A DNA stretch of 64,000 nt from Nitrospinota bacterium (GTDB lineage Bacteria > Nitrospinota_A > UBA7883 > JACRGQ01). Each line of letters begins with the position of its first letter. Within the stretch, counting starts at the first letter, position 1. Position numbers and translations under genes: made by a program. Location: positions 6,242 through 70,241 of the forward strand of contig JACQEX010000030.1 of NCBI GenBank assembly GCA_016200345.1, in the 5' to 3' direction. The notes under the pieces are model-generated. The model had not been told where the DNA came from. It saw only the letters and a program-made list of their open reading frames with translations, and made no database searches. Positions 1 to 64,000 of the stretch are shown one piece after another.

Positions 1-935
1 ACCGGCGGGCGGTGCGGGCGGCGGCGGAACGGGGCCTTTAGCACCATCTCCTTCACGTAGAGGTAAAAATCCCTCACATGGTTGTAAGTTGCGCTGTCGT
101 TCTTCAATATTTTTTTTGCCAATCCCATTATGGTTTTTCTAAGAAGGCCGGGGGTTGCGGCGGGAGCCTCCGCAACCGGAGCGCCAGCGGCGTTGTCCTG
201 ACTCCATTGTCGCAAATAAAAACTTTGGACGGGCACGACGTTCGAGCTAGAGTTCTCCTTTTTTCGCGCCACGAACCAAATGCCGAGGGCGTCCACCCCG
301 TCCCACCCGCCGATGGAGAGGTCGTCAATGCTTCCAGGGGAGTAGTTGTACACGTTCCATGGCCTGAATTTCTTGTGCGGGTCGTACTCAAAAAGGTAGG
401 ACTGCAGAACCTCGTACTTGTTCACCGTATAATAATCGTAGAAAAACGTCGGGCTGAACATATGAAACCCGTGGTCAACGTGATTACTGCTCGGGGAGGC
501 ATGGACGATAATTCCGCCGGGCTTAAGCATAAAGTGCATGTTGCGAAGAAGCTGTGGGACGTTAAAAACGTGCTCCGCGGTTCCGCCGTCGAATACGCAG
601 TCAAACTTTTCCCTTAGTGCCTCCGGCGCCGGTTCGTTTAAATCGAAGACGTGCGTCGGATCATCCGCCTCGACCAAATCAACGCTTGAAACCGAGTCAA
701 ACCCAAGCGACTTAAACAGCATTACGTCGTTCATCGCGGACGCTGGCTGGCTTTTATCGTCGTTTTGAACGGAGTCAATTATGGGAAGACTAAGGCCGAA
801 CTGTTTGGCGATAATCTTTACCTGTCCCCGCGAGACGTCCACGGTCTGCCTCCCAAGCTGACAAATGGTTCCGGTCAGAGGCACCTTTGTCTTCAAATCA
901 AACCATAATTTGACGCCCGATCTTCTAAGAGCCAT
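1..935 (-). CDS. Class I SAM-dependent methyltransferase, partial (3' end lies beyond the window start)
   Basis: Hand translation of the minus strand from ATG at 935..933, preceded by an AAGGGG RBS. The frame stays open to position 1 and is absent from the ORF track because no stop falls inside the window. It contains FDCVFDGGTAEHVFN and MLKPGGIIVHASP methyltransferase motifs. The listed + ORF 78..617 is antisense to it. Confidence 0.45.
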   Translation of the reverse strand, partial: MALRRSGVKLWFDLKTKVPLTGTICQLGRQTVDVSRGQVKIIAKQFGLSLPIIDSVQNDDKSQPASAMNDVMLFKSLGFDSVSSVDLVEADDPTHVFDLNEPAPEALREKFDCVFDGGTAEHVFNVPQLLRNMHFMLKPGGIIVHASPSSNHVDHGFHMFSPTFFYDYYTVNKYEVLQSYLFEYDPHKKFRPWNVYNYSPGSIDDLSIGGWDGVDALGIWFVARKKENSSSNVVPVQSFYLRQWSQDNAAGAPVAEAPAATPGLLRKTIMGLAKKILKNDSATYNHVRDFYLYVKEMVLKAPFRRRPHRPP

Positions 936-981
936 ATTCAGATTCCCCTTACTTGGTGATTGGTTGCCACGCGCGGGCCGG

Positions 982-2514
982 TCATTTTGCCGTAACAATG
1001 GCGATGTCGCCGACGTTCCCCGGTGGAAGGACTTTTTTATCGGTTAAATTGGCATTGGCCGCCTTGCCCGTCGCCTGAAGCGCCCTCTGCAACGTGCTTT
1101 TGCGAATGGAGGCTAGCTCGTCGAGCGTGACGCCCATCATCCGCGCAATCTTGGCCCTTTTCTCCTCGTTGGTGAAATTTAACCTGTCCCACTCAAACGC
1201 CCGAAGAATCGTCAATTGTGCGACAGAGAACTCTTCCGTGGAAATGGCGGCCAGCCCCCATCCGATGTCCGAGAAATCGAAGTCCTTGGACAGATAGCCA
1301 CCCGCTACGGCCATGTTGAAAAGCTCAGTTCCCGGATAGGGGGTGGCAATATTTATCTTCGTGTAGTCGGAGTTCATTTCTTCGGCGACCCTGATTGAAT
1401 GCCGTATTTCCTCCCATGTCTCTCCGGGAGAGCCTATGACCCACAGGCTTGTGGTGTCCATCCCAAGCTCGCGGGCCGTGTCGAGCATTTTCTTTGCGTG
1501 AGTGAGGTTAACCGGTTTCCTAATTATTTCCTTTAGAACCCGCGGCACCCCGGATTCCACGGCTATAGACAGATACACGCAACCAGATTCCTTCATCAAA
1601 GCTAGAAGCTCCTCGCTAAGGAAAAACTCGCTCACGTTGGCCGCGTTCCACGCGACGGGCAGTTTGCGCGCGATCATTTCCTTAAAAATTCCGACCGCAC
1701 GGGAGCGGTTGCCAAGAAAATTGTCGTCCAAAAACTCAATGGCGCGAATTCCGTGCTTGTCAATGAGCCATTCAATCTCGTCAACGACGCGCTTTGCCGA
1801 TTGGAAACGGGTCTTCCCGCCCGAAATCGTCTCGACCTGGCAAAAGGTGCACCCTATTGGACAACCCCGGCTGGTAATCATCTTGGCGTACGGAAGGGCG
1901 CGCGGAGCGTCCACTATGTGCTTGAATGACTCGTTGGCGTAGCGGTCGAAATCAATCAGGTCGTTTGACGGAAAAGGGAGGGCGTCGAGGTCTTTGATGA
2001 AATGAACCTGCCGACGAATGTCCGGTTTGTCTCCGGCCATGCGGGCTACCCCCTCCGCCGGAAACTCGCCGTTGCCCTCGATGAAATCAAGAAGTTTTGG
2101 AAATACGTATTCCCCCTCGCCAAGAACGGCAAAGTCCACGTTGGGATTGCGTATGACGTCGAGCGGCCTTGTGGTCGCGCAGACCCCGCCCATGACGGTG
2201 ACTATGCCCGGATTTACCGATTTAACGGCGCCGACGGCCTTTAGCCCGGTCACCAGATATTCGTTTGCCAGCACTGACACTCCGACCACGTCGGGCGCCC
2301 AGCTTTTCACCAAATCCGAAAACTTTTCCGGGCTGTGGTCCTCCAGATTGCTGTCCACTATGCGAACGTCGTACCGCCCCTTTGGCAACGCGGATGCCAG
2401 CAGGGTCAGCGGGTACGGATGCAGATGCCAGAACGAACCTTCGCTCAGCCACTTTGAGTTTGGAGTAACCAGCATTATTTTCTTTATTTGGCCCATATTA
2501 TTTCCCAATTTCAC
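982..2514 (-). CDS. B12-binding (class B) radical SAM protein
   Basis: 510 aa. N-terminal Rossmann-like B12-binding region (IVDSNLEDH...VVGVSV) followed by a CPIGCTFCQ CxxxCxxC radical SAM motif. Confidence 0.8.
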   Translation of the reverse strand: MKLGNNMGQIKKIMLVTPNSKWLSEGSFWHLHPYPLTLLASALPKGRYDVRIVDSNLEDHSPEKFSDLVKSWAPDVVGVSVLANEYLVTGLKAVGAVKSVNPGIVTVMGGVCATTRPLDVIRNPNVDFAVLGEGEYVFPKLLDFIEGNGEFPAEGVARMAGDKPDIRRQVHFIKDLDALPFPSNDLIDFDRYANESFKHIVDAPRALPYAKMITSRGCPIGCTFCQVETISGGKTRFQSAKRVVDEIEWLIDKHGIRAIEFLDDNFLGNRSRAVGIFKEMIARKLPVAWNAANVSEFFLSEELLALMKESGCVYLSIAVESGVPRVLKEIIRKPVNLTHAKKMLDTARELGMDTTSLWVIGSPGETWEEIRHSIRVAEEMNSDYTKINIATPYPGTELFNMAVAGGYLSKDFDFSDIGWGLAAISTEEFSVAQLTILRAFEWDRLNFTNEEKRAKIARMMGVTLDELASIRKSTLQRALQATGKAANANLTDKKVLPPGNVGDIAIVTAK

Positions 2515-2953
2515 CTAATTCATATTTGACCATCAGTTTGTTTATGGCGTCGGTCATGAATGTCAGCGGTATCAAATCCATGTTCCTTTCAAGTTTTGCG
2601 GAAAATAGACTTTTTGTCAGAATGTCGCGCACGGAAAAAAGTCCCATATCCTGCCCCTCCTTAAGCACCGGTTTGTCCTTCAACTCGCAATAAAAGGCGT
2701 GCGCAAGAGTGTTGCCAACCTCGGGCAGGACGTTTGTGTACAGCCAAGCAAGTCCGACGGCCTCTATCTCGAGTTCCTCGTACAGTTCCCTTCTGGCGGC
2801 CTCCTCCGGGGTCTCGCCGTCCTCGACGGCCCCTCCGAAAAAACCCCATTTGCCCGGAAATATAATCTCTTCCTTGAAATCACGCAGTTGTAGCAGTACG
2901 TTTTGGCCCGACAAGGGGAGAATTACGACGACTTCCTTCGGGACTATTGCCAC
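2498..2953 (-). CDS. NUDIX hydrolase
   Basis: Nudix box GKWGFFGGAVEDGETPEEAARRELYEELEIEA. Start uncertain: the track ORF begins at TTG 3037, overlapping the upstream gene by 94 nt; GTG at 2953 is a more conservative start. Confidence 0.65.
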   Translation of the reverse strand: MAIVPKEVVVILPLSGQNVLLQLRDFKEEIIFPGKWGFFGGAVEDGETPEEAARRELYEELEIEAVGLAWLYTNVLPEVGNTLAHAFYCELKDKPVLKEGQDMGLFSVRDILTKSLFSAKLERNMDLIPLTFMTDAINKLMVKYELGEIGK

Positions 2954-3801
2954 GGCATTTCGGTCTTGCAACTCGCGAACAACATTCCTTCCTTGTAGGT
3001 TACCGGCATTTGGGACAACTCCCGCACTCTTTTCCAATTATTTTTTTGCGAAAAGAGGTTTACGCCTTCTTTGTTTAAATGGTTGAAAACCTCCTCGGCG
3101 TTTTTGGCGTTCTCTATCTCGATGAGCCCGTCCGTCTTTTCCCAATGGGACTTTTTCGTCTGGGTGATAATCGTCGCCTCGTGTCCCTCGACGTCCATTT
3201 TTACCAAGTCCGCCCATGCAAACAGGGGGTTCATCGGTTGCAGATTAACCTCAAAGCGCTCCAACTCGCCGTAGGGGTTGGCCTTTGAACCCGCCAAATG
3301 ACTGCCCGTGGTGTTGCCCAAAACGCGCACAAACTCCATCTTCCCCTCGCTGACCGAAACGGCCATGTTATGGCATTCCACCTTTGAACATTCGTTGGCC
3401 TTTAAATTGCGCTTCAACACCTCAAAGGTTTTAGGATCCGGCTCGAAACACCTCACCTCAAAGCCGCATTTGGAGAAGATAACGGAGTGAAGCCCGATAT
3501 TCGCCCCCACGTCCGCAACCCGCTTATATCGTCCCCTATTAAGGTGGTAGAAACTGAAAAGAATTAGCTCGTCCAGATTGAACAGATCCAATGAGTCAAT
3601 GGCCCCCATTTTGTAATATGGAAACACAATTTCCCCGAACGGCCCGAACTTCTTCGGCGCGTCCCCCTTGTCGGAAAAAGACGCCTCCACCTCTTTGCGG
3701 GCGGAAATTTGCAACACCTCGTACAGCTTGGAGCCGCGCGAATGGTGGGCCGAAACCGTGGGCAGGGCGCTTAAAAGGCTTTCAAAAAAAGAATTTTCCA
3801 T
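2944..3801 (-). CDS. FkbM-family methyltransferase
   Basis: VADVGANIGLHS and KMDVEGHE motifs, typical of the FkbM family. Confidence 0.75.
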   Translation of the reverse strand: MENSFFESLLSALPTVSAHHSRGSKLYEVLQISARKEVEASFSDKGDAPKKFGPFGEIVFPYYKMGAIDSLDLFNLDELILFSFYHLNRGRYKRVADVGANIGLHSVIFSKCGFEVRCFEPDPKTFEVLKRNLKANECSKVECHNMAVSVSEGKMEFVRVLGNTTGSHLAGSKANPYGELERFEVNLQPMNPLFAWADLVKMDVEGHEATIITQTKKSHWEKTDGLIEIENAKNAEEVFNHLNKEGVNLFSQKNNWKRVRELSQMPVTYKEGMLFASCKTEMPWQ

Positions 3802-3816
3802 TTTTCTCCTTTAAGA

Positions 3817-4902
3817 CTAGACGAAATTGACGTGATCCGGCGGATGGGTGAGGGCCCACAAAAACTCGTTGATGGCGTGCGTGCGGCAATTGGTGTAGCA
3901 GTCCTTGTGCACGTCAATTAGTTTGACCTTTTCAACCACCTCCCAATAGCGTTCGCTCTCGAAAATCTCCTTGAACGACTTTTCCACCAAGTCCCCCATG
4001 CGATACTCCTCCTCGTGATTTTCGAAAAAGTCGCCGCACGGATAGAGCCGCCCGTTGCCGCTGGAATAAAGCAAAAACGGAACGCCAAGGCACTGGTCGT
4101 AGGTCCTTACCCCTTTGTTCTGCACCTTGTTCCATTTAACGGTCACCTGGTAGTTGTCCGTGGTCTGCTTTTCCGCGTCGCTAAGGATGCTGGTGAAGCC
4201 CTCGTACTCGTCGAGCCGTTTATAAATGCCCAGGGCGTTGTACACCGTGTCCCCGCATTGTTTTACCACCAGATAATCCACGCCCAGCTCCTTGCCGAGT
4301 TTTGCGAGGCCGACCACCTGGTCCACGTCGTTGGGGGTAAGTACCATTTGCAGGCCGATGGTTACCTTGAGGCCTTTTTTTTGCTTCATCTCCACGCAAA
4401 ACCGAATTTTCTTCACCAGCGTGGCAAATTCCTTGCTCCCGTGTATGCGGCGATACCCAGCGTCGTCGGCGGCGCTTATGTTGAACCTTAGCCAGCTAAG
4501 GCGCTCCAAGGCCTCCTCCCCCTGCTTGCCGGTGTCCCAAAGCACGCCGTTGGTGCCGATGGATATGTCCACCCCAGCGTCCGTGCCGGCCACGACCGCC
4601 TCGTACACCGCAGGGTTCAGCAGAGGCTCGGACTCGCCGATAAACGCCATCGAGCGCACGCCGATGGCGCCGGCGTCCCTTACGTACCGCAACAGCGCGT
4701 CGCGCGGGAACACGACCTCGGACCCCTTTCTGTAAAGGTTGCCCTGAACCGCGCCAAAACAGTAGTCGCATTTGATGTTGCATCCCTTGCTCAGGCCGAC
4801 GTCAATGTGCAAAGGCGCCACCCTTTTACCCTGTTTCCAATCGTTGACTCTCTCAAGATGCCAAATAAGTTTGTGCCCGTCCATTACGTATCTGTCTTTC
4901 AC
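3817..4902 (-). CDS. Radical SAM protein (non-B12, Cys-rich SPASM-like C-terminus)
   Basis: CNIKCDYC CxxxCxxC motif near the N-terminus and a C-terminal Cys cluster. Paralog of the protein at 7994..9061, sharing the C-terminal DHVNF[VI] tail. Confidence 0.8.
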   Translation of the reverse strand: MKDRYVMDGHKLIWHLERVNDWKQGKRVAPLHIDVGLSKGCNIKCDYCFGAVQGNLYRKGSEVVFPRDALLRYVRDAGAIGVRSMAFIGESEPLLNPAVYEAVVAGTDAGVDISIGTNGVLWDTGKQGEEALERLSWLRFNISAADDAGYRRIHGSKEFATLVKKIRFCVEMKQKKGLKVTIGLQMVLTPNDVDQVVGLAKLGKELGVDYLVVKQCGDTVYNALGIYKRLDEYEGFTSILSDAEKQTTDNYQVTVKWNKVQNKGVRTYDQCLGVPFLLYSSGNGRLYPCGDFFENHEEEYRMGDLVEKSFKEIFESERYWEVVEKVKLIDVHKDCYTNCRTHAINEFLWALTHPPDHVNFV

Positions 4903-4907
4903 TTTCG

Positions 4908-5774
4908 TTACCTTTCAATAAAATTTAGGCCGTTGCAATATTCGCCGACCGCGTCGCGCCACGGTCGAAGCAATTTGATTTTTTCCGAGTTGAGCGCCGT
5001 TTTTGTGTTCTTTTTCCCGATCGAGGGAAAGTCGTTGTGCGAGACCTTCTCCACTTTTACGTCCTTGGCGCCTATTCGCGCGACGACCTCAACAATAAGG
5101 TCGTGCAACGAGGCCGTCCCCTCGTTCACCACGTGATACACCCCAAAGTCCGGGCCGGACTCCACTATCCTGCGAACCTCGCGGCCCACGTCCCTGCTGT
5201 AGGTCGGCGAGGCAAAAATATCCCCTGAAATTTTAAGCGCCTTCGCGCCGTCCCTGATTTTTTGAATCATGTTTTCGACAAACTGCCCGGTCTGTTTTGT
5301 GGTTTCCCCGAAAAGTATGGAGACGCGAATTATGTAATACCGTTTAGCCCACGCCTGTATCATGCAGTCGCCGCCGTATTTGGTCATGCCGTAAATGCTC
5401 ACCGGCCTCGCGGCGTCGCTCTCCACGTATCTATCACCCTTGCCGTCGTCAAACACGGCGTCCGAGCTAAAATGGACGAGAAGAAACCCTAATTCGTTCG
5501 ATAGCTCCGCCAAAAGTTTTGGGAACAACACGTTCAGCCTGAAGGCCGCCTCAGGGTTCTTTTCGCTCGGATCAATGCCCAAAAACGCCACGGTGTTGAA
5601 AACAATATCGGGCTTTGCTTCCTCTATCACTTTTCGCGTTTGGGCAAAATCCTCCGCCTTGAACCCTTTGCTGTTGAGTCCCGTCACGGAATATCCGCCC
5701 GTAAAAGCCGAGGTCAGGGCCAGGCCCAACTTGCCGGTATTTCCAAGAATGAGAACCTTAGGGCTTTTTGACAA
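4908..5774 (-). CDS. RmlD-like NAD(P)-dependent sugar nucleotide reductase (extended SDR)
   Basis: VLILGNTGKLG glycine-rich N-terminus and YGMTK (YxxxK) catalytic motif. Length and pattern resemble dTDP-4-dehydrorhamnose reductase. Confidence 0.65.
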   Translation of the reverse strand: MSKSPKVLILGNTGKLGLALTSAFTGGYSVTGLNSKGFKAEDFAQTRKVIEEAKPDIVFNTVAFLGIDPSEKNPEAAFRLNVLFPKLLAELSNELGFLLVHFSSDAVFDDGKGDRYVESDAARPVSIYGMTKYGGDCMIQAWAKRYYIIRVSILFGETTKQTGQFVENMIQKIRDGAKALKISGDIFASPTYSRDVGREVRRIVESGPDFGVYHVVNEGTASLHDLIVEVVARIGAKDVKVEKVSHNDFPSIGKKNTKTALNSEKIKLLRPWRDAVGEYCNGLNFIER

Positions 5775-6678
5775 TTTTAAACTCCGATGTAATCGCCCTG
5801 CGTATCTCCGACGCGGATATCCCGTAGTGCTCCCTCATTCCCAAATTGTTTTTTATTTTGTGAATGTACTCGTTTTTAACGCCGAGCTTTCTCAATTTGA
5901 CGTCCACGCCGTTTTCAATAATCCATTCGGCCATGATTGAACCAAGTCCGCCCTGGACGTAGTGCTCCTCCACGGTTATTACGGTTCTTGTATTTTTAAG
6001 CAGTTTTTTCAACCCGCTAAAATCCCCCTCGGTGAGCATCGGAACGGAGATTAACTGCGGCCTGGCCTTAAGCCCCTCGACGGCCTGCATAACCTCAATC
6101 CCGACGGAGCCGTGGAACAAAACGGTCACGCCGCTTCCCTTTTTCACCACTATGGGGGACTCCACGCTTTTCACTTTCTCAGAGTGTATTTTTGGCTCGC
6201 CGTACTTCGCAAGCCTGATGAACGCCGGTTTTTTGCTTTTTATCGCATATTTGGCGCACAATTCTGCCTCCAGCGGGTCGGCGGGGGAGAGCACCACAAG
6301 CCCCGGCAGTGTCCGGGCAACCCCCACGTCCTCGACGGAATAATGGGTGTGCCCCTGCGGTGCGTAGGTTACGCCGCTACCGATGCCGATAAGTGTGACG
6401 GGTAGCTTTTGGTAGCAGAGGTCGTTTCGCACCTGTTCGTAGCATCTGTAGAGCACAAACGGCGTGATGTTATACACAAAAACGTTGTATCCGGCCATGG
6501 CGAGACCGGCTGAAAAGCTAATCATGTTCTGCTCCGCCACGCCGAGGTTGAGGTAACGCTCCGGGAATTTTTTTTGAAATTCGTCCAAAACCCCGAAACC
6601 GGCGTCGCCGGTGACCACGAAAATGCTTTTTTCCTTCTCGGCGGCCTTGGTTATTGTGTCAATGACCGTGTTTCTCAT
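5758..6678 (-). CDS. Transketolase, C-terminal (pyrimidine-binding) subunit
   Basis: 306 aa, split transketolase B subunit pattern (FVVTGDAGFG, LNLGVAEQNM). Overlaps the N-terminal subunit gene by 4 nt. Confidence 0.8.
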   Translation of the reverse strand: MRNTVIDTITKAAEKEKSIFVVTGDAGFGVLDEFQKKFPERYLNLGVAEQNMISFSAGLAMAGYNVFVYNITPFVLYRCYEQVRNDLCYQKLPVTLIGIGSGVTYAPQGHTHYSVEDVGVARTLPGLVVLSPADPLEAELCAKYAIKSKKPAFIRLAKYGEPKIHSEKVKSVESPIVVKKGSGVTVLFHGSVGIEVMQAVEGLKARPQLISVPMLTEGDFSGLKKLLKNTRTVITVEEHYVQGGLGSIMAEWIIENGVDVKLRKLGVKNEYIHKIKNNLGMREHYGISASEIRRAITSEFKIVKKP

Positions 6679-7493
6679 TCCGCCGCCAGTTCTTCGAGGG
6701 CCTGTTTTTTAAACTCGTCCGTCACGATGAAATAATGCCATTTCATCTCGTTTTCCATGAAGGAAACTCCCTTCCCCTTGATGGTTTTTGCGATGATTAT
6801 TTTTGGTTTGCCGTTGGACGGTGCGTCCAATGCGCCGATTAGCTGGCGGTAATCATGGCCCCCCACTTCGTAAACCTGCCATCCGAACGCCTCCCACTTG
6901 GCCCTGACCGGCTCGTAATGGCAAATTTCCGTCGGGCGGCCGTAACCCTGAAGGTTGTTGTAGTCCAATAGCACCGTGAAGTTGTCAATTCCAAGCTTCG
7001 GGGCGAACAACGCCCCCTCCCATATCGAGCCTTCCTGCGACTCGCCGTCGCCTATGACGCTATAGACGTTTCGATTTTCACCCTTTTGTTTGAACACGTA
7101 CGCCATGCCCAATCCCATGTTGAACCCGTGACCAAGCGAACCGACCGACGCCTCGATTGCCTTGTTCGTAAACCGGTCAAGGTGGGCCGGTAGTTTGCCG
7201 TTGTTCTGAAGATATTGGAAAAGGTCGGGCTTGCTTATAAATCCCCTCAGCGTCAGGTTGGCGTAAAGCGCCATCGCCGAGTGCCCCTTACTGAGAATGA
7301 AAATATCCCGATTCTTCCAATCCTTCGGGTCTATTCGCAACTTATAAAAATAGAGCGTCGTAATCATGTCTACGCACGAAAGGGACGAGCCGATGTGCGC
7401 GCTTTTGGACTTGTTGGCAATTTCTATCATAAGCCGGCGAGCCTCGCGCGCCTTGGTCGAAATCAGTTTTTCCTCGGACTCTAGATTATCCAT
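6675..7493 (-). CDS. Transketolase, N-terminal (TPP-binding) subunit
   Basis: 272 aa, SAHIGSSLSC...GHGF...GDGESQEG transketolase TPP-binding motifs. Confidence 0.8.
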   Translation of the reverse strand: MDNLESEEKLISTKAREARRLMIEIANKSKSAHIGSSLSCVDMITTLYFYKLRIDPKDWKNRDIFILSKGHSAMALYANLTLRGFISKPDLFQYLQNNGKLPAHLDRFTNKAIEASVGSLGHGFNMGLGMAYVFKQKGENRNVYSVIGDGESQEGSIWEGALFAPKLGIDNFTVLLDYNNLQGYGRPTEICHYEPVRAKWEAFGWQVYEVGGHDYRQLIGALDAPSNGKPKIIIAKTIKGKGVSFMENEMKWHYFIVTDEFKKQALEELAAE

Positions 7494-7523
7494 TTTAAAT
7501 ATTTGCCGACTTGCGTTTTCCGA

Positions 7524-7979
7524 TTAATCGGCGCGCCCGGGCCCTTTCACGTATTGGTCCACGTATTCAAGCGTTTTAAGGTCATGTTCAATCATTTTTA
7601 ACCGGCGAGATTCTTCCACGTTAAACCAGCCATACCCCTGTCCTTCCCCCAAAATAATAGGAGTAACCCCGTCGTATCTTTCTACAAAAACGTTCAAATG
7701 ACATTCGACGGATTCTAACACAACGTCTTTGTGCAAAACAAAGCGCGGGAATTTTAGTTGGTATCCCAGTTCTTCCAAGGCCTCCCTTTTCACCGCGTCC
7801 TCGGCGGTTTCGGCCCCCTCGATGCTCCCCCCGAAAAACGCCCAGTATCCCGGAAGCCGTTCCGCGTCCTCGGTTCGATGTTGCAACAAATATTCGTGCT
7901 CGTCGTTGTGCAAAATCACAAGCGCGGCATTTATGGGCCTACGTCCGACCTTGGTTGTTCCCTCGCCATTTTTCGTCAA
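7524..7979 (-). CDS. NUDIX hydrolase
   Basis: Nudix box GGSIEGAETAEDAVKREALEELG. Confidence 0.7.
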   Translation of the reverse strand: MTKNGEGTTKVGRRPINAALVILHNDEHEYLLQHRTEDAERLPGYWAFFGGSIEGAETAEDAVKREALEELGYQLKFPRFVLHKDVVLESVECHLNVFVERYDGVTPIILGEGQGYGWFNVEESRRLKMIEHDLKTLEYVDQYVKGPGRAD

Positions 7980-7993
7980 ATTAAAATTCCTTG

Positions 7994-9061
7994 TTAGATA
8001 AAGTTAACGTGGTCAATCGGGTTTTTCAAATCCCAGATGTAACGGTTCACGGCGTCCATCCGGCAGTTCAGCCTGCATTCGCAGAGGTCAAGCTCCTCGT
8101 GAACCCACTTAAGCGACTTCATGCGCGCCTCCCCCTCCCAAATTTCCTTGAAGGTGTTGTCGTTTATGTTGCCGTATTTGAACCGTTCGTCCAGCAAAAA
8201 TTCCGCGCAACCCCACACAAAACCGCCCGCGTCGATGTAGGACCAAAAAGGGAGGGCGTGGCATTTTTTATAGTTGCGCGACCCCTCGTCCCATTTCTGC
8301 ATCGCGTTCGACCGGAAGATGACGCGAAAGTCCGGCGTGTTGAGTTTTTCAAGCTCCGGGCCGAGATACATATAATCCGTATACTTTACGTTCTCGTACT
8401 GGTGCGTGATGCTGTTCGGCATCTGCGAATACGGTTTTATTACAAGGTAGTCCATCCCCGCGTCACTGGCGACGCGGGCGAGGGTGACGGCCTCGGCATG
8501 ATTTTCGGGGAGTAGAATCATCTGCATGCCAAGCGTGCAACGATAGCCCTTTTCGTCCCTCACCTTTTTGGCGTACACCATGTTCTTAACCGCCTTGTCG
8601 AAGTCGGCGGGCTTCGTCCGGTGCACTTTTGAATATGTGTCCGGCGTTCCGGCGTTGATGCTCACTTTTATCCATTCCACGTGGCCGAGAATCTCGTCGG
8701 CTATTTCTTCCTTAAAAAGAACGGCGTTGGTCGTTATGCCAACGTCTATCCCCGATTTTTTGGTGTGCACGATTATCTGTGCGATGTCCTTGTGCAAAAA
8801 GGGCTCCCCGTCCCCGGCGTACATGATGCTTTTCAGGCCCAGGGCACCCATCTCGGTCAGGCGCTCCATAAATATCTTTGTGTCCAGATAACGCTTTTGG
8901 TACCCCATGAAATCCTTGCCGCAGTAGGTGCATCGGTGGTTGCACGGGCCGGAGGGGCTGATCTCCATATAAATGGGGTAGATATTTTTGCCGTCAAGCC
9001 ACTCCGAGACCCTTTTGGGGTGAAACATCAGCTTGTGGCTGTCTATCCTAAACTTATCCAT
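7994..9061 (-). CDS. Radical SAM protein (non-B12, SPASM-like), paralog of 3817..4902
   Basis: CNHRCTYC motif. Collinear with the 3817..4902 protein, including the C-terminal CECRLNC cluster and DHVNFI tail. Confidence 0.8.
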   Translation of the reverse strand: MDKFRIDSHKLMFHPKRVSEWLDGKNIYPIYMEISPSGPCNHRCTYCGKDFMGYQKRYLDTKIFMERLTEMGALGLKSIMYAGDGEPFLHKDIAQIIVHTKKSGIDVGITTNAVLFKEEIADEILGHVEWIKVSINAGTPDTYSKVHRTKPADFDKAVKNMVYAKKVRDEKGYRCTLGMQMILLPENHAEAVTLARVASDAGMDYLVIKPYSQMPNSITHQYENVKYTDYMYLGPELEKLNTPDFRVIFRSNAMQKWDEGSRNYKKCHALPFWSYIDAGGFVWGCAEFLLDERFKYGNINDNTFKEIWEGEARMKSLKWVHEELDLCECRLNCRMDAVNRYIWDLKNPIDHVNFI

Positions 9062-9632
9062 TTCTCGCCGCTAAAATAACGTCCAGAATGCAGTGGCAGA
9101 TTGCGGTGTGCAGTATCTCTACAGGCCCGTAGGCGCTGTCCGGCACATAAAAATTTACGTCGCCGAGTTTTGAAAGCGGATTGTCTTTTACAAATCCGGA
9201 CAACGTTATCACCTTGCATTTTTTGGCGCGGGCCGCATCCACGCCCCTTATTATGTTCTCCGATTTCCCGGAACTGCTTATCGCCACAAGCACGTCCCCC
9301 TCTTCGGCGAACATCTCGATGGGCTTCTCAAAAAGATGCTTGAAGCCGTAATCGTTTCCGATGCAGGTGAGAACGGACGAGTCGTTAAAGGCCACGGCCC
9401 GCATTCCGCCGTTTTTCCAAAAATCCGTGGACATATGGCTTGAGATGGACGCGCTGGCCCCGTTGCCGATGAACATAAGCTTCTTCCCGGCGTTGGTTTG
9501 GGCGACGACGAGTCCGCACGCCTCCGCAATCCCGTCGTGAAGGGAATCAAGCCGCTCGGCCCCGCGGGAGGCGGACATGGAATCCATGGCCTTCTTAAGG
9601 TTGTTGAAATAGGCTGTCGAAAGTTTTTGCAT
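9054..9632 (-). CDS. gmhA: Sedoheptulose-7-phosphate isomerase (SIS domain, GmhA-like)
   Basis: Collinear with E. coli GmhA across the SIS core (FIGNGASAS...CIGNDYGF...GDVLVAISSSGKS...KVITLSG). Confidence 0.7.
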   Translation of the reverse strand: MQKLSTAYFNNLKKAMDSMSASRGAERLDSLHDGIAEACGLVVAQTNAGKKLMFIGNGASASISSHMSTDFWKNGGMRAVAFNDSSVLTCIGNDYGFKHLFEKPIEMFAEEGDVLVAISSSGKSENIIRGVDAARAKKCKVITLSGFVKDNPLSKLGDVNFYVPDSAYGPVEILHTAICHCILDVILAARNG

Positions 9633-9642
9633 ATTTTCTCCG

Positions 9643-11187
9643 CTACTTCATTATCGTATGAATAAATTCCAACAGTTCATGTTTTTCGACCGATTTTTTG
9701 TTGCCGACTATCTGCACCGCAAGCGCGCCGACCACGTTCCCTATAAATGAGACCAATTCCATCGGCAGGCCGGAGGCGAGGCACGGCGCGGTGTATGCGA
9801 AAAAGGCGTCCCCCGCGCCGACGGTGTCCACGACCTTGGAGGTGAAGATCGGCGTGGAACTCAGCTCCCTCTTTTCGTTTATCCCTATGGATCCCCTTTT
9901 GCTCATCGTAACAATGACGTTGGCGGCGTTGATGACTTTTGACATTTTTTTTATTATGTCGTCCACGCTTCCAAACTTGTCCTGCGAGGCCAGCCGAACC
10001 TCCCCCTCGTCCAGGCAGACGAAAAACGGGTTGCTGTACTTGGTTATAAGGTTGTAGCCGGTGTTGGCCCCGTTGCTTTGGGTGTTGATTCCAAACCGAA
10101 CGCCGGACTCCTTGACCGCCTCGTAAATCTTTTGCGTTATGAAGCCGTGGCCAAAATCGGAGATTAAAACCACATCGTACCCCTTGGCCGTTTCCTTTAT
10201 GTGCGAGACAATTTTAGACTCAAGGTCTCCCTTCACGTATTCGTCGTTAAGATAGTTAACCTCGAACAGCTTTTGGTTGTTTTGTTGCTGTATGTACCTT
10301 TTCTTTATGATGGTCGGGCCGTCGGCGCGCGTGAAGAATTTCGCGTTGACTCCCGGCTTAAGATTTCTGGAGACAAACTCCTCCCTGGAGTCATGGGAAC
10401 CGAGGAGCGAGACAAGATGAACCTCCTTGCAAAAACCTGCGATATGGTTTGCGATTGCAAACGCGCCCCCGGCGAAAATCTCCTGGGATAGATATTTGTT
10501 CACCACCAGGTTCGCCTTGGAGGAACGACCAAGGGGCGTGGTGTAAAAATATTCGTCAATGATGCCGTCACCCACCAGCAAAACCTTCATGTCCTTAAGG
10601 TCGTCTATCGCCTTGGCGATCTGTTCAAAACTGTATTTTCGCTTAAAATCCCCCAAATACCTTTTTGTCTCCGGCGGATAATCGTCCAGAAAACTGTTGA
10701 TGACGTTTGAAGAGCTAAACGAGATGCCCGACGTCTGGCGTATGTCCACCTGCCCGAACAGCAGGGATTTCTCCGCCTCGGAAAGTTTTTCGTCTATGTT
10801 TCTCTGCGACGCCCTGTAGGACTGCCCCTTTGCAAAAATATCTGGCTTGATTGTCTTTAGGCACTCGTAGGTTATTTCGTCGTCCACAAGGCAAACGTAG
10901 TCCACCTGCGAGCAGGTGGCCGCGATTACGGCCCGCATCTCCTCCGGGAAAATGGGCCTTCCGGGGCCGAGCTTCACGTCCTTGTCCTTTACCACCGCGA
11001 CAACAAGCACGTCGCCAAGGGCCTTGGCGTCCTCGAGGTGCATGACTATTCCCGGATGTATGATGTCGTAAACTCCGAGACTGAGCACGACTTTTTTGCC
11101 GCCCGCCTGTAGCTCGCGCACCTTGGCTATAAGGTCGGACACCAACAAAATTTTAGGATGCTTGGGATTCAGTTTATAACCTGCCAT
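9643..11187 (-). CDS. Bifunctional sugar-phosphate nucleotidyltransferase / PfkB-family sugar kinase (HldE-like, domain order inverted)
   Basis: N-terminal cytidylyltransferase-fold (VYDIIHPG, HxGH-like) followed by a ribokinase/PfkB domain with the C-terminal DTVGAGDAF signature. E. coli HldE has kinase first, then adenylyltransferase. Confidence 0.7.
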   Translation of the reverse strand: MAGYKLNPKHPKILLVSDLIAKVRELQAGGKKVVLSLGVYDIIHPGIVMHLEDAKALGDVLVVAVVKDKDVKLGPGRPIFPEEMRAVIAATCSQVDYVCLVDDEITYECLKTIKPDIFAKGQSYRASQRNIDEKLSEAEKSLLFGQVDIRQTSGISFSSSNVINSFLDDYPPETKRYLGDFKRKYSFEQIAKAIDDLKDMKVLLVGDGIIDEYFYTTPLGRSSKANLVVNKYLSQEIFAGGAFAIANHIAGFCKEVHLVSLLGSHDSREEFVSRNLKPGVNAKFFTRADGPTIIKKRYIQQQNNQKLFEVNYLNDEYVKGDLESKIVSHIKETAKGYDVVLISDFGHGFITQKIYEAVKESGVRFGINTQSNGANTGYNLITKYSNPFFVCLDEGEVRLASQDKFGSVDDIIKKMSKVINAANVIVTMSKRGSIGINEKRELSSTPIFTSKVVDTVGAGDAFFAYTAPCLASGLPMELVSFIGNVVGALAVQIVGNKKSVEKHELLEFIHTIMK

Positions 11188-11189
11188 TT

Positions 11190-11660
11190 TTATCTCTTCA
11201 AAAAATGTTCGTTAAGCAATTTTGTGGAGGAGAAAACAATCTCGTGGGTGAATCTCAATTCGGCCCCGATTTCTTGGATGACTTTTGCCTCCCTCTGGAT
11301 TTTGCCGGTCTTGTCCTCCAGTTTCTCAAACTCCTGCCCCTTCACGTAAATATCGGGCCTTAGCAACCTAAGCGTCTCCTCCGCGGTCGGCCATTTGTTG
11401 ACGGCCACGTAGTCAACGCACTCCAACGCCGCAATGGATTCGGCGCGCAAGTCCTGATTGTAAACCGGCCTCCCCGGCCCTTTATCAACATATTTGTCCT
11501 CGGTAAGAGTCACCACCAGCACGTCCCCGAATTTTTTGGCCGCCTGAAAATATTTGATGTGTCCCGGATGCAACAGGTCAAAACAGCCGTGGCAGTGCAC
11601 AATCTTCTTTCCCGACGATTTCAATTCCTTTATCACCGGGGCGAGGGCGTCCAAATCCAT
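11190..11660 (-). CDS. Cytidylyltransferase-fold protein (TagD/RfaE domain II-like)
   Basis: HCHGCFDLLHPGH nucleotidyltransferase motif. Start set at the internal ATG 11660 (MDLDALAPV), which has a GGAGGA RBS 13 nt upstream; the longer track ORF would overlap the upstream gene by 230 nt. Confidence 0.65.
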   Translation of the reverse strand: MDLDALAPVIKELKSSGKKIVHCHGCFDLLHPGHIKYFQAAKKFGDVLVVTLTEDKYVDKGPGRPVYNQDLRAESIAALECVDYVAVNKWPTAEETLRLLRPDIYVKGQEFEKLEDKTGKIQREAKVIQEIGAELRFTHEIVFSSTKLLNEHFLKR

Positions 11661-11665
11661 TATTT

Positions 11666-12676
11666 TCAACGTCTCCTCCCCTTTGCGGTTGTGGCGAGCG
11701 GCCCGCGTTCGAACCGGTTTATTTGCGACCACAACTCCGGAATCGTGTCGCCGTGCCGCCCCTTCACGTAAAAGCTCTCGCCGCCGTCCTGCACCGTCCT
11801 CACCAACATCGTCTTCCACGGCCTGAAATAATACTGTGCGTCGCTCTTTTTCGGCTCCTTCCCGACGTCGCCGGAAAGTTGGTGAAGGTCGCACACCAGC
11901 GTCGAAAATTTTGCTATTCTCCCTCGCTTCTGCCGGGCGATGTTTCGCGCCATGCTCAGCGCCTTCAGGTAAATTTCTGGCGCCATCACGGAACTTCCGA
12001 AATTCATGGCGACCCCGCCCTCAAGGTTTTGAACGACCGAGGCGTACCTTAAAAAATCGTTGTACGACAACGCGCCTGTTGCAGCGCCGTCGCAATTTGG
12101 GTGCTCGTGCAATATGTCGTACCCTATTCCCACGTGGATGGTAACCGGTATGCCGAGCCGGTAGCCCGCGGCAAGCACGCTTATCTCCTTGTGCGGGAAA
12201 TTGCCATTTTCAATCACCCCGCCGATCGCCTCGCCCATCCCGACCTTTTTGTCCTTTTTATGCGCCTTGTTTATGTGGTCGTTTAAAAATCCGGTTTCCT
12301 TCCAAAGGCCGAACTCGCCGCGCCGTATATATTTACTAACGCTTTCCGTCGTGGCGCCAATCAGCGCAAACTCATAATCGTGAATCATCCCGGAGCCGTT
12401 AAACGCGAGGCAGGACACATATCCGCGCTCCATGAGGTCAATTAAATACCGCTGAACGCCGTCCCGCAAAACGTGGCCCCCCGCCATCAGTATCACCGAC
12501 CTTCCGTTGCGGCGCGCCCTTACGATTCGTTTCCCAACCTCCGCCAAAGAGTTGTTGCCGCATGGAACCGGGTTCAAACCCATAATCGCGCCGACGTTTA
12601 GGTCGTTGACCCTTTTGCCAAGGTCTTTGACGAGCAATTTTTTCCTGTCAATCATCTTGTTCATCTTCCGGGTCAA
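11666..12676 (-). CDS. Deoxyhypusine-synthase-like protein (tentative)
   Basis: Segment SVILMAGGHVLRDGVQRYLIDLMERGYVSCLAFNGSGMIHD aligns by eye with the DHS motif [35 protein letters not shown]. The assignment comes from memory only. Confidence 0.35.
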   Translation of the reverse strand: MTRKMNKMIDRKKLLVKDLGKRVNDLNVGAIMGLNPVPCGNNSLAEVGKRIVRARRNGRSVILMAGGHVLRDGVQRYLIDLMERGYVSCLAFNGSGMIHDYEFALIGATTESVSKYIRRGEFGLWKETGFLNDHINKAHKKDKKVGMGEAIGGVIENGNFPHKEISVLAAGYRLGIPVTIHVGIGYDILHEHPNCDGAATGALSYNDFLRYASVVQNLEGGVAMNFGSSVMAPEIYLKALSMARNIARQKRGRIAKFSTLVCDLHQLSGDVGKEPKKSDAQYYFRPWKTMLVRTVQDGGESFYVKGRHGDTIPELWSQINRFERGPLATTAKGRRR

Positions 12677-13818
12677 CCTTGGGCGCCTTGAAACTCTTTT
12701 TTCAAAGGCACCCCCAGTTTTTGCATTAATTTAACGAACCTGGTGTTGCCCGGGTCGTAGTGCATTATTTTTTCCATTGTTTCACGGCTGGATTTCAACC
12801 ACTCTTCCTCCCCGACTCTTTTCAAATATCCAAGAATCCTTACGACCTCTTCTTCCGAGGGAATATTCGACCAGAAAGGCCCCGAATCCCCGATGCGGGC
12901 CGGCCAGCCAAAATCAAACGCATCACCAAACTCGCTTATCAAACGCTTTCGAAACGTAAAGAGCGCGGTCTTTATTCCGCGCGCGGCGGTCTCGTACAAC
13001 AAATTCGACTCCGTGCCAACCACGTACTCGCTGGCGCAGGCCAGCTCGTAACTGCTCCACTTCCGTTTCCTCGGGGAATACGTCCACCCTTCCTTCCCAA
13101 GCAGGGTCTCGTATTTTTCCCTCTCTTCCGGGAATTCCGGGGCGCTCCGTCCGGCGACGAACAACTCAAAATTTGATTCGACGCAGAATTTCTTTAACAG
13201 CGGCAGGACGATGCGCTCTGATACCACAAATTCGTCCCATCCTATTATCCTCTTCGTGCCGGGCAGAACAACCAGGGACTCGTTTGGCTCGTAGACCGAC
13301 ACAAACACGACCCTGTTTTTTTTAATCGGCAAACCTGGAAATAAGTTGTTTCTAAAACATCCGATTATCTCGTAATTCCCGCGCACATATTCCTTATATT
13401 TTTCCCCTATCTCACGCGCGTGAACCAGCATGTAGTCAACCCGCCAGTCCTTGCCCTGTTTTATCTCGTCCATCGCGTCGAACGAGCGCCACCCGTTTTG
13501 TATGAAGACGGTGGTGATTTCCGGAAATGCCTTTTTTAGCGTGTAAAATCTGGGATTGTTGTCAATAAAGGTCAGGCAGACCCTCGGCGACACAAATCCG
13601 ACGTACAACTCGAAATAGTTTTTGCGGAGCAGGACGCTCAGTATTAGGACATAAAGGTTGAACGACTCCCCCCTTGTGTCCAAAATATGAACCCCCGCCG
13701 GATCCAAATACTCAAAAATTTCCTCGGATCCGACCCGGTCGAAAATGAGAATTTCCGCCTTTTGTGGTCTGCGAAAACCAAAACTACGGCTTTTTAAAAC
13801 CAGCCTGACCTTGCTCAC
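12673..13818 (-). CDS. Hypothetical polysaccharide biosynthesis protein (possible TagF-like/GT-B fold)
   Basis: 381 aa. C-terminal VVGTESNLLYETAARGIKTALF resembles the TagF/GT-B donor-binding segment. Weak. Confidence 0.3.
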   Translation of the reverse strand: MSKVRLVLKSRSFGFRRPQKAEILIFDRVGSEEIFEYLDPAGVHILDTRGESFNLYVLILSVLLRKNYFELYVGFVSPRVCLTFIDNNPRFYTLKKAFPEITTVFIQNGWRSFDAMDEIKQGKDWRVDYMLVHAREIGEKYKEYVRGNYEIIGCFRNNLFPGLPIKKNRVVFVSVYEPNESLVVLPGTKRIIGWDEFVVSERIVLPLLKKFCVESNFELFVAGRSAPEFPEEREKYETLLGKEGWTYSPRKRKWSSYELACASEYVVGTESNLLYETAARGIKTALFTFRKRLISEFGDAFDFGWPARIGDSGPFWSNIPSEEEVVRILGYLKRVGEEEWLKSSRETMEKIMHYDPGNTRFVKLMQKLGVPLKKEFQGAQG

Positions 13819-13895
13819 AAACGCGATTAACTTATCCTTAATGAAAAGCCCCCTTTTGGTTAAACTCAGTTATTTTTAGCGGCGAAAAAATCGCT

Positions 13896-15284
13896 TCAGG
13901 TTTGTCTAAATCCCCTGAACGTCGCGTCCCTGCTGGAATAAAGATGCTTGACCTGGTTGAGCACGTTTGCCGACATTTTATCGTAGTAGTTCTTCGTGAG
14001 GGCCATGTTCGCCTCCGTCATTGCGGCGTAAAACTCGTCGTCCGTCATGTTCGTAAAGTTAACCGCCAGCAAGTCGGAGTTTGTGTGCTTGTTCTCGTAA
14101 AAATCCTCCACGTCCTTCAGCAACCCCTCCTTTATGGCGTGGTAGTAAAGGGGCGAGCCGGGATAAGGCGTAACGGGGCGAATGGTCCGCATCTGCGCGC
14201 CGTCGTCGTACTTTAAAAGGAAATCCACCCCTTTTTGGAGCGTCTCCCTCCCCTCGCCGATGTTGCCGAAAATAATGTTGTAGCCGGGGCTTATGCCCGC
14301 GGCGAGCGTGGCCTCAATTCCGCTTATCACCTGTTTTACGGTGAGACCCTTTTTCATGTTCTTGAGTATTTGGTCGTCCATCGCCTCGATGCCGTAGTTG
14401 ATGAAAACGCACCCTGATTTTTTCATGAGTTTCAACAATTCCGGCCGGGCGTAGTTGAGGCGTCCGTTGCAGTTCCATTTCACGTTTAAGCCGGCCTTAA
14501 TAAACCCCTCGGCAATCTCCTCCGTTCGCTCCACCGAGGACATCAGCAGTTCGTCGTAAAACGCAAAGTATGTGATTCCATAGTCCTTTTTCAAAAGCCG
14601 CATTTCTTCCACGATGTACTCGACCTTACGCGGCCTGAAGCCCTTGTCCATTCGGTAGCAAAAATTGCAGGTGAAGGTGCAACCCCTTCCCGACAAAATT
14701 GGAAGCGCGAACTCCGACTTCAGGATGTGCGGCATTCGCGTCATCCTATAATGCTCGATTGGGAACTTGTGGTAGGCGGGAAAAGGAATCGTGTCTATGT
14801 CCTTTATTAGGGCGCGCCTTGTGTTTGTAACCACCTTGTCCCCGTCGCGGTGGGCGATTCCGGCTATTCCCGCAAGTCCGCTTTTGTCCGAAAGGGCCTT
14901 GAAAAGTTCGACCGTCGTGTCCTCCCCCTCCCCGATGACAATAATGTCGGCCTGGGTCTTTTTCAAAAAGAAGTCCGGCTCCGGCGACGGCCCGTGTCCG
15001 CCGATTATGAAAATCGGGCGGTTTTTCGACCGATTTATGGCGTCGGAGAGTTTGAGAAGTTTGCGATACTGATAATATCCGGCTATGACGCTGACGCCGA
15101 CCACGTCGTATTTGGTCTCGTCAAGAACGCGGGTCAGTTCCTCGTCCTTGTAGTGGTGGATGTCCTGGTTATAGATGTCCACCTCGTGCCCTTCCCTCAT
15201 CAGTATGGCGGAAATATACGCCAGCGATATCGGGAACTCCGAAACATACGAGTCATTGTCATAAACCACCAATAATATTTTCAC
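13896..15284 (-). CDS. B12-binding (class B) radical SAM protein
   Basis: N-terminal B12-binding domain (KILLVVYDND...DVVGVSV) followed by CTFTCNFC. Confidence 0.8.
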   Translation of the reverse strand: MKILLVVYDNDSYVSEFPISLAYISAILMREGHEVDIYNQDIHHYKDEELTRVLDETKYDVVGVSVIAGYYQYRKLLKLSDAINRSKNRPIFIIGGHGPSPEPDFFLKKTQADIIVIGEGEDTTVELFKALSDKSGLAGIAGIAHRDGDKVVTNTRRALIKDIDTIPFPAYHKFPIEHYRMTRMPHILKSEFALPILSGRGCTFTCNFCYRMDKGFRPRKVEYIVEEMRLLKKDYGITYFAFYDELLMSSVERTEEIAEGFIKAGLNVKWNCNGRLNYARPELLKLMKKSGCVFINYGIEAMDDQILKNMKKGLTVKQVISGIEATLAAGISPGYNIIFGNIGEGRETLQKGVDFLLKYDDGAQMRTIRPVTPYPGSPLYYHAIKEGLLKDVEDFYENKHTNSDLLAVNFTNMTDDEFYAAMTEANMALTKNYYDKMSANVLNQVKHLYSSRDATFRGFRQT

Positions 15285-15323
15285 CGTTTCTGCCTCATTA
15301 AAATAGATTTTGCGTTCGAGTCG

Positions 15324-16628
15324 TCAGGTATTTACGACGGGACCGTTTTCCCGCCAATTCAACAAAGTTTTCGCCAGTATCTCGTGCGTAGTAAGCTCGC
15401 CGTCCGCGCCCGCCGACCTTAGATAACGCCATTCATACTCGGAGTATTTTTCAAGGTTGCACTCGCGTAGAAGCAAGGACGGCGTCAGCTCGTCCTTGGC
15501 GAGGTCCACCGGCTTGCTCCCGACGGCCCCTCCCATTACCTCCGCAAGTAAATTAGCGTGATAACTGTCCGGCATTCCCGGCACTTTCACCGGAACCACA
15601 GGTTTTTTGAAAAGCACCGCAAAACCAATCGACTGGCTTGAATGCATCAGCACCAGCTTGCTTCTCGCCACCAACTCGGCTGTTTTGTCCTTTACTATCT
15701 CCCTGCCCTCAAAAACGTCCGGCAACAAATCGTAGTTCATTCTCGGATGGGAGGCGATGACGATTTTAAGGCCCAGTTTTTTTTCAATGAAGTCAAAAAG
15801 ACGGTTCATCGGCGGATAATACCGCCCGGCGTCCGCCGGCTCCACGCCGGCCAGATAAAAATCGGGGTGCTCGGCGGCCCCTTCGTCCAAAAATACGCAG
15901 ATGTCCTCGCTCTTTGGCAACTTGTTTCCAAAACCGCGCAAGACCATTAGCGCCGCGTCGTAGTCGTGCGAATTTTTTGGCACTATTATGCCTTTGTCAA
16001 CGGCGCGCTCGTCCACAAACCGTTGGAGGGCCTCGGATTCCCCGCCAAAAATCAGGTTCGGCAACGGATAGACCATTCTATGCCTCGTTAGGAACACGAT
16101 AAGCCTCGACGCGAGGTAGTTAATGAAGTTGTACGGGCTGGACAGGGTTTTTGCTATCCGAGCCCGAAAATGGATTTTCTTCTGCCCCGTGTTCACGTTC
16201 GAGGAAGACGAAAAATCTATGACGCCTGACGCATAAATCGCATACCGGGCGTTTTGCCTTTTAAAAATTCTAAACATATGTTCTTCTCTAAGCGTCACGG
16301 CGGAATACCCCGTCACAAAGTCTATAAACATGGAGTCGCCCCGGTATTTTTTCACCAGGGCCTCATATTCCGCAAACGAGGCGACGCGATGCGTCGGCTC
16401 CCAGTTGAGCGGCTCCTTGACCATCTCAATCACCTTTGGGGCGCGGCGCCCGTTCAAAAGTAGGGTCAGGTCTATGAGAACCACCGCGAACCCCTTGCTC
16501 TTGAGATATTCCAAGCCCCATTTCTCCCCCTCGAACACGGCCACTGGCCTTTGAACGAGGAAAACTATGCGGTCTATTTTCCAATGCTCCGATCGCTTGG
16601 AATCGGGCGAGGTAATCAGGTTGCTCAT
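15324..16628 (-). CDS. Hypothetical protein, possible CDP-glycerol glycerophosphotransferase (TagF)-like
   Basis: 434 aa. C-terminal LVLMHSSQSIGFAVLFKKPVV resembles the TagF motif LITDYSSVxFDFxLLDKPII. Weak. Confidence 0.3.
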   Translation of the reverse strand: MSNLITSPDSKRSEHWKIDRIVFLVQRPVAVFEGEKWGLEYLKSKGFAVVLIDLTLLLNGRRAPKVIEMVKEPLNWEPTHRVASFAEYEALVKKYRGDSMFIDFVTGYSAVTLREEHMFRIFKRQNARYAIYASGVIDFSSSSNVNTGQKKIHFRARIAKTLSSPYNFINYLASRLIVFLTRHRMVYPLPNLIFGGESEALQRFVDERAVDKGIIVPKNSHDYDAALMVLRGFGNKLPKSEDICVFLDEGAAEHPDFYLAGVEPADAGRYYPPMNRLFDFIEKKLGLKIVIASHPRMNYDLLPDVFEGREIVKDKTAELVARSKLVLMHSSQSIGFAVLFKKPVVPVKVPGMPDSYHANLLAEVMGGAVGSKPVDLAKDELTPSLLLRECNLEKYSEYEWRYLRSAGADGELTTHEILAKTLLNWRENGPVVNT

Positions 16629-16646
16629 TCGCGGACTATTGGGAGC

Positions 16647-18671
16647 CTACAAAACCCTTATGTCGTAGTACAGGTCGGTTATCCTCATGTGTTCGCTCAT
16701 CTTCCTCATGGTGACGTTTCTGTTCGGGTGCTTGTACTGCGCCAGAAGCGTGTTCAACGCCTCCTTCTTTTCGTCCGAAAAATACAACTCGCAACGGACG
16801 TCCTTTTTGACGAGGGGCTTTTTGAATTTTTCGTCCCGCCACCCGAAGATGTCGTACTCGAACCCGACCTTGCGGACGGAGTCAAAATCAAGCTCCGCCT
16901 CGAAGTCCGATATGGTTTGCGAGGCAAAAAGCACCAGGTTTTCTATCTCCTTTTTACGTTCGGGCATCATACCGACGGCGACCTCCCTCACGAAGACGTC
17001 AAATTCCTTCTTGCACTCAAGCAGAACCCGCCACGTGTATTTTCCGTTTAATTTGCCTATCTCGCCGCGCTTAAGCATGTCGAAGTTCTCCGGCTTGCTG
17101 AAATGCGCACGAAGCTCCTCGGGGGTGGAAAACCACTCGCTTTTGGCCTCAGCCCTGAAGTCCTCGAAAATGCCTCCGACCCGGCCTTTGGCCTCGTTGG
17201 ATTTTTCCAGCATCTTGACAATGAAGTCAACGGGGTTTACGCCGTTCGAACCGAGGAATTTCAAAAGTTCAAAATAACAGCGGTAGTTCCAGAAAAACTG
17301 TATAAGCCAGTGCACGGGCCTGAAAAACAGCACCTCCTCCTCCGACATCGTGGAGGTAGAACGCACCCCCTCCTCAACCTCGAAGGACAGGAGCCCGTCA
17401 TAATTGCCGAAGGCGGTGTCCACCAACCGGAACATGGTCTTGATGGCGAACCTTTCCCTTTCCTGGGCCACGGTTAGTTCGCTACCGGCGATAAGAAGGC
17501 AGTTGTAACAAATCATGTAGCCGACGTCCCAGTCGAAAAGCCTCCTGATGGTGTTGATGTGGCTTTCCTTGGTCTCGCCCGGAAGCGCGAGTATTATCTC
17601 GGTTCCGGAAATTCCGCCCGTCTCGTTGGCCTGCTCGATTATCTCCTTGAAATGCGAGTAGTCTATGTTGCTTCTTTTGATGCTTTTAAGAACCACCGGA
17701 TCCAAGGACTGGAGGGAGGATATCAGCAGAGTGGCCTGCCCCATGATTTTTGCTATATCAATGCTCTTTTTCGTCTTTATCCAGTTGATGACGCATCTGC
17801 GCGGATAGTTTTTGGCCGCCTGAAGGTCGCGTATATGCTCCGCTATCTTCTCGTCCCTGGCCATTATGCCGAAGTTGGCGTCCGAAAAGGCGAAGAGATT
17901 CGTCTTCTCCACGCGCTCACCGATGTAGTCCAGCTCCTTGTGCACCCTCTCCAAATCAAACATCTTAATTTTGTTCTGCGATACCAGCCCCTGCGTGCAA
18001 AAGGTGCACGAGTAGGGGCAACCCCTGTTGGTCTCAACAATCGGAATGAGCGGTTCCTCAAAAAATTTATCCACCAGCCCCGTAAGGTACGGCGACGGGA
18101 TATCGTCAAGTTTTTGCAACCTTGGCAGGAATTTCCCGACGACCGGCTTTCCGTCCGCGAAGCAAACACAGCCGTCAACCGGCTCCCCCTTGGTTTTCGC
18201 CACGTCGCACCCGTTGGCCATGTAGCGCTCCAACAAATTCGCAAAGCCAACTTCCCCCTCGTTCACCACGCAGAAATCAACGGCGGGGTGCCTGCCCATG
18301 AATTCTTTGTATCCTACCTCCGAGTTATCCACGTTGGGGCCGCCCCACACTATCATCGTCTCGGGGTTCAGGGACCTCGCCAGCTTTGATATTTCGTTGT
18401 TGAGGTTTGAGTTCCAAACGTAATGGCTCATGCCGAGCACGTCGGGCGTTTTTTCCTTTAACCGCCTTATTAACCTATCCGGGTACTTGAACAGCTCCAC
18501 CTCGATTCTGTCGCCAAAGACCTTTTTGGCGTAGGCGGCTATAAACCCTATGTTCAGCGGGAACATGTGCGAGCCGTGGCCGAGGTAGTTGTGAACGAGA
18601 TCCGAAAGGTAAATTGTGGCTTTTTTATCTTTATTCATGATGCGAACTCCATTTGTATTCTGACATTCCAT
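16647..18671 (-). CDS. B12-binding (class B) radical SAM protein, large
   Basis: 674 aa (approx. 663 aa from M12). B12-binding N-terminus, CPYSCTFC motif and a long C-terminal extension. The real start is probably the internal MNKDKK at about 18638. Confidence 0.75.
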   Translation of the reverse strand: MECQNTNGVRIMNKDKKATIYLSDLVHNYLGHGSHMFPLNIGFIAAYAKKVFGDRIEVELFKYPDRLIRRLKEKTPDVLGMSHYVWNSNLNNEISKLARSLNPETMIVWGGPNVDNSEVGYKEFMGRHPAVDFCVVNEGEVGFANLLERYMANGCDVAKTKGEPVDGCVCFADGKPVVGKFLPRLQKLDDIPSPYLTGLVDKFFEEPLIPIVETNRGCPYSCTFCTQGLVSQNKIKMFDLERVHKELDYIGERVEKTNLFAFSDANFGIMARDEKIAEHIRDLQAAKNYPRRCVINWIKTKKSIDIAKIMGQATLLISSLQSLDPVVLKSIKRSNIDYSHFKEIIEQANETGGISGTEIILALPGETKESHINTIRRLFDWDVGYMICYNCLLIAGSELTVAQERERFAIKTMFRLVDTAFGNYDGLLSFEVEEGVRSTSTMSEEEVLFFRPVHWLIQFFWNYRCYFELLKFLGSNGVNPVDFIVKMLEKSNEAKGRVGGIFEDFRAEAKSEWFSTPEELRAHFSKPENFDMLKRGEIGKLNGKYTWRVLLECKKEFDVFVREVAVGMMPERKKEIENLVLFASQTISDFEAELDFDSVRKVGFEYDIFGWRDEKFKKPLVKKDVRCELYFSDEKKEALNTLLAQYKHPNRNVTMRKMSEHMRITDLYYDIRVL

Positions 18672-18674
18672 CTC

Positions 18675-19460
18675 TTAAAAAAAAGTTTTATATAGCGACG
18701 GGTTGCGATCCTGCGTCGTTGAAAATGTTTTTTTAAATTCCGAGACGCGACCCGCGTCCACGTCAAAAACGTCAAGCTCCCCGTCCGTCATTATGGGCGA
18801 AAGTTTTTCACCGTTTGGATTGATTATTTGCGTGCTTTTAACATACTCCAGACCGTTGCCGTCCGTTCCGACGCGGTTTACGCCGGCCACGAAAATCTGG
18901 TTTTCAATGGCCCTGGCCTTTAGCAGGGCGTTCCAATGGTCAATCCGCTTTGCCGGCCAGTTGGCGATGTTGATTATCAGTTCGCAGTTTTTGGCGAGCG
19001 CTCCGTAAATTTCCGGGAACCGTAGGTCGTAGCAAACCGTCAGCCCCACCGTCATGTCTCCAATCCGGGAAAAACATATTTTCTCCCCGCCGCTGAAGAC
19101 CTTGTCCTCGCCGGCAAAGGAAAACGGGTGTATCTTGGCGTATGTCCCGACGACCGCCCCGTTTGGGTCCAACATCACGCAATTATTAGTCGCCTTTTGT
19201 CCGTCCCGAAAAACAACGCCGAAAACAACGGCAATTTTAAATTCCGCCGAGAGTTTTTGAAAAAACTCCACGGTCTCTGACTCCCGCCCGTCCTCCGCCG
19301 TAGATTTAACGTTCATCGAAAAGGATGTCAGCGTCATTTCCGGGAAAACGACAAGCCCGGCGGATTGTTCCTTCGCCGTTTTAACGAAGGCGCGACACGC
19401 GTTCTTGTTGGCTTCCTTGTCTTCCCAGGCCTGGTTAAGCGAGACGAGCGCAACGCGCAT
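18675..19460 (-). CDS. Carbon-nitrogen hydrolase family protein (nitrilase/amidase superfamily)
   Basis: Glu (VVFPE), Lys (YAKIHPF) and Cys (VCYDLRFPE) catalytic triad pattern. Confidence 0.75.
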   Translation of the reverse strand: MRVALVSLNQAWEDKEANKNACRAFVKTAKEQSAGLVVFPEMTLTSFSMNVKSTAEDGRESETVEFFQKLSAEFKIAVVFGVVFRDGQKATNNCVMLDPNGAVVGTYAKIHPFSFAGEDKVFSGGEKICFSRIGDMTVGLTVCYDLRFPEIYGALAKNCELIINIANWPAKRIDHWNALLKARAIENQIFVAGVNRVGTDGNGLEYVKSTQIINPNGEKLSPIMTDGELDVFDVDAGRVSEFKKTFSTTQDRNPSLYKTFF

Positions 19461-20767
19461 TAATTAGTCTTCCTGAAAACCGGCTTTATGACCGGCCCCT
19501 TGAGGTATTTCTCGAACCCGTCCTTAAGCGCGCGCTTGTAAACCTTAAGGGACTTGTCTACGGCCCGTTCCGTTGCGGCCAGCTCTTTTTCCGTGTGTCT
19601 ATATGAGAGGGCGATCCACGACATCAAAACGCCGTTGCGAATCATCTCCTGCGCAAACAGCGTGCGAAGACCGAGCGAATTAGCCCCGGCGTTGTCCAGC
19701 GTGGTGTAGAACGGGGAACATGGAACCCCCTCGACCTTAAAGCTATGCGCTATTCCGTGGCTTTCGGCCAGTCGGTTCATCATGTCCACGAGCTTTTTGC
19801 CGTATTCCCAAAGATGGTCAACCGCCTTGTGTTTTTTGAGGTAGCCGATTGAGGCGACAAATGCGCCAAGGCCGGACATCTCCGCGCCGTGGGTGGTGGA
19901 AAGCAGAAACACCCTCTCCCGCCCCTCGAACTCTATGGATCCCAACTCCATAATCTCGCGCTTGCCGGCAATGCAGGAGACCGAGAACCCGTTTGCCATC
20001 GCCTTTCCAAAAGTGCACAAATCCGGCTTCACCCCGTAATAATGCTGGGCGCCCTTCAGGTGCCAGCGAAATCCGGTTATCATCTCGTCAAGCAGGAAAA
20101 CGATTCCGTTTGCACGACAAATTTCCTGCACCTTTTGCAAAAAGCCGTCCTTTGGCTCCTCGGTGGCGGCCGGCTCCAGCACCACGCAGGCAAATTTCCC
20201 GGGATTGGCCGAAATCAGCGCCTCCAGGGAGGCGACGTCGTTGTACTTAAAAATCTTGGTCTTTTCGATCGTGTCTTTTGGGATGCCACGCGTAACGGGC
20301 GTGGAGCCGATAAACCAGTCGTCATACGAAAAAAACGGATGCTCGGCGCACCTTGCCACCAACTCCCGCCCGGTGAAGGCGCGCGCCAATTTTACGCCGG
20401 CGGATACGGAGGTGGAGCCGTTTTTTGTGAATTTCACCATGTCCACGGAGTCAATCAGATCCACCAGCAACTCGGCGGCCTGCAACTCAATCATGGAGGG
20501 CCTCGTTAGGTTGTTGCCGTATTCAATCTGCTTTATGGCGGCCGCGTTGATTTCCTTCTCGGCGTAACCGATGGTCACCGCCCGCAGGGCCATTCCGTAA
20601 TCAAGAAACTTTTTGCCGGCCGGGTCGAAAATATACGCCCCCTTGCCCCTTGCCAAAATTTGGGGGGCGTTGGTCGGGTACTGGTCGTATCCGCGGGAGT
20701 ATGTGTGCGCCCCGCCCGGTATCGCCTTAAGAAGCCTGTCCTGATAGCTGGTCTTTTTTCCCCTCAT
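19460..20767 (-). CDS. Class III PLP aminotransferase, glutamate-1-semialdehyde aminomutase-like
   Basis: FLLDEMITGFR and TFGKAMANGF (PLP-lysine) motifs. Confidence 0.75.
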   Translation of the reverse strand: MRGKKTSYQDRLLKAIPGGAHTYSRGYDQYPTNAPQILARGKGAYIFDPAGKKFLDYGMALRAVTIGYAEKEINAAAIKQIEYGNNLTRPSMIELQAAELLVDLIDSVDMVKFTKNGSTSVSAGVKLARAFTGRELVARCAEHPFFSYDDWFIGSTPVTRGIPKDTIEKTKIFKYNDVASLEALISANPGKFACVVLEPAATEEPKDGFLQKVQEICRANGIVFLLDEMITGFRWHLKGAQHYYGVKPDLCTFGKAMANGFSVSCIAGKREIMELGSIEFEGRERVFLLSTTHGAEMSGLGAFVASIGYLKKHKAVDHLWEYGKKLVDMMNRLAESHGIAHSFKVEGVPCSPFYTTLDNAGANSLGLRTLFAQEMIRNGVLMSWIALSYRHTEKELAATERAVDKSLKVYKRALKDGFEKYLKGPVIKPVFRKTN

Positions 20768-20812
20768 TGGTTTAAAACCCTTTCCTGATTATTATTCGTT
20801 CTTGCCGGATTT

Positions 20813-21547
20813 TCACTTCGGCATTCCTATATTTTTTACGCCATTGTGCCTCATAATCGCCTCGGCCGTCACCATGTCATACTCGTCGTCAACCTCCAGC
20901 GACTTCCACTTTGGCACCTCATAGCCGATTGTGCCGCCGTGATAAAACGTCTTTTTGTCGAGATACACGTCCGTTTGACAGATGTAAATGCTTCCCTCCA
21001 GAAAGAAAACGTCCTGTATGTCCTGTCTTCGCAAAACCCTCATGTCCTCGTTTTCATAGCCGACCAAAAAGTCATCGCTCTTTTTCTTCACCAAAAACGC
21101 GGGATTTTGTCCCTCGGTTTTGCAAATCCCGACTATCGCGGAAGCCTTTGGATGCTCCGACAACTGCTCGATGGAATTATAAACGTCCCGTTTGTCCCTC
21201 AATGGGGAGGTCGGCTCCAGCAGGACTATATAGTCGAACTTTTTGCCCAGCTCGTTTTTATAAAACTCCACGGCGTGCTCGATTACGGAGAACGAGGTCG
21301 AAACGTCCGTGGCAAGCTCCTTCGGCCTTAGAAACGGAACCTTGGCCCCGAATCGCTCCGCCACGTCGGCAATCTCCCGGCTGTCTGTGGTCACCATCAG
21401 TTCGTCAATGTATTCGCACCCCAAACCGGCGTTTATGCTCCAGGCTATCAACGGCTCGCCGCACAGATCCTTGATGTTTTTGCCGGGCAGTCCCTTGGAG
21501 CCGCCGCGCGCCGGAACAATGCCGAGATAACTTTTTCCTTTGAACAT
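20813..21547 (-). CDS. neuA: Acylneuraminate (nonulosonate) cytidylyltransferase, CMP-NulO synthetase
   Basis: GIVPARGGSKGLPGKN N-terminal motif. Start at the internal ATG 21547..21545, overlapping the upstream stop by 1 nt (TAATG). The 51-codon 5' extension in the track ORF was rejected. Confidence 0.8.
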   Translation of the reverse strand: MFKGKSYLGIVPARGGSKGLPGKNIKDLCGEPLIAWSINAGLGCEYIDELMVTTDSREIADVAERFGAKVPFLRPKELATDVSTSFSVIEHAVEFYKNELGKKFDYIVLLEPTSPLRDKRDVYNSIEQLSEHPKASAIVGICKTEGQNPAFLVKKKSDDFLVGYENEDMRVLRRQDIQDVFFLEGSIYICQTDVYLDKKTFYHGGTIGYEVPKWKSLEVDDEYDMVTAEAIMRHNGVKNIGMPK

Positions 21548-22617
21548 TAATTTTTCCCGGAGTTCCTCTTGCCGACCTCGATGATGGCCGACTGCAAATC
21601 GTCCCTTCTGCCGACGTCCAGCCATGGCTCGTGCATCGGATAGGCGACGATACTTTTCCCGGCGGCCTGCAAACGCCCGAACAAAACCGGCATGTCGCAA
21701 TGGGCGTCCTTGCTTAGGGCGCCCAGAACATCCGGCTCGAGAACGTAGACCCCCGCGTTTATGTGGCTACGGGCGATGGGCTTCTCCTCGAAACCGACTA
21801 TGTCCACGCCTTTTGTCTGCACCACCCCGAACGGATGTTGCCATTCGTAAACGCGCACGGCCATCGTCGCCTTGGCCTTGTGGAAGATGTGAAAATCCAA
21901 AAGTTCCCCGTAGCGAATGTCCGTGATAACGTCCCCGTTGGTCACGACAAACGGTGCGCTTGGAACGGGGTTGAGCAGGCTCAACGCGCCCGCGGTGCCC
22001 AGCGCCTCCTTTTCCCGGAGGTAGTCTATCTTCACCTTCAACCGCTCCCCGTCGCCAAAATAATCCTCTATCATCTGCCCGAGGTAATGAACGGCGAGCA
22101 CGAAACGGTTGAAACCTTCCAGTTTTGCCCGTTCGATTATGTGCTCCAGCATCGGTTTTCCGGCGATTGGCAAAAGCGGTTTCGGGCAGGACTCCGTGTG
22201 TGGCCGAAGTCTGGTTCCCTTCCCACCCGCCATTATCACCATAAGGTTGTCCCGCCCCGCCGGTTTTGCGATTTCGTCCCAAAGATGCAGGCCGACGACG
22301 TGGTGGTTCTCGTCCACCACCGGTATCTGTTGCAGTTTATTCGCCAGCATCATCTGCCTGATGGTGTCGCGCCCAACTCCGGGCGGCACCAACATGGCGT
22401 CGCGCTGGATTACGCTGTCTATTGAACTGCTGAGGTCCAGCCCGCGCAGAAGTCCGCGGCGAATGTCTCCGTCCGAAATCGTCCCCTCCAACGCGCCGCT
22501 ATCGTTGACGACCATGACGATTTTAATGGCCACTTTGTCAAGGTTGCTAATCGCCTGTTGTATTGTGGAATGAATTGGCAGGATGGCCTGCCGCCAGCGC
22601 TCTTCAGCCAAAGTCAT
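21547..22617 (-). CDS. CBS-domain-pair sugar-phosphate nucleotidyltransferase (PtmE-like)
   Basis: Two CBS domains (N-terminal 120 aa) followed by IMAGGKGTRLRP and the NTP-transferase fold. In Campylobacter the PtmE protein has this architecture and makes GDP-GlcN in the legionaminic acid pathway. Confidence 0.7.
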   Translation of the reverse strand: MTLAEERWRQAILPIHSTIQQAISNLDKVAIKIVMVVNDSGALEGTISDGDIRRGLLRGLDLSSSIDSVIQRDAMLVPPGVGRDTIRQMMLANKLQQIPVVDENHHVVGLHLWDEIAKPAGRDNLMVIMAGGKGTRLRPHTESCPKPLLPIAGKPMLEHIIERAKLEGFNRFVLAVHYLGQMIEDYFGDGERLKVKIDYLREKEALGTAGALSLLNPVPSAPFVVTNGDVITDIRYGELLDFHIFHKAKATMAVRVYEWQHPFGVVQTKGVDIVGFEEKPIARSHINAGVYVLEPDVLGALSKDAHCDMPVLFGRLQAAGKSIVAYPMHEPWLDVGRRDDLQSAIIEVGKRNSGKN

Positions 22618-22664
22618 TCGCGCCTCCCTATTCTTGTGCCGTTCATAAAATCAAACCACCCTTG

Positions 22665-23816
22665 TTAAATGTCAAAAAATTTCTTCTTCAAGACGTCGCG
22701 CAACGGGAACGAGGCCAGGACTTTAACTATTTTTTTGCTCGCCCCCGGCCCGCCGTACGGGTTGACGACCTTCCTCAAAACTTTTGAGAACCCCGGCGAA
22801 TATAATTTTTCAAACGCCGCTGTGATTGACGCCTCGGACGGGTCGCAGTCAATCACGCTGTCGGCCCTCACCCTCCCCTTTTGCCTGTCGCCTATGTTGA
22901 TGGCGCCGATTTTAACGGAAGGCGCCTCGGTGAGGCCGCTCGAGCTGTTGCCCACGACGGCATCCACGTATCTTAGGGCGCTTAGGTATCGCAACTGGCC
23001 TAGAGAGTCGTGGGCGCACGCCTTGTCGCCGTTGCGCGCCACATAATCGTCAATCATCCGGTTGATAACCCTGCCTTCCATGTCGGCGTTGGCCTTGGTG
23101 AATATAATTTTTGTCTCTTTTAACCGGTCAATAACGTTCAATAGGGATTGAAACTGCGCCTTCGCGGACTGTTTTTCCAACGTCACGGGATGGAACGTAA
23201 CCAAAATATTTTTGGGCCCCAGCCTAAGGCCGACGGCGCGCTCAAATTTTTCCTTGGACAAAATTGGAAGTTTTTGGATGTTGTCGAGGCCCGGCGTCCC
23301 CGTTTTAAACACTCTTCGAGGATCCTCGCCAAGCTGAACAACGCGGTTTTTGTACTCCTCCGTCGCGACAAAATGCAAATGGCTCATCTTTGTTACGGAG
23401 TGCCGAATCGCCTCGTCAAACGCCCCCTCCGTGGATTCCCCGCCGTGGATGTGGGCGATCGGAATTCTTGCGACCATCGCAGCGCTTGCGGCGCTGAAAA
23501 TTTCGAATCGGTCGCCCAACACGACCACGATGTCCGGCCTTAGCTCCTCGAAGGCCTCCGCGAAGGATATTTGCGCGAGTCCCATCGCCTTTGAAATTCC
23601 AATCTGGGAGTCCGACGACAAAAGCATCTCAATTTTTTTATCAATGTCGAAATCTTTCTCGACCTCCCTATAAGTCAGCCCAAACTCCGGCGAGAGGTGC
23701 ATCCCCGTCGCAATAATCTGAAGTTTCAGCCCGCGAGTTTTTTCAATTTCTTTCATCACCCAAAAAAGATGCCCGTACTCGGCCCGGGTTCCGGTGACAA
23801 CGCAAATCTTTCTCAA
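22665..23816 (-). CDS. neuC: UDP/GDP-N-acetylglucosamine 2-epimerase (hydrolysing), NeuC/LegG family
   Basis: KICVVTGTRAEYG...HIHGGE...HPVT motifs of hydrolysing 2-epimerases. Confidence 0.85.
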   Translation of the reverse strand: MRKICVVTGTRAEYGHLFWVMKEIEKTRGLKLQIIATGMHLSPEFGLTYREVEKDFDIDKKIEMLLSSDSQIGISKAMGLAQISFAEAFEELRPDIVVVLGDRFEIFSAASAAMVARIPIAHIHGGESTEGAFDEAIRHSVTKMSHLHFVATEEYKNRVVQLGEDPRRVFKTGTPGLDNIQKLPILSKEKFERAVGLRLGPKNILVTFHPVTLEKQSAKAQFQSLLNVIDRLKETKIIFTKANADMEGRVINRMIDDYVARNGDKACAHDSLGQLRYLSALRYVDAVVGNSSSGLTEAPSVKIGAINIGDRQKGRVRADSVIDCDPSEASITAAFEKLYSPGFSKVLRKVVNPYGGPGASKKIVKVLASFPLRDVLKKKFFDI

Positions 23817-24808
23817 ATTAGCTCGTCCGTATTATAGTCTTTTTTGGCGACCTGTCCCAAAATCTCGTTCCACCTCATGGGGTTTATCCCCCCGCCGGGA
23901 CGCTTCACGGTTATATTTTCCGTCGTAAACGTTTCGCCGGCCTTTACGCCCCTTGCCGCGACTATGCTTTTGCGCGCAATGGAAATATTTTTAATCTCGC
24001 TCGGGGCGGGCTTTTTTATTCCGTCTCCCACGGCCTTTTCCACGTTTCTAATCGCCCTCACCATTTCCTTTAGTTCGTCCGGCTCCAAACTTGCCTTGTG
24101 GTCCGGCCCTTCCATTTTCCTGTCGAGCGTGAAGTGTTTTTCAATCACGCTTGCTCCCATAGCAACGGCGGCTATGGCCGCGTCTATGCCCAGCGTGTGG
24201 TCCGAGTAACCAACCCTCACGCCGAAGGCGTCTTTAATGGTCTGCATGGCGCGGAGATTGACGTCCTCCATCGGGCATGGATATTCGGTGGTGGCGTGCA
24301 AAACGGTTATTTTTTCCAGCGGAGTGCCCGCCTTTGTGAGCACCTCCAAAGCGTCCTTGATTTCCCCGAGATCCGCCATTCCGGTCGAAATTATCACCTC
24401 TTTGCGCAACGCGCCGATTTTCCGCAGATACGGAAGATTGGTAATTTCGCCGCTTGGTATCTTAAAAATATTCAGTCCCATTCCGCTCAACAAATCCACG
24501 CTGTCCAGATCGAACGGCGTCGAGAGAAACATAATCCCTTTCTTGGAACAGACGTCCATCAGCGTTCGGTGGGCCGCCTCGTTAAGCTCTAGTCTTTTTA
24601 TCATTTCGTACTGCGATTCGGCCGAGTCGGTGGTCTTTTTTTGGTACTCCGCCTTCTGCGCCCCCTTGCCGACGACCTTGTCCGCCTTGAAAGTCTGGAA
24701 CTTCACCGCGTCGGCCCCGGCTGAGACGGCAACGTCAACCAGCTTTTCGGCCAGCGCGATATCCCCGTTATGGTTTACGCCGGCCTCCGCGATTATAAAA
24801 ACACCCAC
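23813..24808 (-). CDS. neuB: N-acetylneuraminate (nonulosonate) synthase, NeuB family
   Basis: IIAEAGVNHNGD...KFQTF...GYSDHT motifs plus a C-terminal SAF domain. Overlaps neuC by 4 nt. Confidence 0.85.
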   Translation of the reverse strand: MGVFIIAEAGVNHNGDIALAEKLVDVAVSAGADAVKFQTFKADKVVGKGAQKAEYQKKTTDSAESQYEMIKRLELNEAAHRTLMDVCSKKGIMFLSTPFDLDSVDLLSGMGLNIFKIPSGEITNLPYLRKIGALRKEVIISTGMADLGEIKDALEVLTKAGTPLEKITVLHATTEYPCPMEDVNLRAMQTIKDAFGVRVGYSDHTLGIDAAIAAVAMGASVIEKHFTLDRKMEGPDHKASLEPDELKEMVRAIRNVEKAVGDGIKKPAPSEIKNISIARKSIVAARGVKAGETFTTENITVKRPGGGINPMRWNEILGQVAKKDYNTDELI

Positions 24809-24816
24809 GATGAAAC

Positions 24817-25572
24817 CTATTTCCTCTTAAAGCAAACGAGCCTTTGCGGCCCGATTCCGGAGCCCTGCAACACGTCGTCCGATTCCGCGAGGAGCCGCAT
24901 TTTCTCGTCGAAATCAAAGGCGTTTTCGCCCATCACAAACGGGGCTACGCATCGCGTTAAATAGAAGTAGGTCGAGAAATCCCTGGTCTCGACCACGGAA
25001 AAATCCCCGCTCATCAGCCCGAGCACCTTGTCGAAGTCCATATACGTGTTGTGATACGGCTCCACAAGCGGCGGCAGGCCGGCCTTGACCCTGTGCGAGT
25101 TCACATTTTCCAGCCCGCTCCGGTAGCATTCCAAGAGGCAAAAAATACCGCCCGGCTCGATCGCCCCGGCGATTTTTTTCAGGCACTTCGACTGAATCGC
25201 CCAGTCGCCCAGGTTGATGACAAATCTTTTGGTCACCACCGCGTCATAAGTCCCGAAAACGTCGCCCGAAATCAAATCAAGTTTCTGGAATTTTAATGTG
25301 TCGCCTTGAAGTTTGGACGCCCTAGACAACATTTCGCTCGAATAATCAAACCCTACGGTTTTTTTTGCTAACTTTGAGTATTGTTGCGTGTCGAATCCGT
25401 CGCCGCACCCAAAATCGGCCAGGCTGGACCACTCCCGTCCGGCGGCGTGTTTTTTAAGGGCGGAGGTTATCGAATTAATCTCGATGCTTCGAAGGTTTGC
25501 GTCCTTTAAGGAGACAACCTGCGGATTCTCCCAATGCTCCTTAGTGACCTCTAATTTTTTTGAAGTGTCCAT
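24817..25572 (-). CDS. Class I SAM-dependent methyltransferase
   Basis: LADFGCGDG motif I. Start taken at the internal ATG (MDTSKK), which gives minimal overlap with the upstream DegT gene. Confidence 0.7.
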   Translation of the reverse strand: MDTSKKLEVTKEHWENPQVVSLKDANLRSIEINSITSALKKHAAGREWSSLADFGCGDGFDTQQYSKLAKKTVGFDYSSEMLSRASKLQGDTLKFQKLDLISGDVFGTYDAVVTKRFVINLGDWAIQSKCLKKIAGAIEPGGIFCLLECYRSGLENVNSHRVKAGLPPLVEPYHNTYMDFDKVLGLMSGDFSVVETRDFSTYFYLTRCVAPFVMGENAFDFDEKMRLLAESDDVLQGSGIGPQRLVCFKRK

Positions 25573-25594
25573 TTCCCCTCTATAATTTGACGTG

Positions 25595-26752
25595 TTACCA
25601 GGAAACAATCGCGCTACTTGGAATGTTTACGACCCTATCCTCAAGCCATTTTGCGTCCGACAAATCGGTCGTCTGGCAATCTTTAAACATCGCAAGCTCG
25701 TTCATCAGCCGCCACGCCGGGCGCGTCATTACGCCCGCGTTGTTTGTCTCCCTCAAAAACTGGTCCCGCGCCCCCCTGTCCTTTAAGACGACGGCGTTCA
25801 GCCAAAAATTCGAGGCGGAGTTCGGCGGTTCCTTGACGAAGGCCATGGATGACCCGGCGAAAAACTCCTCGTATTTGCGGGCGATTTTTCTTTTGCTCTC
25901 CAAAAAGCGCGGAAGATTTTCCAACTGCGCGCATCCAAGCGCGGCGTTTATGTTTGGCAGGCGATAGTTATATCCAATTTCATCGTGGACAAACTCGTAC
26001 TGGTGCGGAACCTTCGCCGTCGTCGTTATGTGCTTGGCCCGTTTAGACAGCGCCTCGTCGTCGGTTAACACCATCCCCCCGCCGCCGGTCGTGATAGTTT
26101 TGTTTCCGTTAAAGCTCAGGACGCCCATTCTGCCAAACGTCCCGGTGTGTCTTCCCTTAAAAAAACTTCCAAGGCTTTCCGCGGCATCCTCCACCAGCGG
26201 GACGCCGAACTCGTCGCAGATTTTTGCTATTTCGTCAATCCTACACGGATGGCCGAAGGTGTGCATCGGAACCGCCGCGCCGATTTTTCGCCCCGTCGCC
26301 TTGTTAAAACAACCGCCATTTTTTCTCGAAGTCTCCTTGGATAAAAAATCTTTCAGACTTTTCGGGCTCATCCCGAGGGTGTCTCTTTCAACGTCAACGA
26401 AGACCGGCCTCGCGCCGCAATAACTTATTGCGTTGCAGGTCGCCACGAACGACAGCGGCTGGGTCAGCACCTCGTCGTCGTTTTTAACGCCGGCCAGCCT
26501 AAGCGCGACGTGCAGGGCCGCCGTGCCGTTTACGGTGGCCACGGCGTATTTGGCCCCGGTGTACTCCGACATCATCTTCTCAAAACGATCCACGTACTTG
26601 CCAACGCTTGAAACAAACGTGGTGTCTATGCAGTCCGCGACATACGCCTTCTCGTTGCCCACGAATTTTGGCTCGTGCAACGAAATAAACTCCGTCGTGC
26701 CGTAAACGGCTCGGACGAAGTCCACCGCGTCCTTGTACGATTTTTCAATCAC
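25595..26752 (-). CDS. DegT/DnrJ/EryC1/StrS-family sugar aminotransferase (LegC/PseC-like)
   Basis: GTAALHVAL...DEV...SFNGNK (PLP-lysine)...GGGG pattern of the family. Confidence 0.85.
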   Translation of the reverse strand: MIEKSYKDAVDFVRAVYGTTEFISLHEPKFVGNEKAYVADCIDTTFVSSVGKYVDRFEKMMSEYTGAKYAVATVNGTAALHVALRLAGVKNDDEVLTQPLSFVATCNAISYCGARPVFVDVERDTLGMSPKSLKDFLSKETSRKNGGCFNKATGRKIGAAVPMHTFGHPCRIDEIAKICDEFGVPLVEDAAESLGSFFKGRHTGTFGRMGVLSFNGNKTITTGGGGMVLTDDEALSKRAKHITTTAKVPHQYEFVHDEIGYNYRLPNINAALGCAQLENLPRFLESKRKIARKYEEFFAGSSMAFVKEPPNSASNFWLNAVVLKDRGARDQFLRETNNAGVMTRPAWRLMNELAMFKDCQTTDLSDAKWLEDRVVNIPSSAIVSW

Positions 26753-26865
26753 CGTGTTTTTCCATATTCATTTTTTTTGAAGGGCGGGTACCGCCAGCGC
26801 CAGCCGCGTCCGCGCGACCACCGGTAAAATCACCGGTGGTTCCGCGACGGAGGGGCGCGAAAGTC

Positions 26866-27567
26866 TTAAGGTTTTCTGATGAAGGCCGGAACGTGACAGG
26901 ATGTCTTCTCAATCCTTAATTTTTTCCCCTTAACAAAGTCATCAATCGCCTGGGTGCCGCCCGCTATGTAGTTGTAGTCGTCCAATACTATGACGCCGTT
27001 TGGAACCACCCTGTCGTACAGCATCTCAAGCGCGAAGGCGGTAGGCTCCTTCACGTCCATGTCCAGATGAAGATAGGCTATTTTAGTCTCCGGATTTTTT
27101 GCCAAGTACGAGGGAAGGGTCTCGAACACGTTCCCCTTGACCAGAAAAATATTCTTGAAATCTTTCTTGGCGAGGATTGACTTCAGTTCGTCCAGCGAGA
27201 GCCCGTCTCCGCTGTCTTTTGCGAAGTAATCAATAAAATCCAGGTCTTTTTTCAATTTTATGTTTTTATCGGGAAATTTGCCGAAGGTGTCGAAACCGAC
27301 AATCTTGCGCGAATAGTCGTTCTCCAAATAATTTCTAAAACCCGCGAGGCGAAGCAACGACGTGCCCTTAAAAACCCCCAGCTCCAAAACATGCCCCGGA
27401 AGCCCGACTATGCTTTTATACAGCTCGTAGTGGGCGAGCATCTTGTTTAGCCTTGTTTGGTGCGCAAACCAGGAAAACCCGTTTTCAAAATCCCAAAATT
27501 TGTTGCTTGAGAGCCCCCGGACGGTCAAATTTTTTCCCAATAACGTGCTAGAGCTAACCTTTTTCAT
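26866..27567 (-). CDS. TylF/MycF-family SAM-dependent O-methyltransferase
   Basis: GVFKGTS...KGNVFETLP...LHLDMD motifs typical of the macrocin O-methyltransferase family. Confidence 0.7.
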   Translation of the reverse strand: MKKVSSSTLLGKNLTVRGLSSNKFWDFENGFSWFAHQTRLNKMLAHYELYKSIVGLPGHVLELGVFKGTSLLRLAGFRNYLENDYSRKIVGFDTFGKFPDKNIKLKKDLDFIDYFAKDSGDGLSLDELKSILAKKDFKNIFLVKGNVFETLPSYLAKNPETKIAYLHLDMDVKEPTAFALEMLYDRVVPNGVIVLDDYNYIAGGTQAIDDFVKGKKLRIEKTSCHVPAFIRKP

Positions 27568-27635
27568 TCTAATCCCTTATTTTTTTGAGCCAAAAACGAG
27601 TATCTTCCCCACCGCCGGTTTTAGCAACCTGACTT

Positions 27636-28445
27636 TTACCATGCGGACAATCCGCCGTCAACCATCAACACCTGCCCGGTGATGTAAGACGCCGCGTCTG
27701 TGCAAAGAAACAGTATCGGCGCCGCAATTTGGTCCGGGCTGGCCATTTTGTTTAACGGAACCAGCTTATTATACTTTTCCACAAACACAGGGTTTTGGTT
27801 GTCGAACACTCCGCCCGGACACACCGCGTTTACCCTGATGTTATGTTTGGCGTAATAGGTTGCGAGGTACCTTGAAAAATTAACTATCCCCCCCTTTATA
27901 AGCGAATAGGGGGCGGTCATGGTCATTGCGGTGCCCTCGTAAACCGAGAAATTAGGCCCCAAAACGCCGTAATGCGAGCCGATGTTAATCAGCACCCCGC
28001 TTTGCCTTTTTTTCATCTCCTCCAATGCCTTCTGGCAACATAAGAAATAACCGTTCATATGCATGTCCACGTTTTTTCTCATGTAGTCCATGTCTATGTC
28101 CTCGAACTTTTTGCCCCAGTCCTTCGTCCTTGGGTAGGCGTTGTTTATCCAGACGTCTATTTTCCCGAATTTTTTGACGATTTCAGCGACTGCGTTTGAA
28201 ACCGATTCGTCCGAGGTGATGTCTATTTCCGCAAGCTCCGCCTTGAATCCGGCCCCGGTTATTTTGTCCTTCAGCGCCGTTCCCCTGGCCTTGTCGTTTT
28301 CCGCGATGACCACGGTCGCGCCAGCCTCCGAAAGTGCGCGGCAAATCTCCGATCCGATGAGCCCCGCCCCGCCCGTTACGACGGCGACTTTGTCATGGAG
28401 GCTAAATTTTTCCGGAAAAATCATGTTTCTGTTCTCCTTATTCAT
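27636..28445 (-). CDS. SDR-family oxidoreductase
   Basis: VAVVTGGAGLIG cofactor motif, NNA, YSLIK (YxxxK). The start may be the internal M8 (MIFPEKF). Confidence 0.75.
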   Translation of the reverse strand: MNKENRNMIFPEKFSLHDKVAVVTGGAGLIGSEICRALSEAGATVVIAENDKARGTALKDKITGAGFKAELAEIDITSDESVSNAVAEIVKKFGKIDVWINNAYPRTKDWGKKFEDIDMDYMRKNVDMHMNGYFLCCQKALEEMKKRQSGVLINIGSHYGVLGPNFSVYEGTAMTMTAPYSLIKGGIVNFSRYLATYYAKHNIRVNAVCPGGVFDNQNPVFVEKYNKLVPLNKMASPDQIAAPILFLCTDAASYITGQVLMVDGGLSAW

Positions 28446-28477
28446 GCCGAGAATCCACCCGGTCGGTTGCCGTTAGA

Positions 28478-29572
28478 TTAAATAAGAGCGTCGTCCGGGC
28501 AGTCGCCAAGCTGAACCTGTCCGGACAAATACATTCCTGCCTGCCTGTTGTATTCGATGCACCGGCAGTTAGCGCAGACCCCGGCGGCGTAATTGCCGTT
28601 CAAGGCGAGGATGACTTCCCTATGGCGCGGCGAGTTCCAAACGTCCTTAAAGCGCGCGTTGTTAAGGTTTCCTATGCAATACCTTTCGTTTCCGATGTGC
28701 GGCTGGCAAAGGTACACCCCGCCGTCGTAATTTATCCAGGCCGTGGCCCTTGTCATTATGGAGGCGCATGAGTCCGGCGGCGGCTCGATTCCGATTCTAT
28801 AATCCTTGGCCGCGTAATGGTGCAGGCCACGGTTCAAAATGGAGCGCACGTTTGTGGTTTTTGGGTCGAAAATATCAATGTTCCCCTCCAAGTCGGCGCG
28901 AATTTGCGCCGCCTCGGCCTCGGAAAACTCCAGCCCCTTTTTCTCGTAGTCTATGGCAGGGATAAAAATCACGTAGTCAAAACCGGAAGCCATGGCGTTT
29001 TTGTAGACGTCCGCCACCTCGCGGTGGTTCACGCGGTTTATGACGCACCGCGCGCCGACGACGACGTTTGAGCCGTTCCCCTTGACCATGTTTGGAAGCT
29101 GAAACTGTTTTTTGAACTGGTCGCTTCCGGTTATGGCCTTGTAATGCTCCTCGTTTGTCGAGTAAATGGAAACGGCTATGTAGTTAAAGCGCCTCAACAA
29201 CGGGACGTCGGCGTCTTTTATGGCGATTCCGTTGGTGACAAGGGCGACCTCGACCCCGTTGTCCAGCAGTTTACCGGCGTATTTATCCCAGTTTTTCACC
29301 ATCGTCGGCTCTCCCCCGCCGGCCAAATAGGCGCTTTTTACGCCAAGCGACAACAGGTCGTCAATGGTTGATTCAATCTGCTCGTCGGAGACCCGGAGGT
29401 ATTTCTTTCTTCGATTGCCGTAGGAACAATGGACGCAGTCGTAATTACATGCGGAGGTCCAGTGGAACTCGACCGACACCGGCCCGAGAGAGAGCGGATC
29501 CGCCCCCTTGCGCCGTTCAAAGTGGGGCACGAATTTTTTTGCCGAAAGCAACGTCTCCAGGTTGTATTTCAT
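28478..29572 (-). CDS. Radical SAM protein (non-B12, Cys-rich C-terminus)
   Basis: CNYDCVHC motif and a C-terminal CANCRC cluster. Start set at the internal ATG (MKYNLE) to avoid overlapping the upstream gene. Confidence 0.7.
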   Translation of the reverse strand: MKYNLETLLSAKKFVPHFERRKGADPLSLGPVSVEFHWTSACNYDCVHCSYGNRRKKYLRVSDEQIESTIDDLLSLGVKSAYLAGGGEPTMVKNWDKYAGKLLDNGVEVALVTNGIAIKDADVPLLRRFNYIAVSIYSTNEEHYKAITGSDQFKKQFQLPNMVKGNGSNVVVGARCVINRVNHREVADVYKNAMASGFDYVIFIPAIDYEKKGLEFSEAEAAQIRADLEGNIDIFDPKTTNVRSILNRGLHHYAAKDYRIGIEPPPDSCASIMTRATAWINYDGGVYLCQPHIGNERYCIGNLNNARFKDVWNSPRHREVILALNGNYAAGVCANCRCIEYNRQAGMYLSGQVQLGDCPDDALI

Positions 29573-29597
29573 TTTGTCAGATATTTCCGAAAGCCGC

Positions 29598-30266
29598 CTA
29601 AAACGACATCTCCATGACGCGGCCCACGACGTCCAGCTGTTTTTCATGGTCAAAAGAATTGTTCTCCGCCGTCCATTCGACAAACGCCGGTTCGCACACC
29701 AAAACCTTGTCGAACTCCAGATTTTTTATGTCGGGATATTTGAACACGGCCGTCCCGCCGGGGGAAACCGTGCTTTCGCCGTCGCCTACGAGCCTCCCGA
29801 CAAGGACAAGCCCCTCGGAGCTGGTGATGTTGAGCGCGGCGATGTCCGCCAGCTCGTTGCTCCCGGCCACCGCAAGTTTTTGCCACCCCCTGCTTTTGCA
29901 AAGCTCCAGCTGGCTCTCCACCACTTTTTGGGCGACCTTATAAGTTCGCAGGGTGTTGCCCAAATATCTTGCGGTGAGCCTGCCTTTCTCGGCGAACCCC
30001 TCCGGCGTCATGTAATAAAGCCACCTCTTTGCGCTAACCTGTCGCGCCTTAATCCACCCCTTAGCCATAACCTTTCGCATGAACGAGTGGGCAAGGCCCG
30101 CCGCTATTCCCGTAAACGCCGTTATTTTTTTTTCGGAGATGTGCGGAAACTTTTCCACCAGGCTGAAAATGTGCATTACCACGGCGTCGTCCGCAGACGC
30201 CTTGACCGACGAATATGGGGAAACCGGCGAGAGATCCGGACTTTCCAAGGTTTGTTTGTTTTTCAT
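29598..30266 (-). CDS. Hypothetical protein with N-terminal winged-helix-like domain (putative regulator)
   Basis: MHIFSLVEKFPHISEKKITAFTGIAAGLAHSFMRKVMAKGWIKAR resembles a wHTH. Unassigned C-terminal domain. Confidence 0.35.
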   Translation of the reverse strand: MKNKQTLESPDLSPVSPYSSVKASADDAVVMHIFSLVEKFPHISEKKITAFTGIAAGLAHSFMRKVMAKGWIKARQVSAKRWLYYMTPEGFAEKGRLTARYLGNTLRTYKVAQKVVESQLELCKSRGWQKLAVAGSNELADIAALNITSSEGLVLVGRLVGDGESTVSPGGTAVFKYPDIKNLEFDKVLVCEPAFVEWTAENNSFDHEKQLDVVGRVMEMSF

Positions 30267-30350
30267 AAGAATTTGGGCGCGCCTACGGCCTCACTGGTTG
30301 TCAAGCTCTTCACGCAATCCATAAAATTAAAAAGGCAAAACTAAAAAGGG

Positions 30351-30890
30351 TTAGTACGGCTCCAATAAATCCGATTCAAGCTCCGTGACCAAAGCCCTTT
30401 TAAATAAATCCAATGAGACGATAAACCGCCCCGTCTTGGGGCTTATGCGAACAAATTGCCCGTACGCACCGGCCAGCGGCCCCGCCACAACGTGCACGCG
30501 CTCCCCCGCGACCATCGGGGTGTACGGCAGTTCGTAAACGGGCGCCGGGGAACAGGCCATCTTTTCCAGGCGCAACACCTGGTCGTTTGGGATGACGGCA
30601 GGACTGCCGTCTTGACGGACAAACCCCAAAACGCCTTTGTGAGAAAACAGCATCTTGGTTTCTACGGCCTCGATGTCGGCTTCAACAAACACGTAGTTGC
30701 TCAACAGCGGTTTTATTACGGCAACCTTCTGTCCGTTCCTTCTTTTCCACACGTCCCTTGCCGGAACGCTGACTTTTAAGCCGAAATGATTTTTGAAAAA
30801 TTCCGAGACGCTAAATTCATTTTGATGCCTAACCCTGAGCGCAAACCACCCGCAATCAACGGTGTAGGGCGAAACCAGCGCATTGCTCAT
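30351..30890 (-). CDS. NusG-family paralog (RfaH/UpxY/LoaP-like operon-specific antiterminator)
   Basis: 179 aa. NGN domain (WFALRVRHQNE...) and a C-terminal KOW (GERVHVVAGPLAGAYGQF). Shorter than housekeeping NusG and sits at the 5' end of the polysaccharide operon. Confidence 0.75.
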   Translation of the reverse strand: MSNALVSPYTVDCGWFALRVRHQNEFSVSEFFKNHFGLKVSVPARDVWKRRNGQKVAVIKPLLSNYVFVEADIEAVETKMLFSHKGVLGFVRQDGSPAVIPNDQVLRLEKMACSPAPVYELPYTPMVAGERVHVVAGPLAGAYGQFVRISPKTGRFIVSLDLFKRALVTELESDLLEPY

Positions 30891-31000
30891 AATGTGAGCA
30901 TTGTACCCCTAAAGCGGTGGAATTGGCAAATTTTATTTTGTTGTGCGACTGAAAAATGACCTTTTCAGCTATATTCATATTTATGCGGAATTAGCAATAA

Positions 31001-31981
31001 TTATGTAATGGGACAGGCGTCGTATCGGGCGGAACCATAACGATTAAAATGTTCCGTCAAAGAGTCGAGAAACGGCTCGTGTAACATCCTAGCCTCTCTT
31101 AGCGTCGGCAGGTCGCACCTGCCGTCCAGCAATATCCCCTCCACAACCGAACTCGTCGTTTCGCTTTGCAAATAGTCGAACCTTGCGTTGTGACGAACCC
31201 AAACCCATTTGCCTACGCGCGTGGCGATTTCATAGGTGTTGTCGGCCTCGCGGATTTTTAGGGCCACTTCCGCCGACGTTATCGTTATCTCCACCGGCGA
31301 GATAACTTCCCCGCAATAAAATGAAAAACCGTTCGCCCCCAAACTCCCGGAAAGCTCGCCGGAAACCTCCTTGAATCCGGGTCTTTTTGACTCAAGAATT
31401 TTCTTGTCAAGACCGCCGTTTGAAACAACCAAACCCTCGCAATCGGTCAGGTAGGCAAGCAGGTCGAGAAAATGAAGTCCGTTGCACGCCATACCCCAGC
31501 TACCGCCCGCGACTTTCAACTCAATCGGCCCCGTCCCTTTTAGCGCAGTTTTGATTTTTTTGTAGACTGGATAAAGCCTTCTTGGATGATTGACCCAGGC
31601 TCGAATATTTTTGCGCTCCAGCAGTTTGCCGACGTCCTCAAAATCGGATTTTTTTTGAAATACCACTTTTTCCAAAATAAGATTTTTAACGCCCTTCTTC
31701 TCCGCCAATTCCCTCACCAAATTAGAACGAACGTCGGCGTTGGTGGCGACTATAGCGAGGTCCAACTCGTCAGACAGACCCGAGACTCCGTCTCGGACCA
31801 CCAATTCCATGGCCTCGCTTCCGACAATCTCTTTAAACCTGGACAGGGCCGTATTTATAGCCCCTTCAGAGCGCCCCACCACCTCTATGCTTGCACCAAT
31901 CCCAAGTCCGGCCAACCCCTGCAAGTATCTGCTTCCGATTTGGCCGGGGCCGATTAACGCGATTTTGAACGTCTTGGTCAT
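31001..31981 (-). CDS. Gfo/Idh/MocA-family oxidoreductase
   Basis: KIALIGPGQIGSRY Rossmann N-terminus and an EKV motif. First gene downstream of the palindrome array. Confidence 0.75.
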   Translation of the reverse strand: MTKTFKIALIGPGQIGSRYLQGLAGLGIGASIEVVGRSEGAINTALSRFKEIVGSEAMELVVRDGVSGLSDELDLAIVATNADVRSNLVRELAEKKGVKNLILEKVVFQKKSDFEDVGKLLERKNIRAWVNHPRRLYPVYKKIKTALKGTGPIELKVAGGSWGMACNGLHFLDLLAYLTDCEGLVVSNGGLDKKILESKRPGFKEVSGELSGSLGANGFSFYCGEVISPVEITITSAEVALKIREADNTYEIATRVGKWVWVRHNARFDYLQSETTSSVVEGILLDGRCDLPTLREARMLHEPFLDSLTEHFNRYGSARYDACPIT

Positions 31982-32008
31982 ATTTTAGGTATTGGTAGTG
32001 GCTTAGCA

Positions 32009-32096
32009 TTACTCACAATATGAGCAACTTTTTACTCATATTGTGAGTAACTATTTGCTCATCATATGAGCAATGTTTTACTCATGCAATGAGCAA
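32009..32096. promoter_or_regulatory. Array of four 19-bp palindromic operator-like sites (TTRCTCA-N5-TGAGYAA) at exact 23-bp spacing
   Basis: Sites start at 32009, 32032, 32055 and 32078. Copies 2 and 3 are perfect palindromes. The array ends 28 bp upstream of the 31981 start codon in the operon leader. Confidence 0.5.
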
Positions 32097-32141
32097 CAAG
32101 CCGCAACGATGCAATTTGTCCTTTATAATCAAATAGATTAA

Positions 32142-34886
32142 TCAGGGCGCGACTAATTCCACAAAGGCAATTCTGCCTGGGGAATTTTTTAAAATCTTGA
32201 TTTTCCCCACGAAGGCCATATGCTCTATCCAACTGCTAAACCGCATCAATTTTTTATGCAACGACCCGTTGGGATCCTTCTCGAGAGTCCCCGTATTCAC
32301 GTCAATGATGATGTATCGAAAACCGGCGGACTTTAAAATACGGTATATCTCCTCGTCGCTTTCCCCGGCGCTCATGCAACTAAAATTGTCCAGCATCTGG
32401 TCGTCATAGAGACGTCTGTCGTTTTTGACGATAAAATAGCTTATAAAGGTGCCGATTCTATACACGTAGTTTTTCTCGGTCAGGGTTTCCGGGTGGTCGT
32501 TGACCTCCTTTGCTATGGACGAATAATCAGGCGCGAGGTTTTCGATGGTTTTGGCCTCGTCAAAGAGGCCGAATGCAAAGCCCGTCATGGACTTGTTGCC
32601 AAAGGTCTGGTTGCGAAAGGCCACAAAGGTTGTTAGCGACACAAAAATCAACACCCAGCTCACGAAGCGCACCGGGGCGGGGCTGTTTGCAATCAAGTAA
32701 TCCATAATCAGGGCAAACAGCAAAAAGCCGCCGATTCCGTACCATATTATGCCGTCCGAAACCAGCATCCAAAAAACCCACGACGCGGAGCCTAAAAAGA
32801 CGGCCAGGGACAAGAGGGGGTTGCGAATTTTAACCGAGGCGTACCAATAGACGGCAAGCAACATCGCGACCATCACCCCAATTTCCGCGGCAAACCCGGG
32901 GGAAAGGCTTATGGAGTTCAAATTGCCAAAAGGGTTTAACTTTATTCGCAAGGCCCAGAATATCCAAAATGAAAACCATACGAACACCGTCGCCCCAGCG
33001 GCGATGGTCTCGCCGCGAAACCAGATTGCCATCGCCTCTTTTTGCCGTTCGATCCACACCACCGGCCCAGCGGCGATGGTCCCGCCGCGAAACCAGATTG
33101 CCAGCCCTATCAACGCCGGCAGAATGGCAAGAAAAGTGTAGCCAATGTCTACCCAAAAACCGTGGGTGGTCGTGTTCATCGTGTCTTTCCAAGGCAAAGC
33201 GATTAATTTGTCCAGCCCCGAATCGTATCCCGCATACCTACCCGCCTCCTCCTTCAAGCCGGTCGGACTGACGCATTCCTCCGCCGTTTTGCCCGATGTG
33301 TGCAAATCCGGGCTTAAAGAATTGGCGTTTGCCCCCTTCAACATGGCACTCAAATGAAAGTTTTTTGCCTGAAACCCATTGGAAACGGCCCAAGGCGCAA
33401 AGGTCAGGGCGGACAGGCCGACAAAAATCCCAAAACGCAGGCCAAATTCCAAAACCCTGGACTTGGCGCGCGCCATGGCAACAGCCCCGATGACGACGGC
33501 TAACAGGGCGCAGTAGCGGGAAAGCGTCGCGATTTGCGCATCGTCCAAAATGCCGTCCAGCCGAAGGGTGCCGCTTTTCAAGGTGACAAAAATGAACGCC
33601 AGAAAAAACGCCGCGGCTCCGGTGCGTCCAAGGTAAATTCCGGCAATGGCGACAGCCATGGGAAAAATTAAAAACGTGGCGGAAAATTTTATTCCAAAGG
33701 AGAAACCGGCAAACAGAGAGGCCAAAACGAGCCATTCAAGCTCGATCTTTTTCGCCCTGGTCGCCTCAACGTCGGGGGTCGCCCCGACCAAAGGCGCTTC
33801 TTTTGAAACCCTTTCGCGCCATTCAAAAAAGCAATAGACTGAAAGGGCCAGAAAAAAGAGCAACGTCGGGTCGGTCTTCATGTCGGTGGCCGACTGCCAC
33901 ATAAGCATCGGGGTCAGGTAGAGCACCGTGGCCGCGGTAATTCCCACCTTGTCAGAGAAAAAGCGACGGCCGATCGCCACGATGGCCAAAACGGCGCATA
34001 CGCCGCCGAAGTACGAGAGATACAGCGCGATGGTCGCGTTGTCGAAAAGCAGAAAACCAAGCGAAATGATGGGGAAATAGTTAAAGCTCCTTCCCCCGCT
34101 CAGAAGAAAATGGTATTGCGAAATAAGCTTGGGAATATTTATGTACACACCCATGTCGTCCCATCCCAGCGGTATCGGGCGAATCAGGTCGAAGAAATTC
34201 AGCGCAAAGACGAAAGTAAGGAACAAGAACAGGTATTTGCGCGGGGAAAACACCCTACTTCTAATTTGAATTTTATGGGAGACAAGCCGGCCCCACCAGG
34301 CGAAGGCCGTTCTCCACCGCCAGACCAAGACCGCGATGACGGCGAACCACACCACCGGGGTGTAAAGCAGTTGCGCGTGGCCGACCACGAACATCCCGGC
34401 TACGGTCGTCATCATCCCGGTTCCAATCGAAAACAGCGAGTCTTCCAACATGGCGTCGAAAGCGAGCTTTCCAAGCACGGCCTTTCCCTGCACGTAGAAG
34501 AAGGTTGCGAAAAACAGCAGGCCGAGGGTCATGGCGGTAAACCAAAACATCACGTTTAATTCCGCGGTAAAGACGTCCACCTTGTCCGCGAGGCCGCTTT
34601 TAGCGAGATAATACGAGGAAATCCACACCACGAGCGCCCCGAAAAAAACCAACACCCAAAGCGGCGTGACGTTAAACTTCCACTCGTCCTTGTCGCGATA
34701 GAAATACTGAACCAAATCAAGGGCAAAAAACAGCCCGACGCACATCGCCAGCATGCTCGTCGTCGGCTTAAACTCCTTCAGATTTGCCATGTGCTCCGGA
34801 TGGGAGATGAAATACTGCTGTATGACGTAGCCGGCCCAACTAAGGGCCAACAGGGAAAAAATTACCGAGAAAATCTTTCTTTGCAT
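32142..34886 (-). CDS. Large polytopic membrane protein, GT-C-like glycosyltransferase fold (tentative)
   Basis: 914 aa, more than 20 predicted TM segments, large loop regions. Contains an internal 24-aa tandem duplication. Confidence 0.55.
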   Translation of the reverse strand: MQRKIFSVIFSLLALSWAGYVIQQYFISHPEHMANLKEFKPTTSMLAMCVGLFFALDLVQYFYRDKDEWKFNVTPLWVLVFFGALVVWISSYYLAKSGLADKVDVFTAELNVMFWFTAMTLGLLFFATFFYVQGKAVLGKLAFDAMLEDSLFSIGTGMMTTVAGMFVVGHAQLLYTPVVWFAVIAVLVWRWRTAFAWWGRLVSHKIQIRSRVFSPRKYLFLFLTFVFALNFFDLIRPIPLGWDDMGVYINIPKLISQYHFLLSGGRSFNYFPIISLGFLLFDNATIALYLSYFGGVCAVLAIVAIGRRFFSDKVGITAATVLYLTPMLMWQSATDMKTDPTLLFFLALSVYCFFEWRERVSKEAPLVGATPDVEATRAKKIELEWLVLASLFAGFSFGIKFSATFLIFPMAVAIAGIYLGRTGAAAFFLAFIFVTLKSGTLRLDGILDDAQIATLSRYCALLAVVIGAVAMARAKSRVLEFGLRFGIFVGLSALTFAPWAVSNGFQAKNFHLSAMLKGANANSLSPDLHTSGKTAEECVSPTGLKEEAGRYAGYDSGLDKLIALPWKDTMNTTTHGFWVDIGYTFLAILPALIGLAIWFRGGTIAAGPVVWIERQKEAMAIWFRGETIAAGATVFVWFSFWIFWALRIKLNPFGNLNSISLSPGFAAEIGVMVAMLLAVYWYASVKIRNPLLSLAVFLGSASWVFWMLVSDGIIWYGIGGFLLFALIMDYLIANSPAPVRFVSWVLIFVSLTTFVAFRNQTFGNKSMTGFAFGLFDEAKTIENLAPDYSSIAKEVNDHPETLTEKNYVYRIGTFISYFIVKNDRRLYDDQMLDNFSCMSAGESDEEIYRILKSAGFRYIIIDVNTGTLEKDPNGSLHKKLMRFSSWIEHMAFVGKIKILKNSPGRIAFVELVAP

Positions 34887-34977
34887 CGCGTAAGCTTACC
34901 GCACTTTACGCGAAGAAAAAAGGGAGCGAGAAAAAAAAATCGGCGTTGACTTGGGGCCGCGAACATGGCATCATGAT

Positions 34978-34996
34978 GATAATGATTATCATTATC
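34978..34996. promoter_or_regulatory. Fur box (GATAATGATTATCATTATC)
   Basis: 18/19 match to the classical Fur consensus GATAATGATAATCATTATC and perfectly palindromic. Lies in the divergent region between the 32142..34886 (-) gene and the fur-family gene, with a TTGACT -35-like hexamer at 34946. Confidence 0.65.
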
Positions 34997-35024
34997 CAGA
35001 GAAGACGTGACCGATAGCCAGCCG

Positions 35025-35438
35025 ATGGCGGCTTTTAGGCTCCACATCGCCAAAAAGGGGCTTCGCCACACCAAGCAGAGAGAGGAAATCCTTTCAGCCC
35101 TTTTCTCGTCCAAAAAACACGTCACGGCGGAGGAGCTTTTCGATATCCTCAGGTCAAAGGTGGCCGGCATCGGCTATGCCACGGTGCAAAGAAACCTGAA
35201 CCTTTTGCGGGAGTGCGGACTGGCCGAGGAGGTAAAAATTGGCAACCAAAAGGCCCGCTACGAGCCGAAACGCGGTAAGGAACACCACGACCACCTCATA
35301 TGCCTTAAGTGCGGAAGGTTCATAGAGGTAAACGACCCGAGGCTGGAAAAACTACAGGACGGGCTGGCGAAGGCAAACGGCTTTGCGCCGCTAAGACACA
35401 AACTGGAAATATACGGAACCTGCGCCAAGTGCGCATAA
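35025..35438 (+). CDS. Fur-family transcriptional regulator (Fur/Zur/PerR)
   Basis: HTKQREEIL...HHDHLICLKCGRFIEV...CAKC: DNA-binding helix, metal-site HHxH and two CxxC pairs. Alternative GTG start at 35007. Confidence 0.8.
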   Translation: MAAFRLHIAKKGLRHTKQREEILSALFSSKKHVTAEELFDILRSKVAGIGYATVQRNLNLLRECGLAEEVKIGNQKARYEPKRGKEHHDHLICLKCGRFIEVNDPRLEKLQDGLAKANGFAPLRHKLEIYGTCAKCA

Positions 35439-35445
35439 AAGAGGG

Positions 35446-36537
35446 GTGGGAATGAGTTATTCGAATCTGCTGTTACTGGGCGCAATCGCCGGCTTTACAA
35501 TTTTCCTCGGCCTTCCCGTGGCGATGCTGACGACACGCCCGAAATTCCGCGCGTTCATGACCGCCCTTTCCGCAGGCGTTCTCATTTTCCTGCTGGTCGA
35601 GATATCCAACAAGTCGTTCGAGATTGTCGAGGAGGCGGTGAAAAGTTATTTTGTCGGCCAGTCCGGCCCGGCGCCAACCGCGCTTTGCCTTATTTTCTTC
35701 CTTGGGTTCACCGCCGGAATGTTCGGTCTGACCTTCTTTGAGGAAAAATTTGTCGGAACCGCCAAGGACTCCCCGGAAAAAAACAGCTCCAAATCCCTGT
35801 CAATGATGATAGCCATCGGCATAGGCCTGCACAATTTCGGCGAAGGACTTGCCATCGGCCAGGAATACGTCAGCGGCGCGATATCCCTCGCATACCTCCT
35901 TATAGCTGGCTTTGCGCTCCATAACGCGACCGAGGGATTCGGCATCGCGGCGCCGCTAAGGATGGAAAAGGTGGATTGGAAATTTTTGGGCCTTGCCGGC
36001 CTTGTTGGCGGCGGCCCGACGTTCGTTGGCGTTCTGGTCGGCTCCGTTTACTACTCGCGCCAGTTGGAACTGCTGGCTCTTTCCCTCGCCGCCGGTAGCA
36101 TCCTTTACGTGGTCGGGGAGCTGTTGCACCTCGGAAAAGTGCACGGACACCATAGAACGGTCATGGTCGGACTCCTGACCGGATTTTTCATCTCGTTTGC
36201 CTCCGACGCGTTCATAGAGGTCGGCACGGCGGTCACCGCCAATAAAAAGGTTCCGTCAAAGATTTATCAAGTCGAGGCCTCTGAATTCAAATTCACCCCT
36301 TCGCATTTTGAGGCGGTCCAGGGGGAGACTCTGCGGTTTGAGATTACTAACAAGGGGACGGAGAACCACGAGTTTGAAATGCCGGATTTAAAAACGGAGG
36401 TCGTGCTCACTCCGGGCGCCAACGCCGTCGTTACCGTGCCCGACCTGAAAGTTGGCGAGTACCTTATTAGGTGCGACCTGCCCGGACACCTTGAGCACGG
36501 GATGAAGGGCGAGTTGGTGGTCAAACCTAAAATTTAA
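35446..36537 (+). CDS. ZIP-family metal permease fused to a C-terminal cupredoxin-like domain
   Basis: ZIP signature helices (GLHNFGEGLAIG, HNATEGF) over residues 1-250. The C-terminal ~100 aa (TPSHFEAV...YLIRCDLPGHLEHGM) show a cupredoxin Cys-His...His-Met-like pattern. Confidence 0.65.
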   Translation: MGMSYSNLLLLGAIAGFTIFLGLPVAMLTTRPKFRAFMTALSAGVLIFLLVEISNKSFEIVEEAVKSYFVGQSGPAPTALCLIFFLGFTAGMFGLTFFEEKFVGTAKDSPEKNSSKSLSMMIAIGIGLHNFGEGLAIGQEYVSGAISLAYLLIAGFALHNATEGFGIAAPLRMEKVDWKFLGLAGLVGGGPTFVGVLVGSVYYSRQLELLALSLAAGSILYVVGELLHLGKVHGHHRTVMVGLLTGFFISFASDAFIEVGTAVTANKKVPSKIYQVEASEFKFTPSHFEAVQGETLRFEITNKGTENHEFEMPDLKTEVVLTPGANAVVTVPDLKVGEYLIRCDLPGHLEHGMKGELVVKPKI

Positions 36538-36549
36538 AGGTGTGCTAAT

Positions 36550-37047
36550 ATGGGAACCATGAGGCAACTAGTGTTTTTACTTCTTCTTTTGTCGGCCGCC
36601 CCGGCTTTTGCCGTGGAGGAGATACCGGCCACCAAGGCGGTAAAGGACGCGCTGTACCAGAATCTGACGTCCAACCTTGCCTGCCGTTGCGGGTGCGGAA
36701 CAACCCTGAAAACCTGCCCGCACGAGACCTGCTCCTTCGCAATCCCGGCAAGAAAAGAGATACGCGGTTTTATTGACCAGGGACTCGGACGCGAGGAGAT
36801 AAAGGCTAAAATGGTCTCCCTCCACGGCGAGGCGATACTAGCCCAGCCGACGTTCGCGGGATTCAACGTGCTGGGATGGGTGACCCCGTTTGTAGGCATT
36901 TTGATTTTCGGATATTTGGTGGCGTTAACCGTCAGGCGATGGACCTCCCAAAGGGTGACGGCGACCGGCAAAACGGAGACGACACAAAGGTCAGCCGACC
37001 CGTATTTGGAAAAAATGCGCGAAGAGCTTAAAAAATTCGAGGAATGA
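36550..37047 (+). CDS. CcmH/NrfF-family thiol-disulfide protein (signal peptide, Cys-rich motif, C-terminal TM)
   Basis: Signal peptide, LACRCGCGTTLKTCPHETC motif, the conserved EI...MV..HGE.IL..P block of CcmH, then a TM helix. Confidence 0.55.
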   Translation: MGTMRQLVFLLLLLSAAPAFAVEEIPATKAVKDALYQNLTSNLACRCGCGTTLKTCPHETCSFAIPARKEIRGFIDQGLGREEIKAKMVSLHGEAILAQPTFAGFNVLGWVTPFVGILIFGYLVALTVRRWTSQRVTATGKTETTQRSADPYLEKMREELKKFEE

Positions 37048-37048
37048 G

Positions 37049-37411
37049 ATGATTGGCGTCGAGATTTTATTGGTTCTGGTCGTAATGACGGCTATAGGCT
37101 ACCCTCTTTTTGTCCAGCCAAAGGCGGTCGAGGTGACCGAGGACGGCGACGAATACCACAGGCTTGTATCCGCCAAGGAGTCGGCCTTTGTAGCGCTTAG
37201 GGACTTGGAATTTGACTTTAAAACCGGAAAGTTGGACGAGGAGGACTACGACCAGCTTAAGAGCCGGTACGAAAGCGAGGCGGTGGCCGTCCTAAAGGAA
37301 ATTGACGCGAATCAAAAACCGACCGACGCCATTTTTTGCACGTCCTGCGGCGCCAAGGCGGAAGCAAAGGACAAGTTTTGCCGAAGTTGCGGCTCGCACA
37401 TCCCAAAATAA
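37049..37411 (+). CDS. Small membrane protein with C-terminal zinc-ribbon (CxxC...CxxC)
   Basis: N-terminal TM helix plus CTSCG...CRSCG. Start is 2 nt after the upstream stop. Confidence 0.45.
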   Translation: MIGVEILLVLVVMTAIGYPLFVQPKAVEVTEDGDEYHRLVSAKESAFVALRDLEFDFKTGKLDEEDYDQLKSRYESEAVAVLKEIDANQKPTDAIFCTSCGAKAEAKDKFCRSCGSHIPK

Positions 37412-37429
37412 CAGGCTAATCCCAAACTT

Positions 37430-38815
37430 ATGAGAGTTTGTTTAATCAATCCGCCGTGGAATCTTAAGAAAGGGAGCATTTGGACTCAAATAAGGAGTTC
37501 CATGCCCGCGCTGGGTCTTTTGTACCTTGCCGGATACCTTGAAAGAGAAAATATTTCCTCCGACATCGTGGATTTTCAGGCCACCCTTGTCCCGTGGGAT
37601 AAAATTGACGATAAAATCAAAACTCTTGAATACGATTTCTTCGGAATAACGGCCACGACCCCTTTGGTCGTAAACGCTTATAAAATTGCCGACATTATTA
37701 AAAAACACCATCCACTGGCAAAGGTGGTTTTGGGCGGCGTTCATCCCACGGCCCTGCCCGACGAGGCTCTTTCGTACCCGAGCGTTGATTATGTCGTTAG
37801 GGGGGATGGCGAGGAGCCGTTTCTTAATTTGGTAAAGGGAACTCCGCCGGACCAAATTTCGGGCATATCCTATAGAGACTCCGGCCAGGTTAAACACATC
37901 GGGGAGCCGGGTTACGTAAAGAACCTTGATTCGCTACCGACTCCGGCGTTTCATAAAATTGATTTCTCCCTCTATCATCCGGCGGTCGGGGCCTATAAGA
38001 GGTTGCCGGCGATAAACATGACCGCCACAAGGGGTTGCCCCGGAAAATGCACGTTTTGTAATTCCGCATCCACGAAATTACGGCACCGATCGGCGGAACA
38101 TATTTTTGCCGAGATGGAAATCCTATCAAAAAAATACGGGATGCGCGAAATATGTTTTTATGACGACACCTTCACGGTTTACCCGGAAAACATCAAACGG
38201 CTCTGCGAGCTTATAATCGCCAACAAGCTGGACATAACATGGTCGTGTTTTGCGCGCACAGACTGCGTTACCGCCGAAATGCTGGGGATGATGAAGAAGG
38301 CCGGTTGCCACCAGGTGATGTACGGAATCGAGGCCTACAACGAAAAAATTTTAAAAAATATCAAGAAGACCATTTCATATGAGAAAAACGCCAACGCCAT
38401 CAAGATGGCCCAAAAGGTCGGCATAACCGTGCGTTGCACGTTCATGTTTGGAAACCCGGGGGAGACGATTGAAACAATGGACGAAACGATTCAATACGCG
38501 ATTAAACTAAACCCGGACATCGCCCTCTTCAACATCACCATCCCGTTCCCCGGCACAGAAATGTACGAATGGGCGAAGTCAAAAGGATACCTGACGACGT
38601 ATGACTGGATGGAGTACGACCTGAGCGAGCCGGTGATGATTCTACCGGGACTCACGAGGGACTCCATGAAGAAAAAGTATAAGGAGGCGTTCTTCAAATA
38701 TTACCTGCGCCCCCTGTACATTTTGAGACAGATGAGACGGTTCGCCTCGCCAAGCGAGCTACCGCTCCTAATCGGTGCGCTAAAAAGCATGTTTCGATTC
38801 TTCAGGTCGGCCTGA
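37430..38815 (+). CDS. B12-binding (class B) radical SAM protein
   Basis: B12-binding N-terminus (RVCLINPPW...VVLGGVHPT) followed by CPGKCTFC. Confidence 0.8.
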   Translation: MRVCLINPPWNLKKGSIWTQIRSSMPALGLLYLAGYLERENISSDIVDFQATLVPWDKIDDKIKTLEYDFFGITATTPLVVNAYKIADIIKKHHPLAKVVLGGVHPTALPDEALSYPSVDYVVRGDGEEPFLNLVKGTPPDQISGISYRDSGQVKHIGEPGYVKNLDSLPTPAFHKIDFSLYHPAVGAYKRLPAINMTATRGCPGKCTFCNSASTKLRHRSAEHIFAEMEILSKKYGMREICFYDDTFTVYPENIKRLCELIIANKLDITWSCFARTDCVTAEMLGMMKKAGCHQVMYGIEAYNEKILKNIKKTISYEKNANAIKMAQKVGITVRCTFMFGNPGETIETMDETIQYAIKLNPDIALFNITIPFPGTEMYEWAKSKGYLTTYDWMEYDLSEPVMILPGLTRDSMKKKYKEAFFKYYLRPLYILRQMRRFASPSELPLLIGALKSMFRFFRSA

Positions 38816-38958
38816 CCGCCTTCGCGCAAACCGTGGCGTTCTTAAATGTTTCGTGTTAGTATCTAGAAAATTTTTGGGCGGATTGTTTTTGACATACAAC
38901 GGCCCCGGACACGACTAAAAAACGCGAATTATAATCAATTATAGGACGGCGATTGCTT

Positions 38959-39651
38959 ATGAAACTTTCGGTGATTGTTCCCTGTTACAACGAAAACAAC
39001 ACCATAGAATCCATAATAGCGGCTATCAAATCGTCCCCCTACCCAAACAAGGAAATTATTATCGTTGACGATTGCTCCAAAGACGGGACAAGGGACAAAC
39101 TTAGGAACGGCATCGAAAAAACCGTGGACAAGGTGATCTACCATGAAATTAACATGGGCAAAGGGGCGGCCTTAAGAACGGGCATTATGGCCGCGACGGG
39201 GGACATCGTGATAATACAGGACGCGGATCTTGAGTACGACCCCAACGAGTATGAACGGGTTGTCGAGCCGATAGTAAAAGGGAAGGCCGACGTGGTTTAC
39301 GGCTCCCGCTTTTTGGGCGGCGACGCCCACCGGGTGGTTTATTTCTGGCACAGGATTGGAAACGGCCTGCTGACCCTTCTTTCAAACATGTTTACAAACC
39401 TGACGCTGACCGACATGGAAACTTGCTACAAGGCCTTCAGACGCGAGGTGATACAGTCAATAAAGATTGAGGAAAATCGCTTCGGTTTCGAGCCTGAAAT
39501 AACGGCAAAAATAGCCAGAAAAAATCTGAGAATTTACGAAGTGGGCATTTCCTATTATGGCCGAACCTACGAAGAGGGAAAGAAAATCGGGTGGAAGGAC
39601 GGCGTCTCGGCCCTGCGATGCATTATCGTCTACAACCTCTGGAGGAGGTAA
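38959..39651 (+). CDS. Family-2 glycosyltransferase (polyprenol-phosphate glycosyltransferase-like)
   Basis: [20 protein letters not shown] motifs of GT2/DPM1-like enzymes. Confidence 0.8.
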
Positions 39652-39667
39652 AATCAAGACCGACGCG

Positions 39668-39910
39668 GTTGTTAGTGTGGCGTCCCAGTATCGGGTTTGC
39701 AATTTGGTGGTAGCGGCGGGCTTTTTTCGGCAACCTCCATCGGGTAGCGGTGATGCACGCTCTGACTTGGGTGGCGGAAGTATTATGGTCGCATACTGCG
39801 GCCTGCCTTGCGCCCTGCGGGCGCAACAACAGGATGAATCCCGTTGCTACCAATTCGTGTTGGTGCAAGCACCGCTTGTGAAGGAGGTACTGGGACACTA
39901 CATTAGCAAC
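39668..39910 (+). repeat. Structured repeat element copy A (~243 bp; terminal inverted repeats; MITE-like or ncRNA)
   Basis: Shares a ~110-nt identical core with copy B at 42882..43117. Termini GTTGTTAGTGTGGCGTCCCAGTA / TACTGGGACACTACATTAGCAAC form an imperfect inverted repeat with G-U-compatible substitutions. Confidence 0.6.
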
Positions 39911-39914
39911 CTTT

Positions 39915-40493
39915 TTGAAAAAGCGTGCCTTCGTGGATGAACCAGTTTTAGAGCCCATTTTGCGCGGTATGCGCCTAAGAAAGGTGTTGCCCACCATTCG
40001 ACTTTACAATGAATGCACCCTGTTGGACATAGGGTGCGGATGGGAGTGCCGCCTGCTCAAGGCGGTGGAGCCGCACATTAAATCCGGCGTCGGGATTGAC
40101 TTCAAGGTGCCCCCCTCGGAAACGGACAAAATCAAAACCCATAATTTAAGGCTCGATTCCAATCTACCGTTCCCGGACGAATCGTTTGACGTCGTCACAA
40201 TGGTCGCCGTCCTCGAACATCTTGCCAAGCCGGCGCAAATGATTGGCGAGATCGAGAGGGTTCTTAAAAAAGGCGGGAGGCTTGTCATCACCGTGCCCAG
40301 CAAGGCGGCAAAACCGGTGCTGGAATTTCTGGCGTACCGTCTTAAAATCATCAACGCCGACGAGATTCGGGACTACAAGCAATATTACGGAAAAAAGGAA
40401 TTGGCCGACCTTTTTAAAAACACAAAACTTGTCGTGGAGCGCCACAGATATTTCCAATTTGGTTTCAATAATTTGTTGGTGGCAAAAAAATGA
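39915..40493 (+). CDS. Class I SAM-dependent methyltransferase
   Basis: LDIGCGWE motif I and Methyltransf_11-like spacing (VVTMVAVLEHL...LKKGGRLVIT). Confidence 0.65.
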   Translation: MKKRAFVDEPVLEPILRGMRLRKVLPTIRLYNECTLLDIGCGWECRLLKAVEPHIKSGVGIDFKVPPSETDKIKTHNLRLDSNLPFPDESFDVVTMVAVLEHLAKPAQMIGEIERVLKKGGRLVITVPSKAAKPVLEFLAYRLKIINADEIRDYKQYYGKKELADLFKNTKLVVERHRYFQFGFNNLLVAKK

Positions 40494-40526
40494 ACCCCGA
40501 TAATTTCCGATTGTAGCGGCAAAATA

Positions 40527-42407
40527 ATGCTGTTGCAGACTTTTGTGATCCACCCGGCCTTGTCGGGCCCGACTGCGCTCCTGCTGATTTTAGGAATAAT
40601 ATTTGTCGCTGGCGCCGTTTTAAGACGAACAGGCGGGGAGACGCCCGGAAACCTAGAGCTTTTTTGCGCCTCTGCGATACTTATTGGTTTGATTTCGGCG
40701 CCGGTATACATCATGTCCAATCTGAACATCTCCGTCGTTGTTTATGCGCGAGTGATTGGATGGCTCATGGTCGGCGCGGGGATTTTTTCGGTTGTCCGAC
40801 GTCTGTCGGCCAAAGACGGCTTGCAAACCTCTCAACAACAATGCCGGGGGCTAGTGGAACGGGCGACTTCCGGCGCGGACGCCTTCCTTATATTCTTCGT
40901 TTTGCTCATGCTATTCGCCTGCTCCCTCGGCCCCCCCACAGACGCGGATTCGCTTGACTATCACATAGGCGGCCCCGCGCGCCTCCTTTCGGGCGAGTTG
41001 TCGTTTCCCAGAAGCGATTGGATGTTTTCACGCATATTGTTTCTTGGCGAAAGTTTCAACACCATCGGGCTCGCCGTGGGCGCGGACAATCTAAACGCCG
41101 TTTTACAGTTCTCGGCGCTCGCGTGGATGTGTTACCTGATGTATTCGCTTGTCTCGCCAAACGGGGCGGACAGGCCTATTTTGGCTTTGAAGCTTGCCGT
41201 GATGCCCTGCGCTCTTTTGGCGATTATCCCAAACCAGAAGCCGCAGTTTTCCGGGGCGGTGGCCGTAGTAAGCGCGGTAATTTTGGTCTGCACATCCAAA
41301 TCCAAAAGCACACGCACCTACTTTTTGGCGGTGGGCGCCATTTTTTACGCCCTCTCGATAAAATACACCTTTTACGTCACAGCCCTTGTTCCATGGTGCT
41401 ACATAGCCTATGACGCATATAAAGAAAAAAAAGTGGGGGTCTTCATTTTATCAAACGCATTTTTTTACATGGCGTTCCTTTTTCCTATTCATCTTATCAA
41501 CACGCTTGGTTACGGGAACCCGCTCACACCGCTGTTGGGGCGACTTTTCCATGAACCGGGAGGCAACGACTACCTTCACGATTGGAATCTTATCGCCTCG
41601 CATTTTTCAGAGGGGTTTGGCTTCCCGTTGGGATTGCTTCTCCCCTCCTCTCCAGGCCGCATAAGCACCGTTATCGGAATAGGCGTTTTTACATTTTGGT
41701 TTGTGGATTGGAAAAACGCCACAGCCAAAACCTTGCTGTCGGTGGCCATAGTAACGTTCGTTTTTACGGCGGCCCTTAGCCCGACCATAAGCAGGTCGTT
41801 TATGAATAGCTACTATCTAATGGTCGCGGCCGTCGCCATAGCGCCCAAGGAGAGAAAAGGATTCCGGCTTTTCAATATGGCCGGCACGGGCCAGCTTGCA
41901 TTATTGGCTCTTTCGGCGGGCATAGGCGGGTACATTCTTTTTCCGGGGGCGCTTTCTTGGGACTTGCGCGACAAGGTTCTAAGCCGCACCGCATACGGAT
42001 ACAACGAGGCCAAATATTTGGGGGGGCATTTGCCGGCGGACGCAGTGGTGATACAAACCTCGCGCGTCAACGCCTTCCTACAGCGCCCCTATTTTGGAAT
42101 GGACCATCTCTTTTTGATGAAATACCATCCGGACGAGTTTGACAAACGGATGGGGCAATTTTCGGGAAAGCGGTTTTTTTATGTGTCATCGTCCGAAATT
42201 ACCGCTAAAAATTTCCTTTATCCGACACTTAAGGAAAACGCCCCGTTCCTAGAGCCGCCGGAGTTGCCGGTAGGAACCCGAAACCCGTTCAATCGCGCAA
42301 CATACCGTCTGTACATTTATGAGTTGGATTATGACAGGCTCATGCGCCTCGACCTGGCAAACACCTACAAGGGGAGCCTCGGTTACTCTCAATCCGACTC
42401 CTTGTGA
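40527..42407 (+). CDS. Polytopic membrane protein, GT-C-like / O-antigen-polymerase-like (tentative)
   Basis: 626 aa, about 12 or more TM segments, DADSLDYH loop motif, large C-terminal soluble domain. Confidence 0.5.
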   Translation: MLLQTFVIHPALSGPTALLLILGIIFVAGAVLRRTGGETPGNLELFCASAILIGLISAPVYIMSNLNISVVVYARVIGWLMVGAGIFSVVRRLSAKDGLQTSQQQCRGLVERATSGADAFLIFFVLLMLFACSLGPPTDADSLDYHIGGPARLLSGELSFPRSDWMFSRILFLGESFNTIGLAVGADNLNAVLQFSALAWMCYLMYSLVSPNGADRPILALKLAVMPCALLAIIPNQKPQFSGAVAVVSAVILVCTSKSKSTRTYFLAVGAIFYALSIKYTFYVTALVPWCYIAYDAYKEKKVGVFILSNAFFYMAFLFPIHLINTLGYGNPLTPLLGRLFHEPGGNDYLHDWNLIASHFSEGFGFPLGLLLPSSPGRISTVIGIGVFTFWFVDWKNATAKTLLSVAIVTFVFTAALSPTISRSFMNSYYLMVAAVAIAPKERKGFRLFNMAGTGQLALLALSAGIGGYILFPGALSWDLRDKVLSRTAYGYNEAKYLGGHLPADAVVIQTSRVNAFLQRPYFGMDHLFLMKYHPDEFDKRMGQFSGKRFFYVSSSEITAKNFLYPTLKENAPFLEPPELPVGTRNPFNRATYRLYIYELDYDRLMRLDLANTYKGSLGYSQSDSL

Positions 42408-42410
42408 CGC

Positions 42411-42830
42411 ATGACCGACGTCTTCTCCCCCCAAAAAAGGTCGAGGGTGATGCAGGCCATCCGCTCCGCCGGCAACAAATCCACCGAATTGCGACTGATA
42501 AGAATATTCAAGGAACACTCCGTAAAAGGATGGCGAAGAAACATTAAAATTACCGGTAGCCCGGATTTTGTCTTCAAAAAATACAAAATCGCGGTTTTTT
42601 CCGACGGCTGTTTCTGGCACGGCCACAAATGCCGAAAACTATGGCCCCAAACAAACGCCGAATTCTGGCGCAATAAAATATCGCGAAACAAAAAAAGGGA
42701 CAAACTGGTAAACAAGGAGCTTAAGGCCAAAGGGTGGCGCGTCGTCCGTTTTTGGGAGTGTGAACTGGGCGCAAAATCCGTCCGCCCCCAAATAAGGCTT
42801 TTGCAAAACATGCTGTCCTGCGCCAAATAA
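42411..42830 (+). CDS. vsr: Very-short-patch-repair (Vsr)-like endonuclease
   Basis: DFVF...VFSDGCFWHGH...FWR Vsr signature. No adjacent Dcm-type methyltransferase. Confidence 0.75.
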   Translation: MTDVFSPQKRSRVMQAIRSAGNKSTELRLIRIFKEHSVKGWRRNIKITGSPDFVFKKYKIAVFSDGCFWHGHKCRKLWPQTNAEFWRNKISRNKKRDKLVNKELKAKGWRVVRFWECELGAKSVRPQIRLLQNMLSCAK

Positions 42831-42881
42831 CGAAACTTCATATTTCATCAACTTTCGTCCTCATAAATTTCCACCCTGTTT

Positions 42882-43117
42882 CTAGTGTAGTGTCCCAATA
42901 ACGGCTTTACAATTCGTTGGTAGCGGCGGGCTTTTTTCGGCAACCTCCATCGGGTAGCGGTGATGCACGCTCTGACTTGGGTGGCGGAAGTATTATGGTC
43001 GCATACTGCGGCCTGCCTTGCGCCCTTTAGGGCGCAACAACAGGATGAATCCCGTTGCCACCAATTTGTGTCGCCGCATATTCCGTCTGTAAAGGGGATA
43101 CCGGGACACTACACTAG
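42882..43117 (+). repeat. Structured repeat element copy B (~236 bp; perfect 15-bp terminal inverted repeats CTAGTGTAGTGTCCC)
   Basis: Same orientation as copy A. The internal hairpin loop differs (TTTA vs TGC) while the stem GCGCCC/GGGCGC is preserved. Confidence 0.6.
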
Positions 43118-43131
43118 GTGGTGATTAGAGT

Positions 43132-43159
43132 TTGACATTGTAAAAAGCTATTGTATAAT
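43132..43159 (+). promoter_or_regulatory. Near-consensus sigma70 promoter (TTGACA-N16-TATAAT) upstream of the TetR gene
   Basis: TTGACA at 43132..43137 and TATAAT at 43154..43159, followed by an AT-rich imperfect palindrome ATTACTTAG..ATGAGTGTAAT before the RBS GGAGG. Confidence 0.45.
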
Positions 43160-43224
43160 AACTATACATTAAATCGTTATTACTTAGTTTTAATGAGTGT
43201 AATATAACCATTGGAGGCGATAAA

Positions 43225-43965
43225 ATGAAAATATCCAAGGCACAAAAGGACAAAAATAGGCAAAAGCTTATTTCAGCCGCCGTGGACGTAATCACGGAAA
43301 AAGGGTTCCAGTCCGCCACCATGCGCGAAATCGCCAAAAAAGCCGGGCTTGCGGAGGCGACAATATATAAATATTTCCCGACCAAGGAAAAACTCGTTTA
43401 CGCCTATTACGAGCAAACCCAAACCGTGGCCGTCGAGAGAGCCGCAAAAGTTAAGGGGGTTGAAAAATTCACCCTTCGCGAACGATTCCAACTCTTGATT
43501 GACACGGGACTTGAGGCGTTCCTAAACGACCGCGAGTTTGTGCGCAAGACGTTCGGGGTGGCCTTCATATCCCCGGCCGGATATTTTGGCGGAACCTCCG
43601 AGGTAAAGAGATTGTTCGCCAACGCGGTTGCAGATTTGGTTGAATCCGCCGAAATACGGCGCGAAATACCGGAACAACCGTTCAAAGCGTTCGTTCCCGC
43701 CCTATCTTGGGATTACTATCTTGGCGTGGTCACATTTTGGTTAAAGGACGAATCCGAAAACTTTTCCGACACCACCTTGCTAGTCGAAAAAAGTCTGGCT
43801 GTCGTTGAGGCCGTGTTAAAAAGCGGAGTGCTCTCCACCGGGGCGGAATTCTTAAGCTTCCTATACAGGTCGCACGTGTCGCGCTGGCTGGACGTGGCTG
43901 GTAAAGCGTTTTGCCAGCCGGGAAAGAATGAAAAGAAAACGGGGCGCCGTCATGCAAAAAAATGA
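43225..43965 (+). CDS. TetR-family transcriptional regulator
   Basis: N-terminal HTH (ISAAVDVITEKGFQSATMREIAKKAGLAEATIYKYFPTKE). Confidence 0.8.
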   Translation: MKISKAQKDKNRQKLISAAVDVITEKGFQSATMREIAKKAGLAEATIYKYFPTKEKLVYAYYEQTQTVAVERAAKVKGVEKFTLRERFQLLIDTGLEAFLNDREFVRKTFGVAFISPAGYFGGTSEVKRLFANAVADLVESAEIRREIPEQPFKAFVPALSWDYYLGVVTFWLKDESENFSDTTLLVEKSLAVVEAVLKSGVLSTGAEFLSFLYRSHVSRWLDVAGKAFCQPGKNEKKTGRRHAKK

Positions 43966-45277
43966 AGCCCCCGTCCCGTCCGGAAAACTTGCGCGCGGGA
44001 AAACCGTCGGCATTGCCGTGGCCCGTGTCGGGGCGAAAAAACTCGCCCACGCCACCAAACGCGTTTTACTAGGCAAGGCGTCGCAAGAAAAAGCCGACGC
44101 ACGGTTTAACGAGGATTCCGCCAGGCTGATTTTCGAGGCGTTGGTTACGCTTCGCGGATCCGCGCTAAAGGTCGCCCAGCTTCTAAGCCTCGAAATGGAC
44201 CTTCTGCCCGAGCCGTATCAAAAGGAGCTGTCAAAATCGTGCTATCGCGTCCCGCCTCTCAACCGCGCGCTGGCCCGTAAAATGTTCATAGCCGGCCTTG
44301 GCAAATCGCCGGAGGATGTTTTCGCGGAGTTTGATTACGACGCATTCGCCGCCGCGTCCTTAGGCCAGGTTCATAAGGCTGTCCTGCGCGATGGCAGGCC
44401 CATTGCCGTAAAACTACAGTACCCCGGCATCCGCCAATCCTTAAGGAGCGATTTGGCAATCTTGCGGGGACTCGTCGCCGCCGTTCCACAAACACAAAAA
44501 GGCAAATTTGGCGCCGCGCTTGAGGAGATTGAAACCCGCCTTCTGGAAGAGGCCGATTATTTTATAGAGGCGGAAAATACGAAAATTTTTCACAAATTTC
44601 TAGCCTCTGCGTCCCCAAACATCACGACTCCAGAAACGCACCCGGATTTCTGCTCCGGCACCATTTTAACAACATCTCTCTTGCCCGGCGCGCATATGGA
44701 CGAATGGCTTGCGACAAAACCCGCACAAAAAGAACGCGACAAGGCGGCACAGGAGATTTTTGAAGCGAACATTGGATTATTTTACGAACTCAACACCATT
44801 CACGCCGATCCGAATCCCGGCAACTACCTTTTTGGCGACGGCGATAAGGTGGGCCTATTGGATTTTGGGTGCGTTAAGAAACTAACTCCCGGATTCGTCG
44901 GCCAATACAAACGCTTCTTGAGGGCCATTACTGGCGGAAGCAAAAAAGAGATCATTGAGTGTTGCCGCAACTTTGAACTGATTTCAAATAACAACGCTGG
45001 CGACGTGGAGACTCTTTACGAAAACCTTTTAAGGCCTTTTAACGAGTGGGTGGCATTGCCTTACAAAACCGACTTCTTCGATTTCAATAAAAACCCCGAT
45101 TACTGCTCGAAGGGGCGTGAATTTTACTCGGCGATAGCAAACCATAAAAGTAAAACCACCGAACTGAACCCAAATTTCATTTTTGTTGACAGGACTCGGT
45201 ACGGCCTTTATCGCATCTTCGAGAAACTTGGCGCAAGAGTCGCCTTTAAAAACAAGTGGGAATTCGAAAGGTTGTAG
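43952..45277 (+). CDS. ABC1/UbiB-family atypical protein kinase
   Basis: AAASLGQVHKA...IAVKLQYPG...HADPNPGN motifs. Start taken at the internal MQKNEAP. Confidence 0.75.
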   Translation: MQKNEAPVPSGKLARGKTVGIAVARVGAKKLAHATKRVLLGKASQEKADARFNEDSARLIFEALVTLRGSALKVAQLLSLEMDLLPEPYQKELSKSCYRVPPLNRALARKMFIAGLGKSPEDVFAEFDYDAFAAASLGQVHKAVLRDGRPIAVKLQYPGIRQSLRSDLAILRGLVAAVPQTQKGKFGAALEEIETRLLEEADYFIEAENTKIFHKFLASASPNITTPETHPDFCSGTILTTSLLPGAHMDEWLATKPAQKERDKAAQEIFEANIGLFYELNTIHADPNPGNYLFGDGDKVGLLDFGCVKKLTPGFVGQYKRFLRAITGGSKKEIIECCRNFELISNNNAGDVETLYENLLRPFNEWVALPYKTDFFDFNKNPDYCSKGREFYSAIANHKSKTTELNPNFIFVDRTRYGLYRIFEKLGARVAFKNKWEFERL

Positions 45278-46326
45278 CCAAGAAAGCCGCAGTAGGATTT
45301 TGCCCCTTAAAATGGTTTAATTCAGCCGTGCAAAACTTGGAGACAACATTTAAGGAAAAGCTCACGGGGAATTTTTCCGTCCAAAGACTCGCGGGTGACG
45401 CCTCGACGAGGGAATACTCGCGCCTTAGGTTCGAATCCACGTCGGAAACCGCCGTAATGGTAAACGTCCACGCTCCCTTCGACCCGCAAACCGACGACTG
45501 GCTGAACATCCACGAATTCCTAAAAAATTTGGGAGTGGCCGTCCCCGAGGTCTATTTCACCGAGCCGTCAAATGGGCTTTTTTATCTGGAAGACTGCGGC
45601 GACGAGCTTTTGGAAAGCCACGCCAAGAACGCATCGCCCCCTCAAATCTTGGAGCTTTACAAAAAGGCCTTGGACGTACTTGTGCTAATGCAAACGGAGG
45701 GAACGCGCCGACTGACAGCCGGGAACCCGGCCGGCAAAAGAAAATTCGACCATGAAAAACTCATGTGGGAGCTTAACCACGCCGCCAAATGGTACATAAG
45801 GGGCTACTTGAAAAAGAGACTTTCGGAAGAGGACGACCGGCGGCTGACAGCCTTCTTTGAGCGCCTAATCGCCCCGTTGCTTGAAATTCCGACGGTGTTC
45901 ACCCACCGCGACTACCACTCCAGAAACATCATGCCGCACGAGGAAAATTTCTACATAATAGATTTTCAGGACGCACGCCTCGGCCCGCCGCACTACGACG
46001 TGGCCTCGCTTTTGTTCGACTCCTACGTGAGGCTGGACGAGGAAACGAGGAACGAACTGACGGAGCACTACAAAAAAATCGCCGCCGGGAAAATATTGGA
46101 CGCTAAACGTCTGGCCTCGTTTGAAAAGGATTTGGCGAGAACCGCCCTGCAACGAAACATCAAGGCGCTCGGCACCTTCGGCTTTCAGGCGGTGGAAAGA
46201 CAAAACTCCCTCTACGCCCGCTTCATGCCCGGCACGGCTGAGTATGTCACGCGCAACCTTGGATTATTTCAGGATTTGCAACAAGACGCCGAATGGGCGG
46301 CCTCCCTGCTGACGCCGCCAATTTAA
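45256..46326 (+). CDS. Aminoglycoside-phosphotransferase-fold kinase (AmgK-like anomeric sugar kinase, tentative)
   Basis: LAGDASTREYSRL, HRDYHSRNIM, IIDFQD motifs. The exact start is uncertain because of a 22-nt overlap with the upstream gene. Confidence 0.6.
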   Translation: MGIRKVVAKKAAVGFCPLKWFNSAVQNLETTFKEKLTGNFSVQRLAGDASTREYSRLRFESTSETAVMVNVHAPFDPQTDDWLNIHEFLKNLGVAVPEVYFTEPSNGLFYLEDCGDELLESHAKNASPPQILELYKKALDVLVLMQTEGTRRLTAGNPAGKRKFDHEKLMWELNHAAKWYIRGYLKKRLSEEDDRRLTAFFERLIAPLLEIPTVFTHRDYHSRNIMPHEENFYIIDFQDARLGPPHYDVASLLFDSYVRLDEETRNELTEHYKKIAAGKILDAKRLASFEKDLARTALQRNIKALGTFGFQAVERQNSLYARFMPGTAEYVTRNLGLFQDLQQDAEWAASLLTPPI

Positions 46327-46360
46327 GTTTTTCGGCGCTGTTCGGGTATAATGCCAACAT

Positions 46361-47257
46361 ATGTCCGACTTAAAAATTTCGAGCATTGGCACGATGGTAA
46401 AACCGCAAAGCCCCTATGCGAAAAGGGCGTTGATGATGGTGAAAACCTGGGGCAAAAAGAACCGCGTCAAGGTTTTCCCCGACGCGTCGAGCGCGAAGGT
46501 GTTAAATAATTCGACCAAGGGATTTAAAGGTGACGCTTTGTTCAAAGCCATTGACGCGCTCGTGGTGCTGGGCGGGGACGGAACATTTCTAACCGGCGCC
46601 CGCGAGGCGATGCACCATTCGATACCATTGCTTGGCATCAACCTCGGTAGCCTAGGCTTCATGACGGAGGTCGCGCTTGACGAATTGGACGTGGCGCTCG
46701 ACCAGCTTGCAATGGGCAATTTTGTGGTGGAAGAGCGGATTTTGCTCGATTTGGAAACCGGACAAGGCAAAAAAAAGCGCAACGAAGTGGCGTTAAACGA
46801 AGTGGTGTTCAGCAGGCAGTCGGTGGCGAAAATGGTGGAGCTTTCCGTCTCCATCAACAACCAGTACGTCACACATTTCAGGGCCGACGGCCTGATTATC
46901 TCCACGCCGACAGGCTCCACCGCATACGCGCTCAGCTCGGGCGGCCCCATTTTGTACCCGACGATGGACGCGATAGTCGTCTGCCCAATATCCCCGCACA
47001 CCCTCTCAAACAGGCCTGTTGTCATTCCGGGGGATGGTGTGATAAAAATCACCATTATGAAGGGGCAAAAGGACGTCAGCGCGACACTGGACGGACACAT
47101 CCGCGTGGGCCTGTCGCCTAAGGACTCCATAACCCTGCGCCGCTCCGGCAAATCCGTAAGCATAATAAGAACGCCCGGAAGGACGCATTTCGACACGCTT
47201 AGGAACAAACTCGGATGGGGCGGCTCCGCCACCACCAGAAGGGAAAGAAATGGTTGA
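46361..47257 (+). CDS. nadK: NAD kinase
   Basis: GGDGT, NEVV, DGLIISTPTGSTAYALSSGGP motifs. Confidence 0.85.
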   Translation: MSDLKISSIGTMVKPQSPYAKRALMMVKTWGKKNRVKVFPDASSAKVLNNSTKGFKGDALFKAIDALVVLGGDGTFLTGAREAMHHSIPLLGINLGSLGFMTEVALDELDVALDQLAMGNFVVEERILLDLETGQGKKKRNEVALNEVVFSRQSVAKMVELSVSINNQYVTHFRADGLIISTPTGSTAYALSSGGPILYPTMDAIVVCPISPHTLSNRPVVIPGDGVIKITIMKGQKDVSATLDGHIRVGLSPKDSITLRRSGKSVSIIRTPGRTHFDTLRNKLGWGGSATTRRERNG

Positions 47258-48317
47258 TAACGTCACAACCCGGGCGATAGTCCGGCAGGTCATTCCGTTT
47301 CTTGTCAAGAAATCCATCCCCCTTACGCCGGAAAACTACCGCGTTTGGTTCGAGTATTTCAGCGGGAGAAAAGAGGAGATAAAAAAACGCCTCGACGAAC
47401 TTTTGGAGTCGGACACCGCGTTCTCGGACGAATTAAACGAAAAACTCTACGAGCAGTTTTTCGTCAGAAGCCTCGAAAAGGAGTCCGCCGAAAAAGTCCA
47501 AAGGGAAATCGACGCCGCCGAGCTTTTAGGCTCGAAAATCAACATGATGGTCGTAAACCTCATGAGGGACATTCTCGCCGGGGCTAACTCCACGACGGGG
47601 TTCGGCGAAAAACTAAAGAAATACCAGACCACAATGCAAAAAATGGAGGGAATTGACGACGTCCGCTCCCTGCTTACGAGCATTCTAAAAGACACCAACG
47701 AGGCCGCGGCGGAAACGACAAAAGTTCATAAAAAATTGGAAAAGACGTCGGACGAGTTGGAGACTCTCCAAATAAAGCTGACGGAGGCGAGAAACGACGC
47801 AAGAACGGACAACCTTACGAAACTTTGGAACAGGCGGTTTTTCGACGAAACCCTGGCCGCCACCGTCACAGACGCCAAGGCCGGAAAAAACGTAAGCCTA
47901 ATCTTTCTGGACGTGGATTTTTTTAAAAAGTTCAACGACAACTACGGGCACCTTATAGGCGACAAACTTCTTGTGCACCTCGCCAAGGAAATAAAAAAGA
48001 AATTGGAGCAACACTCCCACGTATGCAGATACGGCGGCGAGGAATTTGCCGTAATCCTCCCCAATACGGCCCTTAAACGGGCCACCGAACTGGCCGACGT
48101 CATAAGGGTGGAGGTCGAGGGGATGAGCTTCACGGTAAGAGGAACCGACGTGGACGTGTCCATCAGCGCGGGCGTAGCCCAAATAAGGCCGGACGACACG
48201 CCAAAAAGCGTCGTCGAAAGGGCGGACACGGCCATGTACGCCGCCAAAACCGCCGGCAGAAACAACGTAAAAACTGAAAATGACGTCAAAGCCGGCGCTC
48301 AAGTCGCTAAGAATTAA
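47250..48317 (+). CDS. Diguanylate cyclase (GGDEF domain) with N-terminal coiled-coil sensor region
   Basis: RYGGEEF active-site motif and upstream RxxD-region features. Confidence 0.8.
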   Translation: MVDNVTTRAIVRQVIPFLVKKSIPLTPENYRVWFEYFSGRKEEIKKRLDELLESDTAFSDELNEKLYEQFFVRSLEKESAEKVQREIDAAELLGSKINMMVVNLMRDILAGANSTTGFGEKLKKYQTTMQKMEGIDDVRSLLTSILKDTNEAAAETTKVHKKLEKTSDELETLQIKLTEARNDARTDNLTKLWNRRFFDETLAATVTDAKAGKNVSLIFLDVDFFKKFNDNYGHLIGDKLLVHLAKEIKKKLEQHSHVCRYGGEEFAVILPNTALKRATELADVIRVEVEGMSFTVRGTDVDVSISAGVAQIRPDDTPKSVVERADTAMYAAKTAGRNNVKTENDVKAGAQVAKN

Positions 48318-49989
48318 AAACATCGGGGTCATATCCGAGTTGGATGCGACGTTCGGTCCGGGGCTTAACATCCTGTCCGGGGAAACCGGCGCCGGAAAAT
48401 CCATGGTGCTGTCCGCCCTCAATCTTGTGCTTGGCGGACGCGCAGAGCCGGACATGATAAGGCAGGGCTCGGACAACGCGGTGGCCGAGGCGGTTTTCAG
48501 CGCGGATTTCATCCCCTCCGCCGTTTCGATATTCACGGGGCTTGGAATTCAGCCGGAGGAAGGCGAAATAATTCTGCGCAGAACCATTCAAAACGAGGGT
48601 AAAAGCCGGGCCTTTGTAAACGGCTCCCCCTTGAACGTTTCGGCTTTAAAATCCGCCGGCGAATCGATGGTGGACATACACGGCCAGCACGACCACCAGT
48701 CCCTCTTCAACAAGGACACGCACCTGCAATGGCTCGACTCATATCTTTCCCTCTCGACCGAAAGGGATGAGGTGGAGGGACTGCACCGGAATATGCGCCG
48801 AATCGAGGCGGAGTTGGAGGCGGCGAAAAAAAGGCAGAACGAGGCGACCTCGCACAGGGAATATCTGGCATTCAAGGTTGACGAGCTTGAAAAGGCGGCC
48901 CTGAAAGAGGACGAAGAGACCGTTTTGGAGGCCGAGCACAGACTTTTGGCCTCGTCTGAAAAAATAAGGGAGACCGGCTCAAGAATTTTTTCGGAAATGT
49001 ACGAGGCGGACGACTCCGTGCTGTCAAAGGTGGAAAACGCCGCAAAGGAGCTGGAAAGACTGAAAACCACGGACCAGTTTTTCGGCCAGATGGCGGACGC
49101 ATTCAAGGAGGCGGCGGAAAAGATATCCTCGTCCTCGATGGGAATTAACTCCTTTTGCTCCGGCGTGGAGGACAACCCGGCCAGGATGGCCGAGGTGGAG
49201 ACGCGCCTCGCAACGCTGGAAAAACTCAAAAGAAAATATAAAACCGACCTCAAGGGGCTTTTGTCCGCGCTGGCCGAGGCAAGGCGCGAGTTGGACTCGA
49301 TAGAGTCCTCCTCGGCGGACAAGGAGAGGCTTGAGAGGGAACTGGCCGACGCGAGGACGACACTGCGCGACAAGGCGGGCGCGCTTCATAAAAAGCGGAT
49401 GAAGGGGGCGGCGGCCTTTAAGAAAGAGGTACAAAAAGACCTCAAGGAACTGAACATGGCCGGAGCCGTGTTCGAGGTGGAGGTTGCGCTTGCGGACGAC
49501 GAGCAGGGCCTTGAGCTTGACGGGGCAAAACGCAAAATAACTCCGCACGGGTTCGGCGAGTTTCAATTCCTCATATCTGCAAACGAGGGGCACCAGCCGA
49601 GGCCGCTCGCCAAAATCGCCTCCGGCGGCGAGATATCCCGCATCATGCTTGCGCTAAAGACCTCCGTTGGGAAAATTCAGCCGGTGCCGGTTCTGGTGTT
49701 CGACGAAATTGACTCAGGCATCGGCGGAAAAACGGCGGACATGGTCGGCGAAAAATTAAAAAAACTCTCTAAAAACTGCCAAATTATCTGCATCACCCAC
49801 CTAGCCCAAATTGCAAGGCAGGCCGACTTTCATTTCGTGGTCGAGAAAAAATCGCTGAACAAGGTCGCCACGGTCGGCGTGACCCTGCTGGACGAAAAGG
49901 GGCGCGTGGAGGAGCTTGCGAGAATGGGGGCGGGAAAAGTGGTCACCGACGCGGCGCGGGAACACGCCAAAGAGATGATGGGGATTTAA
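48280..49989 (+). CDS. recN: DNA repair protein RecN
   Basis: Walker A GETGAGKS at the N-terminus, long coiled-coil, C-terminal signature (LSGGE-like SGGEISRIMLAL, DEIDSGIGG). The ATG overlaps the GGDEF gene by 38 nt. Confidence 0.85.
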   Translation: MTSKPALKSLRIKNIGVISELDATFGPGLNILSGETGAGKSMVLSALNLVLGGRAEPDMIRQGSDNAVAEAVFSADFIPSAVSIFTGLGIQPEEGEIILRRTIQNEGKSRAFVNGSPLNVSALKSAGESMVDIHGQHDHQSLFNKDTHLQWLDSYLSLSTERDEVEGLHRNMRRIEAELEAAKKRQNEATSHREYLAFKVDELEKAALKEDEETVLEAEHRLLASSEKIRETGSRIFSEMYEADDSVLSKVENAAKELERLKTTDQFFGQMADAFKEAAEKISSSSMGINSFCSGVEDNPARMAEVETRLATLEKLKRKYKTDLKGLLSALAEARRELDSIESSSADKERLERELADARTTLRDKAGALHKKRMKGAAAFKKEVQKDLKELNMAGAVFEVEVALADDEQGLELDGAKRKITPHGFGEFQFLISANEGHQPRPLAKIASGGEISRIMLALKTSVGKIQPVPVLVFDEIDSGIGGKTADMVGEKLKKLSKNCQIICITHLAQIARQADFHFVVEKKSLNKVATVGVTLLDEKGRVEELARMGAGKVVTDAAREHAKEMMGI

Positions 49990-50051
49990 CGCATTTATTG
50001 GTAGAATGGCGGGGCTGGCTTGTTTTTTTAACTTATCTGATTGAGGGAAAA

Positions 50052-50555
50052 ATGTCCGATAATGAGGCGTCCGCGATTATTGAAACGACAAAGGGAACTA
50101 TAAAGCTGAATTTTTTCTCGGACGACGCGCCGGGACACGTGGAAAATTTTGGAAAACTCGCCCTCAAGGGGTTTTACGACGGCACGCTGTTCCACCGCGT
50201 CATACCGGGCTTTATGATACAAGGCGGTTGCCCAAAGTCCAAAGATGACGACCGCTCGGAACACGGCACGGGCGGCCCCGGCTACACAATCAAGGCGGAA
50301 TTTAACAAACGTAAACATAAACGCGGGATAGTGTCCATGGCCCGCTCGGCCAACCCGAACTCGTCCGGCTCGCAGTTCTTCATCTGCGTTAAGGACTCGC
50401 TTTTTCTTGACGGTCAGTACACCGTTTTCGGCGAGGTCGTCGAGGGAATGGAAGTGGCGGACGAAATAGTCGCCTCGCCAAGGGACGGCAGGGACAACCC
50501 GTTGGAAAAAGTAGTGATGACCAAGGTCACCTTCAACGCGGGAAAAACAGAGTAG
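50052..50555 (+). CDS. ppiB: Peptidyl-prolyl cis-trans isomerase, cyclophilin type
   Basis: FHRVIPGFMIQGGCP, and GTGGPGYTIKAEF, SMARSANPNSSGSQFFI blocks. Start taken at the internal MSDNEAS. Confidence 0.85.
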   Translation: MSDNEASAIIETTKGTIKLNFFSDDAPGHVENFGKLALKGFYDGTLFHRVIPGFMIQGGCPKSKDDDRSEHGTGGPGYTIKAEFNKRKHKRGIVSMARSANPNSSGSQFFICVKDSLFLDGQYTVFGEVVEGMEVADEIVASPRDGRDNPLEKVVMTKVTFNAGKTE

Positions 50556-50557
50556 AA

Positions 50558-51337
50558 ATGCCGATAAAATCCGCCGTTGGCCCGAATGCGTCGCTACGCT
50601 TATTCTTAGCCATTGCGGCCCTTTTAACCGCCGGGGCCTGCTCCAGCACCGGGGCCGACTCAAAAGTCGAGGCATTCCTCAATTTTAACGACGCGAACAA
50701 ATACTTTGCGCAGGGGAAATATGACGCCGCGCAACGATACTACCAAAAAATTATAGACGAGGCGCCGGACAGCCCTTATAGAATTCACGCATTACTCGGC
50801 CAGGCGGACTCATATTATATGGAGGAAGAATATATTTCCGCGGCCCCGCTGTACGCGCGATACGTGGAGCTTTATCCGCTGGACGACCAGACTCCCCACG
50901 CCGTTTTTTACCAGGCCGCCAGTTATTTTCGGGACATCGTGCCGGTGTTGAAGGACCAGTCAAGCGCGCAAAAGGCGCGCGACCTATTCGTAAAATTTGT
51001 AGAAAAATTCCCGGATCATCCGGCGGTCCCTTTCTCAAAGGAAAAAATTGTCTTTCTAAACGACAGACTGGCGGAAAAGGCCTTTGAAACAGCAAGGTTT
51101 TATTGCTACGTAAACGCCTCCATCTCCTGTATTGGCAGGGTGGACGACCTCTTGGAACAATTCCCCGACTCCCGGTATAAGAGCGAGGCCATGGTTATGA
51201 AGGGAAAAGCCTACCTATTTGAAGAGGCCTACGACAAAGCACTCCTGACTTTCAAAGAGGTCGTTTTTTACTTCCCCGGAACTCCGGCGGCCAAGGACGC
51301 CTCCTCCGAGTTAAAAAGTCTTCAATCCAAAAAATAA
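50558..51337 (+). CDS. bamD: Outer-membrane assembly lipoprotein BamD (TPR lipoprotein)
   Basis: Lipobox LTAGAC and TPR-like repeats (YFAQGKYDAAQRYYQKII...). BamD/YfiO-like length. Confidence 0.7.
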   Translation: MPIKSAVGPNASLRLFLAIAALLTAGACSSTGADSKVEAFLNFNDANKYFAQGKYDAAQRYYQKIIDEAPDSPYRIHALLGQADSYYMEEEYISAAPLYARYVELYPLDDQTPHAVFYQAASYFRDIVPVLKDQSSAQKARDLFVKFVEKFPDHPAVPFSKEKIVFLNDRLAEKAFETARFYCYVNASISCIGRVDDLLEQFPDSRYKSEAMVMKGKAYLFEEAYDKALLTFKEVVFYFPGTPAAKDASSELKSLQSKK

Positions 51338-51381
51338 CTTCACGCCGCTTCAATACCAATAACGTCTCATCTTCAAAACCG

Positions 51382-52442
51382 TCAGAGCTTTCGCCTTGTC
51401 TGCAAGCGGAAAAGATGCTCGGAAACGGACGGTTCACGAATCATGTAAAACTCGCCGCCGTCCAGCAACACCTCCGCCGGCAACGGGTGGCTTAGAAAAA
51501 AATGCATCCCGGTTGCGTATCCGTACGCACCGGAGTTGCCAACGGCGATTAAGCTCCCCTCCTTAAGCTCGGGAAGGGACAACGGAAGGTCGGATTGATC
51601 CAGAGTGGTGCAAAGCGGCCCGCCGAGCACGTATCTCCGCGGGCGCCCCGCTTTTCCGTCGACCCTAAAGGCCGGGAACTCCCTGCTCACCCTAAATGGA
51701 AAAAGAGCGTGATGGATGCCGCCGTCGGTGAGGGCGAAATCCGTCCCCCTGATGTTTTTCACCGCGACTACCCTCGTGACGTATACCCCGGCGGATCCGA
51801 TTAAATAACGCCCCGGCTCCATATAAAGTTTTGCGCCGGAAAGTTCGTCAACGCCGGAAATAAATCGCTCTAGTTTCTTTACGCCCTTTTCAAGCGCGTC
51901 CAACGATAATTCTCGTTCTCCAGTCCGGTACGGGATGCCCAGTCCGCCGCCAAAATTTAGGTATCTCGCCGTAAACCCCGCCTCCTGGCAAATTTTGGCC
52001 ACGCAACGGGCGTAGCTCTCCGCCCCTTTTAACCAGGTTTTTGGGGAAAGCATCTGGGTGCCCAAATAAAAATGGAACCCGACGAAATTTAGATTTTTAT
52101 ATTTTCCGCGTCCCAAAAGAATTTTACTGGCGTCGTCGGCCGTAAAGCCGAATTTGTCCATCCCCCCGGTCATAACCCTGCCCCCTTTTTCCACGGGGAC
52201 GGCGCGGTCGACGTTAATCCTCAACGCGACGTCGAATTTTTCGCCAATTCGATTCAGCGTTTGGAGCTCCGTCAAAGTCTCGGAGTGAATGACCGACGGT
52301 CTTTTCTTTTCTATTAGTTTTGTTTCTTGCGCCGCGCGGAACGAAGCGACCTGTACCGCCGCCTAATTACGTCCGCGTCGTAAAAATAAAACGGCGTGCC
52401 AATTTTCGACGCCGCTTTTAAAACATCCCTTTTCTTTATCAT
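51382..52442 (-). pseudogene. lysA: Diaminopimelate decarboxylase (lysA) remnant: N-terminal segment frameshifted and ~75 aa including the PLP-lysine region deleted
   Basis: The body ORF 51382..52275 starts at TTG and covers LysA from about residue 125 (GGGLGIPY, EPGR, GGPLCTTLD, GAYG). Another frame at 52442..52317 encodes MIKKRDVLKAASKIGTPFYFYDADVIRRRYRSL, which matches the LysA N-terminus and ends in a stop. A stop also occurs in the body frame at 52365. Confidence 0.5.
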
Positions 52443-52482
52443 CTAGGGGATTATTCGCCATATTTGGCCCGCGTGCAACCGT

Positions 52483-53118
52483 CTATTCGCCCGTCCTTTT
52501 TTTTGCGACCTCGTGACGTAAACGCAGGTTCACCAAGGCGAGCGAGGTGAGGTGCGCCAACCTTCTAAGATAGTCGGTGGCAACCCCTTCGGCGTACCTA
52601 TCCGGGTCGTTGCTCCCCAAGTTTATGCTACCAATACGCTCGTTGTTGTAAAAGAGCGGGGTCAGAGCCTCGGAATGTATCCGCCTAAGCTCACGCAGAC
52701 AGAAAAAATCCACCGAGCCGTGGTCCAGCTTTCCCCTTAAAATCGGGCCCTGGCTTCTCGCAAAAATCTGCGCCAGTTTTTCCGGATCCAAAAAAAACAG
52801 CTTGTCGGCGGACATGGATTTTATGTGAAGCGGCTCGGTCTGCGGCATGAGGTCGCGAAAATCAGTGGAGAGAGCGTAGGTGACGGTCGTCAAGCCGAAG
52901 TACTCCTTGATCGCGGAGGTGGTTTTCGCCACGAGCGTCTCAAGGTCGGGACATTGCAGGACGATGTCCCCCAATTCGTCCATCCTCTGCTGAATTTCCA
53001 CGTTTCGTTTGGAAATCTGTATCAACTGCCGCAGATTGTTTCTCATCGCCGAAAGATCCTGGCGCAGGCCGTCGTTAACCGCCCTGCCGGCCAGGACCAT
53101 GTTTTGTCTGTTCATCAT
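52483..53118 (-). CDS. DUF484-family (GAF-like) protein
   Basis: 211 aa. Pattern resembles the YigA/DUF484 proteins that often neighbour dapF and lysA. Assigned from memory only. Confidence 0.4.
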   Translation of the reverse strand: MMNRQNMVLAGRAVNDGLRQDLSAMRNNLRQLIQISKRNVEIQQRMDELGDIVLQCPDLETLVAKTTSAIKEYFGLTTVTYALSTDFRDLMPQTEPLHIKSMSADKLFFLDPEKLAQIFARSQGPILRGKLDHGSVDFFCLRELRRIHSEALTPLFYNNERIGSINLGSNDPDRYAEGVATDYLRRLAHLTSLALVNLRLRHEVAKKRTGE

Positions 53119-53133
53119 CCTCCCCCTTTACGG

Positions 53134-54354
53134 CTAGTCCGCCTGCCTGTGGCGTATAAAGGCCGGGATGTCCAACTCGTCCGCGAACTCGTTCAGCTCA
53201 AGCGAGGCAAACGTCTTCTTGACGTCCGTTTTGGTGGTGAACGGAATTTGCGAGATTGTCGCCCTTTGCGGCGCGGTGGCGGACGAAGACGCGGAGGCGT
53301 TCATCACGCGCGCATCCGACTGCGGCTGTGAAATCTGGATTATGGGCGCCTTCTCGGCCTCCAGATGGTTGAAGCCTGTGGCTATGACGGTGACGGAAAT
53401 TTCGTCGTCCATGCGCGGGTCTATCACCGCGCCGAAGATGACCTGCGCCGACTCGTGGGCGCCTTTTTGAATTTCCATCGCGGCGTCGTTTACGTCGAAC
53501 AGCGTAAGGTTCTCACCGCCGGTTATGTTGATTAAAATTCCCCTCGCACCCTCGACCGAGGTGTCCTCCAACAGCGGCGAGTGTATTGCCTTTTGGGCCG
53601 CCTCGCGCGCCCTGTTCTCTCCCTTGCCGGTTCCGCTACCCATCAGCGCCTGCCCCATCTCGGACATTATCGCCGTCACGTCCGCGAAATCCACGTTCAC
53701 GAGGCCCGGCACCGTGATGATGTCCGATATTCCCTTCACCGCGTTGCACAGAACCATGTCGGCCATTTTGAAGGCCGCCATGAGCGACGTCTTTTTGTCA
53801 ACGACGTTCAACAGCCTTTGGTTGGGGATGGTGATGAGCGTGTCCACCGATTTGCCCAGCTCGGCAAGGCCGCTGTCCGCCTGTTTGCCCCTTCTCTGCC
53901 CCTCGAACATAAACGGCCTTGTTACGACGCCAACGGTGAGCACGTTCATGCTTTTTGCTATTTGCGCGATGACCGGGGCCGCGCCCGTTCCGGTGCCGCC
54001 GCCCATTCCGGCGGTTATGAAAATCATGTCCGCCCCCTCCAGCATCGCCCTTATCGCGTCCGCGTCCTCCATCGCCGCCTTTTGCCCGATGTTCGGATTC
54101 GCGCCGGCGCCAAGGCCGCGGGTGAGGCCGTTGCCAATCTGCATCTTAATCGGCACGGAGGATTTTGACAGCGCCTGCGAGTCGGTGTTGCAGACGATGA
54201 ACTCCACGCCCGTGATGTTCTGGCTCATCATGGCCGCCACGGCGTTGCACCCGCCGCCGCCGACGCCGATGACCTTTATCTTGGCGCTCGAGAACTGCTC
54301 GCTCGAGAAATCAAATGCCGGTTGAATAATTTCGCCCACTTTTTCGTTTTCCAT
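53134..54354 (-). CDS. ftsZ: Cell division GTPase FtsZ
   Basis: [10 protein letters not shown] tubulin signature, T7 loop NVDFAD, variable C-terminal tail. Confidence 0.9.
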
Positions 54355-54465
54355 CAGTCAGTACCCCCAAAAAAAAGTTTTAAATAATTAATCTTAAAAA
54401 CTTGTCATCCCATTACCCCGAACACGTAACATAAAATGCAAAGTCGCCGTCCCGCGGCTTTGCCG

Positions 54466-55704
54466 TTAAAAAAAGTCCTCCATCCAGCTTTTCATCTTGT
54501 CGGAGATGTTGTTAAACATATTCCGCCCCTTTATCGGCTTTCGGTTTCCCGTTTTCCTCATCCTGTCGCCGAACAACAACAGCCCCACCGCCGTCGCGTA
54601 CTGCGGCGAGTTGACCACGTCCACAAGGCCGCCCACGCCCTTTGGGTTGCCCCGTCGCACCGGCAGGCCGAAAACGCGCTCCGCCACCTCCGGCATCCCC
54701 TCCAGAATCGAGGTGCCGCCGGTTATGACAAGCCCCGAAGGAATCACGCCGAGGTACCCGGAGCTTTCCAAATCCCTGTGTATCATCTGGAACATCTCCT
54801 CCACGCGCGGCTCTATAATCTCGCACAGCACGTTCCGGCTTATTAACCTGGGCTCGCGCCCGCCCATGCTCGGAATCTCCACCTGCTCGCCGCTTTTCAC
54901 CATAGTGCTGAGCGCGCACCCGTATTTTCTTTTTATTTTCTCCGCCTCGGCCTGCGGGGTCCTAAGCCCTATCGCCAAATCGCTCGTTATGTGGTTTCCG
55001 CCGATGGCTATGACCGACGTGTACCTTACGGAGTCCTCCGCGAACAACGCCAGGTCGGCCGTGCCGCCGCCGATGTCCACCAGGGCGACACCCAAATCCT
55101 TCTCGTCCGAATCCAGCACCGCCTCCGCCGAGGCCAACTGCTCGACGATGATGTCCTCCACGTCCAGCCCGGCGCGGTTCACGGAGCGCACGATGTTTTG
55201 CGCCGACGTCACGGCGCCGGTTATGACGTGTATCCGCGCCTCCAAGCGCACGCCGGACATTCCGCGCGGCTCCTTAATGCCGGTCTGACCGTCCAAAATA
55301 AACTGCTGGGGAATTACGTGGATGACCTCGCGGTCCAGGGGTATCGCGACCGCCTTGGCCGCCTCTATCACGCGCTCCTTGTCCATCTCGGTGACTTCTT
55401 TGTTCTTCACGGCGATTATCCCGTGGCTGTTAAATCCCTTTATGTGGCCTCCGGCTATGCCGACGAACGCGGACTCCACCTCAACCCCGGCCATAAGCTC
55501 GGCCTCCTCGACGGCCGACTTGATGGACTCCACGGTGCTTTCGATGTTCACCACCACGCCCTTGTTCAGCCCCTTGGACGGATGGGTGCCGATGCCAATA
55601 ATATCAAGCCCGCCGCCGGCTCCGATTTCGGCGATGACGCAACATATTTTGGTGGTACCCAAATCCAGACCTACTATTACCTCTTTTTCCTTCTTCGCCA
55701 TCAC
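54466..55704 (-). CDS. ftsA: Cell division protein FtsA
   Basis: Actin-fold ATPase (VGLDLGTTKICCV, DIGGGTAD). Confidence 0.9.
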   Translation of the reverse strand: MMAKKEKEVIVGLDLGTTKICCVIAEIGAGGGLDIIGIGTHPSKGLNKGVVVNIESTVESIKSAVEEAELMAGVEVESAFVGIAGGHIKGFNSHGIIAVKNKEVTEMDKERVIEAAKAVAIPLDREVIHVIPQQFILDGQTGIKEPRGMSGVRLEARIHVITGAVTSAQNIVRSVNRAGLDVEDIIVEQLASAEAVLDSDEKDLGVALVDIGGGTADLALFAEDSVRYTSVIAIGGNHITSDLAIGLRTPQAEAEKIKRKYGCALSTMVKSGEQVEIPSMGGREPRLISRNVLCEIIEPRVEEMFQMIHRDLESSGYLGVIPSGLVITGGTSILEGMPEVAERVFGLPVRRGNPKGVGGLVDVVNSPQYATAVGLLLFGDRMRKTGNRKPIKGRNMFNNISDKMKSWMEDFF

Positions 55705-56564
55705 GACACCCCTTGGATTTTTTTGGTTGAATTATTTGTTTGTTCCGCCTCGCCGGCAACGCCCACCACCTGTCCCTCAAACGAGAGGTCGTACCCGGCG
55801 AATGTCGTTCCGATGTCGGCGGAAATTCTTCTTGCGCTCATATACTCGTAAAACTTTTCCCTCCAGGCCCGCTGGTCCCTCCCAAGCCGGACAAACACGC
55901 CGGAAGACGAGGTGACGACAATCCTGTCCGTGTCGCCAATGTCTATGACCGCCCCTTTTTCGTGCCAGTAATGGTCAAGCTCGAAAAGTTTGGAGGCCGA
56001 AAACGCGTCGTCCAGCCTCGGGTCGGAGAGCCTCTGCCCCGGCCTGGCGTTGCTTTTTATCCCCTTTATCACAGGGCCGCCTGACCAATTTTGCGGAGCC
56101 TCCTCTATCAAAAACCTACCCGCGTCCATCAGATACGTTTTTCCGTCCAGATAAACGGCGGATGAGGGTTTGCGCTCCACGATGGAGACTTCGGCCACGT
56201 CCGGCAAACTTAGGCGTATCGAGGCGCTTTCCACAACCGGGTTGCTTTCCAATATGGAGGTCACCCTGTCGATGTTCCTCGTGAATATGTTGCCCGAAAG
56301 CCCCACCTGCAACAGGCCGCGTATCCTCCGCTCGTCCAATTTTTTTGCGCCGGAGACGATGATGTTTTTTACGGTGAAATAATTGTTTTGCGCGGCGGCC
56401 CTTCTAACGGAGGCGTACGCCTGCACGACCAGAAAGAGCGACAGCAACGCCAAAAGCGCAATCCCCGCCACTTTGGCCCTCATCTTGTTCCTGGCCTTGT
56501 TTGCGGAGGTGGCGCGAACCTTTGTAGTCCTAAACATTCGCCCCGCGTCCCTTGCCAGTCTCAT
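55701..56564 (-). CDS. ftsQ: Cell division protein FtsQ/DivIB
   Basis: N-terminal TM helix plus POTRA-like region. Position between murB and ftsA. Confidence 0.7.
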   Translation of the reverse strand: MRLARDAGRMFRTTKVRATSANKARNKMRAKVAGIALLALLSLFLVVQAYASVRRAAAQNNYFTVKNIIVSGAKKLDERRIRGLLQVGLSGNIFTRNIDRVTSILESNPVVESASIRLSLPDVAEVSIVERKPSSAVYLDGKTYLMDAGRFLIEEAPQNWSGGPVIKGIKSNARPGQRLSDPRLDDAFSASKLFELDHYWHEKGAVIDIGDTDRIVVTSSSGVFVRLGRDQRAWREKFYEYMSARRISADIGTTFAGYDLSFEGQVVGVAGEAEQTNNSTKKIQGVS

Positions 56565-57424
56565 GCGAAACTCCCGGCAAGTTTTATCTCGCGCTCAAGT
56601 TTTATTCCCGTTTTCAAAACCGCTTCCTCCACTTTTTCCATTAGATCCGCCACATGGCGGGCCGTGGCGCCGCCCATGTTGACGATAAAATTTGCGTGTT
56701 TTTCGCTCACCTGCGCGTTGCCAACCCTCGCCCCCTTAAGCCCAAGCTCCTCGATGATTTTTCCCGCAAAAAGCCCCGGCGGGTTTTTAAACACCGACCC
56801 GGCCGAGGGGACGTCGAGCGGTTGCGACAATTTTCGTTTCCCCAACATTTCGTTCATTCGCGCCAAAATTTCCTTTGCGTCGCCGCGTTTAAGCCTGAAC
56901 ACGGCGGAGGTCAACACGGCCCCTTTCGGAAGGTTGCTCGAACGGTAGGAAAGACCAAGCTCCCCGACGGTGGCCGTTACAAGCCTTCCACCGGCGCACA
57001 TTCGCACGCTCTCAAGGCAGTCCTTCACCTCGCCGCCAAACGCGCCGGCGTTCATCAAAACCGCGCCGCCGACAGTGCCCGGTATTCCAAAGGCGAATTC
57101 CAAACCGGCCAGCCCGTTTCTCTGCGCAAACCGCGATAGCGCGGTGAAACTCCCGCCAGCAGAGGCGGTTATGACCGGCGCGCCGTCCTCGGCCTCGCCC
57201 AGCGAAACTCCGCCCAAACCGGCTGTAGAAATCACCTCGTCCAGTCCCGCGTCCGACACCAGCAGGTTCGAGCCGCCGCCCAGCGTCAACGCCGACGGAT
57301 GCTCCGCGGCGCACCGGGCCAGTTCCTCCTCCGTCGTCGGCAAATAGAACAGCCTCGCCGACCCGCCAATCTTAAAGGTGGTGTGTTTGCTCATCGGCTC
57401 GTCCCTTCTAAACTCGGTCTTCAT
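56561..57424 (-). CDS. murB: UDP-N-acetylenolpyruvoylglucosamine reductase MurB
   Basis: HTTFKIGGSARLFY FAD-binding N-terminus and GNAQVSEKHANFIVN. The start is ambiguous: M23 at 57424 or M33 at 57394. Confidence 0.8.
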   Translation of the reverse strand: MKTEFRRDEPMSKHTTFKIGGSARLFYLPTTEEELARCAAEHPSALTLGGGSNLLVSDAGLDEVISTAGLGGVSLGEAEDGAPVITASAGGSFTALSRFAQRNGLAGLEFAFGIPGTVGGAVLMNAGAFGGEVKDCLESVRMCAGGRLVTATVGELGLSYRSSNLPKGAVLTSAVFRLKRGDAKEILARMNEMLGKRKLSQPLDVPSAGSVFKNPPGLFAGKIIEELGLKGARVGNAQVSEKHANFIVNMGGATARHVADLMEKVEEAVLKTGIKLEREIKLAGSFA

Positions 57425-58790
57425 TTTTGAGGAACTTCTCCCCTTGTTTATAAACGTCGCCCGCGCCCATCGTGAGGAGGATGTCCCCATCGCGAAGGTT
57501 GTTATTAAGCCATTTCTGAGCGTCCGCCATGTCGTCCAACAAAAACACGAAGTCGCGCGCCGGGGCCGAAACTCCGTCGTAAATCAGCTTTGCGCTTATC
57601 CCCTCTATCGGTTTTTCCCCCGCCGGATAAATCGGCGCCAGCAACAGCACGTCGGCGTTGGCAAACGCCGTGTGGAATTCCGCAAGGCAGTCCCTCGTGC
57701 GCGTGTATCGGTGCGGCTGGAAGAACGTGACGATTCTCCGCCCTTTGTTCGACTCCCTTATGCCGGATATCGTGGCCCGTATTTCCGTTGGATGGTGGCC
57801 GTAATCGTCTATGACCGTTACGCCGTTCCTCGTCCCCTTGAACTCCGAGCGTCTTCCGATGCCGGAAAAAACCCTCAACGCCCCGGCCGCCGTGGCGAAA
57901 TCCACGCCTAGAAACAACGCCGTCTGAATCGCGGCGAGCGCGTTGAGCACGTTGTGCCTGCCCGGGATGTGAAGCTCCACCCTGCCTAGCTCACCGTCCT
58001 TGTTCGAGACGGTGAACGCGGAACCGACCCCCTCGATGACCGAGAGGTCGTGCGCCATCAGGTCGCACGCCTTGGAAAAACCGTATGTGATGAATTTTTT
58101 GTTCATCTTCGGCGCGAAGGAGCGAAGCACCGGGTCGTCCCCGCAGGCGATGGTCGCGCCGAAAAACGGAACCTTGTTGCAAAACGTAAAGAACGCCTCC
58201 TCGATTTTTTCCTTCGTGCCGTAGTAGTCCAGATGCTCGGCGTCTATGTTTGTGACGACGGCAACCGTCGGGTTCAGCTTTAGGAACGAGCCGTCGCTTT
58301 CGTCCGCCTCCGCCACCAAGTACAGCCCCTTGCCGAGTTTTGCGCCGGAGTCGAACATCTTCACCCGCCCGCCGATAATCGCCGTCGGATCCAGACCGGC
58401 CCCGCTTAGCACAGTCGCTATCATGGTTGAGGTGGTGGTTTTTCCATGCGCCCCCGCCACGCAAATTCCCTCTTTCATTCGCAGGAGCTCGCCGAGCATC
58501 TCCCCCCTTGGCACGACCGGCACCTTCAAAACACGCGCGGAGACCACCTCGGGGTTTTCCCTGCTGACGGCGGACGACACCACCACGGCCTCCGCCTCGC
58601 CGATGTTCTCCGCCGCATGGCCTATGAACACCTTGGCGCCGAGCGTTTCCAGCCTCGTCACCGCGTCCGACCGCGCCATGTCCGAGCCGCTTACCTCGTG
58701 CCCCATGTTCACGAGAATCTCCGCTATTCCGCTCATGCCGGAACCGCCTATGCCGACAAAATGTATCTTTCTTTTTTTTCTAAATACCAT
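57408..58790 (-). CDS. murC: UDP-N-acetylmuramate--L-alanine ligase MurC
   Basis: IHFVGIGGSGMSGIAE N-terminus and Mur ligase central/C-terminal domains (GTNGKTTT-like AGAHGKTTTS). Confidence 0.85.
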   Translation of the reverse strand: MVFRKKRKIHFVGIGGSGMSGIAEILVNMGHEVSGSDMARSDAVTRLETLGAKVFIGHAAENIGEAEAVVVSSAVSRENPEVVSARVLKVPVVPRGEMLGELLRMKEGICVAGAHGKTTTSTMIATVLSGAGLDPTAIIGGRVKMFDSGAKLGKGLYLVAEADESDGSFLKLNPTVAVVTNIDAEHLDYYGTKEKIEEAFFTFCNKVPFFGATIACGDDPVLRSFAPKMNKKFITYGFSKACDLMAHDLSVIEGVGSAFTVSNKDGELGRVELHIPGRHNVLNALAAIQTALFLGVDFATAAGALRVFSGIGRRSEFKGTRNGVTVIDDYGHHPTEIRATISGIRESNKGRRIVTFFQPHRYTRTRDCLAEFHTAFANADVLLLAPIYPAGEKPIEGISAKLIYDGVSAPARDFVFLLDDMADAQKWLNNNLRDGDILLTMGAGDVYKQGEKFLKNEDRV

Positions 58791-59911
58791 CAGTTTCTCA
58801 ACGCCTTCATGATGTCGTCGCTTATCGCCCGCGCGGCGCCGGGCCGGGAGTTTTTAACGCAGGAGTACGACATTTTTTCCAAAATGGCTGGCTTTCGCAC
58901 AAGGCCGGATATTTTTTCCGCCAAAATCTCGCCCGTTAAATCAACGTCGTCTATCTCGACCGACGCGCCGCAGTTTTCCATGGCAAGCGCGTTGTATTTT
59001 TGGTGGCCCCCCGCGCCGGGATACGGCACGAGCACCGACGGGAGTCCGGTCAGCAAAAGCTCGGCGCAGGACGACGCACCCGCGCGCGCCACGGCAAGGT
59101 GGGCCGATTTCATTTTGTCCGCCATGTCCTCGAAAAAAGGCTCCGCCGTCATCGTCGGGGCCGAGAACGCAAAGGAGCCGTTGGAGGAGCGGCCCGCGAA
59201 GGCGGTCACGCGTTTTGCATATGCGGCGCGAACGTCCCCCGCGTCACTTTCACCGGTCTGGTGGATTATTCTCAAGTTTAGCTTTGACAACGCCGGGAGA
59301 GCCTGCATGACCGCCTTATTAATAGACCTTGCCCCCTGGCTACCGCCGATGACCAGCAGTGTTTTTTCAAACGACTGGAAATCCCTCTTCGGCGGCGGGA
59401 CAAACTCGCGCCGGGTGGGGTTTCCGAACACCGCCATGTTTCCTCTCTCCAGGTAATTTCTCGTCTCGGGAAAGGAGGCGTAAATCTTGGCGGCGCGATG
59501 GGCCAGCCTGCGAGTGACAAGCCCCGGATACACGTTTTGCTCAAGTAGAAAAAACGGCTTTTCTTTTATCGCCGCCGCGATGCACGAAGGGCCGGACGCA
59601 TATCCGCCGCACCCCACCACTGCGTCGGCGGAAAATGACGAAAGGGTTTCCATCGCTTCCCGCACCGCCCAAGGAAGCAGTGCCAGAGACTTGATGGTTT
59701 TCAGCAGGCTACTCCTGTCAAACCCGGCCACTTTCAACCCAACAAATTGGAAGCCGTCCGATTTTGCGCGCGCCGACTCCGGCCCTCCCGCACTCCCAAC
59801 GAACAACACGGCGTTTCCCAGCCGCCTCATTTCCTCCGCCACGGCAAGCGCGGGGAAAATATGCCCGCCGGTTCCGCCGGCGGTGACGATTATCCTTTTC
59901 GCGCCGTTCAT
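58790..59911 (-). CDS. murG: Undecaprenyl-PP-MurNAc-pentapeptide GlcNAc transferase MurG
   Basis: IIVTAGGTGGHIFPALAVA N-terminus of GT28. Confidence 0.85.
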   Translation of the reverse strand: MNGAKRIIVTAGGTGGHIFPALAVAEEMRRLGNAVLFVGSAGGPESARAKSDGFQFVGLKVAGFDRSSLLKTIKSLALLPWAVREAMETLSSFSADAVVGCGGYASGPSCIAAAIKEKPFFLLEQNVYPGLVTRRLAHRAAKIYASFPETRNYLERGNMAVFGNPTRREFVPPPKRDFQSFEKTLLVIGGSQGARSINKAVMQALPALSKLNLRIIHQTGESDAGDVRAAYAKRVTAFAGRSSNGSFAFSAPTMTAEPFFEDMADKMKSAHLAVARAGASSCAELLLTGLPSVLVPYPGAGGHQKYNALAMENCGASVEIDDVDLTGEILAEKISGLVRKPAILEKMSYSCVKNSRPGAARAISDDIMKALRN

Positions 59912-61008
59912 GTTTTGTGCCTCGAAATATTAAGCAATATCCCCACGCCCATCAGGCTCATGACCAAGGCCGAGCCGCCGAGCGATATAAACGGAAGCGG
60001 CAGACCCTTGGTCGGCCCAAGCCCGGTGGCGACGCCAAAATTCATAAACGCCTGCAAGCCCACGCTCGCCGTGATGCCGGCGGCAAGATACATCCCGAAG
60101 GGATCCGGGGCCTTCATCGCGACGCGGATTCCGAGGTAAACAAAAATTGCGAACAGGAGGACAATCAGGGCGCACCCGGCGAAGCCGAACTCCTCCCCGA
60201 TTATCGAAAAAATAAAGTCGGTGTGCGCGTCCGGAAGGAAAAAGTTTTTCTGCCTTCCTCCGCCCAGCCCGAGACCGAAGAGGTGGCCGTTTCCAAACGC
60301 GATGTACGACTGGATGATTTGGAACCCGGTGTCGGAGGGGTCCGCCCACGGGTCGAGAAACGAGAGTATCCTGCGCCTTCTGTACGCCACGTTTAAAATC
60401 GCCACGTAGAAGAAGGGCAACAACAAGAGGAACGTCCCCACGATGAAACTAAGCCTTATGCCGGAGACAAAAAACAGAAAAAAGACCACCAGCGCCGCGG
60501 TTACGGAGGTTCCCATGTCCGGTTGCAACAGCACCAGCACAAAACATATGCCCAGCAACATCCCGTTTGGAACATATCCCGTGAGAAAATCCTTCAACCT
60601 TCCGGCGTTCTCTTTTTTCACGAGAAAATGCGAAAAGGCGATGATGAGCGAAAGTTTTGCGAACTCCGACGGCTGGAATGTGATACCGCCAATTGAGAGC
60701 CACCTGCGAGCGCCGCCCACCTCCTTGCCAATCCACGGTATGAGGACGAGAAACAGAAGAAAAACCGACAACAGATAAAGGTACGGCGCGAGCTTTGCCA
60801 GTTTTCGGTAGTCGAACCTCATCATGAAATACATCCCGGCGAACCCGATGGAGGCCCACATAAGCTGGCGTTTTAGGAAATATCCGGTGTCGCCGTACTT
60901 CTCGCCCGCGACGGTTCCGCTGGCGGAAAAAACCATCACCATCCCCACGAGCACCAATGCGACCGTGCATATCAATATCCTGTAATCCGGGTCGCGCTTG
61001 GTCATCAA
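59908..61008 (-). CDS. ftsW: Peptidoglycan glycosyltransferase FtsW (SEDS family)
   Basis: 10-TM SEDS protein in the dcw position between murD and murG. Confidence 0.85.
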   Translation of the reverse strand: MMTKRDPDYRILICTVALVLVGMVMVFSASGTVAGEKYGDTGYFLKRQLMWASIGFAGMYFMMRFDYRKLAKLAPYLYLLSVFLLFLVLIPWIGKEVGGARRWLSIGGITFQPSEFAKLSLIIAFSHFLVKKENAGRLKDFLTGYVPNGMLLGICFVLVLLQPDMGTSVTAALVVFFLFFVSGIRLSFIVGTFLLLLPFFYVAILNVAYRRRRILSFLDPWADPSDTGFQIIQSYIAFGNGHLFGLGLGGGRQKNFFLPDAHTDFIFSIIGEEFGFAGCALIVLLFAIFVYLGIRVAMKAPDPFGMYLAAGITASVGLQAFMNFGVATGLGPTKGLPLPFISLGGSALVMSLMGVGILLNISRHKT

Positions 61009-62372
61009 GCCCCCTTCCCGGCCATCGCCGATTTTTGGGTTTTCAACACGGACTCCCTAAACTTCTCGCCCCTGTCGCGATAGTCGCGAAACATGTCGAA
61101 GCTGGCGCAGGCCGGCGAAAGAAGCACGGTGCCCCCCGCTCCGGCAAGCTCCGCCCCCTTCGCGACGGCGTCGTCCATTCCGTTCGCCCTCGCCACCGGC
61201 TCGTACCCGCCAAACAGCCGTCCCAGTTTTTCGGACGATTCCCCGATTAGAACCACGGCGACGCCGGAGCGTTTAATCATCTCCGCGAGCGGCGTGAAAT
61301 CCTGGTCTTTGTCCCGCCCGCCAAGAATTAATGCGACGCGCCCCTCAAGGCCGTCTAGCGCCTTTAGCGTGCTACCGACGTTCGTCCCCTTGGAGTCGTT
61401 TATAAACCTTACGCCGGCGATAGTCGCAACCGGCTCCACCCTGTGCTCCAAAGCCTCGAACTTGAACAACGCGCGTGATATCGCGCCAGTGTCCGCGCCG
61501 CCGGAGAATGCGATTGCGCAGGCGGCGAGGGCGTTTTCCAGATTCGCCCTCCCTTTAAGCCTCATGTCTTTCGCCTCGCCCATTTTCCAAATTTCCGAGG
61601 CGTGCGAGATTAGAATCACGCCGTCGTTTACGAAAACCCCCTCGCGCAGTTTTTCCGACGTGGAAAAAGGGAAGAGCCTGCACTTGACCCTTCCGGCCAG
61701 CTTGGAGGCGCCCTCGTCGTCCATGTTCAACACGCACACGTCGTCGCCGCGCTGAAGCTCGAAAATCCTGCATTTAAGGCGGGTGTACTCCTCCATCGTC
61801 TTGTGCCTGTCCAGATGGTCCGGGGTTATGTTTAAAATTGCGGAGACGCGCGGTTTGAAGGTCGTAACCCCCTCGAGTTGGAACGAGCTAATCTCGGCCA
61901 CGACCTTAACGGGTCGCTCGAAAATTGCGTCCTCCCCCACGGCGGCGTTGCCGATGTTTCCGCAGACCACGGAGTCAACACCCGATTCGGCCATCATCGC
62001 CCCGACTAGCGCGGTGGTGGTGCTCTTTCCGTTGGTGCCTGTGATGGCAAGCCACGGCCTCTCGACCAGCCTGAAGGCCAGCTCTATTTCGCTTATAACC
62101 TCGGAGCCGGCATTTCGCTTTGCGACAAGCAGTGGGCTTTCCCACGGCACGCCGGGCGAGACAACGACGAGGTCGAATTTTTCCGCCATGGCCCTGTCGT
62201 GCGATCCTGTTTCGATAGCCACGCCCGGGGCCAGTTTTTTCGCGGCCTCCCCCGGATTATTATTGTTGTCCGTTACCAACACGGACGCGCCGAGCGAGGC
62301 CAGCCTGTTTGCGGAGGGCGCGCCCGTCCTGCCAAGGCCGACCACCAACGCTTTCTTTCCCCTTAATTCCAT
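61005..62372 (-). CDS. murD: UDP-N-acetylmuramoylalanine--D-glutamate ligase MurD
   Basis: Start set at the internal ATG 62372 (MELRGKKALVVGLGRTG), 2 nt after the mraY stop. Also contains a GTNGKSTT P-loop. The 272-codon 5' extension of the track ORF overlaps mraY and was rejected. Confidence 0.8.
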   Translation of the reverse strand: MELRGKKALVVGLGRTGAPSANRLASLGASVLVTDNNNNPGEAAKKLAPGVAIETGSHDRAMAEKFDLVVVSPGVPWESPLLVAKRNAGSEVISEIELAFRLVERPWLAITGTNGKSTTTALVGAMMAESGVDSVVCGNIGNAAVGEDAIFERPVKVVAEISSFQLEGVTTFKPRVSAILNITPDHLDRHKTMEEYTRLKCRIFELQRGDDVCVLNMDDEGASKLAGRVKCRLFPFSTSEKLREGVFVNDGVILISHASEIWKMGEAKDMRLKGRANLENALAACAIAFSGGADTGAISRALFKFEALEHRVEPVATIAGVRFINDSKGTNVGSTLKALDGLEGRVALILGGRDKDQDFTPLAEMIKRSGVAVVLIGESSEKLGRLFGGYEPVARANGMDDAVAKGAELAGAGGTVLLSPACASFDMFRDYRDRGEKFRESVLKTQKSAMAGKGA

Positions 62373-62374
62373 GT

Positions 62375-63454
62375 TCACCGCAACTTCAACGTGCTGAGGC
62401 TTAGGAGCGCCAGCAGAATGGAGATAATCCAAAACCGGGTGGTAACCTTCGTCTCCGGCCAGCCGAGCTTTTCGAAATGATGGTGTATCGGCGCCATCAG
62501 AAAAACCCTTTTGTGAGTCATCTTGAAATAACCGACCTGCATTATGACGGAGAGCGCCTCGACGACAAAAATGCCCCCCACCAGCATCAGCAAAAGCTCG
62601 TGCTTCGTCAAAATGGAGGTTACGCCCAAAAGAGCGCCGAGCGGCACCGAGCCGGTGTTCCCCATGAACACCTGCGCGGGGTAGGCGTTGAACCACAAAA
62701 ATCCGAGCGAGGCCCCGACCACCGCGCCGCATAGTACCGTAACCTCGCCAACCCCCTTTATGAAGGGTATCTGCAGGTAGCCGGAAAAAAGGGCGTGGCC
62801 GGCGACGTAGCTGATGAACGTGTATGCCGTGAAAGAGATAATAATCGGCCCGATGGCGAGGCCGTCCAGTCCGTCCGTAAGGTTCACGGCGTTGGAGGCG
62901 CCGATAATCACCAGAGCGGCGAAAATATAGTACAGATATCCCAAGTCGGGTTTTAGGTGCTTGAAGAATGGAATATAGACGTGCGTAAGCGTCCCCCTTA
63001 GCGCCTCGTCCTGCGATACGAGGAACAAAATCGGAACGCAGGCCAGAGCCTGCAGGAGCAATTTGCGCCTGCCGCTTATGCCGCGCCCGTCGTGAAGCTT
63101 CGTGGCGTCGTCGTAAACCCCGATAAGCCCGAACAGCACCGCCGTAAGGATTGCGGCCATCACCGAATGGCTTGCGACGTCGGCCCACAACAGGGCGGGA
63201 AGAACAAACGAGGCGAGGATTAAAAGGCCGCCCATCGTGGGGGTTCCCCCCTTCGCCCTGTGGTTTTCCGGCACGTCCGACCTTATTCGCTCGCCGAAAT
63301 TTTTTCTCGCCAGATACTGGATGAACGGCGGCCCGAGCAAAAACGAGAGAACCAGCGAGGTTATAACAGCGTAGGTGGTTCGGAATGTTATGTATTTAAA
63401 TACGTTTAGAAAATGGAACGTGTCGTGCCATGGGTAGAGAAAATGATAAATCAT
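62375..63454 (-). CDS. mraY: Phospho-N-acetylmuramoyl-pentapeptide transferase MraY
   Basis: 359 aa polytopic. KxGTPTMGG and DDxxKxxxG-like (YDDATKLHDGRGI) motifs. Confidence 0.9.
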   Translation of the reverse strand: MIYHFLYPWHDTFHFLNVFKYITFRTTYAVITSLVLSFLLGPPFIQYLARKNFGERIRSDVPENHRAKGGTPTMGGLLILASFVLPALLWADVASHSVMAAILTAVLFGLIGVYDDATKLHDGRGISGRRKLLLQALACVPILFLVSQDEALRGTLTHVYIPFFKHLKPDLGYLYYIFAALVIIGASNAVNLTDGLDGLAIGPIIISFTAYTFISYVAGHALFSGYLQIPFIKGVGEVTVLCGAVVGASLGFLWFNAYPAQVFMGNTGSVPLGALLGVTSILTKHELLLMLVGGIFVVEALSVIMQVGYFKMTHKRVFLMAPIHHHFEKLGWPETKVTTRFWIISILLALLSLSTLKLR

Positions 63455-64000
63455 CCCAGCCTTCTCCTAACGGCCTTGGCGGCAATCTTTCTGTCGTCGA
63501 ACGGAAATTTTTCGCGCCCTATTATTTGGTAATCCTCGTGCCCCTTCCCGGCCAATAGAATCGTGTCGCCTTCGCGCGCCATTTCCACCGCCGCGTTTAT
63601 GGCCGCCTCACGCCCCTCCACAACAACGACGTTTTTGGATTTCTCGCACGGAACCCCGTTCAAAATCTCCGCGATTATCGCCGACGGGGATTCCGTGCGG
63701 GGGTTGTCGGACGTAACAACAACCACGTCGGCAAGCTCCGCCGAGATTTTTCCCATGAGCGGCCTTTTGCCGTGGTCGCGGTCGCCGCCGCAACCGAACA
63801 GGCAGATGAGCCTGTTTTTTGTGATGTTCCTTGCGGTTTTAAGAACCTTCGCAAGAGCGTCGTCCGTGTGCGCGTAATCCACAATCACGCCGAAATTCTG
63901 TCCCTCGTCCACCCGCTCGAAACGGCCCGGGACGGATTTAAGCGACTCCAACGCGCCGACGATTGTCGGAACGGCGATTCCCTCCGCAATCCCGACGGCA
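63451..64000 (-). CDS. murF: UDP-MurNAc-tripeptide--D-Ala-D-Ala ligase MurF, partial (5' end beyond the window)
   Basis: C-terminal Mur ligase domain. The frame stays open to the window edge (…IAVPTIVGALESLKSVPGRFERV…), so the apparent M at 63951 is an internal TTG. Confidence 0.8.
   Translation of the reverse strand, partial: AVGIAEGIAVPTIVGALESLKSVPGRFERVDEGQNFGVIVDYAHTDDALAKVLKTARNITKNRLICLFGCGGDRDHGKRPLMGKISAELADVVVVTSDNPRTESPSAIIAEILNGVPCEKSKNVVVVEGREAAINAAVEMAREGDTILLAGKGHEDYQIIGREKFPFDDRKIAAKAVRRRLG

Follow-up and report, generated by a model that had tools for sequence, protein, structure and literature searches.

A probable surface-glycan locus in a Nitrospinota bacterium joins two conserved sugar modules, each with radical SAM tailoring enzymes

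Analysis of a 64,000-nt stretch of a Nitrospinota contig (hereinafter the window) points with fairly good confidence to a chromosomal surface-glycan locus that joins two conserved sugar modules, A and B, each with dedicated radical SAM tailoring enzymes. This reading starts from what is directly observed in the domain identities of the encoded proteins, the packing of their genes, and synteny across phyla (Table 1; genes are designated by their leftmost coordinates).

Table 1. Features of the locus and its upstream end, with the basis of each assignment
Feature	Position	Strand	Basis or remark
Class I methyltransferase	3..932	-	Cut by window edge; 316 aa on full contig
B12-binding-domain radical SAM	982..2496	-	Pfam; nearest solved relative AprD4
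NUDIX hydrolase	2498..2971	-	Domain match
FkbM-family methyltransferase	2944..3801	-	Domain match
Second radical SAM/SPASM	3817..4902	-	Paralogue of 7994, 29% identity
RmlD-like NDP-4-keto-sugar reductase	4908..5774	-	191 bits, below cutoff 224
Split transketolase	5758..7493	-	N-terminal ThDP subunit 6675-7493; pyrimidine-binding/C-terminal subunit 5758-6678
NUDIX hydrolase	7524..7979	-	Domain match
355-aa radical SAM, one auxiliary-cluster Cys set, module B hub	7994..9061	-	Pfam; DesII-like fold
GmhA-like SIS ketose-phosphate isomerase	9054..9632	-	8-nt overlap with 7994 gene
Nucleotidyltransferase (NT) + PfkB sugar-kinase fusion	9643..11187	-	HldE-like, two domains in reversed order
Stand-alone HldE-domain-II-like nucleotidyltransferase, 159 aa after start refinement	11190..11669	-	NCBIfam
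GSU2086-family protein, module B start	11666..12664	-	363 bits vs cutoff 250
LA_1612-family (Leptospira) putative O-antigen biosynthesis protein	12673..13818	-	TIGR04441 328 bits vs cutoff 150
B12-binding-domain radical SAM	13896..15284	-	Pfam
GT-B-fold protein, orphan family	15324..16628	-	35 relatives found; no Pfam domain
B12-binding radical SAM, TokK/CysS/KedN5 type	16647..18638	-	Pfam, NCBIfam
CN-hydrolase, amidase-type	18675..19460	-	Domain match
Class III aminotransferase/aminomutase-like	19460..20767	-	PRK06209 680 bits vs cutoff 486
CTP_transf_3 cytidylyltransferase (CMP-nonulosonate synthetase)	20813..21550	-	PseF 152 bits, below cutoff 206
CBS + NTP_transferase sugar-1-phosphate nucleotidyltransferase	21547..22617	-	PtmE-like architecture
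NeuC/LegG-type hydrolysing NDP-sugar 2-epimerase	22665..23816	-	TIGR03568 477 bits vs cutoff 236
NeuB/LegI-type nonulosonate synthase	23813..24808	-	TIGR03569 529 bits vs cutoff 400
Class I SAM methyltransferase	24817..25608	-	Domain match
LegC-family sugar aminotransferase	25595..26752	-	TIGR04181 568 bits vs cutoff 420
TylF-type SAM O-methyltransferase	26866..27567	-	Domain match
SDR oxidoreductase, PtmA-like	27636..28445	-	PRK09186
Radical SAM with full SPASM, 7 Cys after core; module A's first biosynthetic gene	28478..29575	-	Pfam
MarR-family EPS-associated-regulator-like protein	29598..30266	-	TIGR04176 50 bits, below cutoff 88
NusG paralogue, UpxY/LoaP/RfaH-like operon antiterminator	30351..30890	-	UpxY 89.8 bits vs cutoff 100
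Gfo/Idh/MocA oxidoreductase, PtmF-like position in legionaminic-type cluster	31001..31981	-	Domain match
Four 19-nt palindromes, TTACTCA-N5-TGAGCAA, 23-nt spacing	32009..32097	.	Repeat search
914-aa multi-pass membrane protein	32142..34886	-	Weak PMT_2 (GT-C glycosyltransferase) match

A motif scan of every ORF of at least 120 aa recovered exactly seven CX3CX2C proteins in the window, six on the minus strand (982, 3817, 7994, 13896, 16647, and 28478) and one on the plus strand (37430), in agreement with the original prediction of six radical SAM enzymes in the locus and seven in the window. All six locus proteins pass the Pfam Radical_SAM cutoff, and their proposed division into three B12-binding (982, 13896, and 16647) and three Cys-rich versions without B12 binding (3817, 7994, and 28478) is reproduced by above-cutoff Pfam matches to the B12-binding and SPASM domains, respectively; 37430, compared with NCBIfam models, resembles B12 radical SAM enzymes (HpnJ at 238 bits, along with further models of this type, each short of its cutoff). 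If radical SAM enzymes are assumed to make up ~1–2% of genes (our assumption), 0.3–0.6 would be expected among 32 genes as against six observed, an excess far beyond chance. Pairwise identity among the seven radical SAM proteins is only 19–30%, so they did not arise by recent duplication.

With refined starts, the minus-strand run comprises 32 genes up to position 31,981, or 33 with the GT-C gene at 32142, rather than the 29 counted earlier; several first-start ORF coordinates were overlong (e.g., exact-protein look-up places the start of 982 at 2496). The run has a median gap of 14.5 nt, nine overlaps, and a largest gap of 160 nt, and 97.7% of positions 1–31,981 is coding. Nor does the locus end near position 1, as had been proposed: on the same contig it continues for at least 6.4 kb further left, with genes for a TIGR04372 glycosyltransferase, an MsbA/PglK-like ABC exporter, a methyltransferase, a 490-aa B12 radical SAM enzyme (the seventh of the locus), and a 4,6-dehydratase-like protein, for a total of at least 38 kb and no fewer than 38 co-directional genes. 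The notion of a single super-operon is overstated: the locus combines two modules, each of which is found on its own elsewhere, and runs past the window edge. At its other end, directly upstream of the locus and co-directional with it, 32142 is a candidate glycan transferase or polymerase (PF13231, 25.6 bits, just below the 26.1 cutoff; no match among NCBIfam models). The 160-nt gap upstream of 31001 holds the palindrome array (direct family D1; inverted repeats I4 and I5, 95% and 79% complementary), a candidate operator array. A sigma-70-like promoter site (30929–30900) lies ahead of the UpxY-like gene, and the locus is probably transcribed as one or a few long transcripts under this UpxY/RfaH-like antiterminator.

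The enzymatic complement was largely as first described: domain matches recovered the nonulosonic-acid genes (NeuB, NeuC, and CMP-synthetase), the heptose-like genes, both aminotransferases (25595 and 19460), two NUDIX hydrolases (2498 and 7524), the SDR (27636), Gfo/Idh/MocA (31001), and CN-hydrolase (18675) proteins, and four SAM methyltransferases (the partial 3–932, 2944, 24817, and 26866). The glycerol-phosphate enzymes found no support, as the small cytidylyltransferase 11190 scores 111 bits on HldE domain II but 39 bits on glycerol-3-phosphate cytidylyltransferase.

Module A (about 12.7–32 kb) is centered on nonulosonic-acid (NulO) genes of the legionaminic type. The window encodes no LegH-type acetyltransferase, and the legionaminic pathway is thus incomplete there; the sole LegB-like dehydratase lies to the left of the window and scores 105 against a cutoff of 475, far below it. 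We compared the module A synteny in five contexts: 16647/13896-type genes occur in nonulosonic-acid clusters in four of the five other loci, the fifth (archaeal, L098) being without sugar genes. Homologues of 16647 that are 45–55% identical lie inside legionaminic-type clusters of Fundidesulfovibrio butyratiphilus (L096), L097, L099, and Saganbacteria (L100). In L099, whose cluster adjoins Maf, FlaF, FlbT, and flagellin genes, an orthologue of 13896 (64% identity) sits between NeuC and NeuB. Orthologues of 21547 occur in L096 and L099, and the L100 cluster also holds Gfo/Idh/MocA and Aminotran_3 genes. The start of 16647 was set at 18638 after a 663-aa public protein (P0121), the first-ATG ORF reaching 18671; a further homologue (P0203) occurs as a natural fusion with a CTP_transf_3 cytidylyltransferase domain that has only an N-terminal motif in common with the window's CMP-nonulosonate synthetase. 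As in the window, the TokK-like gene of L096 is followed immediately downstream by a relative of 15324. The structural model of 15324 adopts a GT-B fold with matches including TarL, TagF, Bcs3 solved with CMP, a polysialyltransferase, and WaaA, making it a putative transferase that would use a CMP- or CDP-activated donor.

Module B (1–12.7 kb and beyond the left edge) begins with 11666, which shows faint similarity to the deoxyhypusine-synthase/ArgZ Rossmann domains, and comprises a non-canonical, heptose-like nucleotide-sugar cassette around 7994. Its heptose-like enzymes all score below the equivalog cutoffs and the gene set is devoid of a GmhB phosphatase, so the sugar may not be a heptose. 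At E≤1e-10, the family of 7994 numbers more than 4800 relatives, of which the best 120 (355–363 aa, 62–69% identical) carry source names including Nitrospinota, Thermodesulfovibrionales, Omnitrophota, Brocadiaceae, Scalindua, and Dissulfurispiraceae. With the versions in genome loci of Elusimicrobia, Magnetominusculus, and a Nitrospirae MAG (59–60%), the homologues overall are 58–69% identical and span several phyla by source assignment. Gene order is kept in Scalindua (L010), Omnitrophota (L012), and an unassigned metagenome contig (L014), and an orthologue of 982 (45% identical) is present in the Omnitrophota cassette. Across 35 related loci of at least 12 kb each, the 7994 type is accompanied by the NT-PfkB fusion in 26, the transketolase N- and C-terminal subunits in 20 and 14, respectively, the SIS isomerase in 19, and a 3817-type radical SAM in 18; in each of the 17 loci with complete flanks, radical SAM genes number two to four. 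Elsewhere these cassettes adjoin Wza, Wzi, Wzx, NeuB, GT2, and PMT-type genes. Hence, all five of the radical SAM types whose context in relatives was compared stay beside sugar genes rather than being dispersed, the outcome that would have refuted the original proposal, the 7994, 3817, and 982 types in the heptose-like cassette and the 16647 and 13896 types in nonulosonic-acid clusters, which makes radical-tailored sugars, as originally proposed, a sound and well-supported reading.

The accompanying proposal of heavy C-methylation fared less well. TokK and CysS are structurally characterised cobalamin C-methyltransferases, whereas AprD4 (a diol dehydratase), OxsB, HpnJ, and BchE are non-methylases. 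By sequence, the likeliest genuine cobalamin-dependent C-methyltransferase is 16647, with the nonulosonic acid or its CMP ester as the predicted substrate: it matches TokK (154 bits over about 430 residues) and CysS (145 bits) across both the B12 and radical SAM domains, and among NCBIfam models it scores highest on the KedN5 C-methyltransferase subfamily (185 bits), with every non-methylase model far behind. The proposal is limited to this enzyme because 982 and 13896 resemble non-methylating enzymes, being nearest to AprD4 (89 and 59 bits, respectively) and OxsB with comparable scores on the HpnJ and BchE models; a B12 domain here therefore implies neither methylation nor even cobalamin use. 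The three SPASM enzymes more likely perform epimerase, dehydratase, or oxidoreductase chemistry, and among solved structures 7994 is closest in fold to DesII, a radical SAM enzyme of TDP-sugars (E 3e-17, TM 0.66), with BlsE also among the nearest. These affinities, together with at least five conventional SAM methyltransferases in the locus, lend some weight to a glycan locus in which no radical SAM enzyme methylates carbon, all methyls coming from the conventional enzymes and the radical chemistry on sugars being dehydration/deamination, epimerisation, oxidation, decarboxylation, or ring rearrangement; given the TokK, CysS, and KedN5 matches of 16647, we regard this as possible but rather unlikely.

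Readings that dispense with a surface glycan fit less well still. That the nearest characterised radical SAM relatives (TokK, CysS, AprD4, DesII, BlsE, and KedN5) all come from antibiotic pathways, in a locus that also encodes NUDIX hydrolases, numerous methyltransferases, and an ABC exporter, might suggest an aminoglycoside-, nucleoside-, or glycolipid-type secondary-metabolite cluster. We consider this improbable in view of the nonulosonate synthase, LegC, and NeuC genes (all above curated cutoffs), the CMP-synthetase (PseF match below cutoff), the Leptospira O-antigen family protein, the UpxY-like antiterminator, the GT-C membrane protein, and the TIGR04372 glycosyltransferase with its MsbA/PglK-like flippase; moreover, PKS, NRPS, and cyclitol synthase genes are absent from the locus, and the modules of relatives adjoin Wza, Wzi, and Wzx capsule genes as well as Maf and flagellin genes. 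Even less probable is that the SPASM proteins mature peptides or proteins (as in RiPP or anaerobic-sulfatase-type cofactor maturation) and merely happen to adjoin sugar genes. SPASM domains are typical of peptide-modifying enzymes, and SuiB, SkfB, and anSME are among the fold matches, but the NCBIfam matches to sactipeptide, tungsten-cofactor, and sulfatase maturases are weak and all far below cutoffs, and structure comparison ranks a TDP-sugar enzyme first. Further, the gaps flanking the SPASM genes (−8 to 32 nt, in 97.7% coding DNA) leave no room for peptide precursor ORFs, 7994 overlaps the GmhA-like gene, and the sugar-nucleotide neighbors are constant across related loci. Fortuitous clustering or a gene-calling artefact, for which we found no support, is ruled out by seven independent Pfam or NCBIfam radical SAM matches and exact public protein records, and synteny in other phyla also speaks against it.

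Under the favored interpretation of a surface-glycan locus, we infer the substrates, reaction types, and final glycoconjugate as follows. In module A, the LegC-type aminotransferase, NeuC-type epimerase, NeuB-type synthase, PtmE-like nucleotidyltransferase, and cytidylyltransferase would produce a CMP-activated legionaminic-acid-type nonulosonic acid, of which 16647 most likely methylates an unactivated carbon, either of the sugar itself or of its N-acyl group. Further changes may be made by 13896, 28478, two SAM methyltransferases, the class III aminotransferase, and the amidase, and 15324 would transfer the product. In module B, the split transketolase is predicted to supply a ketose phosphate, which the GmhA-like isomerase would convert to an aldose phosphate for activation by the PfkB kinase and nucleotidyltransferase domains, yielding a heptose-like NDP-sugar; 7994, its paralogue 3817, and the RmlD-like reductase could then reshape the carbon skeleton by deoxygenation, epimerisation, or oxidation, with 982 and methyltransferases adding decorations. 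The TIGR04372 glycosyltransferase and the MsbA/PglK-like exporter would serve in assembly and export. Though our literature search found no paper that describes these modules or connects radical SAM enzymes with such sugars, modules of the same enzymes and sugar genes are also present in several other groups of bacteria.

A scan of ORFs of at least 120 aa for the CX3CX2C motif recovered exactly seven proteins in the window, six of them encoded on the minus strand between 982 and 29683 and the seventh at 37430 on the plus strand. Profile searches upheld the original prediction that the six in the co-directional glycan locus are radical SAM enzymes (PF04055, 42–82 bits for all six against a gathering score of 29.5), with an N-terminal B12-binding domain in the products of 982, 13896 and 16647 (PF02310, 66, 71 and 40 bits; cutoff 32.1) and a C-terminal SPASM domain in those of 3817, 7994 and 28478 (PF13186, 28, 30 and 42 bits; cutoff 21.5; genes are named by their lower coordinate). 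Seven cysteines follow the radical SAM core in 28478 and five each in 7994 and 3817; four of the five are invariant across the 7994 family, which fits a single auxiliary cluster. The product of 37430 resembles B12 radical SAM enzymes by NCBIfam only (top model HpnJ, 238 bits, below cutoff), and the curated NCBIfam radical SAM cutoffs were reached neither by any of the seven window enzymes nor by a 490-aa B12 enzyme encoded to the left of the window. Since the seven share 19–30% pairwise identity, they represent distinct families, and a recent expansion of paralogues is ruled out. If 1–2% of genes are taken to encode radical SAM enzymes, an assumption of our own, six among 32 genes is far above expectation and far beyond chance clustering.

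The co-directional minus-strand run stood as predicted, but its gene count (previously 29), some start codons and its extent had to be corrected. With starts refined from public gene calls, it comprises 32 genes from the left edge to 31981, or 33 with the co-directional GT-C membrane protein gene at 32142–34886; for instance, an exact public protein match places the start of the 982 gene at 2496 and shows the GTG start at 2514 to be wrong. Genes in 1–31981 are tightly packed, with a median intergenic gap of 14.5 nt, nine overlaps, a largest gap of 160 nt and 97.7% coding sequence. Domain searches recovered every one of the accessory enzymes named earlier (methyltransferases, NUDIX hydrolases, an SDR, a Gfo/Idh/MocA oxidoreductase, aminotransferases and a CN-hydrolase). 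Public records list identical proteins from a Nitrospinae/Nitrospinota metagenome-assembled genome. On the same contig in the public assembly, the locus runs at least 6.4 kb past the window's left edge. Rightward beyond 43 kb lies ordinary chromosome, with RecN-like, NAD kinase, BamD-like and FtsZ genes.

Principal features of the locus and its left flank, in locus order within each group (scores in bits against model cutoffs)
Position	Strand	Feature	Remarks
31001	-	Gfo/Idh/MocA oxidoreductase	first of the run
30351	-	NusG paralogue, nearest UpxY, LoaP, RfaH	second; NusG N-terminal domain
29598	-	MarR-type EPS-regulator-like protein	third
27636	-	SDR, PtmA-like	PtmA model 183 bits
25595	-	LegC-family aminotransferase	568 bits, cutoff 420
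23813	-	NeuB/LegI-type synthase	529 bits, cutoff 400
22665	-	NeuC/LegG-type hydrolysing 2-epimerase	477 bits, cutoff 236
21547	-	CBS+NTP_transferase protein, PtmE-like	
20813	-	CTP_transf_3 cytidylyltransferase	Pfam 85 bits, above cutoff
11666	-	GSU2086-family protein	363 bits, cutoff 250
11190	-	HldE-domain-II-like nucleotidyltransferase	159 aa
9643	-	nucleotidyltransferase + PfkB kinase fusion	domain order reverse of HldE
9054	-	GmhA-like SIS isomerase	
7994	-	radical SAM	SPASM
7524	-	NUDIX	
6675 and 5758	-	split transketolase	
4908	-	RmlD-like reductase	
3817	-	radical SAM	paralogue of 7994
2944	-	FkbM methyltransferase	
2498	-	NUDIX	
982	-	B12 radical SAM	
left of window, 1st		methyltransferase	cut by window edge, complete there
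left of window, 2nd		TIGR04372-family glycosyltransferase	
left of window, 3rd		MsbA/PglK/HepA-like ABC exporter	
left of window, 4th		further methyltransferase	
left of window, 5th		B12 radical SAM	490 aa
left of window, 6th		4,6-dehydratase-like gene	

The head-of-operon position of the NusG paralogue is compatible with an UpxY/RfaH-type antiterminator role (UpxY 89.8 bits, cutoff 100; RfaH 54, cutoff 144), and a strong sigma-70-like site lies just upstream of it at 30929–30900. Like the UpxY/RfaH operons of Bacteroides capsule and enterobacterial LPS/capsule, the locus is a very long co-directional polysaccharide run headed by a NusG-paralogue gene; unlike them, it has a Nitrospinota host, an UpxY score just under the cutoff, a MarR-like regulator and an array of four palindromes. 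This array, noticed earlier near 32000, was borne out as four 19-nt palindromes (TTACTCA-N5-TGAGCAA) at an exact 23-nt spacing (32009–32097) between the GT-C gene and the 31001 gene. Such an arrangement suggests an operator with several binding sites for a dimeric regulator, perhaps the MarR-like protein. Across the whole window, no Rfam family, riboswitch or otherwise, reached its threshold. The cumulative GC skew has a local minimum of about -1.66 at 34000–36000, coinciding with the minus-to-plus switch in gene orientation, and then rises to roughly 50 kb; AT skew changes sign near 32 kb. Several plus-strand genes lie to the right. At 35446–37411, a ZIP metal transporter carries a fused cupredoxin domain, an uncommon combination with no relation to the glycan locus, and is followed by CcmH-like and zinc-ribbon proteins. 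A separate group at 37430–42407 encodes the seventh radical SAM enzyme together with a class I methyltransferase, a DUF1420 membrane protein (40527), of a family known from Leptospira, and a short GT2 similar to polyprenyl-phosphate glycosyltransferases (AglJ/PpgS-like); this group may be a system that modifies a lipid-linked sugar with a radical SAM enzyme of its own. Further along, a minus-strand Orn/DAP/Arg decarboxylase ORF (51382–52275) matches only positions 93–246 of the 247-position PLP-binding domain model and may be truncated or have a mis-set start.

The part of the locus at about 12.7–32 kb (module A) encodes a nonulosonic acid (NulO) gene set that, with Ptm roles assigned to its members, resembles the GDP-linked legionaminic acid route of Campylobacter. 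As in the Leg/Ptm pathway of C. jejuni (GDP-GlcNAc route) and other NulO (nab) clusters, LegC, NeuB/LegI and NeuC/LegG score above their cutoffs and are accompanied by CBS+NTP_transferase, SDR and Gfo/Idh/MocA genes and by a putative CMP-synthetase gene, at 152 bits against the PseF equivalog (cutoff 206). Unlike those systems, the window has no LegH, with no hexapeptide acetyltransferase gene in 1–32 kb (97.7% of the sequence accounted for), and no convincing LegB, the sole dehydratase-like gene lying left of the window and scoring 105 against a cutoff of 475. Both genes may lie elsewhere in the genome. Three related clusters in other genomes (L096, L099 and L100) each have a PglD-like acetyltransferase gene, whereas the window's legionaminic-type set lacks the LegH type; a Fe-ADH gene likewise recurs in all three and is absent from the window. 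Without LegH, the N7 amine might stay free or receive a different modification. Beyond the known pathways, module A carries an amidase, a class III aminotransferase, one SPASM and two B12-domain radical SAM enzymes, and the orphan protein with a GT-B fold. To our knowledge, no described NulO pathway includes any of these, and the literature searches brought none of them up.

The 16647 protein is the one window radical SAM enzyme for which sequence comparison finds clear characterised relatives. TokK and CysS are cobalamin-dependent C-methyltransferases; the alignment of 16647 to TokK covers about 430 residues and scores 154 bits, that to CysS scores 145 bits, and the top NCBIfam model for 16647 is the KedN5 C-methyltransferase subfamily (185 bits, cutoff 700). 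It shares with the TokK/ThnK/CysS/KedN5 class B methyltransferases an N-terminal B12-binding domain and a radical SAM core; unlike them, it is encoded in a nonulosonic acid cluster and not in a carbapenem, cystobactamid or enediyne cluster. At E≤1e-20 the 16647 family comprises 2315 members, with source names that include Nitrospirota, Pseudomonadota, Chloroflexota, Omnitrophota, CPR bacteria, Saganbacteria and one Woesearchaeota archaeon, and one member comes from a cultured strain, Fundidesulfovibrio butyratiphilus JCM 15519.

We compared module A with five other genomic contexts (L096–L100: L096, L097, L098, L099 and L100). The F. butyratiphilus strain (L096) has a complete legionaminic-type cluster with both B12 radical SAM types, the Fe-ADH and a SPASM enzyme. 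The same set forms a complete cluster in L099 directly beside genes for a Maf-type flagellin glycosyltransferase, FlaF, FlbT and two flagellins, and the glycan acceptor there is very probably flagellin. The Saganbacteria locus (L100) is also a NulO cluster with a 16647-type gene. In the NulO cluster L097, the 16647-type enzyme is fused to a CTP_transf_3 domain (P0203, 160–2883) and followed by a SPASM radical SAM; this domain matches the window synthetase at an N-terminal motif only, so we take the fusion as supportive rather than decisive. The archaeal context (L098) has no sugar cluster around the 16647-type gene, only a SPASM radical SAM gene immediately downstream.

Other components of module A recur in these clusters. 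An orthologue of 13896 (64% identical) lies between NeuC and NeuB in L099, and a relative at 31% identity occurs in L096. A SPASM enzyme of about 330 aa beside the TokK-like gene in other loci was considered as the 28478 orthologue and rejected, at 21% identity. The 15324 protein belongs to an orphan family of 35 sequences without a Pfam domain, with nearly invariant 'FLD' and 'HP' motifs; its homologue in L096 is encoded directly downstream of the TokK-like gene, the same position as in the window. Its predicted structure (pLDDT 88.6) is a two-Rossmann GT-B fold, and among its best structural matches are TarL and TagF, NeuC-type epimerases, Bcs3 (a capsule polymerase solved with CMP), a polysialyltransferase and WaaA, a Kdo transferase. 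By fold it resembles GT-B glycosyltransferases of the CMP-/CDP-donor type (TagF/TarL, polysialyltransferase, Kdo transferase), and we read it as a candidate transferase for a modified CMP-sugar.

The part from 1 to 12.7 kb and the left flank (module B) is heptose-like. As in the ADP-L-glycero-D-manno-heptose pathway, it has an SIS isomerase, a PfkB kinase and an HldE-domain-II-type nucleotidyltransferase; unlike it, it has a reversed fusion order and an extra stand-alone nucleotidyltransferase, and adds a split transketolase, two radical SAM enzymes, an RmlD-like reductase and a GSU2086-family protein. The heptose equivalogs were not reached (GmhA 97–104 bits, cutoffs 209–276; HldE 166, cutoff 521) and GmhB and HldD were absent in domain and equivalog searches of the module, which makes it related to the canonical ADP-heptose pathway but not identical. 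The earlier call of glycerol-phosphate enzymes fails, because the small nucleotidyltransferase is not of the TagD type (TIGR01518, 39 bits, cutoff 165) and scores higher, at 111, with the HldE-domain-II model. Just before the module, the 12673 protein falls in the LA_1612 family (328 bits, cutoff 150), as in the Leptospira O-antigen (rfb) locus, a comparison by family and not by locus in which only single families are common to both.

Over 4800 relatives of 7994 were found at E≤1e-10; the top 120 are 355–363 aa long, 62–69% identical to 7994 and, by source names, from several phyla. A reference-genome scan with the single 7994 sequence found three close loci, and an alignment-based scan found metagenome loci, most of which carry no taxonomic assignment; homologues in both are 58–67% identical. 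The family alignment has 112 invariant columns, including the four cysteines beyond the SAM cluster. A C-terminal H-x-N-F is invariant (consensus HVNFI), and the paralogue 3817 ends in HVNFV. At about 355 aa throughout and 58–69% identity over several phyla, this is unusually strong conservation for a tailoring enzyme. DesII is a radical SAM enzyme that acts on a TDP-sugar, and it is the closest fold to the predicted structure of 7994 (pLDDT 81.7; E 3e-17, TM 0.66), followed by SuiB, SkfB, BlsE, anSME, MoaA and viperin.

Module B gene order is kept in Scalindua, Omnitrophota and one unassigned metagenome contig, the Omnitrophota cassette including a 982 orthologue (45% identical). Of 35 related loci 12 kb or longer, 26 encode the nucleotidyltransferase-PfkB fusion, 20 the transketolase N subunit, 19 the SIS isomerase, 18 a 3817-type radical SAM and 12 the GSU2086 protein, and roughly half have a B12 radical SAM of some kind. 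All 17 fully flanked 7994-type loci have two to four radical SAM genes within 21 kb; with five in the same span, the window is at the high end. Adjoining genes in such loci encode, among others, Wza, Wzi, Wzx, NeuB, GT2 and PMT-type GT-C proteins, a TIGR04372-type glycosyltransferase and an ABC exporter. In the Omnitrophota locus L012, the transketolase pyrimidine-binding subunit is shortened (164 aa; 306 aa in the window) and an IS110-family transposase gene (12709–13737) closely follows it, which suggests recent disruption.

The analysis establishes the domain identities, the tight co-directional packing, and the conservation of both modules beside sugar-activation, transfer and export genes in other lineages. 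On this basis, we propose that module A would make a CMP-activated legionaminic-type sugar, which 16647 would C-methylate, possibly more than once by analogy with TokK and CysS, and which 13896, 28478, the class III aminotransferase, the amidase and two methyltransferases may alter further before 15324 transfers it. In module B, the transketolase, the isomerase and then the kinase and nucleotidyltransferase would yield an NDP-heptose-like sugar, its skeleton re-tailored by 7994, 3817 and the RmlD-like reductase and decorated by 982 and methyltransferases. Assembly and export of the glycan would fall to the TIGR04372 glycosyltransferase and the ABC exporter, perhaps with the GT-C protein 32142. 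Jointly, the modules may make undescribed monosaccharides: carbon-alkylated (branched or chain-extended) legionaminic-type NulOs, by action of the TokK-like enzyme on the free or CMP-activated sugar, and a radical-rearranged heptose- or octose-like NDP-sugar. These would be found widely among environmental bacteria, candidate-phyla bacteria and some archaea, on cell surfaces and flagella, and could explain undescribed NulO variants of anammox S-layers (m/z 261, 275 and 289). To this joint reading, offered tentatively, we give somewhat less than even weight.

That no radical SAM enzyme in the locus methylates, all performing other chemistry, is a serious alternative for 982 and 13896: their closest solved relatives, AprD4 and OxsB, are not methylases, and non-methylase models (HpnJ, BchE and a ladderane lipid enzyme) score alongside P-methyltransferase models (Sden_1168 and PhpK). 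Such chemistry is the default for the SPASM enzymes and less likely for 16647, whose closest characterised relatives are methylases (TokK, CysS and KedN5). In antibiotic pathways, sugars are known to be tailored by radical SAM enzymes (DesII, AprD4, GenK and BlsE), and as in these the window's enzymes are embedded among sugar-nucleotide enzymes. By fold 7994 is closest to DesII, and among solved proteins AprD4 is nearest in sequence to 982 and 13896, these likenesses being remote, at 15–19% identity and about 33–89 bits. The context is unlike those pathways, a cell-surface glycan locus with export and transfer machinery, and its NulO core, O-antigen family protein, putative antiterminator and flippase-type exporter, together with capsule or flagellin neighbours in relatives, make a secondary-metabolite cluster unlikely. 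A role of the SPASM enzymes as peptide (RiPP) maturases is likewise unlikely, since precursor genes would have no space, the 7994 and isomerase genes overlap by 8 nt and the same sugar-gene neighbours of 7994 are kept in other phyla.

NulO and heptose pathways are well known, but we found no description of their combination with conserved uncharacterised radical SAM tailoring sets. Full-text searches, whose coverage excludes most subscription journals, found no relevant paper on radical SAM enzymes together with any of nonulosonic, legionaminic and pseudaminic acid, Leptospira rfb, or the set of heptose, transketolase and cytidylyltransferase. The nearest mention is a list of Campylobacter fetus phase-variable genes with two MoaA/SPASM radical SAM genes (at annotation level), methyltransferases, an SDR and a formyltransferase-domain protein (PMC6321876). 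The S-layer of the anammox bacterium Kuenenia bears heavily methylated glycans, heptose chains and 'yet-undescribed' NulO derivatives, whose fragments are those three m/z values (PMC5088730; bioRxiv 10.1101/2020.12.03.409086), spaced, as we note, by 14 Da, and an unmasked amine is reported for its nonulosonic acids (bioRxiv 10.1101/2020.12.03.409086). SugarBase and the two anammox S-layer papers describe the relevant sugars without a link to genes. Scalindua carries module B, and the 7994 homologues on record include one from a Brocadiaceae MAG; as a lead, the Kuenenia sugars could correspond to the chemistry of these modules.

NulOs and heptoses are major determinants of bacterial surface identity, with effects on recognition by phages and the immune system, on flagellar assembly and on S-layer properties. 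As far as we know, every modification described for them is placed on an O or N atom by an ordinary transferase, and remodelling of sugars at the carbon level has been described only for antibiotic pathways. The conserved association of cobalamin and SPASM radical SAM enzymes with these NulO and heptose pathways implies that surface sugars are remodelled in this way. The 7994 (>4800, E≤1e-10) and 16647 (>2300, E≤1e-20) families are large and, by source names, span many phyla, and the locus provides a functional context for the orphan families GSU2086, LA_1612, TIGR04372 and that of 15324. With a 16647-family member in a cultured strain and another beside flagellin genes, the hypothesis is directly testable.

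Follow-up and report, generated by a model that had tools for sequence, protein, structure and literature searches.

Two genes in the window, a 64,000-nucleotide stretch of contig JACQEX010000030.1 from a Nitrospinota bacterium, encode members of a previously undescribed superfamily of radical SAM enzymes with one predicted auxiliary cluster (twitch-type). One of them, rSAM-B, is coupled near-obligately to a ThDP enzyme; this is the strongest contextual signal we detected, and the initial annotation of this DNA missed it. The gene cassette built around rSAM-B suggests that unusual cell-surface sugars derived from heptose are made by a route not yet described. The genes discussed are the following:

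982..2514, minus strand: putative C-methyltransferase of the B12-binding radical SAM type, closing the segment at its 3' end (PF02310, PF04055)
2944..3801, minus strand: FkbM-family methyltransferase, directly downstream of rSAM-A (PF05050; TIGR01444, 92.6 bits, exceeding its cut-off of 37.7)
3817..4902, minus strand: rSAM-A, twitch-type radical SAM paralogue, 361 aa
4908..5774, minus strand: RmlD-like sugar ketoreductase using NAD(P)H, the constant companion of rSAM-A and separated from it by 5 nt (PF04321, 191 bits; TIGR01214 rmlD, 190.8 bits, cut-off 224)
5758..6678, minus strand: split transketolase-type ThDP enzyme, C-terminal part (TktC; pyrimidine-binding and C-terminal domains; PF02779, PF02780), overlapping the TktN gene by 4 nt
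6675..7493, minus strand: split transketolase-type ThDP enzyme, N-terminal ThDP-binding subunit (TktN; PF00456, 128 bits; NF004559, 213 bits)
7524..7979, minus strand: Nudix hydrolase, between rSAM-B and the transketolase (PF00293)
7994..9061, minus strand: rSAM-B, 355-aa radical SAM enzyme of twitch type and the cassette's constant core
9054..9632, minus strand: divergent GmhA-like SIS-domain isomerase (PF13580; 97-104 bits on gmhA models against cut-offs of 209-276), its stop overlapping the rSAM-B start by 8 nt
9643..11187, minus strand: HldE-like fusion of a cytidylyltransferase-like domain and a PfkB sugar kinase in reversed order (nucleotidyltransferase N-terminal, HxGH degenerate to HPGI; rfaE_dom_I, 119 bits against 345)
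11190..11660, minus strand: stand-alone nucleotidyltransferase with intact HPGH (rfaE_dom_II, 111 bits against 181.5)
11666..12676, minus strand: GSU2086-family protein with a deoxyhypusine-synthase/ArgZ-like Rossmann fold (NF052581, 363 bits, exceeding its cut-off of 250)
13896..15284, minus strand: another B12-binding radical SAM enzyme, lying upstream of the cassette (PF02310, PF04055)

The initial annotation described rSAM-A and rSAM-B as a collinear pair of non-B12 radical SAM paralogues, and the alignment bears this out. Pairwise BLASTP matched residues 3-361 of rSAM-A to residues 2-355 of rSAM-B (29% identity, 56% positives, E 2e-65), confirming a relationship far above chance that is collinear over the full length. 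Each protein has the partial TIM barrel of the radical SAM superfamily and carries, as described, a CxxxCxxC motif near residue 40 (residues 41-48, nt 4759..4782, in rSAM-A; residues 40-47, nt 8921..8944, in rSAM-B). Both matched PF04055 (42 bits for rSAM-A, 70 bits for rSAM-B) and the SPASM model PF13186 (28 and 30 bits; cut-off 21.5), and neither contains the B12-binding domain PF02310, which is present in four other proteins of the window. These results support their standing as genuine non-B12 radical SAM paralogues and exclude a cobalamin-dependent (class B) methyltransferase. For rSAM-A we prefer a GTG start at 4902: the resulting 361-aa protein is covered 100% by homologues and so fits the family better than the 355 aa called by NCBI; rSAM-B is 100% identical to a protein of a Nitrospinota MAG. 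The neighbors had also been assigned correctly, with the RmlD-like and FkbM genes flanking rSAM-A and the SIS/GmhA-like gene beside rSAM-B.

Calling the pair duplicated, however, was misleading. rSAM-A and rSAM-B represent two ancient orthologue groups and did not arise by local duplication: identity across phyla is 64-66% within a group and 32% between groups. Clades A and B are found together in many phyla, alongside at least two more clades, C and D, that have the same layout and terminus (63-72% identity within each of the four clades, 19-43% between them). Orthologues of rSAM-A share 61-79% identity, and the rSAM-B family, with 59-69% identity across phyla, extends to 411 species genomes. 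Carriers of the cassette number in the hundreds of genomes and are mostly uncultured anaerobes. The shared tail, HVNFV in rSAM-A (nt 3820..3834) and HVNFI in rSAM-B (nt 7997..8011), proved real but is not peculiar to the pair, since 63/63 sequences, drawn from four paralogous clades, keep His at -4 and Phe at -1, and every chain stops one residue past the Phe. In rSAM-B numbering, K10, N112, H351 and F354 are invariant in the same 63/63 sequences. The superfamily is marked by an invariant Lys in clades A-D, which lies within an N-terminal D-x-H-K-L common to clades A-C; by CxxxCxxC; by four C-terminal Cys spaced C-x17-C...C-x3-C; and by H-x-x-F-[IV] as the exact end of the chain. We found no NCBIfam model, solved structure or paper naming any clade member. 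Several members carry the wrong JGI annotation "GTP 3',8-cyclase".

SPASM domains contain seven to eight Cys in the pattern C-x9-15-G-x4-C ... C-x2-C-x5-C-x3-C ... C and hold two auxiliary [4Fe-4S] clusters. The internal Cys cluster noted previously does exist, inside nt 3886..4092 of rSAM-A and nt 8063..8263 of rSAM-B (C267, C285, C329 and C333), but it is not the seven-Cys SPASM motif. Exactly four C-terminal Cys are invariant (63/63, all four clades) and the C-x2-C-x5-C-x3-C block is absent, so we reject a full SPASM domain despite the PF13186 match. A twitch domain is a shortened form of the SPASM domain with a single auxiliary cluster (PMC9012708), and the four invariant Cys in all clades indicate a predicted one-cluster twitch domain like that of BtrN. 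A four-Cys auxiliary cluster pairs with two-electron oxidation in BtrN, whereas in MoaA, where the cluster has three Cys and an open Fe site, net redox change is absent (PMC9012708). All four clades have the four-Cys pattern in common, however, and presumably catalyze different reactions, so the pattern by itself cannot identify the chemistry.

In support of the initial annotation, the pair lies outside PqqE, anSME, MoaA and every other curated family: every NCBIfam score was 25-100 bits against cut-offs of 180-650. For PqqE (TIGR02109) the scores were 37.7 bits (rSAM-A) and 36.3 bits (rSAM-B) against 381, and there are no pqq genes near the pair. For anSME (TIGR03942) rSAM-A scored 28.9 bits against 349, rSAM-B was absent from the listed matches, and the one predicted auxiliary cluster likewise differs from the two of anSME. 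MoaA models (including TIGR02666 and TIGR02668, with cut-offs of 284-325) gave 37-53 bits against 231-325, and the invariant Cys number four, not three. DesII (TIGR04426; 30-38 bits against 450) and BlsE (TIGR04466; 26-36 bits against 400) were also rejected, as was the tungsten-cofactor oxidoreductase maturase (TIGR04317; 63-100 bits against 380), although it is the best NCBIfam match in all four clades.

That best match raises the question of whether the pair modifies a small precursor peptide or matures a neighboring enzyme and has no sugar substrate. Most SPASM and twitch enzymes are peptide or protein maturases, weak matches to RiPP maturases are many, and SuiB, SkfB and anSME rank high in fold searches. 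Yet all such scores fall far below family cut-offs, and the single predicted auxiliary cluster contrasts with the two of typical RiPP SPASM enzymes. In a survey of 80 loci from many phyla, the recurrent partners were all sugar-nucleotide, glycosyltransferase and methyltransferase genes, with no recurrent small ORF or RiPP gene seen. Natural fusions agree: rSAM-B-like domains are joined to SIS (P0244), nucleotidyltransferase (P0265, P0274 and P0283) and acetolactate-synthase-type ThDP (P0289) domains, and methyltransferase fusions occur as well. We consider maturase activity very improbable.

Whether the sugar is a heptose is less clear-cut. The nearest curated families of the SIS, PfkB and nucleotidyltransferase proteins are GmhA and the two HldE domains, in line with the initial annotation, but their scores (104 against 209-276, 119 against 345 and 87-111 against 181.5 bits, respectively) exclude membership in the canonical ADP-heptose pathway. 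Heptose nucleotidyltransferases (HENase) carry an (F/L)xxGxSTT motif (PMC11461863); the cassette enzymes lack it and have x-E-[IV]-V-F-S-S-T in its place. With scores so far below the equivalog cut-offs and the HENase motif absent, a heptose remains a plausible assignment, and the sugar may not be a glycero-manno-heptose. Within the cassette, the active sugar-1-phosphate nucleotidyltransferase is probably the stand-alone enzyme at 11190..11660, and motif analysis supports one active nucleotidyltransferase per cassette. The heptose segment of the window contains no NDP-sugar 4,6-dehydratase, so another enzyme must supply the carbonyl for the RmlD-like reductase and the ThDP enzyme.

The neighborhood survey revealed a recurrent cassette. 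CT-PfkB or a GT9 heptosyltransferase lies upstream of rSAM-B in 54/62 loci, a GT9 heptosyltransferase-like gene being a frequent neighbor, and a SIS gene is directly upstream in 28 loci. Downstream, a ThDP enzyme (TktN or E1-alpha) occurs in 56 of 67 loci, 39 of them Tkt-type and 17 PDH-E1-type, never both in one cassette; it directly adjoins rSAM-B in 46 loci. rSAM-A directly follows an RmlD-like gene in 9/9 loci. The Nudix gene holds the same position in clade-A-type cassettes (L006, L069 and L088), and the GSU2086-family gene, present in 19 loci, recurs at the cassette head.

We tentatively propose that the radical SAM pair tailors a nucleotide-activated heptose-type sugar for a surface glycan in concert with ThDP-dependent two-carbon transfer, a reading that is possible and far from assured. 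The GmhA-like isomerase, PfkB kinase and HldE-like nucleotidyltransferase would generate the activated sugar. rSAM-B would then abstract a hydrogen atom from a carbinol carbon, and an electron would move, as in BtrN, from the substrate radical to an auxiliary cluster ligated by Cys alone, yielding a keto- or aldehydo-sugar. The ThDP enzyme whose gene nearly always comes after rSAM-B would place a two-carbon unit on the new carbonyl: glycolaldehyde in the case of a transketolase-type enzyme, hydroxyethyl or acetyl from pyruvate in the case of a PDH-E1-type or acetolactate-synthase-type enzyme, following the logic of YerE and AviB1/AviB2 in branched-chain sugars. In the variant found in the window, the RmlD-like reductase and rSAM-A may form a redox couple acting on the ThDP product, with radical oxidation or dehydration by rSAM-A and NAD(P)H reduction giving net deoxygenation or epimerization in the manner of AprD4/AprD3. 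Methylations by the FkbM protein, probably an O-methylation tailoring step, and by the B12-radical SAM enzymes (that at 982..2514 reaches no curated NCBIfam family) would follow. The conserved, probably mobile C-terminal tail may close over the active site; this role is a guess, as the tail has pLDDT <50 in the predicted model. Every catalytic step in this model is inferred. Among the chemistries suggested initially, dehydration and epimerization remain candidates along with oxidation, and C-methylation is the least likely, because the pair lacks a cobalamin domain and other genes of the operon encode B12-radical SAM and class-I/FkbM methyltransferases. Overall, the initial interpretation is partly supported.

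Several observations count against this route. A nearby same-strand ThDP gene is missing in 11/67 loci, the ThDP-rSAM fusion comes from a single 4.4-kb contig, and neither of the closest relatives by structure is a simple dehydrogenase, DesII being a lyase and BlsE a decarboxylase. Three cassettes (L045, L071 and L085) also encode a transaldolase (TAL_FSA) and a HAD phosphatase, as would suit a transketolase that does no more than supply sedoheptulose-7-phosphate. The ThDP enzyme, with the transaldolase where present, might only feed this or another precursor, leaving the twitch enzymes as redox-neutral NDP-heptose epimerases or dehydratases akin to NeoN, HygY, DesII or AprD4, with no mechanistic ThDP link. 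The Tkt subunits in the window do look like true transketolase halves (NF004559, 213 bits), and the RmlD-like gene beside rSAM-A is consistent with deoxygenation by a dehydratase and a reductase, for which no ThDP step is required. Sedoheptulose-7-phosphate is not, however, the product of the PDH-E1-alpha/beta-type enzyme that takes the transketolase position in 17 loci, or of the acetolactate-synthase-type enzyme in P0289. Moreover, the ThDP gene adjoins rSAM-B far more often than it does the SIS and kinase genes that would use its product, and GT9-type loci without their own SIS and kinase still retain rSAM-B. Precursor supply seems to us rather unlikely, if worth keeping in view.

A further difficulty for two-carbon transfer after rSAM-B is the 4,6-dehydratase-like SDR found in ~40% of loci, which could provide the keto group without rSAM-B. 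The ThDP enzyme could then act first, on a sugar phosphate or an SDR-made keto-sugar, and rSAM-B would process the new ketol or acetyl unit by radical rearrangement, oxidation, C-C cleavage or cyclization instead of preparing the acceptor. Co-occurrence and fusion data apply equally to this sequence of events and give no reaction order, and the ThDP domain is N-terminal in P0289. Against it, nearly all operons have rSAM-B ahead of the ThDP genes, an SDR dehydratase that could make the acceptor carbonyl is absent from the window cassette, and fusions with SIS and with the nucleotidyltransferase link rSAM-B to the early, activating end of the pathway. We regard this reverse order as unlikely.

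Among known enzymes, the pair resembles the 2-deoxy-scyllo-inosamine dehydrogenase BtrN and SpeY, a related dehydrogenase of twitch type: behind the radical SAM core lies a shortened SPASM domain with one auxiliary [4Fe-4S] site and four Cys (C-x17/18-C ... C-x2/3-C), the cluster being a predicted one in rSAM-A and rSAM-B. The substrate of BtrN and SpeY is a carbohydrate-like carbinol, and the reference chemistry is two-electron oxidation to a ketone (PMC9012708). No close solved structure was found for either protein of the pair; in fold searches the nearest folds were DesII and BlsE, at 15-17% identity. These enzymes, TDP-4-amino-4,6-dideoxy-D-glucose deaminase/dehydrogenase and cytosylglucuronate decarboxylase, act on nucleotide- or nucleoside-linked sugars, but DesII is ~110 residues longer, and deamination and decarboxylation differ from the chemistry proposed here.

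The ADP-glycero-manno-heptose pathway (GmhA, HldE and GmhB) differs from the cassette in the domain order of the fusion, which is reversed in the latter, and a GmhB-type phosphatase is usually absent from the cassettes examined. In Geobacter, a GSU2086-family gene lies between hldE and gmhA (PMC5585712). In the published paradigm for sugar branching, an NDP-ketosugar receives a two-carbon branch from a ThDP enzyme and then undergoes ketoreduction, the known architectures being single-chain flavoprotein-type enzymes and E1-alpha/beta pairs (PMC4753412). The cassette is like the YerE, AviB1/AviB2 and paulomycin-type systems in placing a ThDP enzyme within a deoxysugar cluster with a ketoreductase after it, and its ThDP enzymes are of E1-alpha/beta, transketolase N/C or fused acetolactate-synthase type. 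Unlike the route proposed for the cassette, YerE/AviB-type systems make the keto group of a hexose acceptor with an SDR 4,6-dehydratase and use no radical SAM enzyme, and we know of no transketolase-type enzyme that branches or extends a nucleotide sugar.

The 9/9 pairing of rSAM-A with an RmlD-like reductase recalls AprD4/AprD3, a radical SAM diol dehydratase and its NADPH reductase in the C3-deoxygenation of apramycin, where a radical SAM gene is likewise paired with a dedicated nicotinamide-dependent reductase. MoaA, a twitch radical SAM enzyme acting on a nucleotide, differs in its three-Cys cluster with an open Fe site and in its tail motif; its extreme C-terminal tail, which is conserved, disordered in crystals and essential for catalysis, nevertheless offers a precedent for a functional tail.

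The two radical SAM genes at issue lie where the initial annotation had put them:

3817..4902, minus strand: rSAM-A, 361 aa, GTG start
7994..9061, minus strand: rSAM-B, 355 aa

They are collinear, as had been reported, with residues 3-361 of rSAM-A aligning to 2-355 of rSAM-B at 29% identity and 56% positives (BLASTP, E 2e-65). The nucleotide sequence bears out both the CxxxCxxC motif (residues 41-48 and 40-47, respectively) and the shared carboxy-terminal tail (HVNFV in rSAM-A, HVNFI in rSAM-B), and each protein matches Pfam Radical_SAM (PF04055) and SPASM (PF13186) without a B12-binding domain, in keeping with their description as non-B12 enzymes. The neighbors were also correctly named: rSAM-A has an RmlD-like reductase on one side and an FkbM methyltransferase on the other, and a GmhA-like isomerase (SIS) gene shares an 8-nt overlap with the start of rSAM-B. 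From 12676 down to 982, genes overlap or are separated by 30 nt or less, an arrangement compatible with a single operon; scanning window positions 1..16000 for promoters and terminators gave counts at shuffle background. A Nitrospinae/Nitrospinota MAG (75-kb contig) has 'radical SAM protein' entries that match the two proteins at 100% identity.

The view of the pair as duplicated did not survive comparison with other genomes. rSAM-A and rSAM-B share 29-32% identity, against 64-66% inside each orthologue group across phyla, which rules out a recent tandem duplication; because identity within the groups far exceeds that between them, the two represent ancient orthologue groups rather than a local duplication. 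Using second radical SAM genes from 80 genomic loci with rSAM-B relatives, we defined at least four clades, termed A (rSAM-A), B (rSAM-B), C and D. Clade C is ~40% identical to A, and D is ~20-25% identical to all others; median identity is 63-72% inside a clade and 19-43% across clades. Together they form a large, conserved and uncharacterized superfamily, comprising thousands of sequences, of twitch radical SAM enzymes, which carry a truncated SPASM domain with one auxiliary cluster.

We found 4,801 database relatives of rSAM-B, of which the best 120 are nearly all 355 aa, are 62-69% identical to it, and derive from Thermodesulfovibrionales, Omnitrophota, Brocadiaceae, Scalindua and others. 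The 1,943 relatives of rSAM-A include top matches at 65-79% identity. A scan of one genome per species detected clade B in 411 genomes, covering Nitrospirota, anammox and other Planctomycetota, Omnitrophota, Elusimicrobia, Desulfobacterota, CPR bacteria, Actinomycetota, Fibrobacter and archaea; in archaea such as Ca. Methanoperedens, identity is still 59-66%. Across the superfamily, bacterial and archaeal members share some 60-65% identity. Searching 1.84 billion cluster representatives (clusters at 50% identity) exhaustively with HMMER returned 466 at E <= 1e-30. A phage collection contained distant rSAM-B relatives only (<=27% identity), as did a plasmid collection except for Solidesulfovibrio carbinolicus. 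The distant matches include uncultured megaphage records LR756501.1 and LR756503.1 (735 kb; 27% identity, >90% of length) and 32-36-kb plasmids of Brachyspira hyodysenteriae (21% identity over >90% of length).

HMM comparison placed these proteins in no known curated family: Pfam offers only the two generic domains, and NCBIfam scores for clades A-D come nowhere near cut-offs. The only solved relatives found by sequence are BlsE, MoaA and DesII (E 3e-7 to 2e-4), and a full-text search of the published literature returned background papers only, with no paper on this radical SAM family. We are nearly certain that the family is distinct and uncharacterized. Members are widely mis-annotated as 'GTP 3',8-cyclase', 'cyclic pyranopterin phosphate synthase' or 'SPASM protein', labels that work on the family would correct.

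When 63 sequences spanning the four clades are aligned, K10, P29, C40, C44, C47, N112, C267, C285, C329, C333, H351 and F354 (rSAM-B numbering) never vary, and every chain ends one residue past the Phe. Consensus tails are PPxHVNFV (clade A), PPxHVNFI (B), xPMHxNFI (C) and DxxHLxFV (D), and clades A-C have in common an N-terminal D-x-H-K-L-x-x-H-x-x-R-V motif. The internal Cys cluster noted initially is thus present as conserved C-terminal cysteines, but there are just four, not the seven of SPASM proteins despite the Pfam match, so these are predicted to be one-cluster twitch enzymes. In BtrN the auxiliary cluster has four Cys ligands and the enzyme carries out a two-electron oxidation, whereas only three Cys coordinate the MoaA cluster, which leaves one Fe site open, and the reaction brings no net redox change (PMC9012708). 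Residues 1-12 and 348-355 are modeled with pLDDT below 50, and the tail therefore cannot be placed from the structure model. One rSAM-B-like protein (P0277, 631 aa) carries an intein with an HNH endonuclease domain that splits the cluster-binding motif (CNHRC, intein, SFC).

Both tblastn of window genes against the 80 loci and a separate de novo clustering of ORFs around rSAM-B gave the same core order: a GSU2086-family protein and a 158-aa nucleotidyltransferase (both optional), CT-PfkB (an HldE-like fusion with reversed domain order), SIS, rSAM-B, a two-subunit ThDP enzyme and a variable module. In the window, the genes that precede SIS, the last two of which head the cassette, are:

9643..11187, minus strand: nucleotidyltransferase-PfkB fusion (CT-PfkB)
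11190..11660, minus strand: separate 158-aa nucleotidyltransferase
11666..12676, minus strand: GSU2086-family protein with a deoxyhypusine-synthase/ArgZ-like fold (363 bits)
12673..13818, minus strand: LA_1612-family 'putative O-antigen biosynthesis protein' (TIGR04441, 328 bits)

Upstream of rSAM-B, in the 62 loci whose flank spans 3 kb or more, we found CT-PfkB (41), SIS (32) and a GT9 heptosyltransferase-like gene (13), with CT-PfkB or GT9 present in 54. Downstream, 56 of 67 loci (>=2.5 kb of flank) encode a ThDP enzyme on the same strand within 5.5 kb, directly adjoining rSAM-B in 46. This enzyme is a split transketolase (TktN/TktC) in 39 loci and PDH-E1-alpha/beta in 17 (E1-alpha representative, 340 bits on TIGR03182), and in no locus both; five of the 11 loci lacking it have a ThDP enzyme farther off or on the other strand. 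Clade B accordingly sits between heptose-type nucleotide-sugar genes and a ThDP enzyme.

The nearest curated families of the cassette SIS, PfkB and nucleotidyltransferase proteins are GmhA and the two HldE domains, at scores well under equivalog cut-offs (104 bits vs 209-276, 119 vs 345 and 111 vs 181.5, respectively). Both nucleotidyltransferase forms have x-E-[IV]-V-F-S-S-T in place of (F/L)xxGxSTT, the heptose-nucleotidyltransferase (HENase) motif (PMC11461863). Given the low family scores and the altered motif, the product of the cassette enzymes may not be glycero-manno-heptose. A heptose-type sugar nucleotide or phosphate is the probable substrate. In a survey of HxGH across the window and loci L005-L084, CT-PfkB has lost the second His (HPGI/V/M) in 16 of the 17 cassettes that also have the separate nucleotidyltransferase, and retains HxGH in 23 of 29 without it. 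The GSU2086 family recurs in 19 loci at ~60% identity, and in Geobacter its gene lies between hldE and gmhA (PMC5585712). We considered this protein as a stand-in for the missing GmhB phosphatase and rejected the idea, as HAD and GSU2086 genes are not anti-correlated and occur together in two of three HAD loci.

Seven of the top 150 representatives are fusions. These join rSAM to SIS (P0244, 51% identical to rSAM-B), to a nucleotidyltransferase (P0265, P0274 and P0283), to a class-I methyltransferase (P0272), to an acetolactate-synthase-type ThDP enzyme (P0289), or, in P0277, to the intein. P0289 (951 aa) devotes its N-terminal 570 residues to the ThDP enzyme, and its C-terminal half is rSAM-B-like, ending ...HDNFI; it is a single unbroken ORF, seen on one contig only. 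The best match to its ThDP half, at 353 bits, is PDB 8rph ('Thiamine pyrophosphate-binding protein'), with acetolactate synthases behind at ~308 bits; this half scores 463 on the NCBIfam acetolactate-synthase model, under the cut-off of 538. rSAM-B-type enzymes are therefore coupled to three ThDP architectures and to nucleotide-activation enzymes. This pattern speaks for a ThDP enzyme that acts as a carboligase dedicated to the pathway, and against the idea, favored by a transaldolase and HAD phosphatase in three loci, that it is a housekeeping supplier of the precursor sedoheptulose-7-phosphate. The nature of the fusion partners and the uniformly carbohydrate context likewise make a peptide-maturase role for the rSAM enzymes unlikely.

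The other clades have partners of their own. Clade A is paired with the RmlD-like reductase: in all nine cases (the window, L006, L021, L069, L083 and L085-L088) the gene for a true rSAM-A orthologue (61-69% identity) comes immediately after the reductase gene, and each of these clusters also contains an rSAM-B relative and TktN/TktC, the transketolase genes of L086 being on the opposite strand. In four of them (the window, L006, L069 and L088), a Nudix gene separates rSAM-B from TktN. Clade C often adjoins a 258-aa GT2 (16 of 25), and clade D comes after a 220-aa class-I methyltransferase in 9 of 19.

In the two-carbon branching of sugars, a ThDP enzyme (YerE, AviB1/AviB2) attacks an NDP-ketosugar, and ketoreduction follows (PMC4753412). 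Because of this precedent, because the heptose segment of the window has no NDP-sugar 4,6-dehydratase to make the acceptor carbonyl, and because rSAM-B resembles BtrN as a four-Cys twitch enzyme, the kind that oxidizes carbinols, we propose that rSAM-B acts before the ThDP enzyme. In the mechanism we infer, rSAM-B would convert a nucleotide-heptose to a keto or aldehydo form, onto which the ThDP enzyme would place a C2 unit; the RmlD-like reductase and rSAM-A would process the adduct with net deoxygenation or epimerization, following AprD4/AprD3 logic, and FkbM and the B12-radical SAM enzymes would methylate the resulting sugar. Reaction order is not fixed by gene order or fusions, and the keto group could instead come from a 4,6-dehydratase-like SDR, present in ~40% of loci. 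Our confidence in the overall model falls somewhat short of even, and the specific enzyme roles are more tentative still. A bolder reading, which we consider less likely than not, is a new route in which clade B would oxidize a nucleotide-heptose at an unactivated position, a dedicated carboligase of interchangeable transketolase, PDH-E1 or acetolactate synthase architecture would add C2, and H-x-x-F-[IV] would be a new catalytic gating element. Its products would be higher-carbon or branched sugars (C9 or C-branched heptose derivatives), which the enzymes of clades A, C and D would diversify together with B12-radical SAM enzymes and methyltransferases.

Other features of the window are:

982..2514, minus strand: B12-binding radical SAM enzyme, near rSAM-A/rSAM-B
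13896..15284, minus strand: B12-binding radical SAM enzyme, near rSAM-A/rSAM-B
16647..18671, minus strand: B12-binding radical SAM enzyme
18675..26752, minus strand: apparently complete nonulosonic-acid (legionaminic/pseudaminic-type) pathway
28478..29683, minus strand: third SPASM-type radical SAM enzyme, ~364-401 aa
30351..30890, minus strand: NusG-family paralogue
32142..34886, minus strand: 914-aa membrane protein with a weak PMT_2 (dolichyl-phosphate-mannose-protein mannosyltransferase/ArnT-like) match
37430..38815, plus strand: B12-binding radical SAM enzyme

The window thus encodes seven radical SAM enzymes, four B12-binding and three twitch/SPASM. The four reach no NCBIfam cut-off (best matches to P-methyltransferase, HpnJ, BchE and ladderane-lipid models, 130-166 bits); B12-radical SAM genes are common near rSAM-B relatives (~30 of 80 loci). 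The third SPASM-type enzyme is collinear with rSAM-B, but we excluded it from the tail family, since identity is 21% (E 3e-17) and it ends ...DCPDDALI with no H-x-x-F-[IV]; it adjoins a TylF methyltransferase and an SDR. The NusG-family paralogue heads a ~30-kb minus-strand gene train (30890 down to 982) and may serve this long glycan operon as a dedicated antiterminator resembling RfaH or LoaP. Just upstream of that operon, the membrane protein is a candidate transferase using a lipid-linked form of the sugar; a DPM1/ArnC-like GT2 of 258 aa recurs in 33 related loci. The nonulosonic-acid genes, in the same train as the cassette, encode a DegT aminotransferase, methyltransferase, NeuB, hydrolyzing UDP-GlcNAc 2-epimerase, CBS-nucleotidyltransferase, CMP-transferase (CTP_transf_3), class-III aminotransferase and CN-hydrolase. 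A functional tie to the cassette was rejected: NeuB or CMP-transferase genes occur near rSAM-B in only 5 of 80 loci, and we therefore regard this as co-location in glycan islands only.

A cultured carrier, the sulfate reducer S. carbinolicus DSM 3852, makes testing practical. Its cassette is:

12895..17065 of the 133-kb plasmid pDCAR1 (NZ_CP026539.1, locus L089): NeuB-family gene, CT-PfkB, hypothetical protein, SIS, rSAM-B orthologue and two more radical SAM genes

The orthologue, C3Y92_RS20620 (WP_129356079.1), is 54.5% identical to rSAM-B, and four places on the plasmid match rSAM-B. The hypothetical protein occupies the GSU2086 position. Transketolase N/C, FabG and methyltransferases are encoded on the opposite strand, and pseB/pseC/pseF accompany the NeuB-family gene beside the cassette.

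These findings bring to light a radical SAM and ThDP sugar cassette that is widespread and has no name, more than a simple paralogous pair, and the superfamily occurs mainly in lineages with nearly unstudied envelopes. The pairing with three ThDP architectures leads to a specific hypothesis that can be tested, a new way of forming C-C bonds in sugar biosynthesis; if it holds, anammox bacteria, Omnitrophota, Nitrospirota, Elusimicrobia, CPR bacteria and Methanoperedens would carry a large class of surface-glycan sugars that has so far escaped notice. A handful of antibiotic pathways (BtrN, DesII, AprD4, BlsE and others) are known to use radical SAM chemistry on sugars. To our knowledge, the biosynthesis of heptose or of primary cell-surface glycans has not been linked to any radical SAM enzyme, and our full-text literature search found no such case. 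The closest folds to the rSAM enzymes are a lyase and a decarboxylase, a caveat for the dehydrogenase model. The family is a variant of an enzyme class already known, and there is a realistic, if minority, chance that it represents new sugar-building chemistry.

Follow-up and report, generated by a model that had tools for sequence, protein, structure and literature searches.

The locus analysed here raises the question of why a transketolase-like enzyme encoded by two genes should lie among genes that are probably for the activation of a heptose. The locus is part of a 64,000-nucleotide stretch (the window) of a Nitrospinae MAG, and a sequence-only reading had taken it to be a self-sufficient heptose module in which the transketolase supplies sedoheptulose-7-phosphate (S7P) directly to a GmhA isomerase. 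All of the open reading frames behind that proposal are present, and the split transketolase-like pair, the GmhA-like SIS isomerase, the 514-residue fusion of a nucleotidyltransferase (NT) with a PfkB kinase, and the small NT are all encoded on the minus strand. The features that matter for the argument are as follows.

20813..24808, minus strand: nonulosonic-acid genes (PseF-like CMP-transferase, CBS-nucleotidyltransferase, hydrolysing 2-epimerase, NeuB), by profile matches
11666..12676, minus strand: GSU2086-family protein, first gene of the conserved cassette (NCBIfam NF052581)
11190..11669, minus strand: stand-alone small NT, HldC/RfaE-domain-II-like (CTP_transf_like, rfaE_dom_II-like)
9643..11187, minus strand: NT-then-PfkB fusion, 514 aa (CTP_transf_like and PfkB)
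10693..11121, minus strand: NT domain of the fusion, about residues 23-165 (rfaE_dom_II; HxGH changed to HPGI)
9664..10605, minus strand: PfkB kinase domain of the fusion, about residues 195-508 (rfaE_dom_I)
9054..9632, minus strand: GmhA-like SIS sugar-phosphate isomerase (Pfam SIS_2/SIS; NCBIfam phosphoheptose isomerase)
7994..9061, minus strand: radical-SAM/SPASM enzyme, conserved cassette member (Pfam Radical_SAM and SPASM)
7524..7979, minus strand: NUDIX hydrolase, accessory gene (Pfam NUDIX, 55 bits)
6675..7493, minus strand: transketolase-like N subunit, ThDP/PP-binding (Pfam Transketolase_N, 128 bits)
5758..6678, minus strand: transketolase-like C subunit, Pyr and C-terminal domains (Pfam Transket_pyr and Transketolase_C)
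4908..5774, minus strand: RmlD-like NDP-4-keto-sugar reductase (RmlD_sub_bind, 191 bits), overlapping the 3' end of the gene for the C subunit
3817..4902, minus strand: second radical-SAM/SPASM enzyme, extended cassette (Pfam)

The transketolase-like pair had been placed directly next to the isomerase gene, but the NUDIX gene and the first radical-SAM/SPASM gene lie between them. Genes of the region overlap or abut closely, and neither promoter-like nor terminator-like sites exceed their chance frequency there; this tight packing and the lack of any excess of such sites fit a single operon. The cassette is embedded in this cell-surface glycan operon of some 30 kb, which also makes nonulosonic acid (NeuB 348 bits, Epimerase_2 309 bits, PseF TIGR03584 151 bits), carries seven radical-SAM genes and has a NusG paralogue at its start.

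The order of domains in the 514-residue protein is as first noticed, with CTP_transf_like at residues 38-137 and PfkB at 237-500 by Pfam, and rfaE_dom_II at 23-128 and rfaE_dom_I at 195-508 by NCBIfam. Since HldE has the PfkB domain first and the NT second, the inverted order must reflect a fusion event distinct from that of canonical HldE, and on this point the earlier proposal stands. It is not a peculiarity of the locus, however, as a survey of homologues found a large family of proteins of about 510 residues, 57-62% identical and spread over at least eight phyla. Three architectures of HENases have been described by Tang et al. (2024), a mono-domain NT, a kinase/NT and an isomerase/kinase/NT (PMC11573728, PMC11461863). 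The fusion scores 166.3 bits with the HldE equivalog model NF008454, short of its cut-off of 521. Its PfkB domain matches rfaE_dom_I over the full length of the model with 119 bits, against 53 bits for ribokinase, and thus does not group with ribokinase, a grouping named at the outset as telling against a heptose role; the rfaE_dom_I cut-off of 345 is missed. The motifs GGAFAIAN and DTVGAGDAF are present, leaving the catalytic GAGD intact, and among solved kinases HldA (4e84) comes closest. Judged by these matches, the domain is of the heptose-7-phosphate-kinase type.

The presence of two NT domains in one pathway is one respect in which the window departs from the Gram-negative ADP-heptose system, the small NT being extra to it and the scores falling below the curated cut-offs. 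The two domains are 36% identical (E 5e-32) and give rfaE_dom_II scores of 87 bits for that of the fusion, here called NT′, and 110 bits for the small NT, both under the cut-off of 181.5. HldE and HldC have an intact HxGH motif, as does the small NT, whose motifs are canonical (GCFDLLHPGH and FSST), whereas NT′ reads GVYDIIHPGIV, without the second His. In neither domain of the window does the STTR5 motif retain its Arg (FSST, FSSS). The loss of the His is a property of the family: HPG[I/V/L/M] was found in 115 of the 120 closest homologues of the fusion, and the remaining five comprise one sequence with no motif match and four triple fusions (P0006, P0007, P0009 and P0099) in which a small NT is joined N-terminally to NT′-PfkB, giving NT-NT′-PfkB. 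In these four the motif picked up was that of the intact N-terminal NT, which comes first in the chain, and their second NT also lacks the second His. In metagenome loci the His is missing from all window-type fusions (8/8), while H[IV]GH is intact in all of the 33-36% identical fusions whose locus has no further NT gene (12/12), and the NT domain of these twelve is about 60% identical to the window's small NT.

NT′ is a duplicated paralogue of the small NT and probably no longer catalyses nucleotidyl transfer, and the small NT, rather than being an extra, is therefore probably the working sugar-1-phosphate nucleotidyltransferase. Because NT′ is conserved despite the lost His (mean identity 55.5%), we assume that it keeps a nucleotide-binding or scaffolding role, and the same conservation means that it may hold some other, unanticipated activity. 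The small NT had been correctly noticed as a separate cytidylyltransferase-like gene at 11190..11660, but its start is more likely to be the TTG at 11669, which is preceded at 5-7 nt by a Shine-Dalgarno sequence (GGAGG) and shares bases with the stop codon of the upstream gene (TTGA); the resulting protein of 159 residues is the one given by gene callers on identical contigs.

The order GSU2086-family gene, small NT, fusion, SIS isomerase, radical-SAM/SPASM enzyme and then, in most cases, a ThDP enzyme recurs in Scalindua, Nitrohelix, Omnitrophica, Thermodesulfovibrionales, an archaeon-labelled MAG and many metagenome contigs. The window thus holds one copy of a conserved, horizontally spread cassette found among many uncultured bacterial phyla. 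Across sister cassettes the small NT is 66-85% identical and the radical-SAM/SPASM enzyme 50-65% identical, and the cassette co-occurs with GmhB, E1 α/β and NulO genes. Its linkage to a GSU2086/deoxyhypusine-synthase-like protein, a radical-SAM/SPASM enzyme and mostly a ThDP enzyme sets it apart from the ADP-heptose system.

The families of the activation enzymes are nevertheless those of the ADP-heptose pathway (GmhA, HldE or HldA plus HldC, GmhB), namely SIS, PfkB and cytidylyltransferase-like NT. By NCBIfam the isomerase, kinase and NT match GmhA, rfaE_dom_I and rfaE_dom_II best, with none of the HldE, rfaE_dom_I, rfaE_dom_II or GmhA matches reaching its cut-off. For the isomerase the best models are those of phosphoheptose isomerase (97-104 bits, cut-offs 209-276), as are the best PDB matches (2i22, E 1e-23). 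Compared with E. coli GmhA, it keeps H61 and H180 and has E65 replaced by Asp and Q172 by Glu, a pattern shared by all seven cassette copies examined; the variant also carries a five-residue deletion. Glu65 is a catalytic residue in GmhA, and the window's enzyme has Asp there. The sub-threshold scores mean that some other ketose phosphate may be used. Support for a heptose comes from these best matches, from the linkage of GSU2086 to heptose genes in G. sulfurreducens and from the sister cassette L012, which has directly upstream a GmhB scoring 202 bits against an equivalog cut-off of 178; a GmhB-like gene has the same position in L023. In GDP-heptose routes the kinases are of the GHMP type and are joined by enzymes of the NTP_transferase family. 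The activation enzymes here appear to be of the ADP-heptose type (GmhA/HldA/HldC), and the GDP-heptose option that had been raised is not supported. Nor is the module self-sufficient: GmhB has a counterpart in sister cassettes, but no HAD or GmhB phosphatase was found among the open reading frames scanned across the window and no HldD gene anywhere in it.

The transketolase-like pair shares its two-gene architecture with the split transketolase of Carboxydothermus hydrogenoformans (ChTK; PDB 6yak/6yaj; PMC7661550), and ThDP-binding, metal-binding and donor-side His residues are kept in both. The N subunit matches the ChTK N chain (6yak) with 214 bits and has the GDG...N motif and equivalents of E. 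coli transketolase (EcTK) H26, H66, H100 and H261; the C subunit matches the ChTK C chain with 139 bits and, in the alignment, keeps the ThDP-activating Glu and H473. The acceptor and phosphate site is different. By sequence alignment ChTK keeps EcTK R358, S385, D469 and R520, and also H461, whereas the window's C subunit keeps R358 and has Gly at 385, Gly at 461, Gln at 469 and Lys at 520. It thus lacks residues present in all bona fide transketolases. In transketolase, S385, H461 and D469 bind the phosphate and the C2-hydroxyl of sugar-phosphate substrates. All seven aligned cassette copies have lost these three residues while keeping the cofactor and donor-side His residues, and H461 together with D469 occurs in none of the 150 nearest 50%-cluster representatives of the C subunit. 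With R358 retained and Lys at 520, the acceptor may still be a phosphorylated one. Neither subunit reaches the cut-off of 488 of the best transketolase model, NF004559 (N subunit 213.6, C subunit 124.2), and on DXS models the C subunit scores 130 bits, a value which, like that for transketolase, is well below the cut-off.

Some ThDP enzyme is a regular part of the cassette: 9 members of a first set of 10 cassettes have one, as do 11 of a second set of 13, compared with one of 13 GSU2086 loci that lack the inverted fusion. The kind of ThDP enzyme varies: PDH-E1 α/β replaces the transketolase-like pair in L007, L038 and L050 and accompanies it in L014 and L028. Among cassettes the C subunit is only 25-64% identical, far less conserved than the activation genes, and members of its clade are fused to an NDP-sugar-type C-methyltransferase domain, a methyltransferase or a Zn-dependent alcohol dehydrogenase. 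The usual place of the transketolase-like genes is downstream of the genes for activation, beside reductase, radical-SAM and methyltransferase genes.

Could an ordinary dedicated split transketolase nonetheless feed S7P to the isomerase in a self-contained NDP-heptose module? S7P is a product of transketolase chemistry, the isomerase needs a ketose phosphate, and the N subunit resembles a split transketolase that is biochemically active. Furthermore, the transketolase-like genes directly follow the SIS gene in L005 and L023, and the TalC/FSA-type gene adjoining GmhB in L012 shows that dedicated enzymes of the pentose-phosphate type do occur in cassettes; both arrangements are compatible with a role in precursor supply. 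In L012, however, the TalC/FSA-type enzyme is the better candidate for supplying S7P, as the transketolase-like pair lies further downstream among radical-SAM and methyltransferase genes. Against S7P supply stand the lost acceptor residues, the substitution by E1 α/β, which is unable to make S7P, the low conservation of the C subunit, the fusions to C-methyltransferase and alcohol dehydrogenase, and the missing GmhB, without which the module is not self-contained. We regard S7P supply by this pair as unlikely. The missing residues, the replacement by E1 α/β and the downstream neighbourhood point instead to tailoring, and the 'transketolase' looks like a sugar-tailoring enzyme, which would most likely lengthen an oxidised NDP-sugar by two carbons or attach them as a branch.

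Precedents for such chemistry come from the branching of keto-sugars, for which split-gene transketolases (hydroxyacetyl transfer) and E1 α/β-type αKADH2 enzymes (acetyl transfer) have been proposed or shown (PMC12247030, PMC4753412). Split-gene transketolases are proposed to transfer hydroxyacetyl in miharamycin and amipurimycin biosynthesis, and the 13 putative sugar-branching transketolases counted in a review are all from Streptomycetes, none having been assayed (PMC12247030). Further ThDP examples are the αKADH2 enzymes AviB1/AviB2, Pau11/Pau12 and KbDH, and also YerE (PMC12247030, PMC4753412). The likeness of the window to these systems is one of gene context: a split transketolase-like pair beside NDP-sugar genes and a ketoreductase, the interchange of transketolase-like and E1 α/β enzymes at one position of the cassette, and C-methyltransferase fusions within the clade. 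The known and proposed systems belong to actinomycete antibiotic clusters, whereas the operon in the window serves a surface glycan in uncultured Gram-negative phyla, with a heptose nucleotide as the presumed substrate.

A second alternative is that the two-carbon unit is added before activation. The octose of the lincosamides is made by a transaldolase (LmbR), an isomerase (LmbN), a kinase, a phosphatase and a nucleotidyltransferase. By the same logic, the transketolase-like enzyme might extend an unusual aldose to an octulose or nonulose, which the SIS, PfkB and NT enzymes would turn into an NDP-octose or NDP-nonose. From the changes at the acceptor site the aldose would not be a standard one, the isomerase is a distinct GmhA variant conserved across cassettes, every profile score is below the heptose cut-offs, and the NeuC-like hydrolysing epimerase of the operon makes a free N-acetylated aldose. 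Yet the GmhB of L012 passes the equivalog cut-off for a heptose-1,7-bisphosphate phosphatase, and E1 α/β would give a methyl ketone, unusable by an aldose-ketose isomerase. Nor does such a role fit well with the usual position of the transketolase-like genes, which follow the radical-SAM gene and have reductase and methyltransferase genes as neighbours, and a ThDP enzyme is missing from the type-C loci and Geobacter, which do have GSU2086, a kinase and GmhA. Chain extension ahead of activation is thus improbable. That the activation genes handle a non-heptose sugar or a polyol phosphate, their likeness to GmhA and HldE being one of family membership only, is very improbable, since the scores well under the equivalog cut-offs and the weak similarity and low identity to solved HldA and HldC (E 8e-9 and 4e-13) are set against three independent enzymes that each match the heptose pathway best, the GmhB or GmhB-like gene adjoining the cassette in L012 and L023, and the genetic linkage of GSU2086 to hldE and gmhA in Geobacter.

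We are thus left with a cassette that would make a nucleotide-activated heptose and then modify it for use in a cell-surface glycan, a reading to which we give about as much credence as doubt. We infer its catalytic steps, substrate, nucleotide and product throughout. The GmhA-like enzyme would isomerise a ketose phosphate, most likely S7P; the PfkB domain of the fusion would then phosphorylate C1, a GmhB-type phosphatase (which some sister cassettes encode and the window does not) would remove the distal phosphate, and the small NT would make the NDP-heptose. In the tailoring phase the GSU2086-family protein, the radical-SAM/SPASM enzyme or both would create a carbonyl, onto which the transketolase-like enzyme would move a two-carbon (glycolaldehyde/hydroxyacetyl) unit, and the RmlD-like reductase, the second radical-SAM/SPASM enzyme and methyltransferases would complete the sugar.

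The GSU2086-family protein reaches the cut-off of its own model (NF052581, 363.4 bits against 250). The best PDB match of its AF2 model (pLDDT 84) in Foldseek is deoxyhypusine synthase (7cmc, E 7e-9, TM 0.53), and other matches are the C-terminal domains of ArgZ/AgrE and the LOR/SDH protein 3c2q. The matches to these NAD-dependent domains (E 7e-9 to 1e-6, TM about 0.5), together with a Pfam DS (PF01916) match in some members of the family, suggest a deoxyhypusine-synthase-like fold that is probably NAD-binding. Identity to deoxyhypusine synthase and ArgZ/AgrE is 10-15%, however, and the context of the family is sugar biosynthesis. Its members are 53-82% identical across phyla and adjoin heptose-type kinase genes. 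The G. sulfurreducens gene GSU2086 is flanked by hldE and gmhA, and the three share a Tn-seq fitness phenotype; in Geobacter, as in the type-C loci, it occurs with a kinase and GmhA and without a ThDP enzyme.

The nearest solved sequences to the first radical-SAM/SPASM enzyme are BlsE (7vob, E 3e-7), MoaA and DesII, and we infer that it would oxidise or dehydrate a nucleotide-sugar. The substrates of BlsE, MoaA and DesII are all nucleoside- or nucleotide-linked. The RmlD-like reductase scores 190.8 bits with TIGR01214 (cut-off 224), matches RmlD best in the PDB (1vl0, E 2e-30) and has an equivalent position in L014. A NUDIX gene, which only some cassettes have, also directly follows the radical-SAM/SPASM gene in L014 and L007. 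Homologues of the second radical-SAM/SPASM enzyme, with 39-45% identity, follow the transketolase-like or E1 genes in L004, L007, L008 and L014.

The heptose-type genes of the window belong to a conserved, uncharacterised cassette that is spread across several phyla and would serve NDP-heptose synthesis and ThDP-dependent sugar tailoring, both functions of kinds already known. The catalytic assignments within the cassette are all inferred from sequence, genomic context and analogy with the literature, and the overall model, of NDP-heptose activation and ThDP-dependent tailoring for a surface glycan, is judged to have an even chance of being right. The sequence-only reading had proposed a self-sufficient heptose module, in which a split transketolase supplies sedoheptulose-7-P (S7P) to GmhA and on to an inverted-order HldE-like fusion. 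The genes and their coordinates are confirmed in the window, as is, by Pfam and NCBIfam, the nucleotidyltransferase-then-kinase order of the 514-aa fusion. Heptose-type activation and a fusion event separate from that of canonical HldE are also supported, whereas there is no support for a self-sufficient module, a unique fusion or a transketolase that supplies S7P.

The cassette is embedded in a surface-glycan operon with nonulosonic-acid genes. From 982 to 30890 every gene lies on the minus strand, overlapping or tightly packed; a promoter/terminator scan gave no excess of promoter-like or terminator-like sites over chance, and Rfam had no match anywhere in the window. The gene order by Pfam and NCBIfam, in the direction of transcription, is:

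30351-30890, minus: NusG paralog, heading an operon of ~30 kb
minus, next in order: rSAM-SPASM, SDR, TylF methyltransferase, DegT aminotransferase, methyltransferase
minus, next in order: NeuB, NeuC-like hydrolysing 2-epimerase, CBS-nucleotidyltransferase, PseF-like CMP-transferase
18675-20767, minus: GSA-aminomutase-like protein, then CN-hydrolase
minus, next in order: B12-rSAM, unknown 434-aa protein (15324-16628), second B12-rSAM
12673-13818, minus: LA_1612-family protein
11666-12676, minus: GSU2086-family protein
11190-11669, minus: small nucleotidyltransferase (small NT)
9643-11187, minus: nucleotidyltransferase-PfkB fusion, 514 aa
9054-9632, minus: GmhA-like isomerase (SIS)
7994-9061, minus: rSAM-SPASM
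7524-7979, minus: NUDIX
6675-7493, minus: transketolase-like (TK-like) N subunit
5758-6678, minus: TK-like C subunit
4908-5774, minus: RmlD-like reductase
minus, last four: rSAM-SPASM, FkbM methyltransferase, NUDIX, B12-rSAM

Two genes, NUDIX and rSAM-SPASM, intervene between the transketolase pair and the GmhA-like gene, which had been read as neighbours.

The inverted domain order is a family trait. NCBI lists the identical fusion protein under a Nitrospinae MAG. PF01467 precedes PF00294 in all of the best 120 homologs of the fusion, which are ~510 aa long, four longer triple fusions aside, and 57-78% identical to the query despite coming from very different lineages (Nitrospinae, Scalindua, Brocadia and other Planctomycetes, Omnitrophica, Nitrospirota/Thermodesulfovibrionales, Elusimicrobiota, Proteobacteria and a MAG labelled archaeon). 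Their gene neighbourhoods share a common order: GSU2086-family gene, small NT, fusion, SIS in some, rSAM-SPASM, NUDIX in some, and a ThDP enzyme. Reductases, rSAM enzymes and methyltransferases follow, and NeuB and CMP-transferase genes are often close by. A search of genome contigs with the fusion protein as sole query returned four loci. In a Thermodesulfovibrionales locus (L014) the order matches that of the window from GSU2086 to the second rSAM-SPASM gene. A literature search for transketolase and radical SAM gene sets with nonulosonic-acid or heptose/nucleotidyltransferase genes found none.

The fused nucleotidyltransferase domain (NT*) has a degenerate motif, GVYDIIHPGIV, against the canonical GCFDLLHPGH of the small NT. 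It is established for the cytidylyltransferase superfamily that (H/T)xGH always retains its second His and that catalysis depends on it, as shown for example by mutagenesis of glycerol-3-phosphate cytidylyltransferase. The form HPG[I/V/M/L] is present in 115 of the 120 closest fusion homologs; four of the other five are triple fusions of 668-692 aa, with an intact NT (HxGH) followed by NT* (HPG[VI]) and PfkB, and the fifth had no match to the motif search pattern. NT* is a paralog of the small NT (36% identity, E 5e-32). Its sequence remains constrained: mean identity is 55.5% for NT* and 63.2% for the kinase domain.

A metagenome scan seeded with a GSU2086 alignment, with roughly 580 hits in all, followed by tblastn synteny, provided a natural control for the state of the NT* motif. 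All eight window-type fusions in these loci lack the second His and all eight are accompanied by a separate small NT. A second fusion subtype, 33-36% identical to the query, keeps H[IV]GH in 12 of 12 cases and lies upstream of GSU2086 without a separate NT gene; its NT domain is ~60% identical to the small NT of the window. One locus (L041) has NT and kinase as separate genes, and two (L040, L043) have a small NT together with a fusion carrying an intact HVGH. The simplest reading of these states would be three successive events: a fusion of NT with kinase, a duplication of the NT gene and a loss of catalysis from the fused copy. The ‘extra’ cytidylyltransferase, the small NT, would then be the working enzyme. 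The STTR5 motif Arg is absent in the small NT, though this motif is not a strict predictor of nucleotide specificity.

Several observations support a heptose substrate. The best matches of the SIS protein are phosphoheptose isomerases (2i22, E 1e-23). H61 and H180 are retained, with the catalytic Glu65 changed to Asp and Gln172 to Glu, a pattern common to all cassette copies examined (the E. coli reference used in this alignment agrees with the segment in the PDB-search alignment). The kinase domain scores 119 bits over its full length with the heptose-7-P kinase model, against 53 bits for ribokinase. The heptose-type model scores of SIS, kinase and NT are all under the curated cut-offs, and these proteins are therefore not strict-sense orthologs of the heptose enzymes. 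The strongest support comes from sister cassettes with GmhB. In L012 (MAG GCA_902386255) a HAD phosphatase directly upstream of GSU2086 passes the GmhB equivalog cut-off (202 bits vs 178), and L023 has a GmhB-like gene at the same place. In G. sulfurreducens, GSU2086 itself is flanked by hldE and gmhA, and transposon mutants in it show the phenotype of those two genes (PMC5585712).

The window has no phosphatase gene, and the module is therefore not self-sufficient. GSU2086 as a substitute for GmhB is rejected, since in L012 and L023 the two genes are neighbours, and the NUDIX protein as the missing phosphatase is unsupported, being absent from cassettes L008, L010, L012 and L013. The L012 MAG, labelled ‘uncultured archaeon’, also encodes a TalC/FSA-type transaldolase/aldolase (346 bits vs 246), which with the bona fide GmhB precedes the cassette (7297-8498 of that locus); the two are possibly a dedicated S7P-supply and phosphatase pair that is absent from the window.

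The GSU2086-family protein gave only chance-level matches in a PDB sequence search and was placed by a fold search of its AF2 model (pLDDT 84), which matched deoxyhypusine synthase (DHS), the ArgZ/AgrE C-terminal domains and an LOR/SDH-like protein. The model thus predicts a DHS-like fold, normally NAD-binding, and the protein would catalyse an NAD-dependent step on the heptose, either oxidation or epimerisation. The family has more than 8,000 homologs and is also found apart from the inverted fusion: in L083 (9130-11931) its neighbours are a HAD hydrolase on one side and a stand-alone heptose-type PfkB kinase on the other, and L055 has a copy without sugar genes nearby.

The N subunit of the TK-like pair scores 214 bits against the active split transketolase of C. 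hydrogenoformans and keeps the cofactor-binding motif and the His equivalents of E. coli H26, H66, H100 and H261, residues that would fit a ketol (dihydroxyethyl-ThDP) donor. In the C subunit, H473 and the Glu that activates the cofactor are retained. In transketolases the acceptor-site residues (S385, H461, D469 and R520) bind the substrate phosphate and C2 hydroxyl, as seen in the yeast and E. coli structures. HMMER and MAFFT alignments show that in the C subunit of the window DAGFG replaces DLSKS (S385 to Gly), GIGSG replaces ATHAG (H461 to Gly), APQG replaces GEDG (D469 to Gln) and R520 is Lys. These losses are common to all seven cassette-linked C subunits. Among the best 150 50%-cluster representatives (31-77% identity) no sequence has H461 together with D469; position 461 is Gly in 146 of 151 aligned sequences, in which the Glu and H473 are invariant. 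The C. hydrogenoformans enzyme keeps R358, S385, D469 and R520 (PMC7661550). Other forms exist among the compared loci. A TK-like N subtype with Cys for the H100 His is present in L010 (16001-16801), L004 (13199-14059) and L005 (12088-12936), and in the last two its partner C subunit is a short ORF (167-189 aa) with the Pyr domain only, lacking Transketolase_C. The Scalindua locus L004 also has, upstream of a CMP-transferase gene, a 631-aa single-chain TK-like protein (1-1893) that keeps His461 and has DLSADCGL and AGPGKSH segments off the canonical pattern.

The ThDP enzyme is the variable part of the cassette (25-64% identity, against 50-85% for the core). One set of cassettes has such an enzyme in 9 of 10 members and a second set in 11 of 13, against only 1 of 13 GSU2086 loci without the inverted fusion. 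PDH-E1 α/β replaces the TK-like pair in L007, L038 and L050 and accompanies it in L014 and L028. Members of the TK-like clade are fused to Zn-ADH, to a methyltransferase, or to a Methyltransf_23 plus Methyltransf_14 module, which corresponds to the C-terminal domain of NDP-sugar C-methyltransferases. In a recent review, the ThDP enzymes of keto-sugar branching fall into three kinds: YerE-like, E1 α/β-type αKADH2 (acetyl from pyruvate) and split-gene transketolases (PMC12247030; see also PMC4753412). For the last, hydroxyacetyl transfer is proposed in miharamycin and amipurimycin biosynthesis; the 13 putative examples counted are all from Streptomycetes, and none has been assayed (PMC12247030). 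The exchange of TK and E1 α/β beside an RmlD-like ketoreductase is consistent with this picture, as is the cassette rSAM-SPASM protein, which among solved proteins is closest to BlsE, MoaA and DesII. Because of these likenesses a tailoring role, in which the TK-like enzyme would move a C2 unit onto an oxidised NDP-heptose, is favoured over S7P supply. Supply of S7P by the pair, though less probable, keeps some likelihood, because R358 and Lys520 in the C subunit could still bind a phosphate and because in L005 and L023 SIS is followed immediately by the TK-like genes.

The tailoring model can be extended, tentatively and with the balance against its holding as a whole, to a joint reading. The product would be an undescribed C2-branched or C2-extended, nine-carbon heptose in the surface glycans of many uncultured phyla (Nitrospinae, anammox Planctomycetes, Omnitrophica, Nitrospirota and others); the large TK-like clade without H461 and D469 would represent the first case, outside the antibiotic pathways of actinomycetes, of transketolases that tailor sugars; the DHS-like GSU2086 protein and rSAM-SPASM would be new nucleotide-sugar oxidising enzymes; and NT* would be a pseudo-enzyme domain holding the nucleotide-sugar for its partners. 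If the model is true, heptose biochemistry has a new branch, encoded by a very common unannotated cassette of environmental bacteria. The model would then give a role to the GSU2086 family, with its >8,000 homologs, and to a large ‘transketolase’ clade that annotation and metabolic models now count in the pentose-phosphate pathway, and would provide a clear natural case of a duplicated nucleotidyltransferase domain losing catalysis after fusion. A split ‘transketolase’ in a glycan locus should not be taken as evidence of a pentose-phosphate pathway in metabolic reconstructions of MAGs.

The radical chemistry load is unusually heavy for a surface-glycan locus. Seven radical-SAM genes lie in the operon and an eighth on the plus strand (982-2514, 3817-4902, 7994-9061, 13896-15284, 16647-18671 and 28478-29683, minus; 37430-38815, plus); the eight include four B12-binding and three SPASM-type members, and none reaches a curated family cut-off. 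Just upstream of the cassette are the 434-aa protein, which has no family match, and the LA_1612-family ‘putative O-antigen biosynthesis protein’ (TIGR04441, 328 bits; a Leptospira-derived name). A 914-aa ORF (32142-34886, minus) has no Pfam match at E 1e-5. The remainder of the window is ordinary chromosome and includes a dcw cluster (53134-63951, minus: ftsZ, ftsA, ftsQ, murB, murC, murG, ftsW, murD, mraY and a murF fragment), so that the glycan operon is chromosomal. The NusG paralog resembles the RfaH/UpxY-type operon-specific antiterminators of polysaccharide loci. The true start of the PseF-like CMP-transferase gene (ORF 20813-21700, minus) is probably internal: the ORF as listed extends ~150 nt into the gene upstream, and residue 60 is where the Pfam match starts. 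The GSA-aminomutase-like protein passes NCBIfam PRK06209 (680 bits vs a cut-off of 486), and its gene is translationally coupled to that of the CN-hydrolase/amidase amid the nonulosonic-acid genes; they possibly work as a pair in amino-group or N-acyl tailoring.
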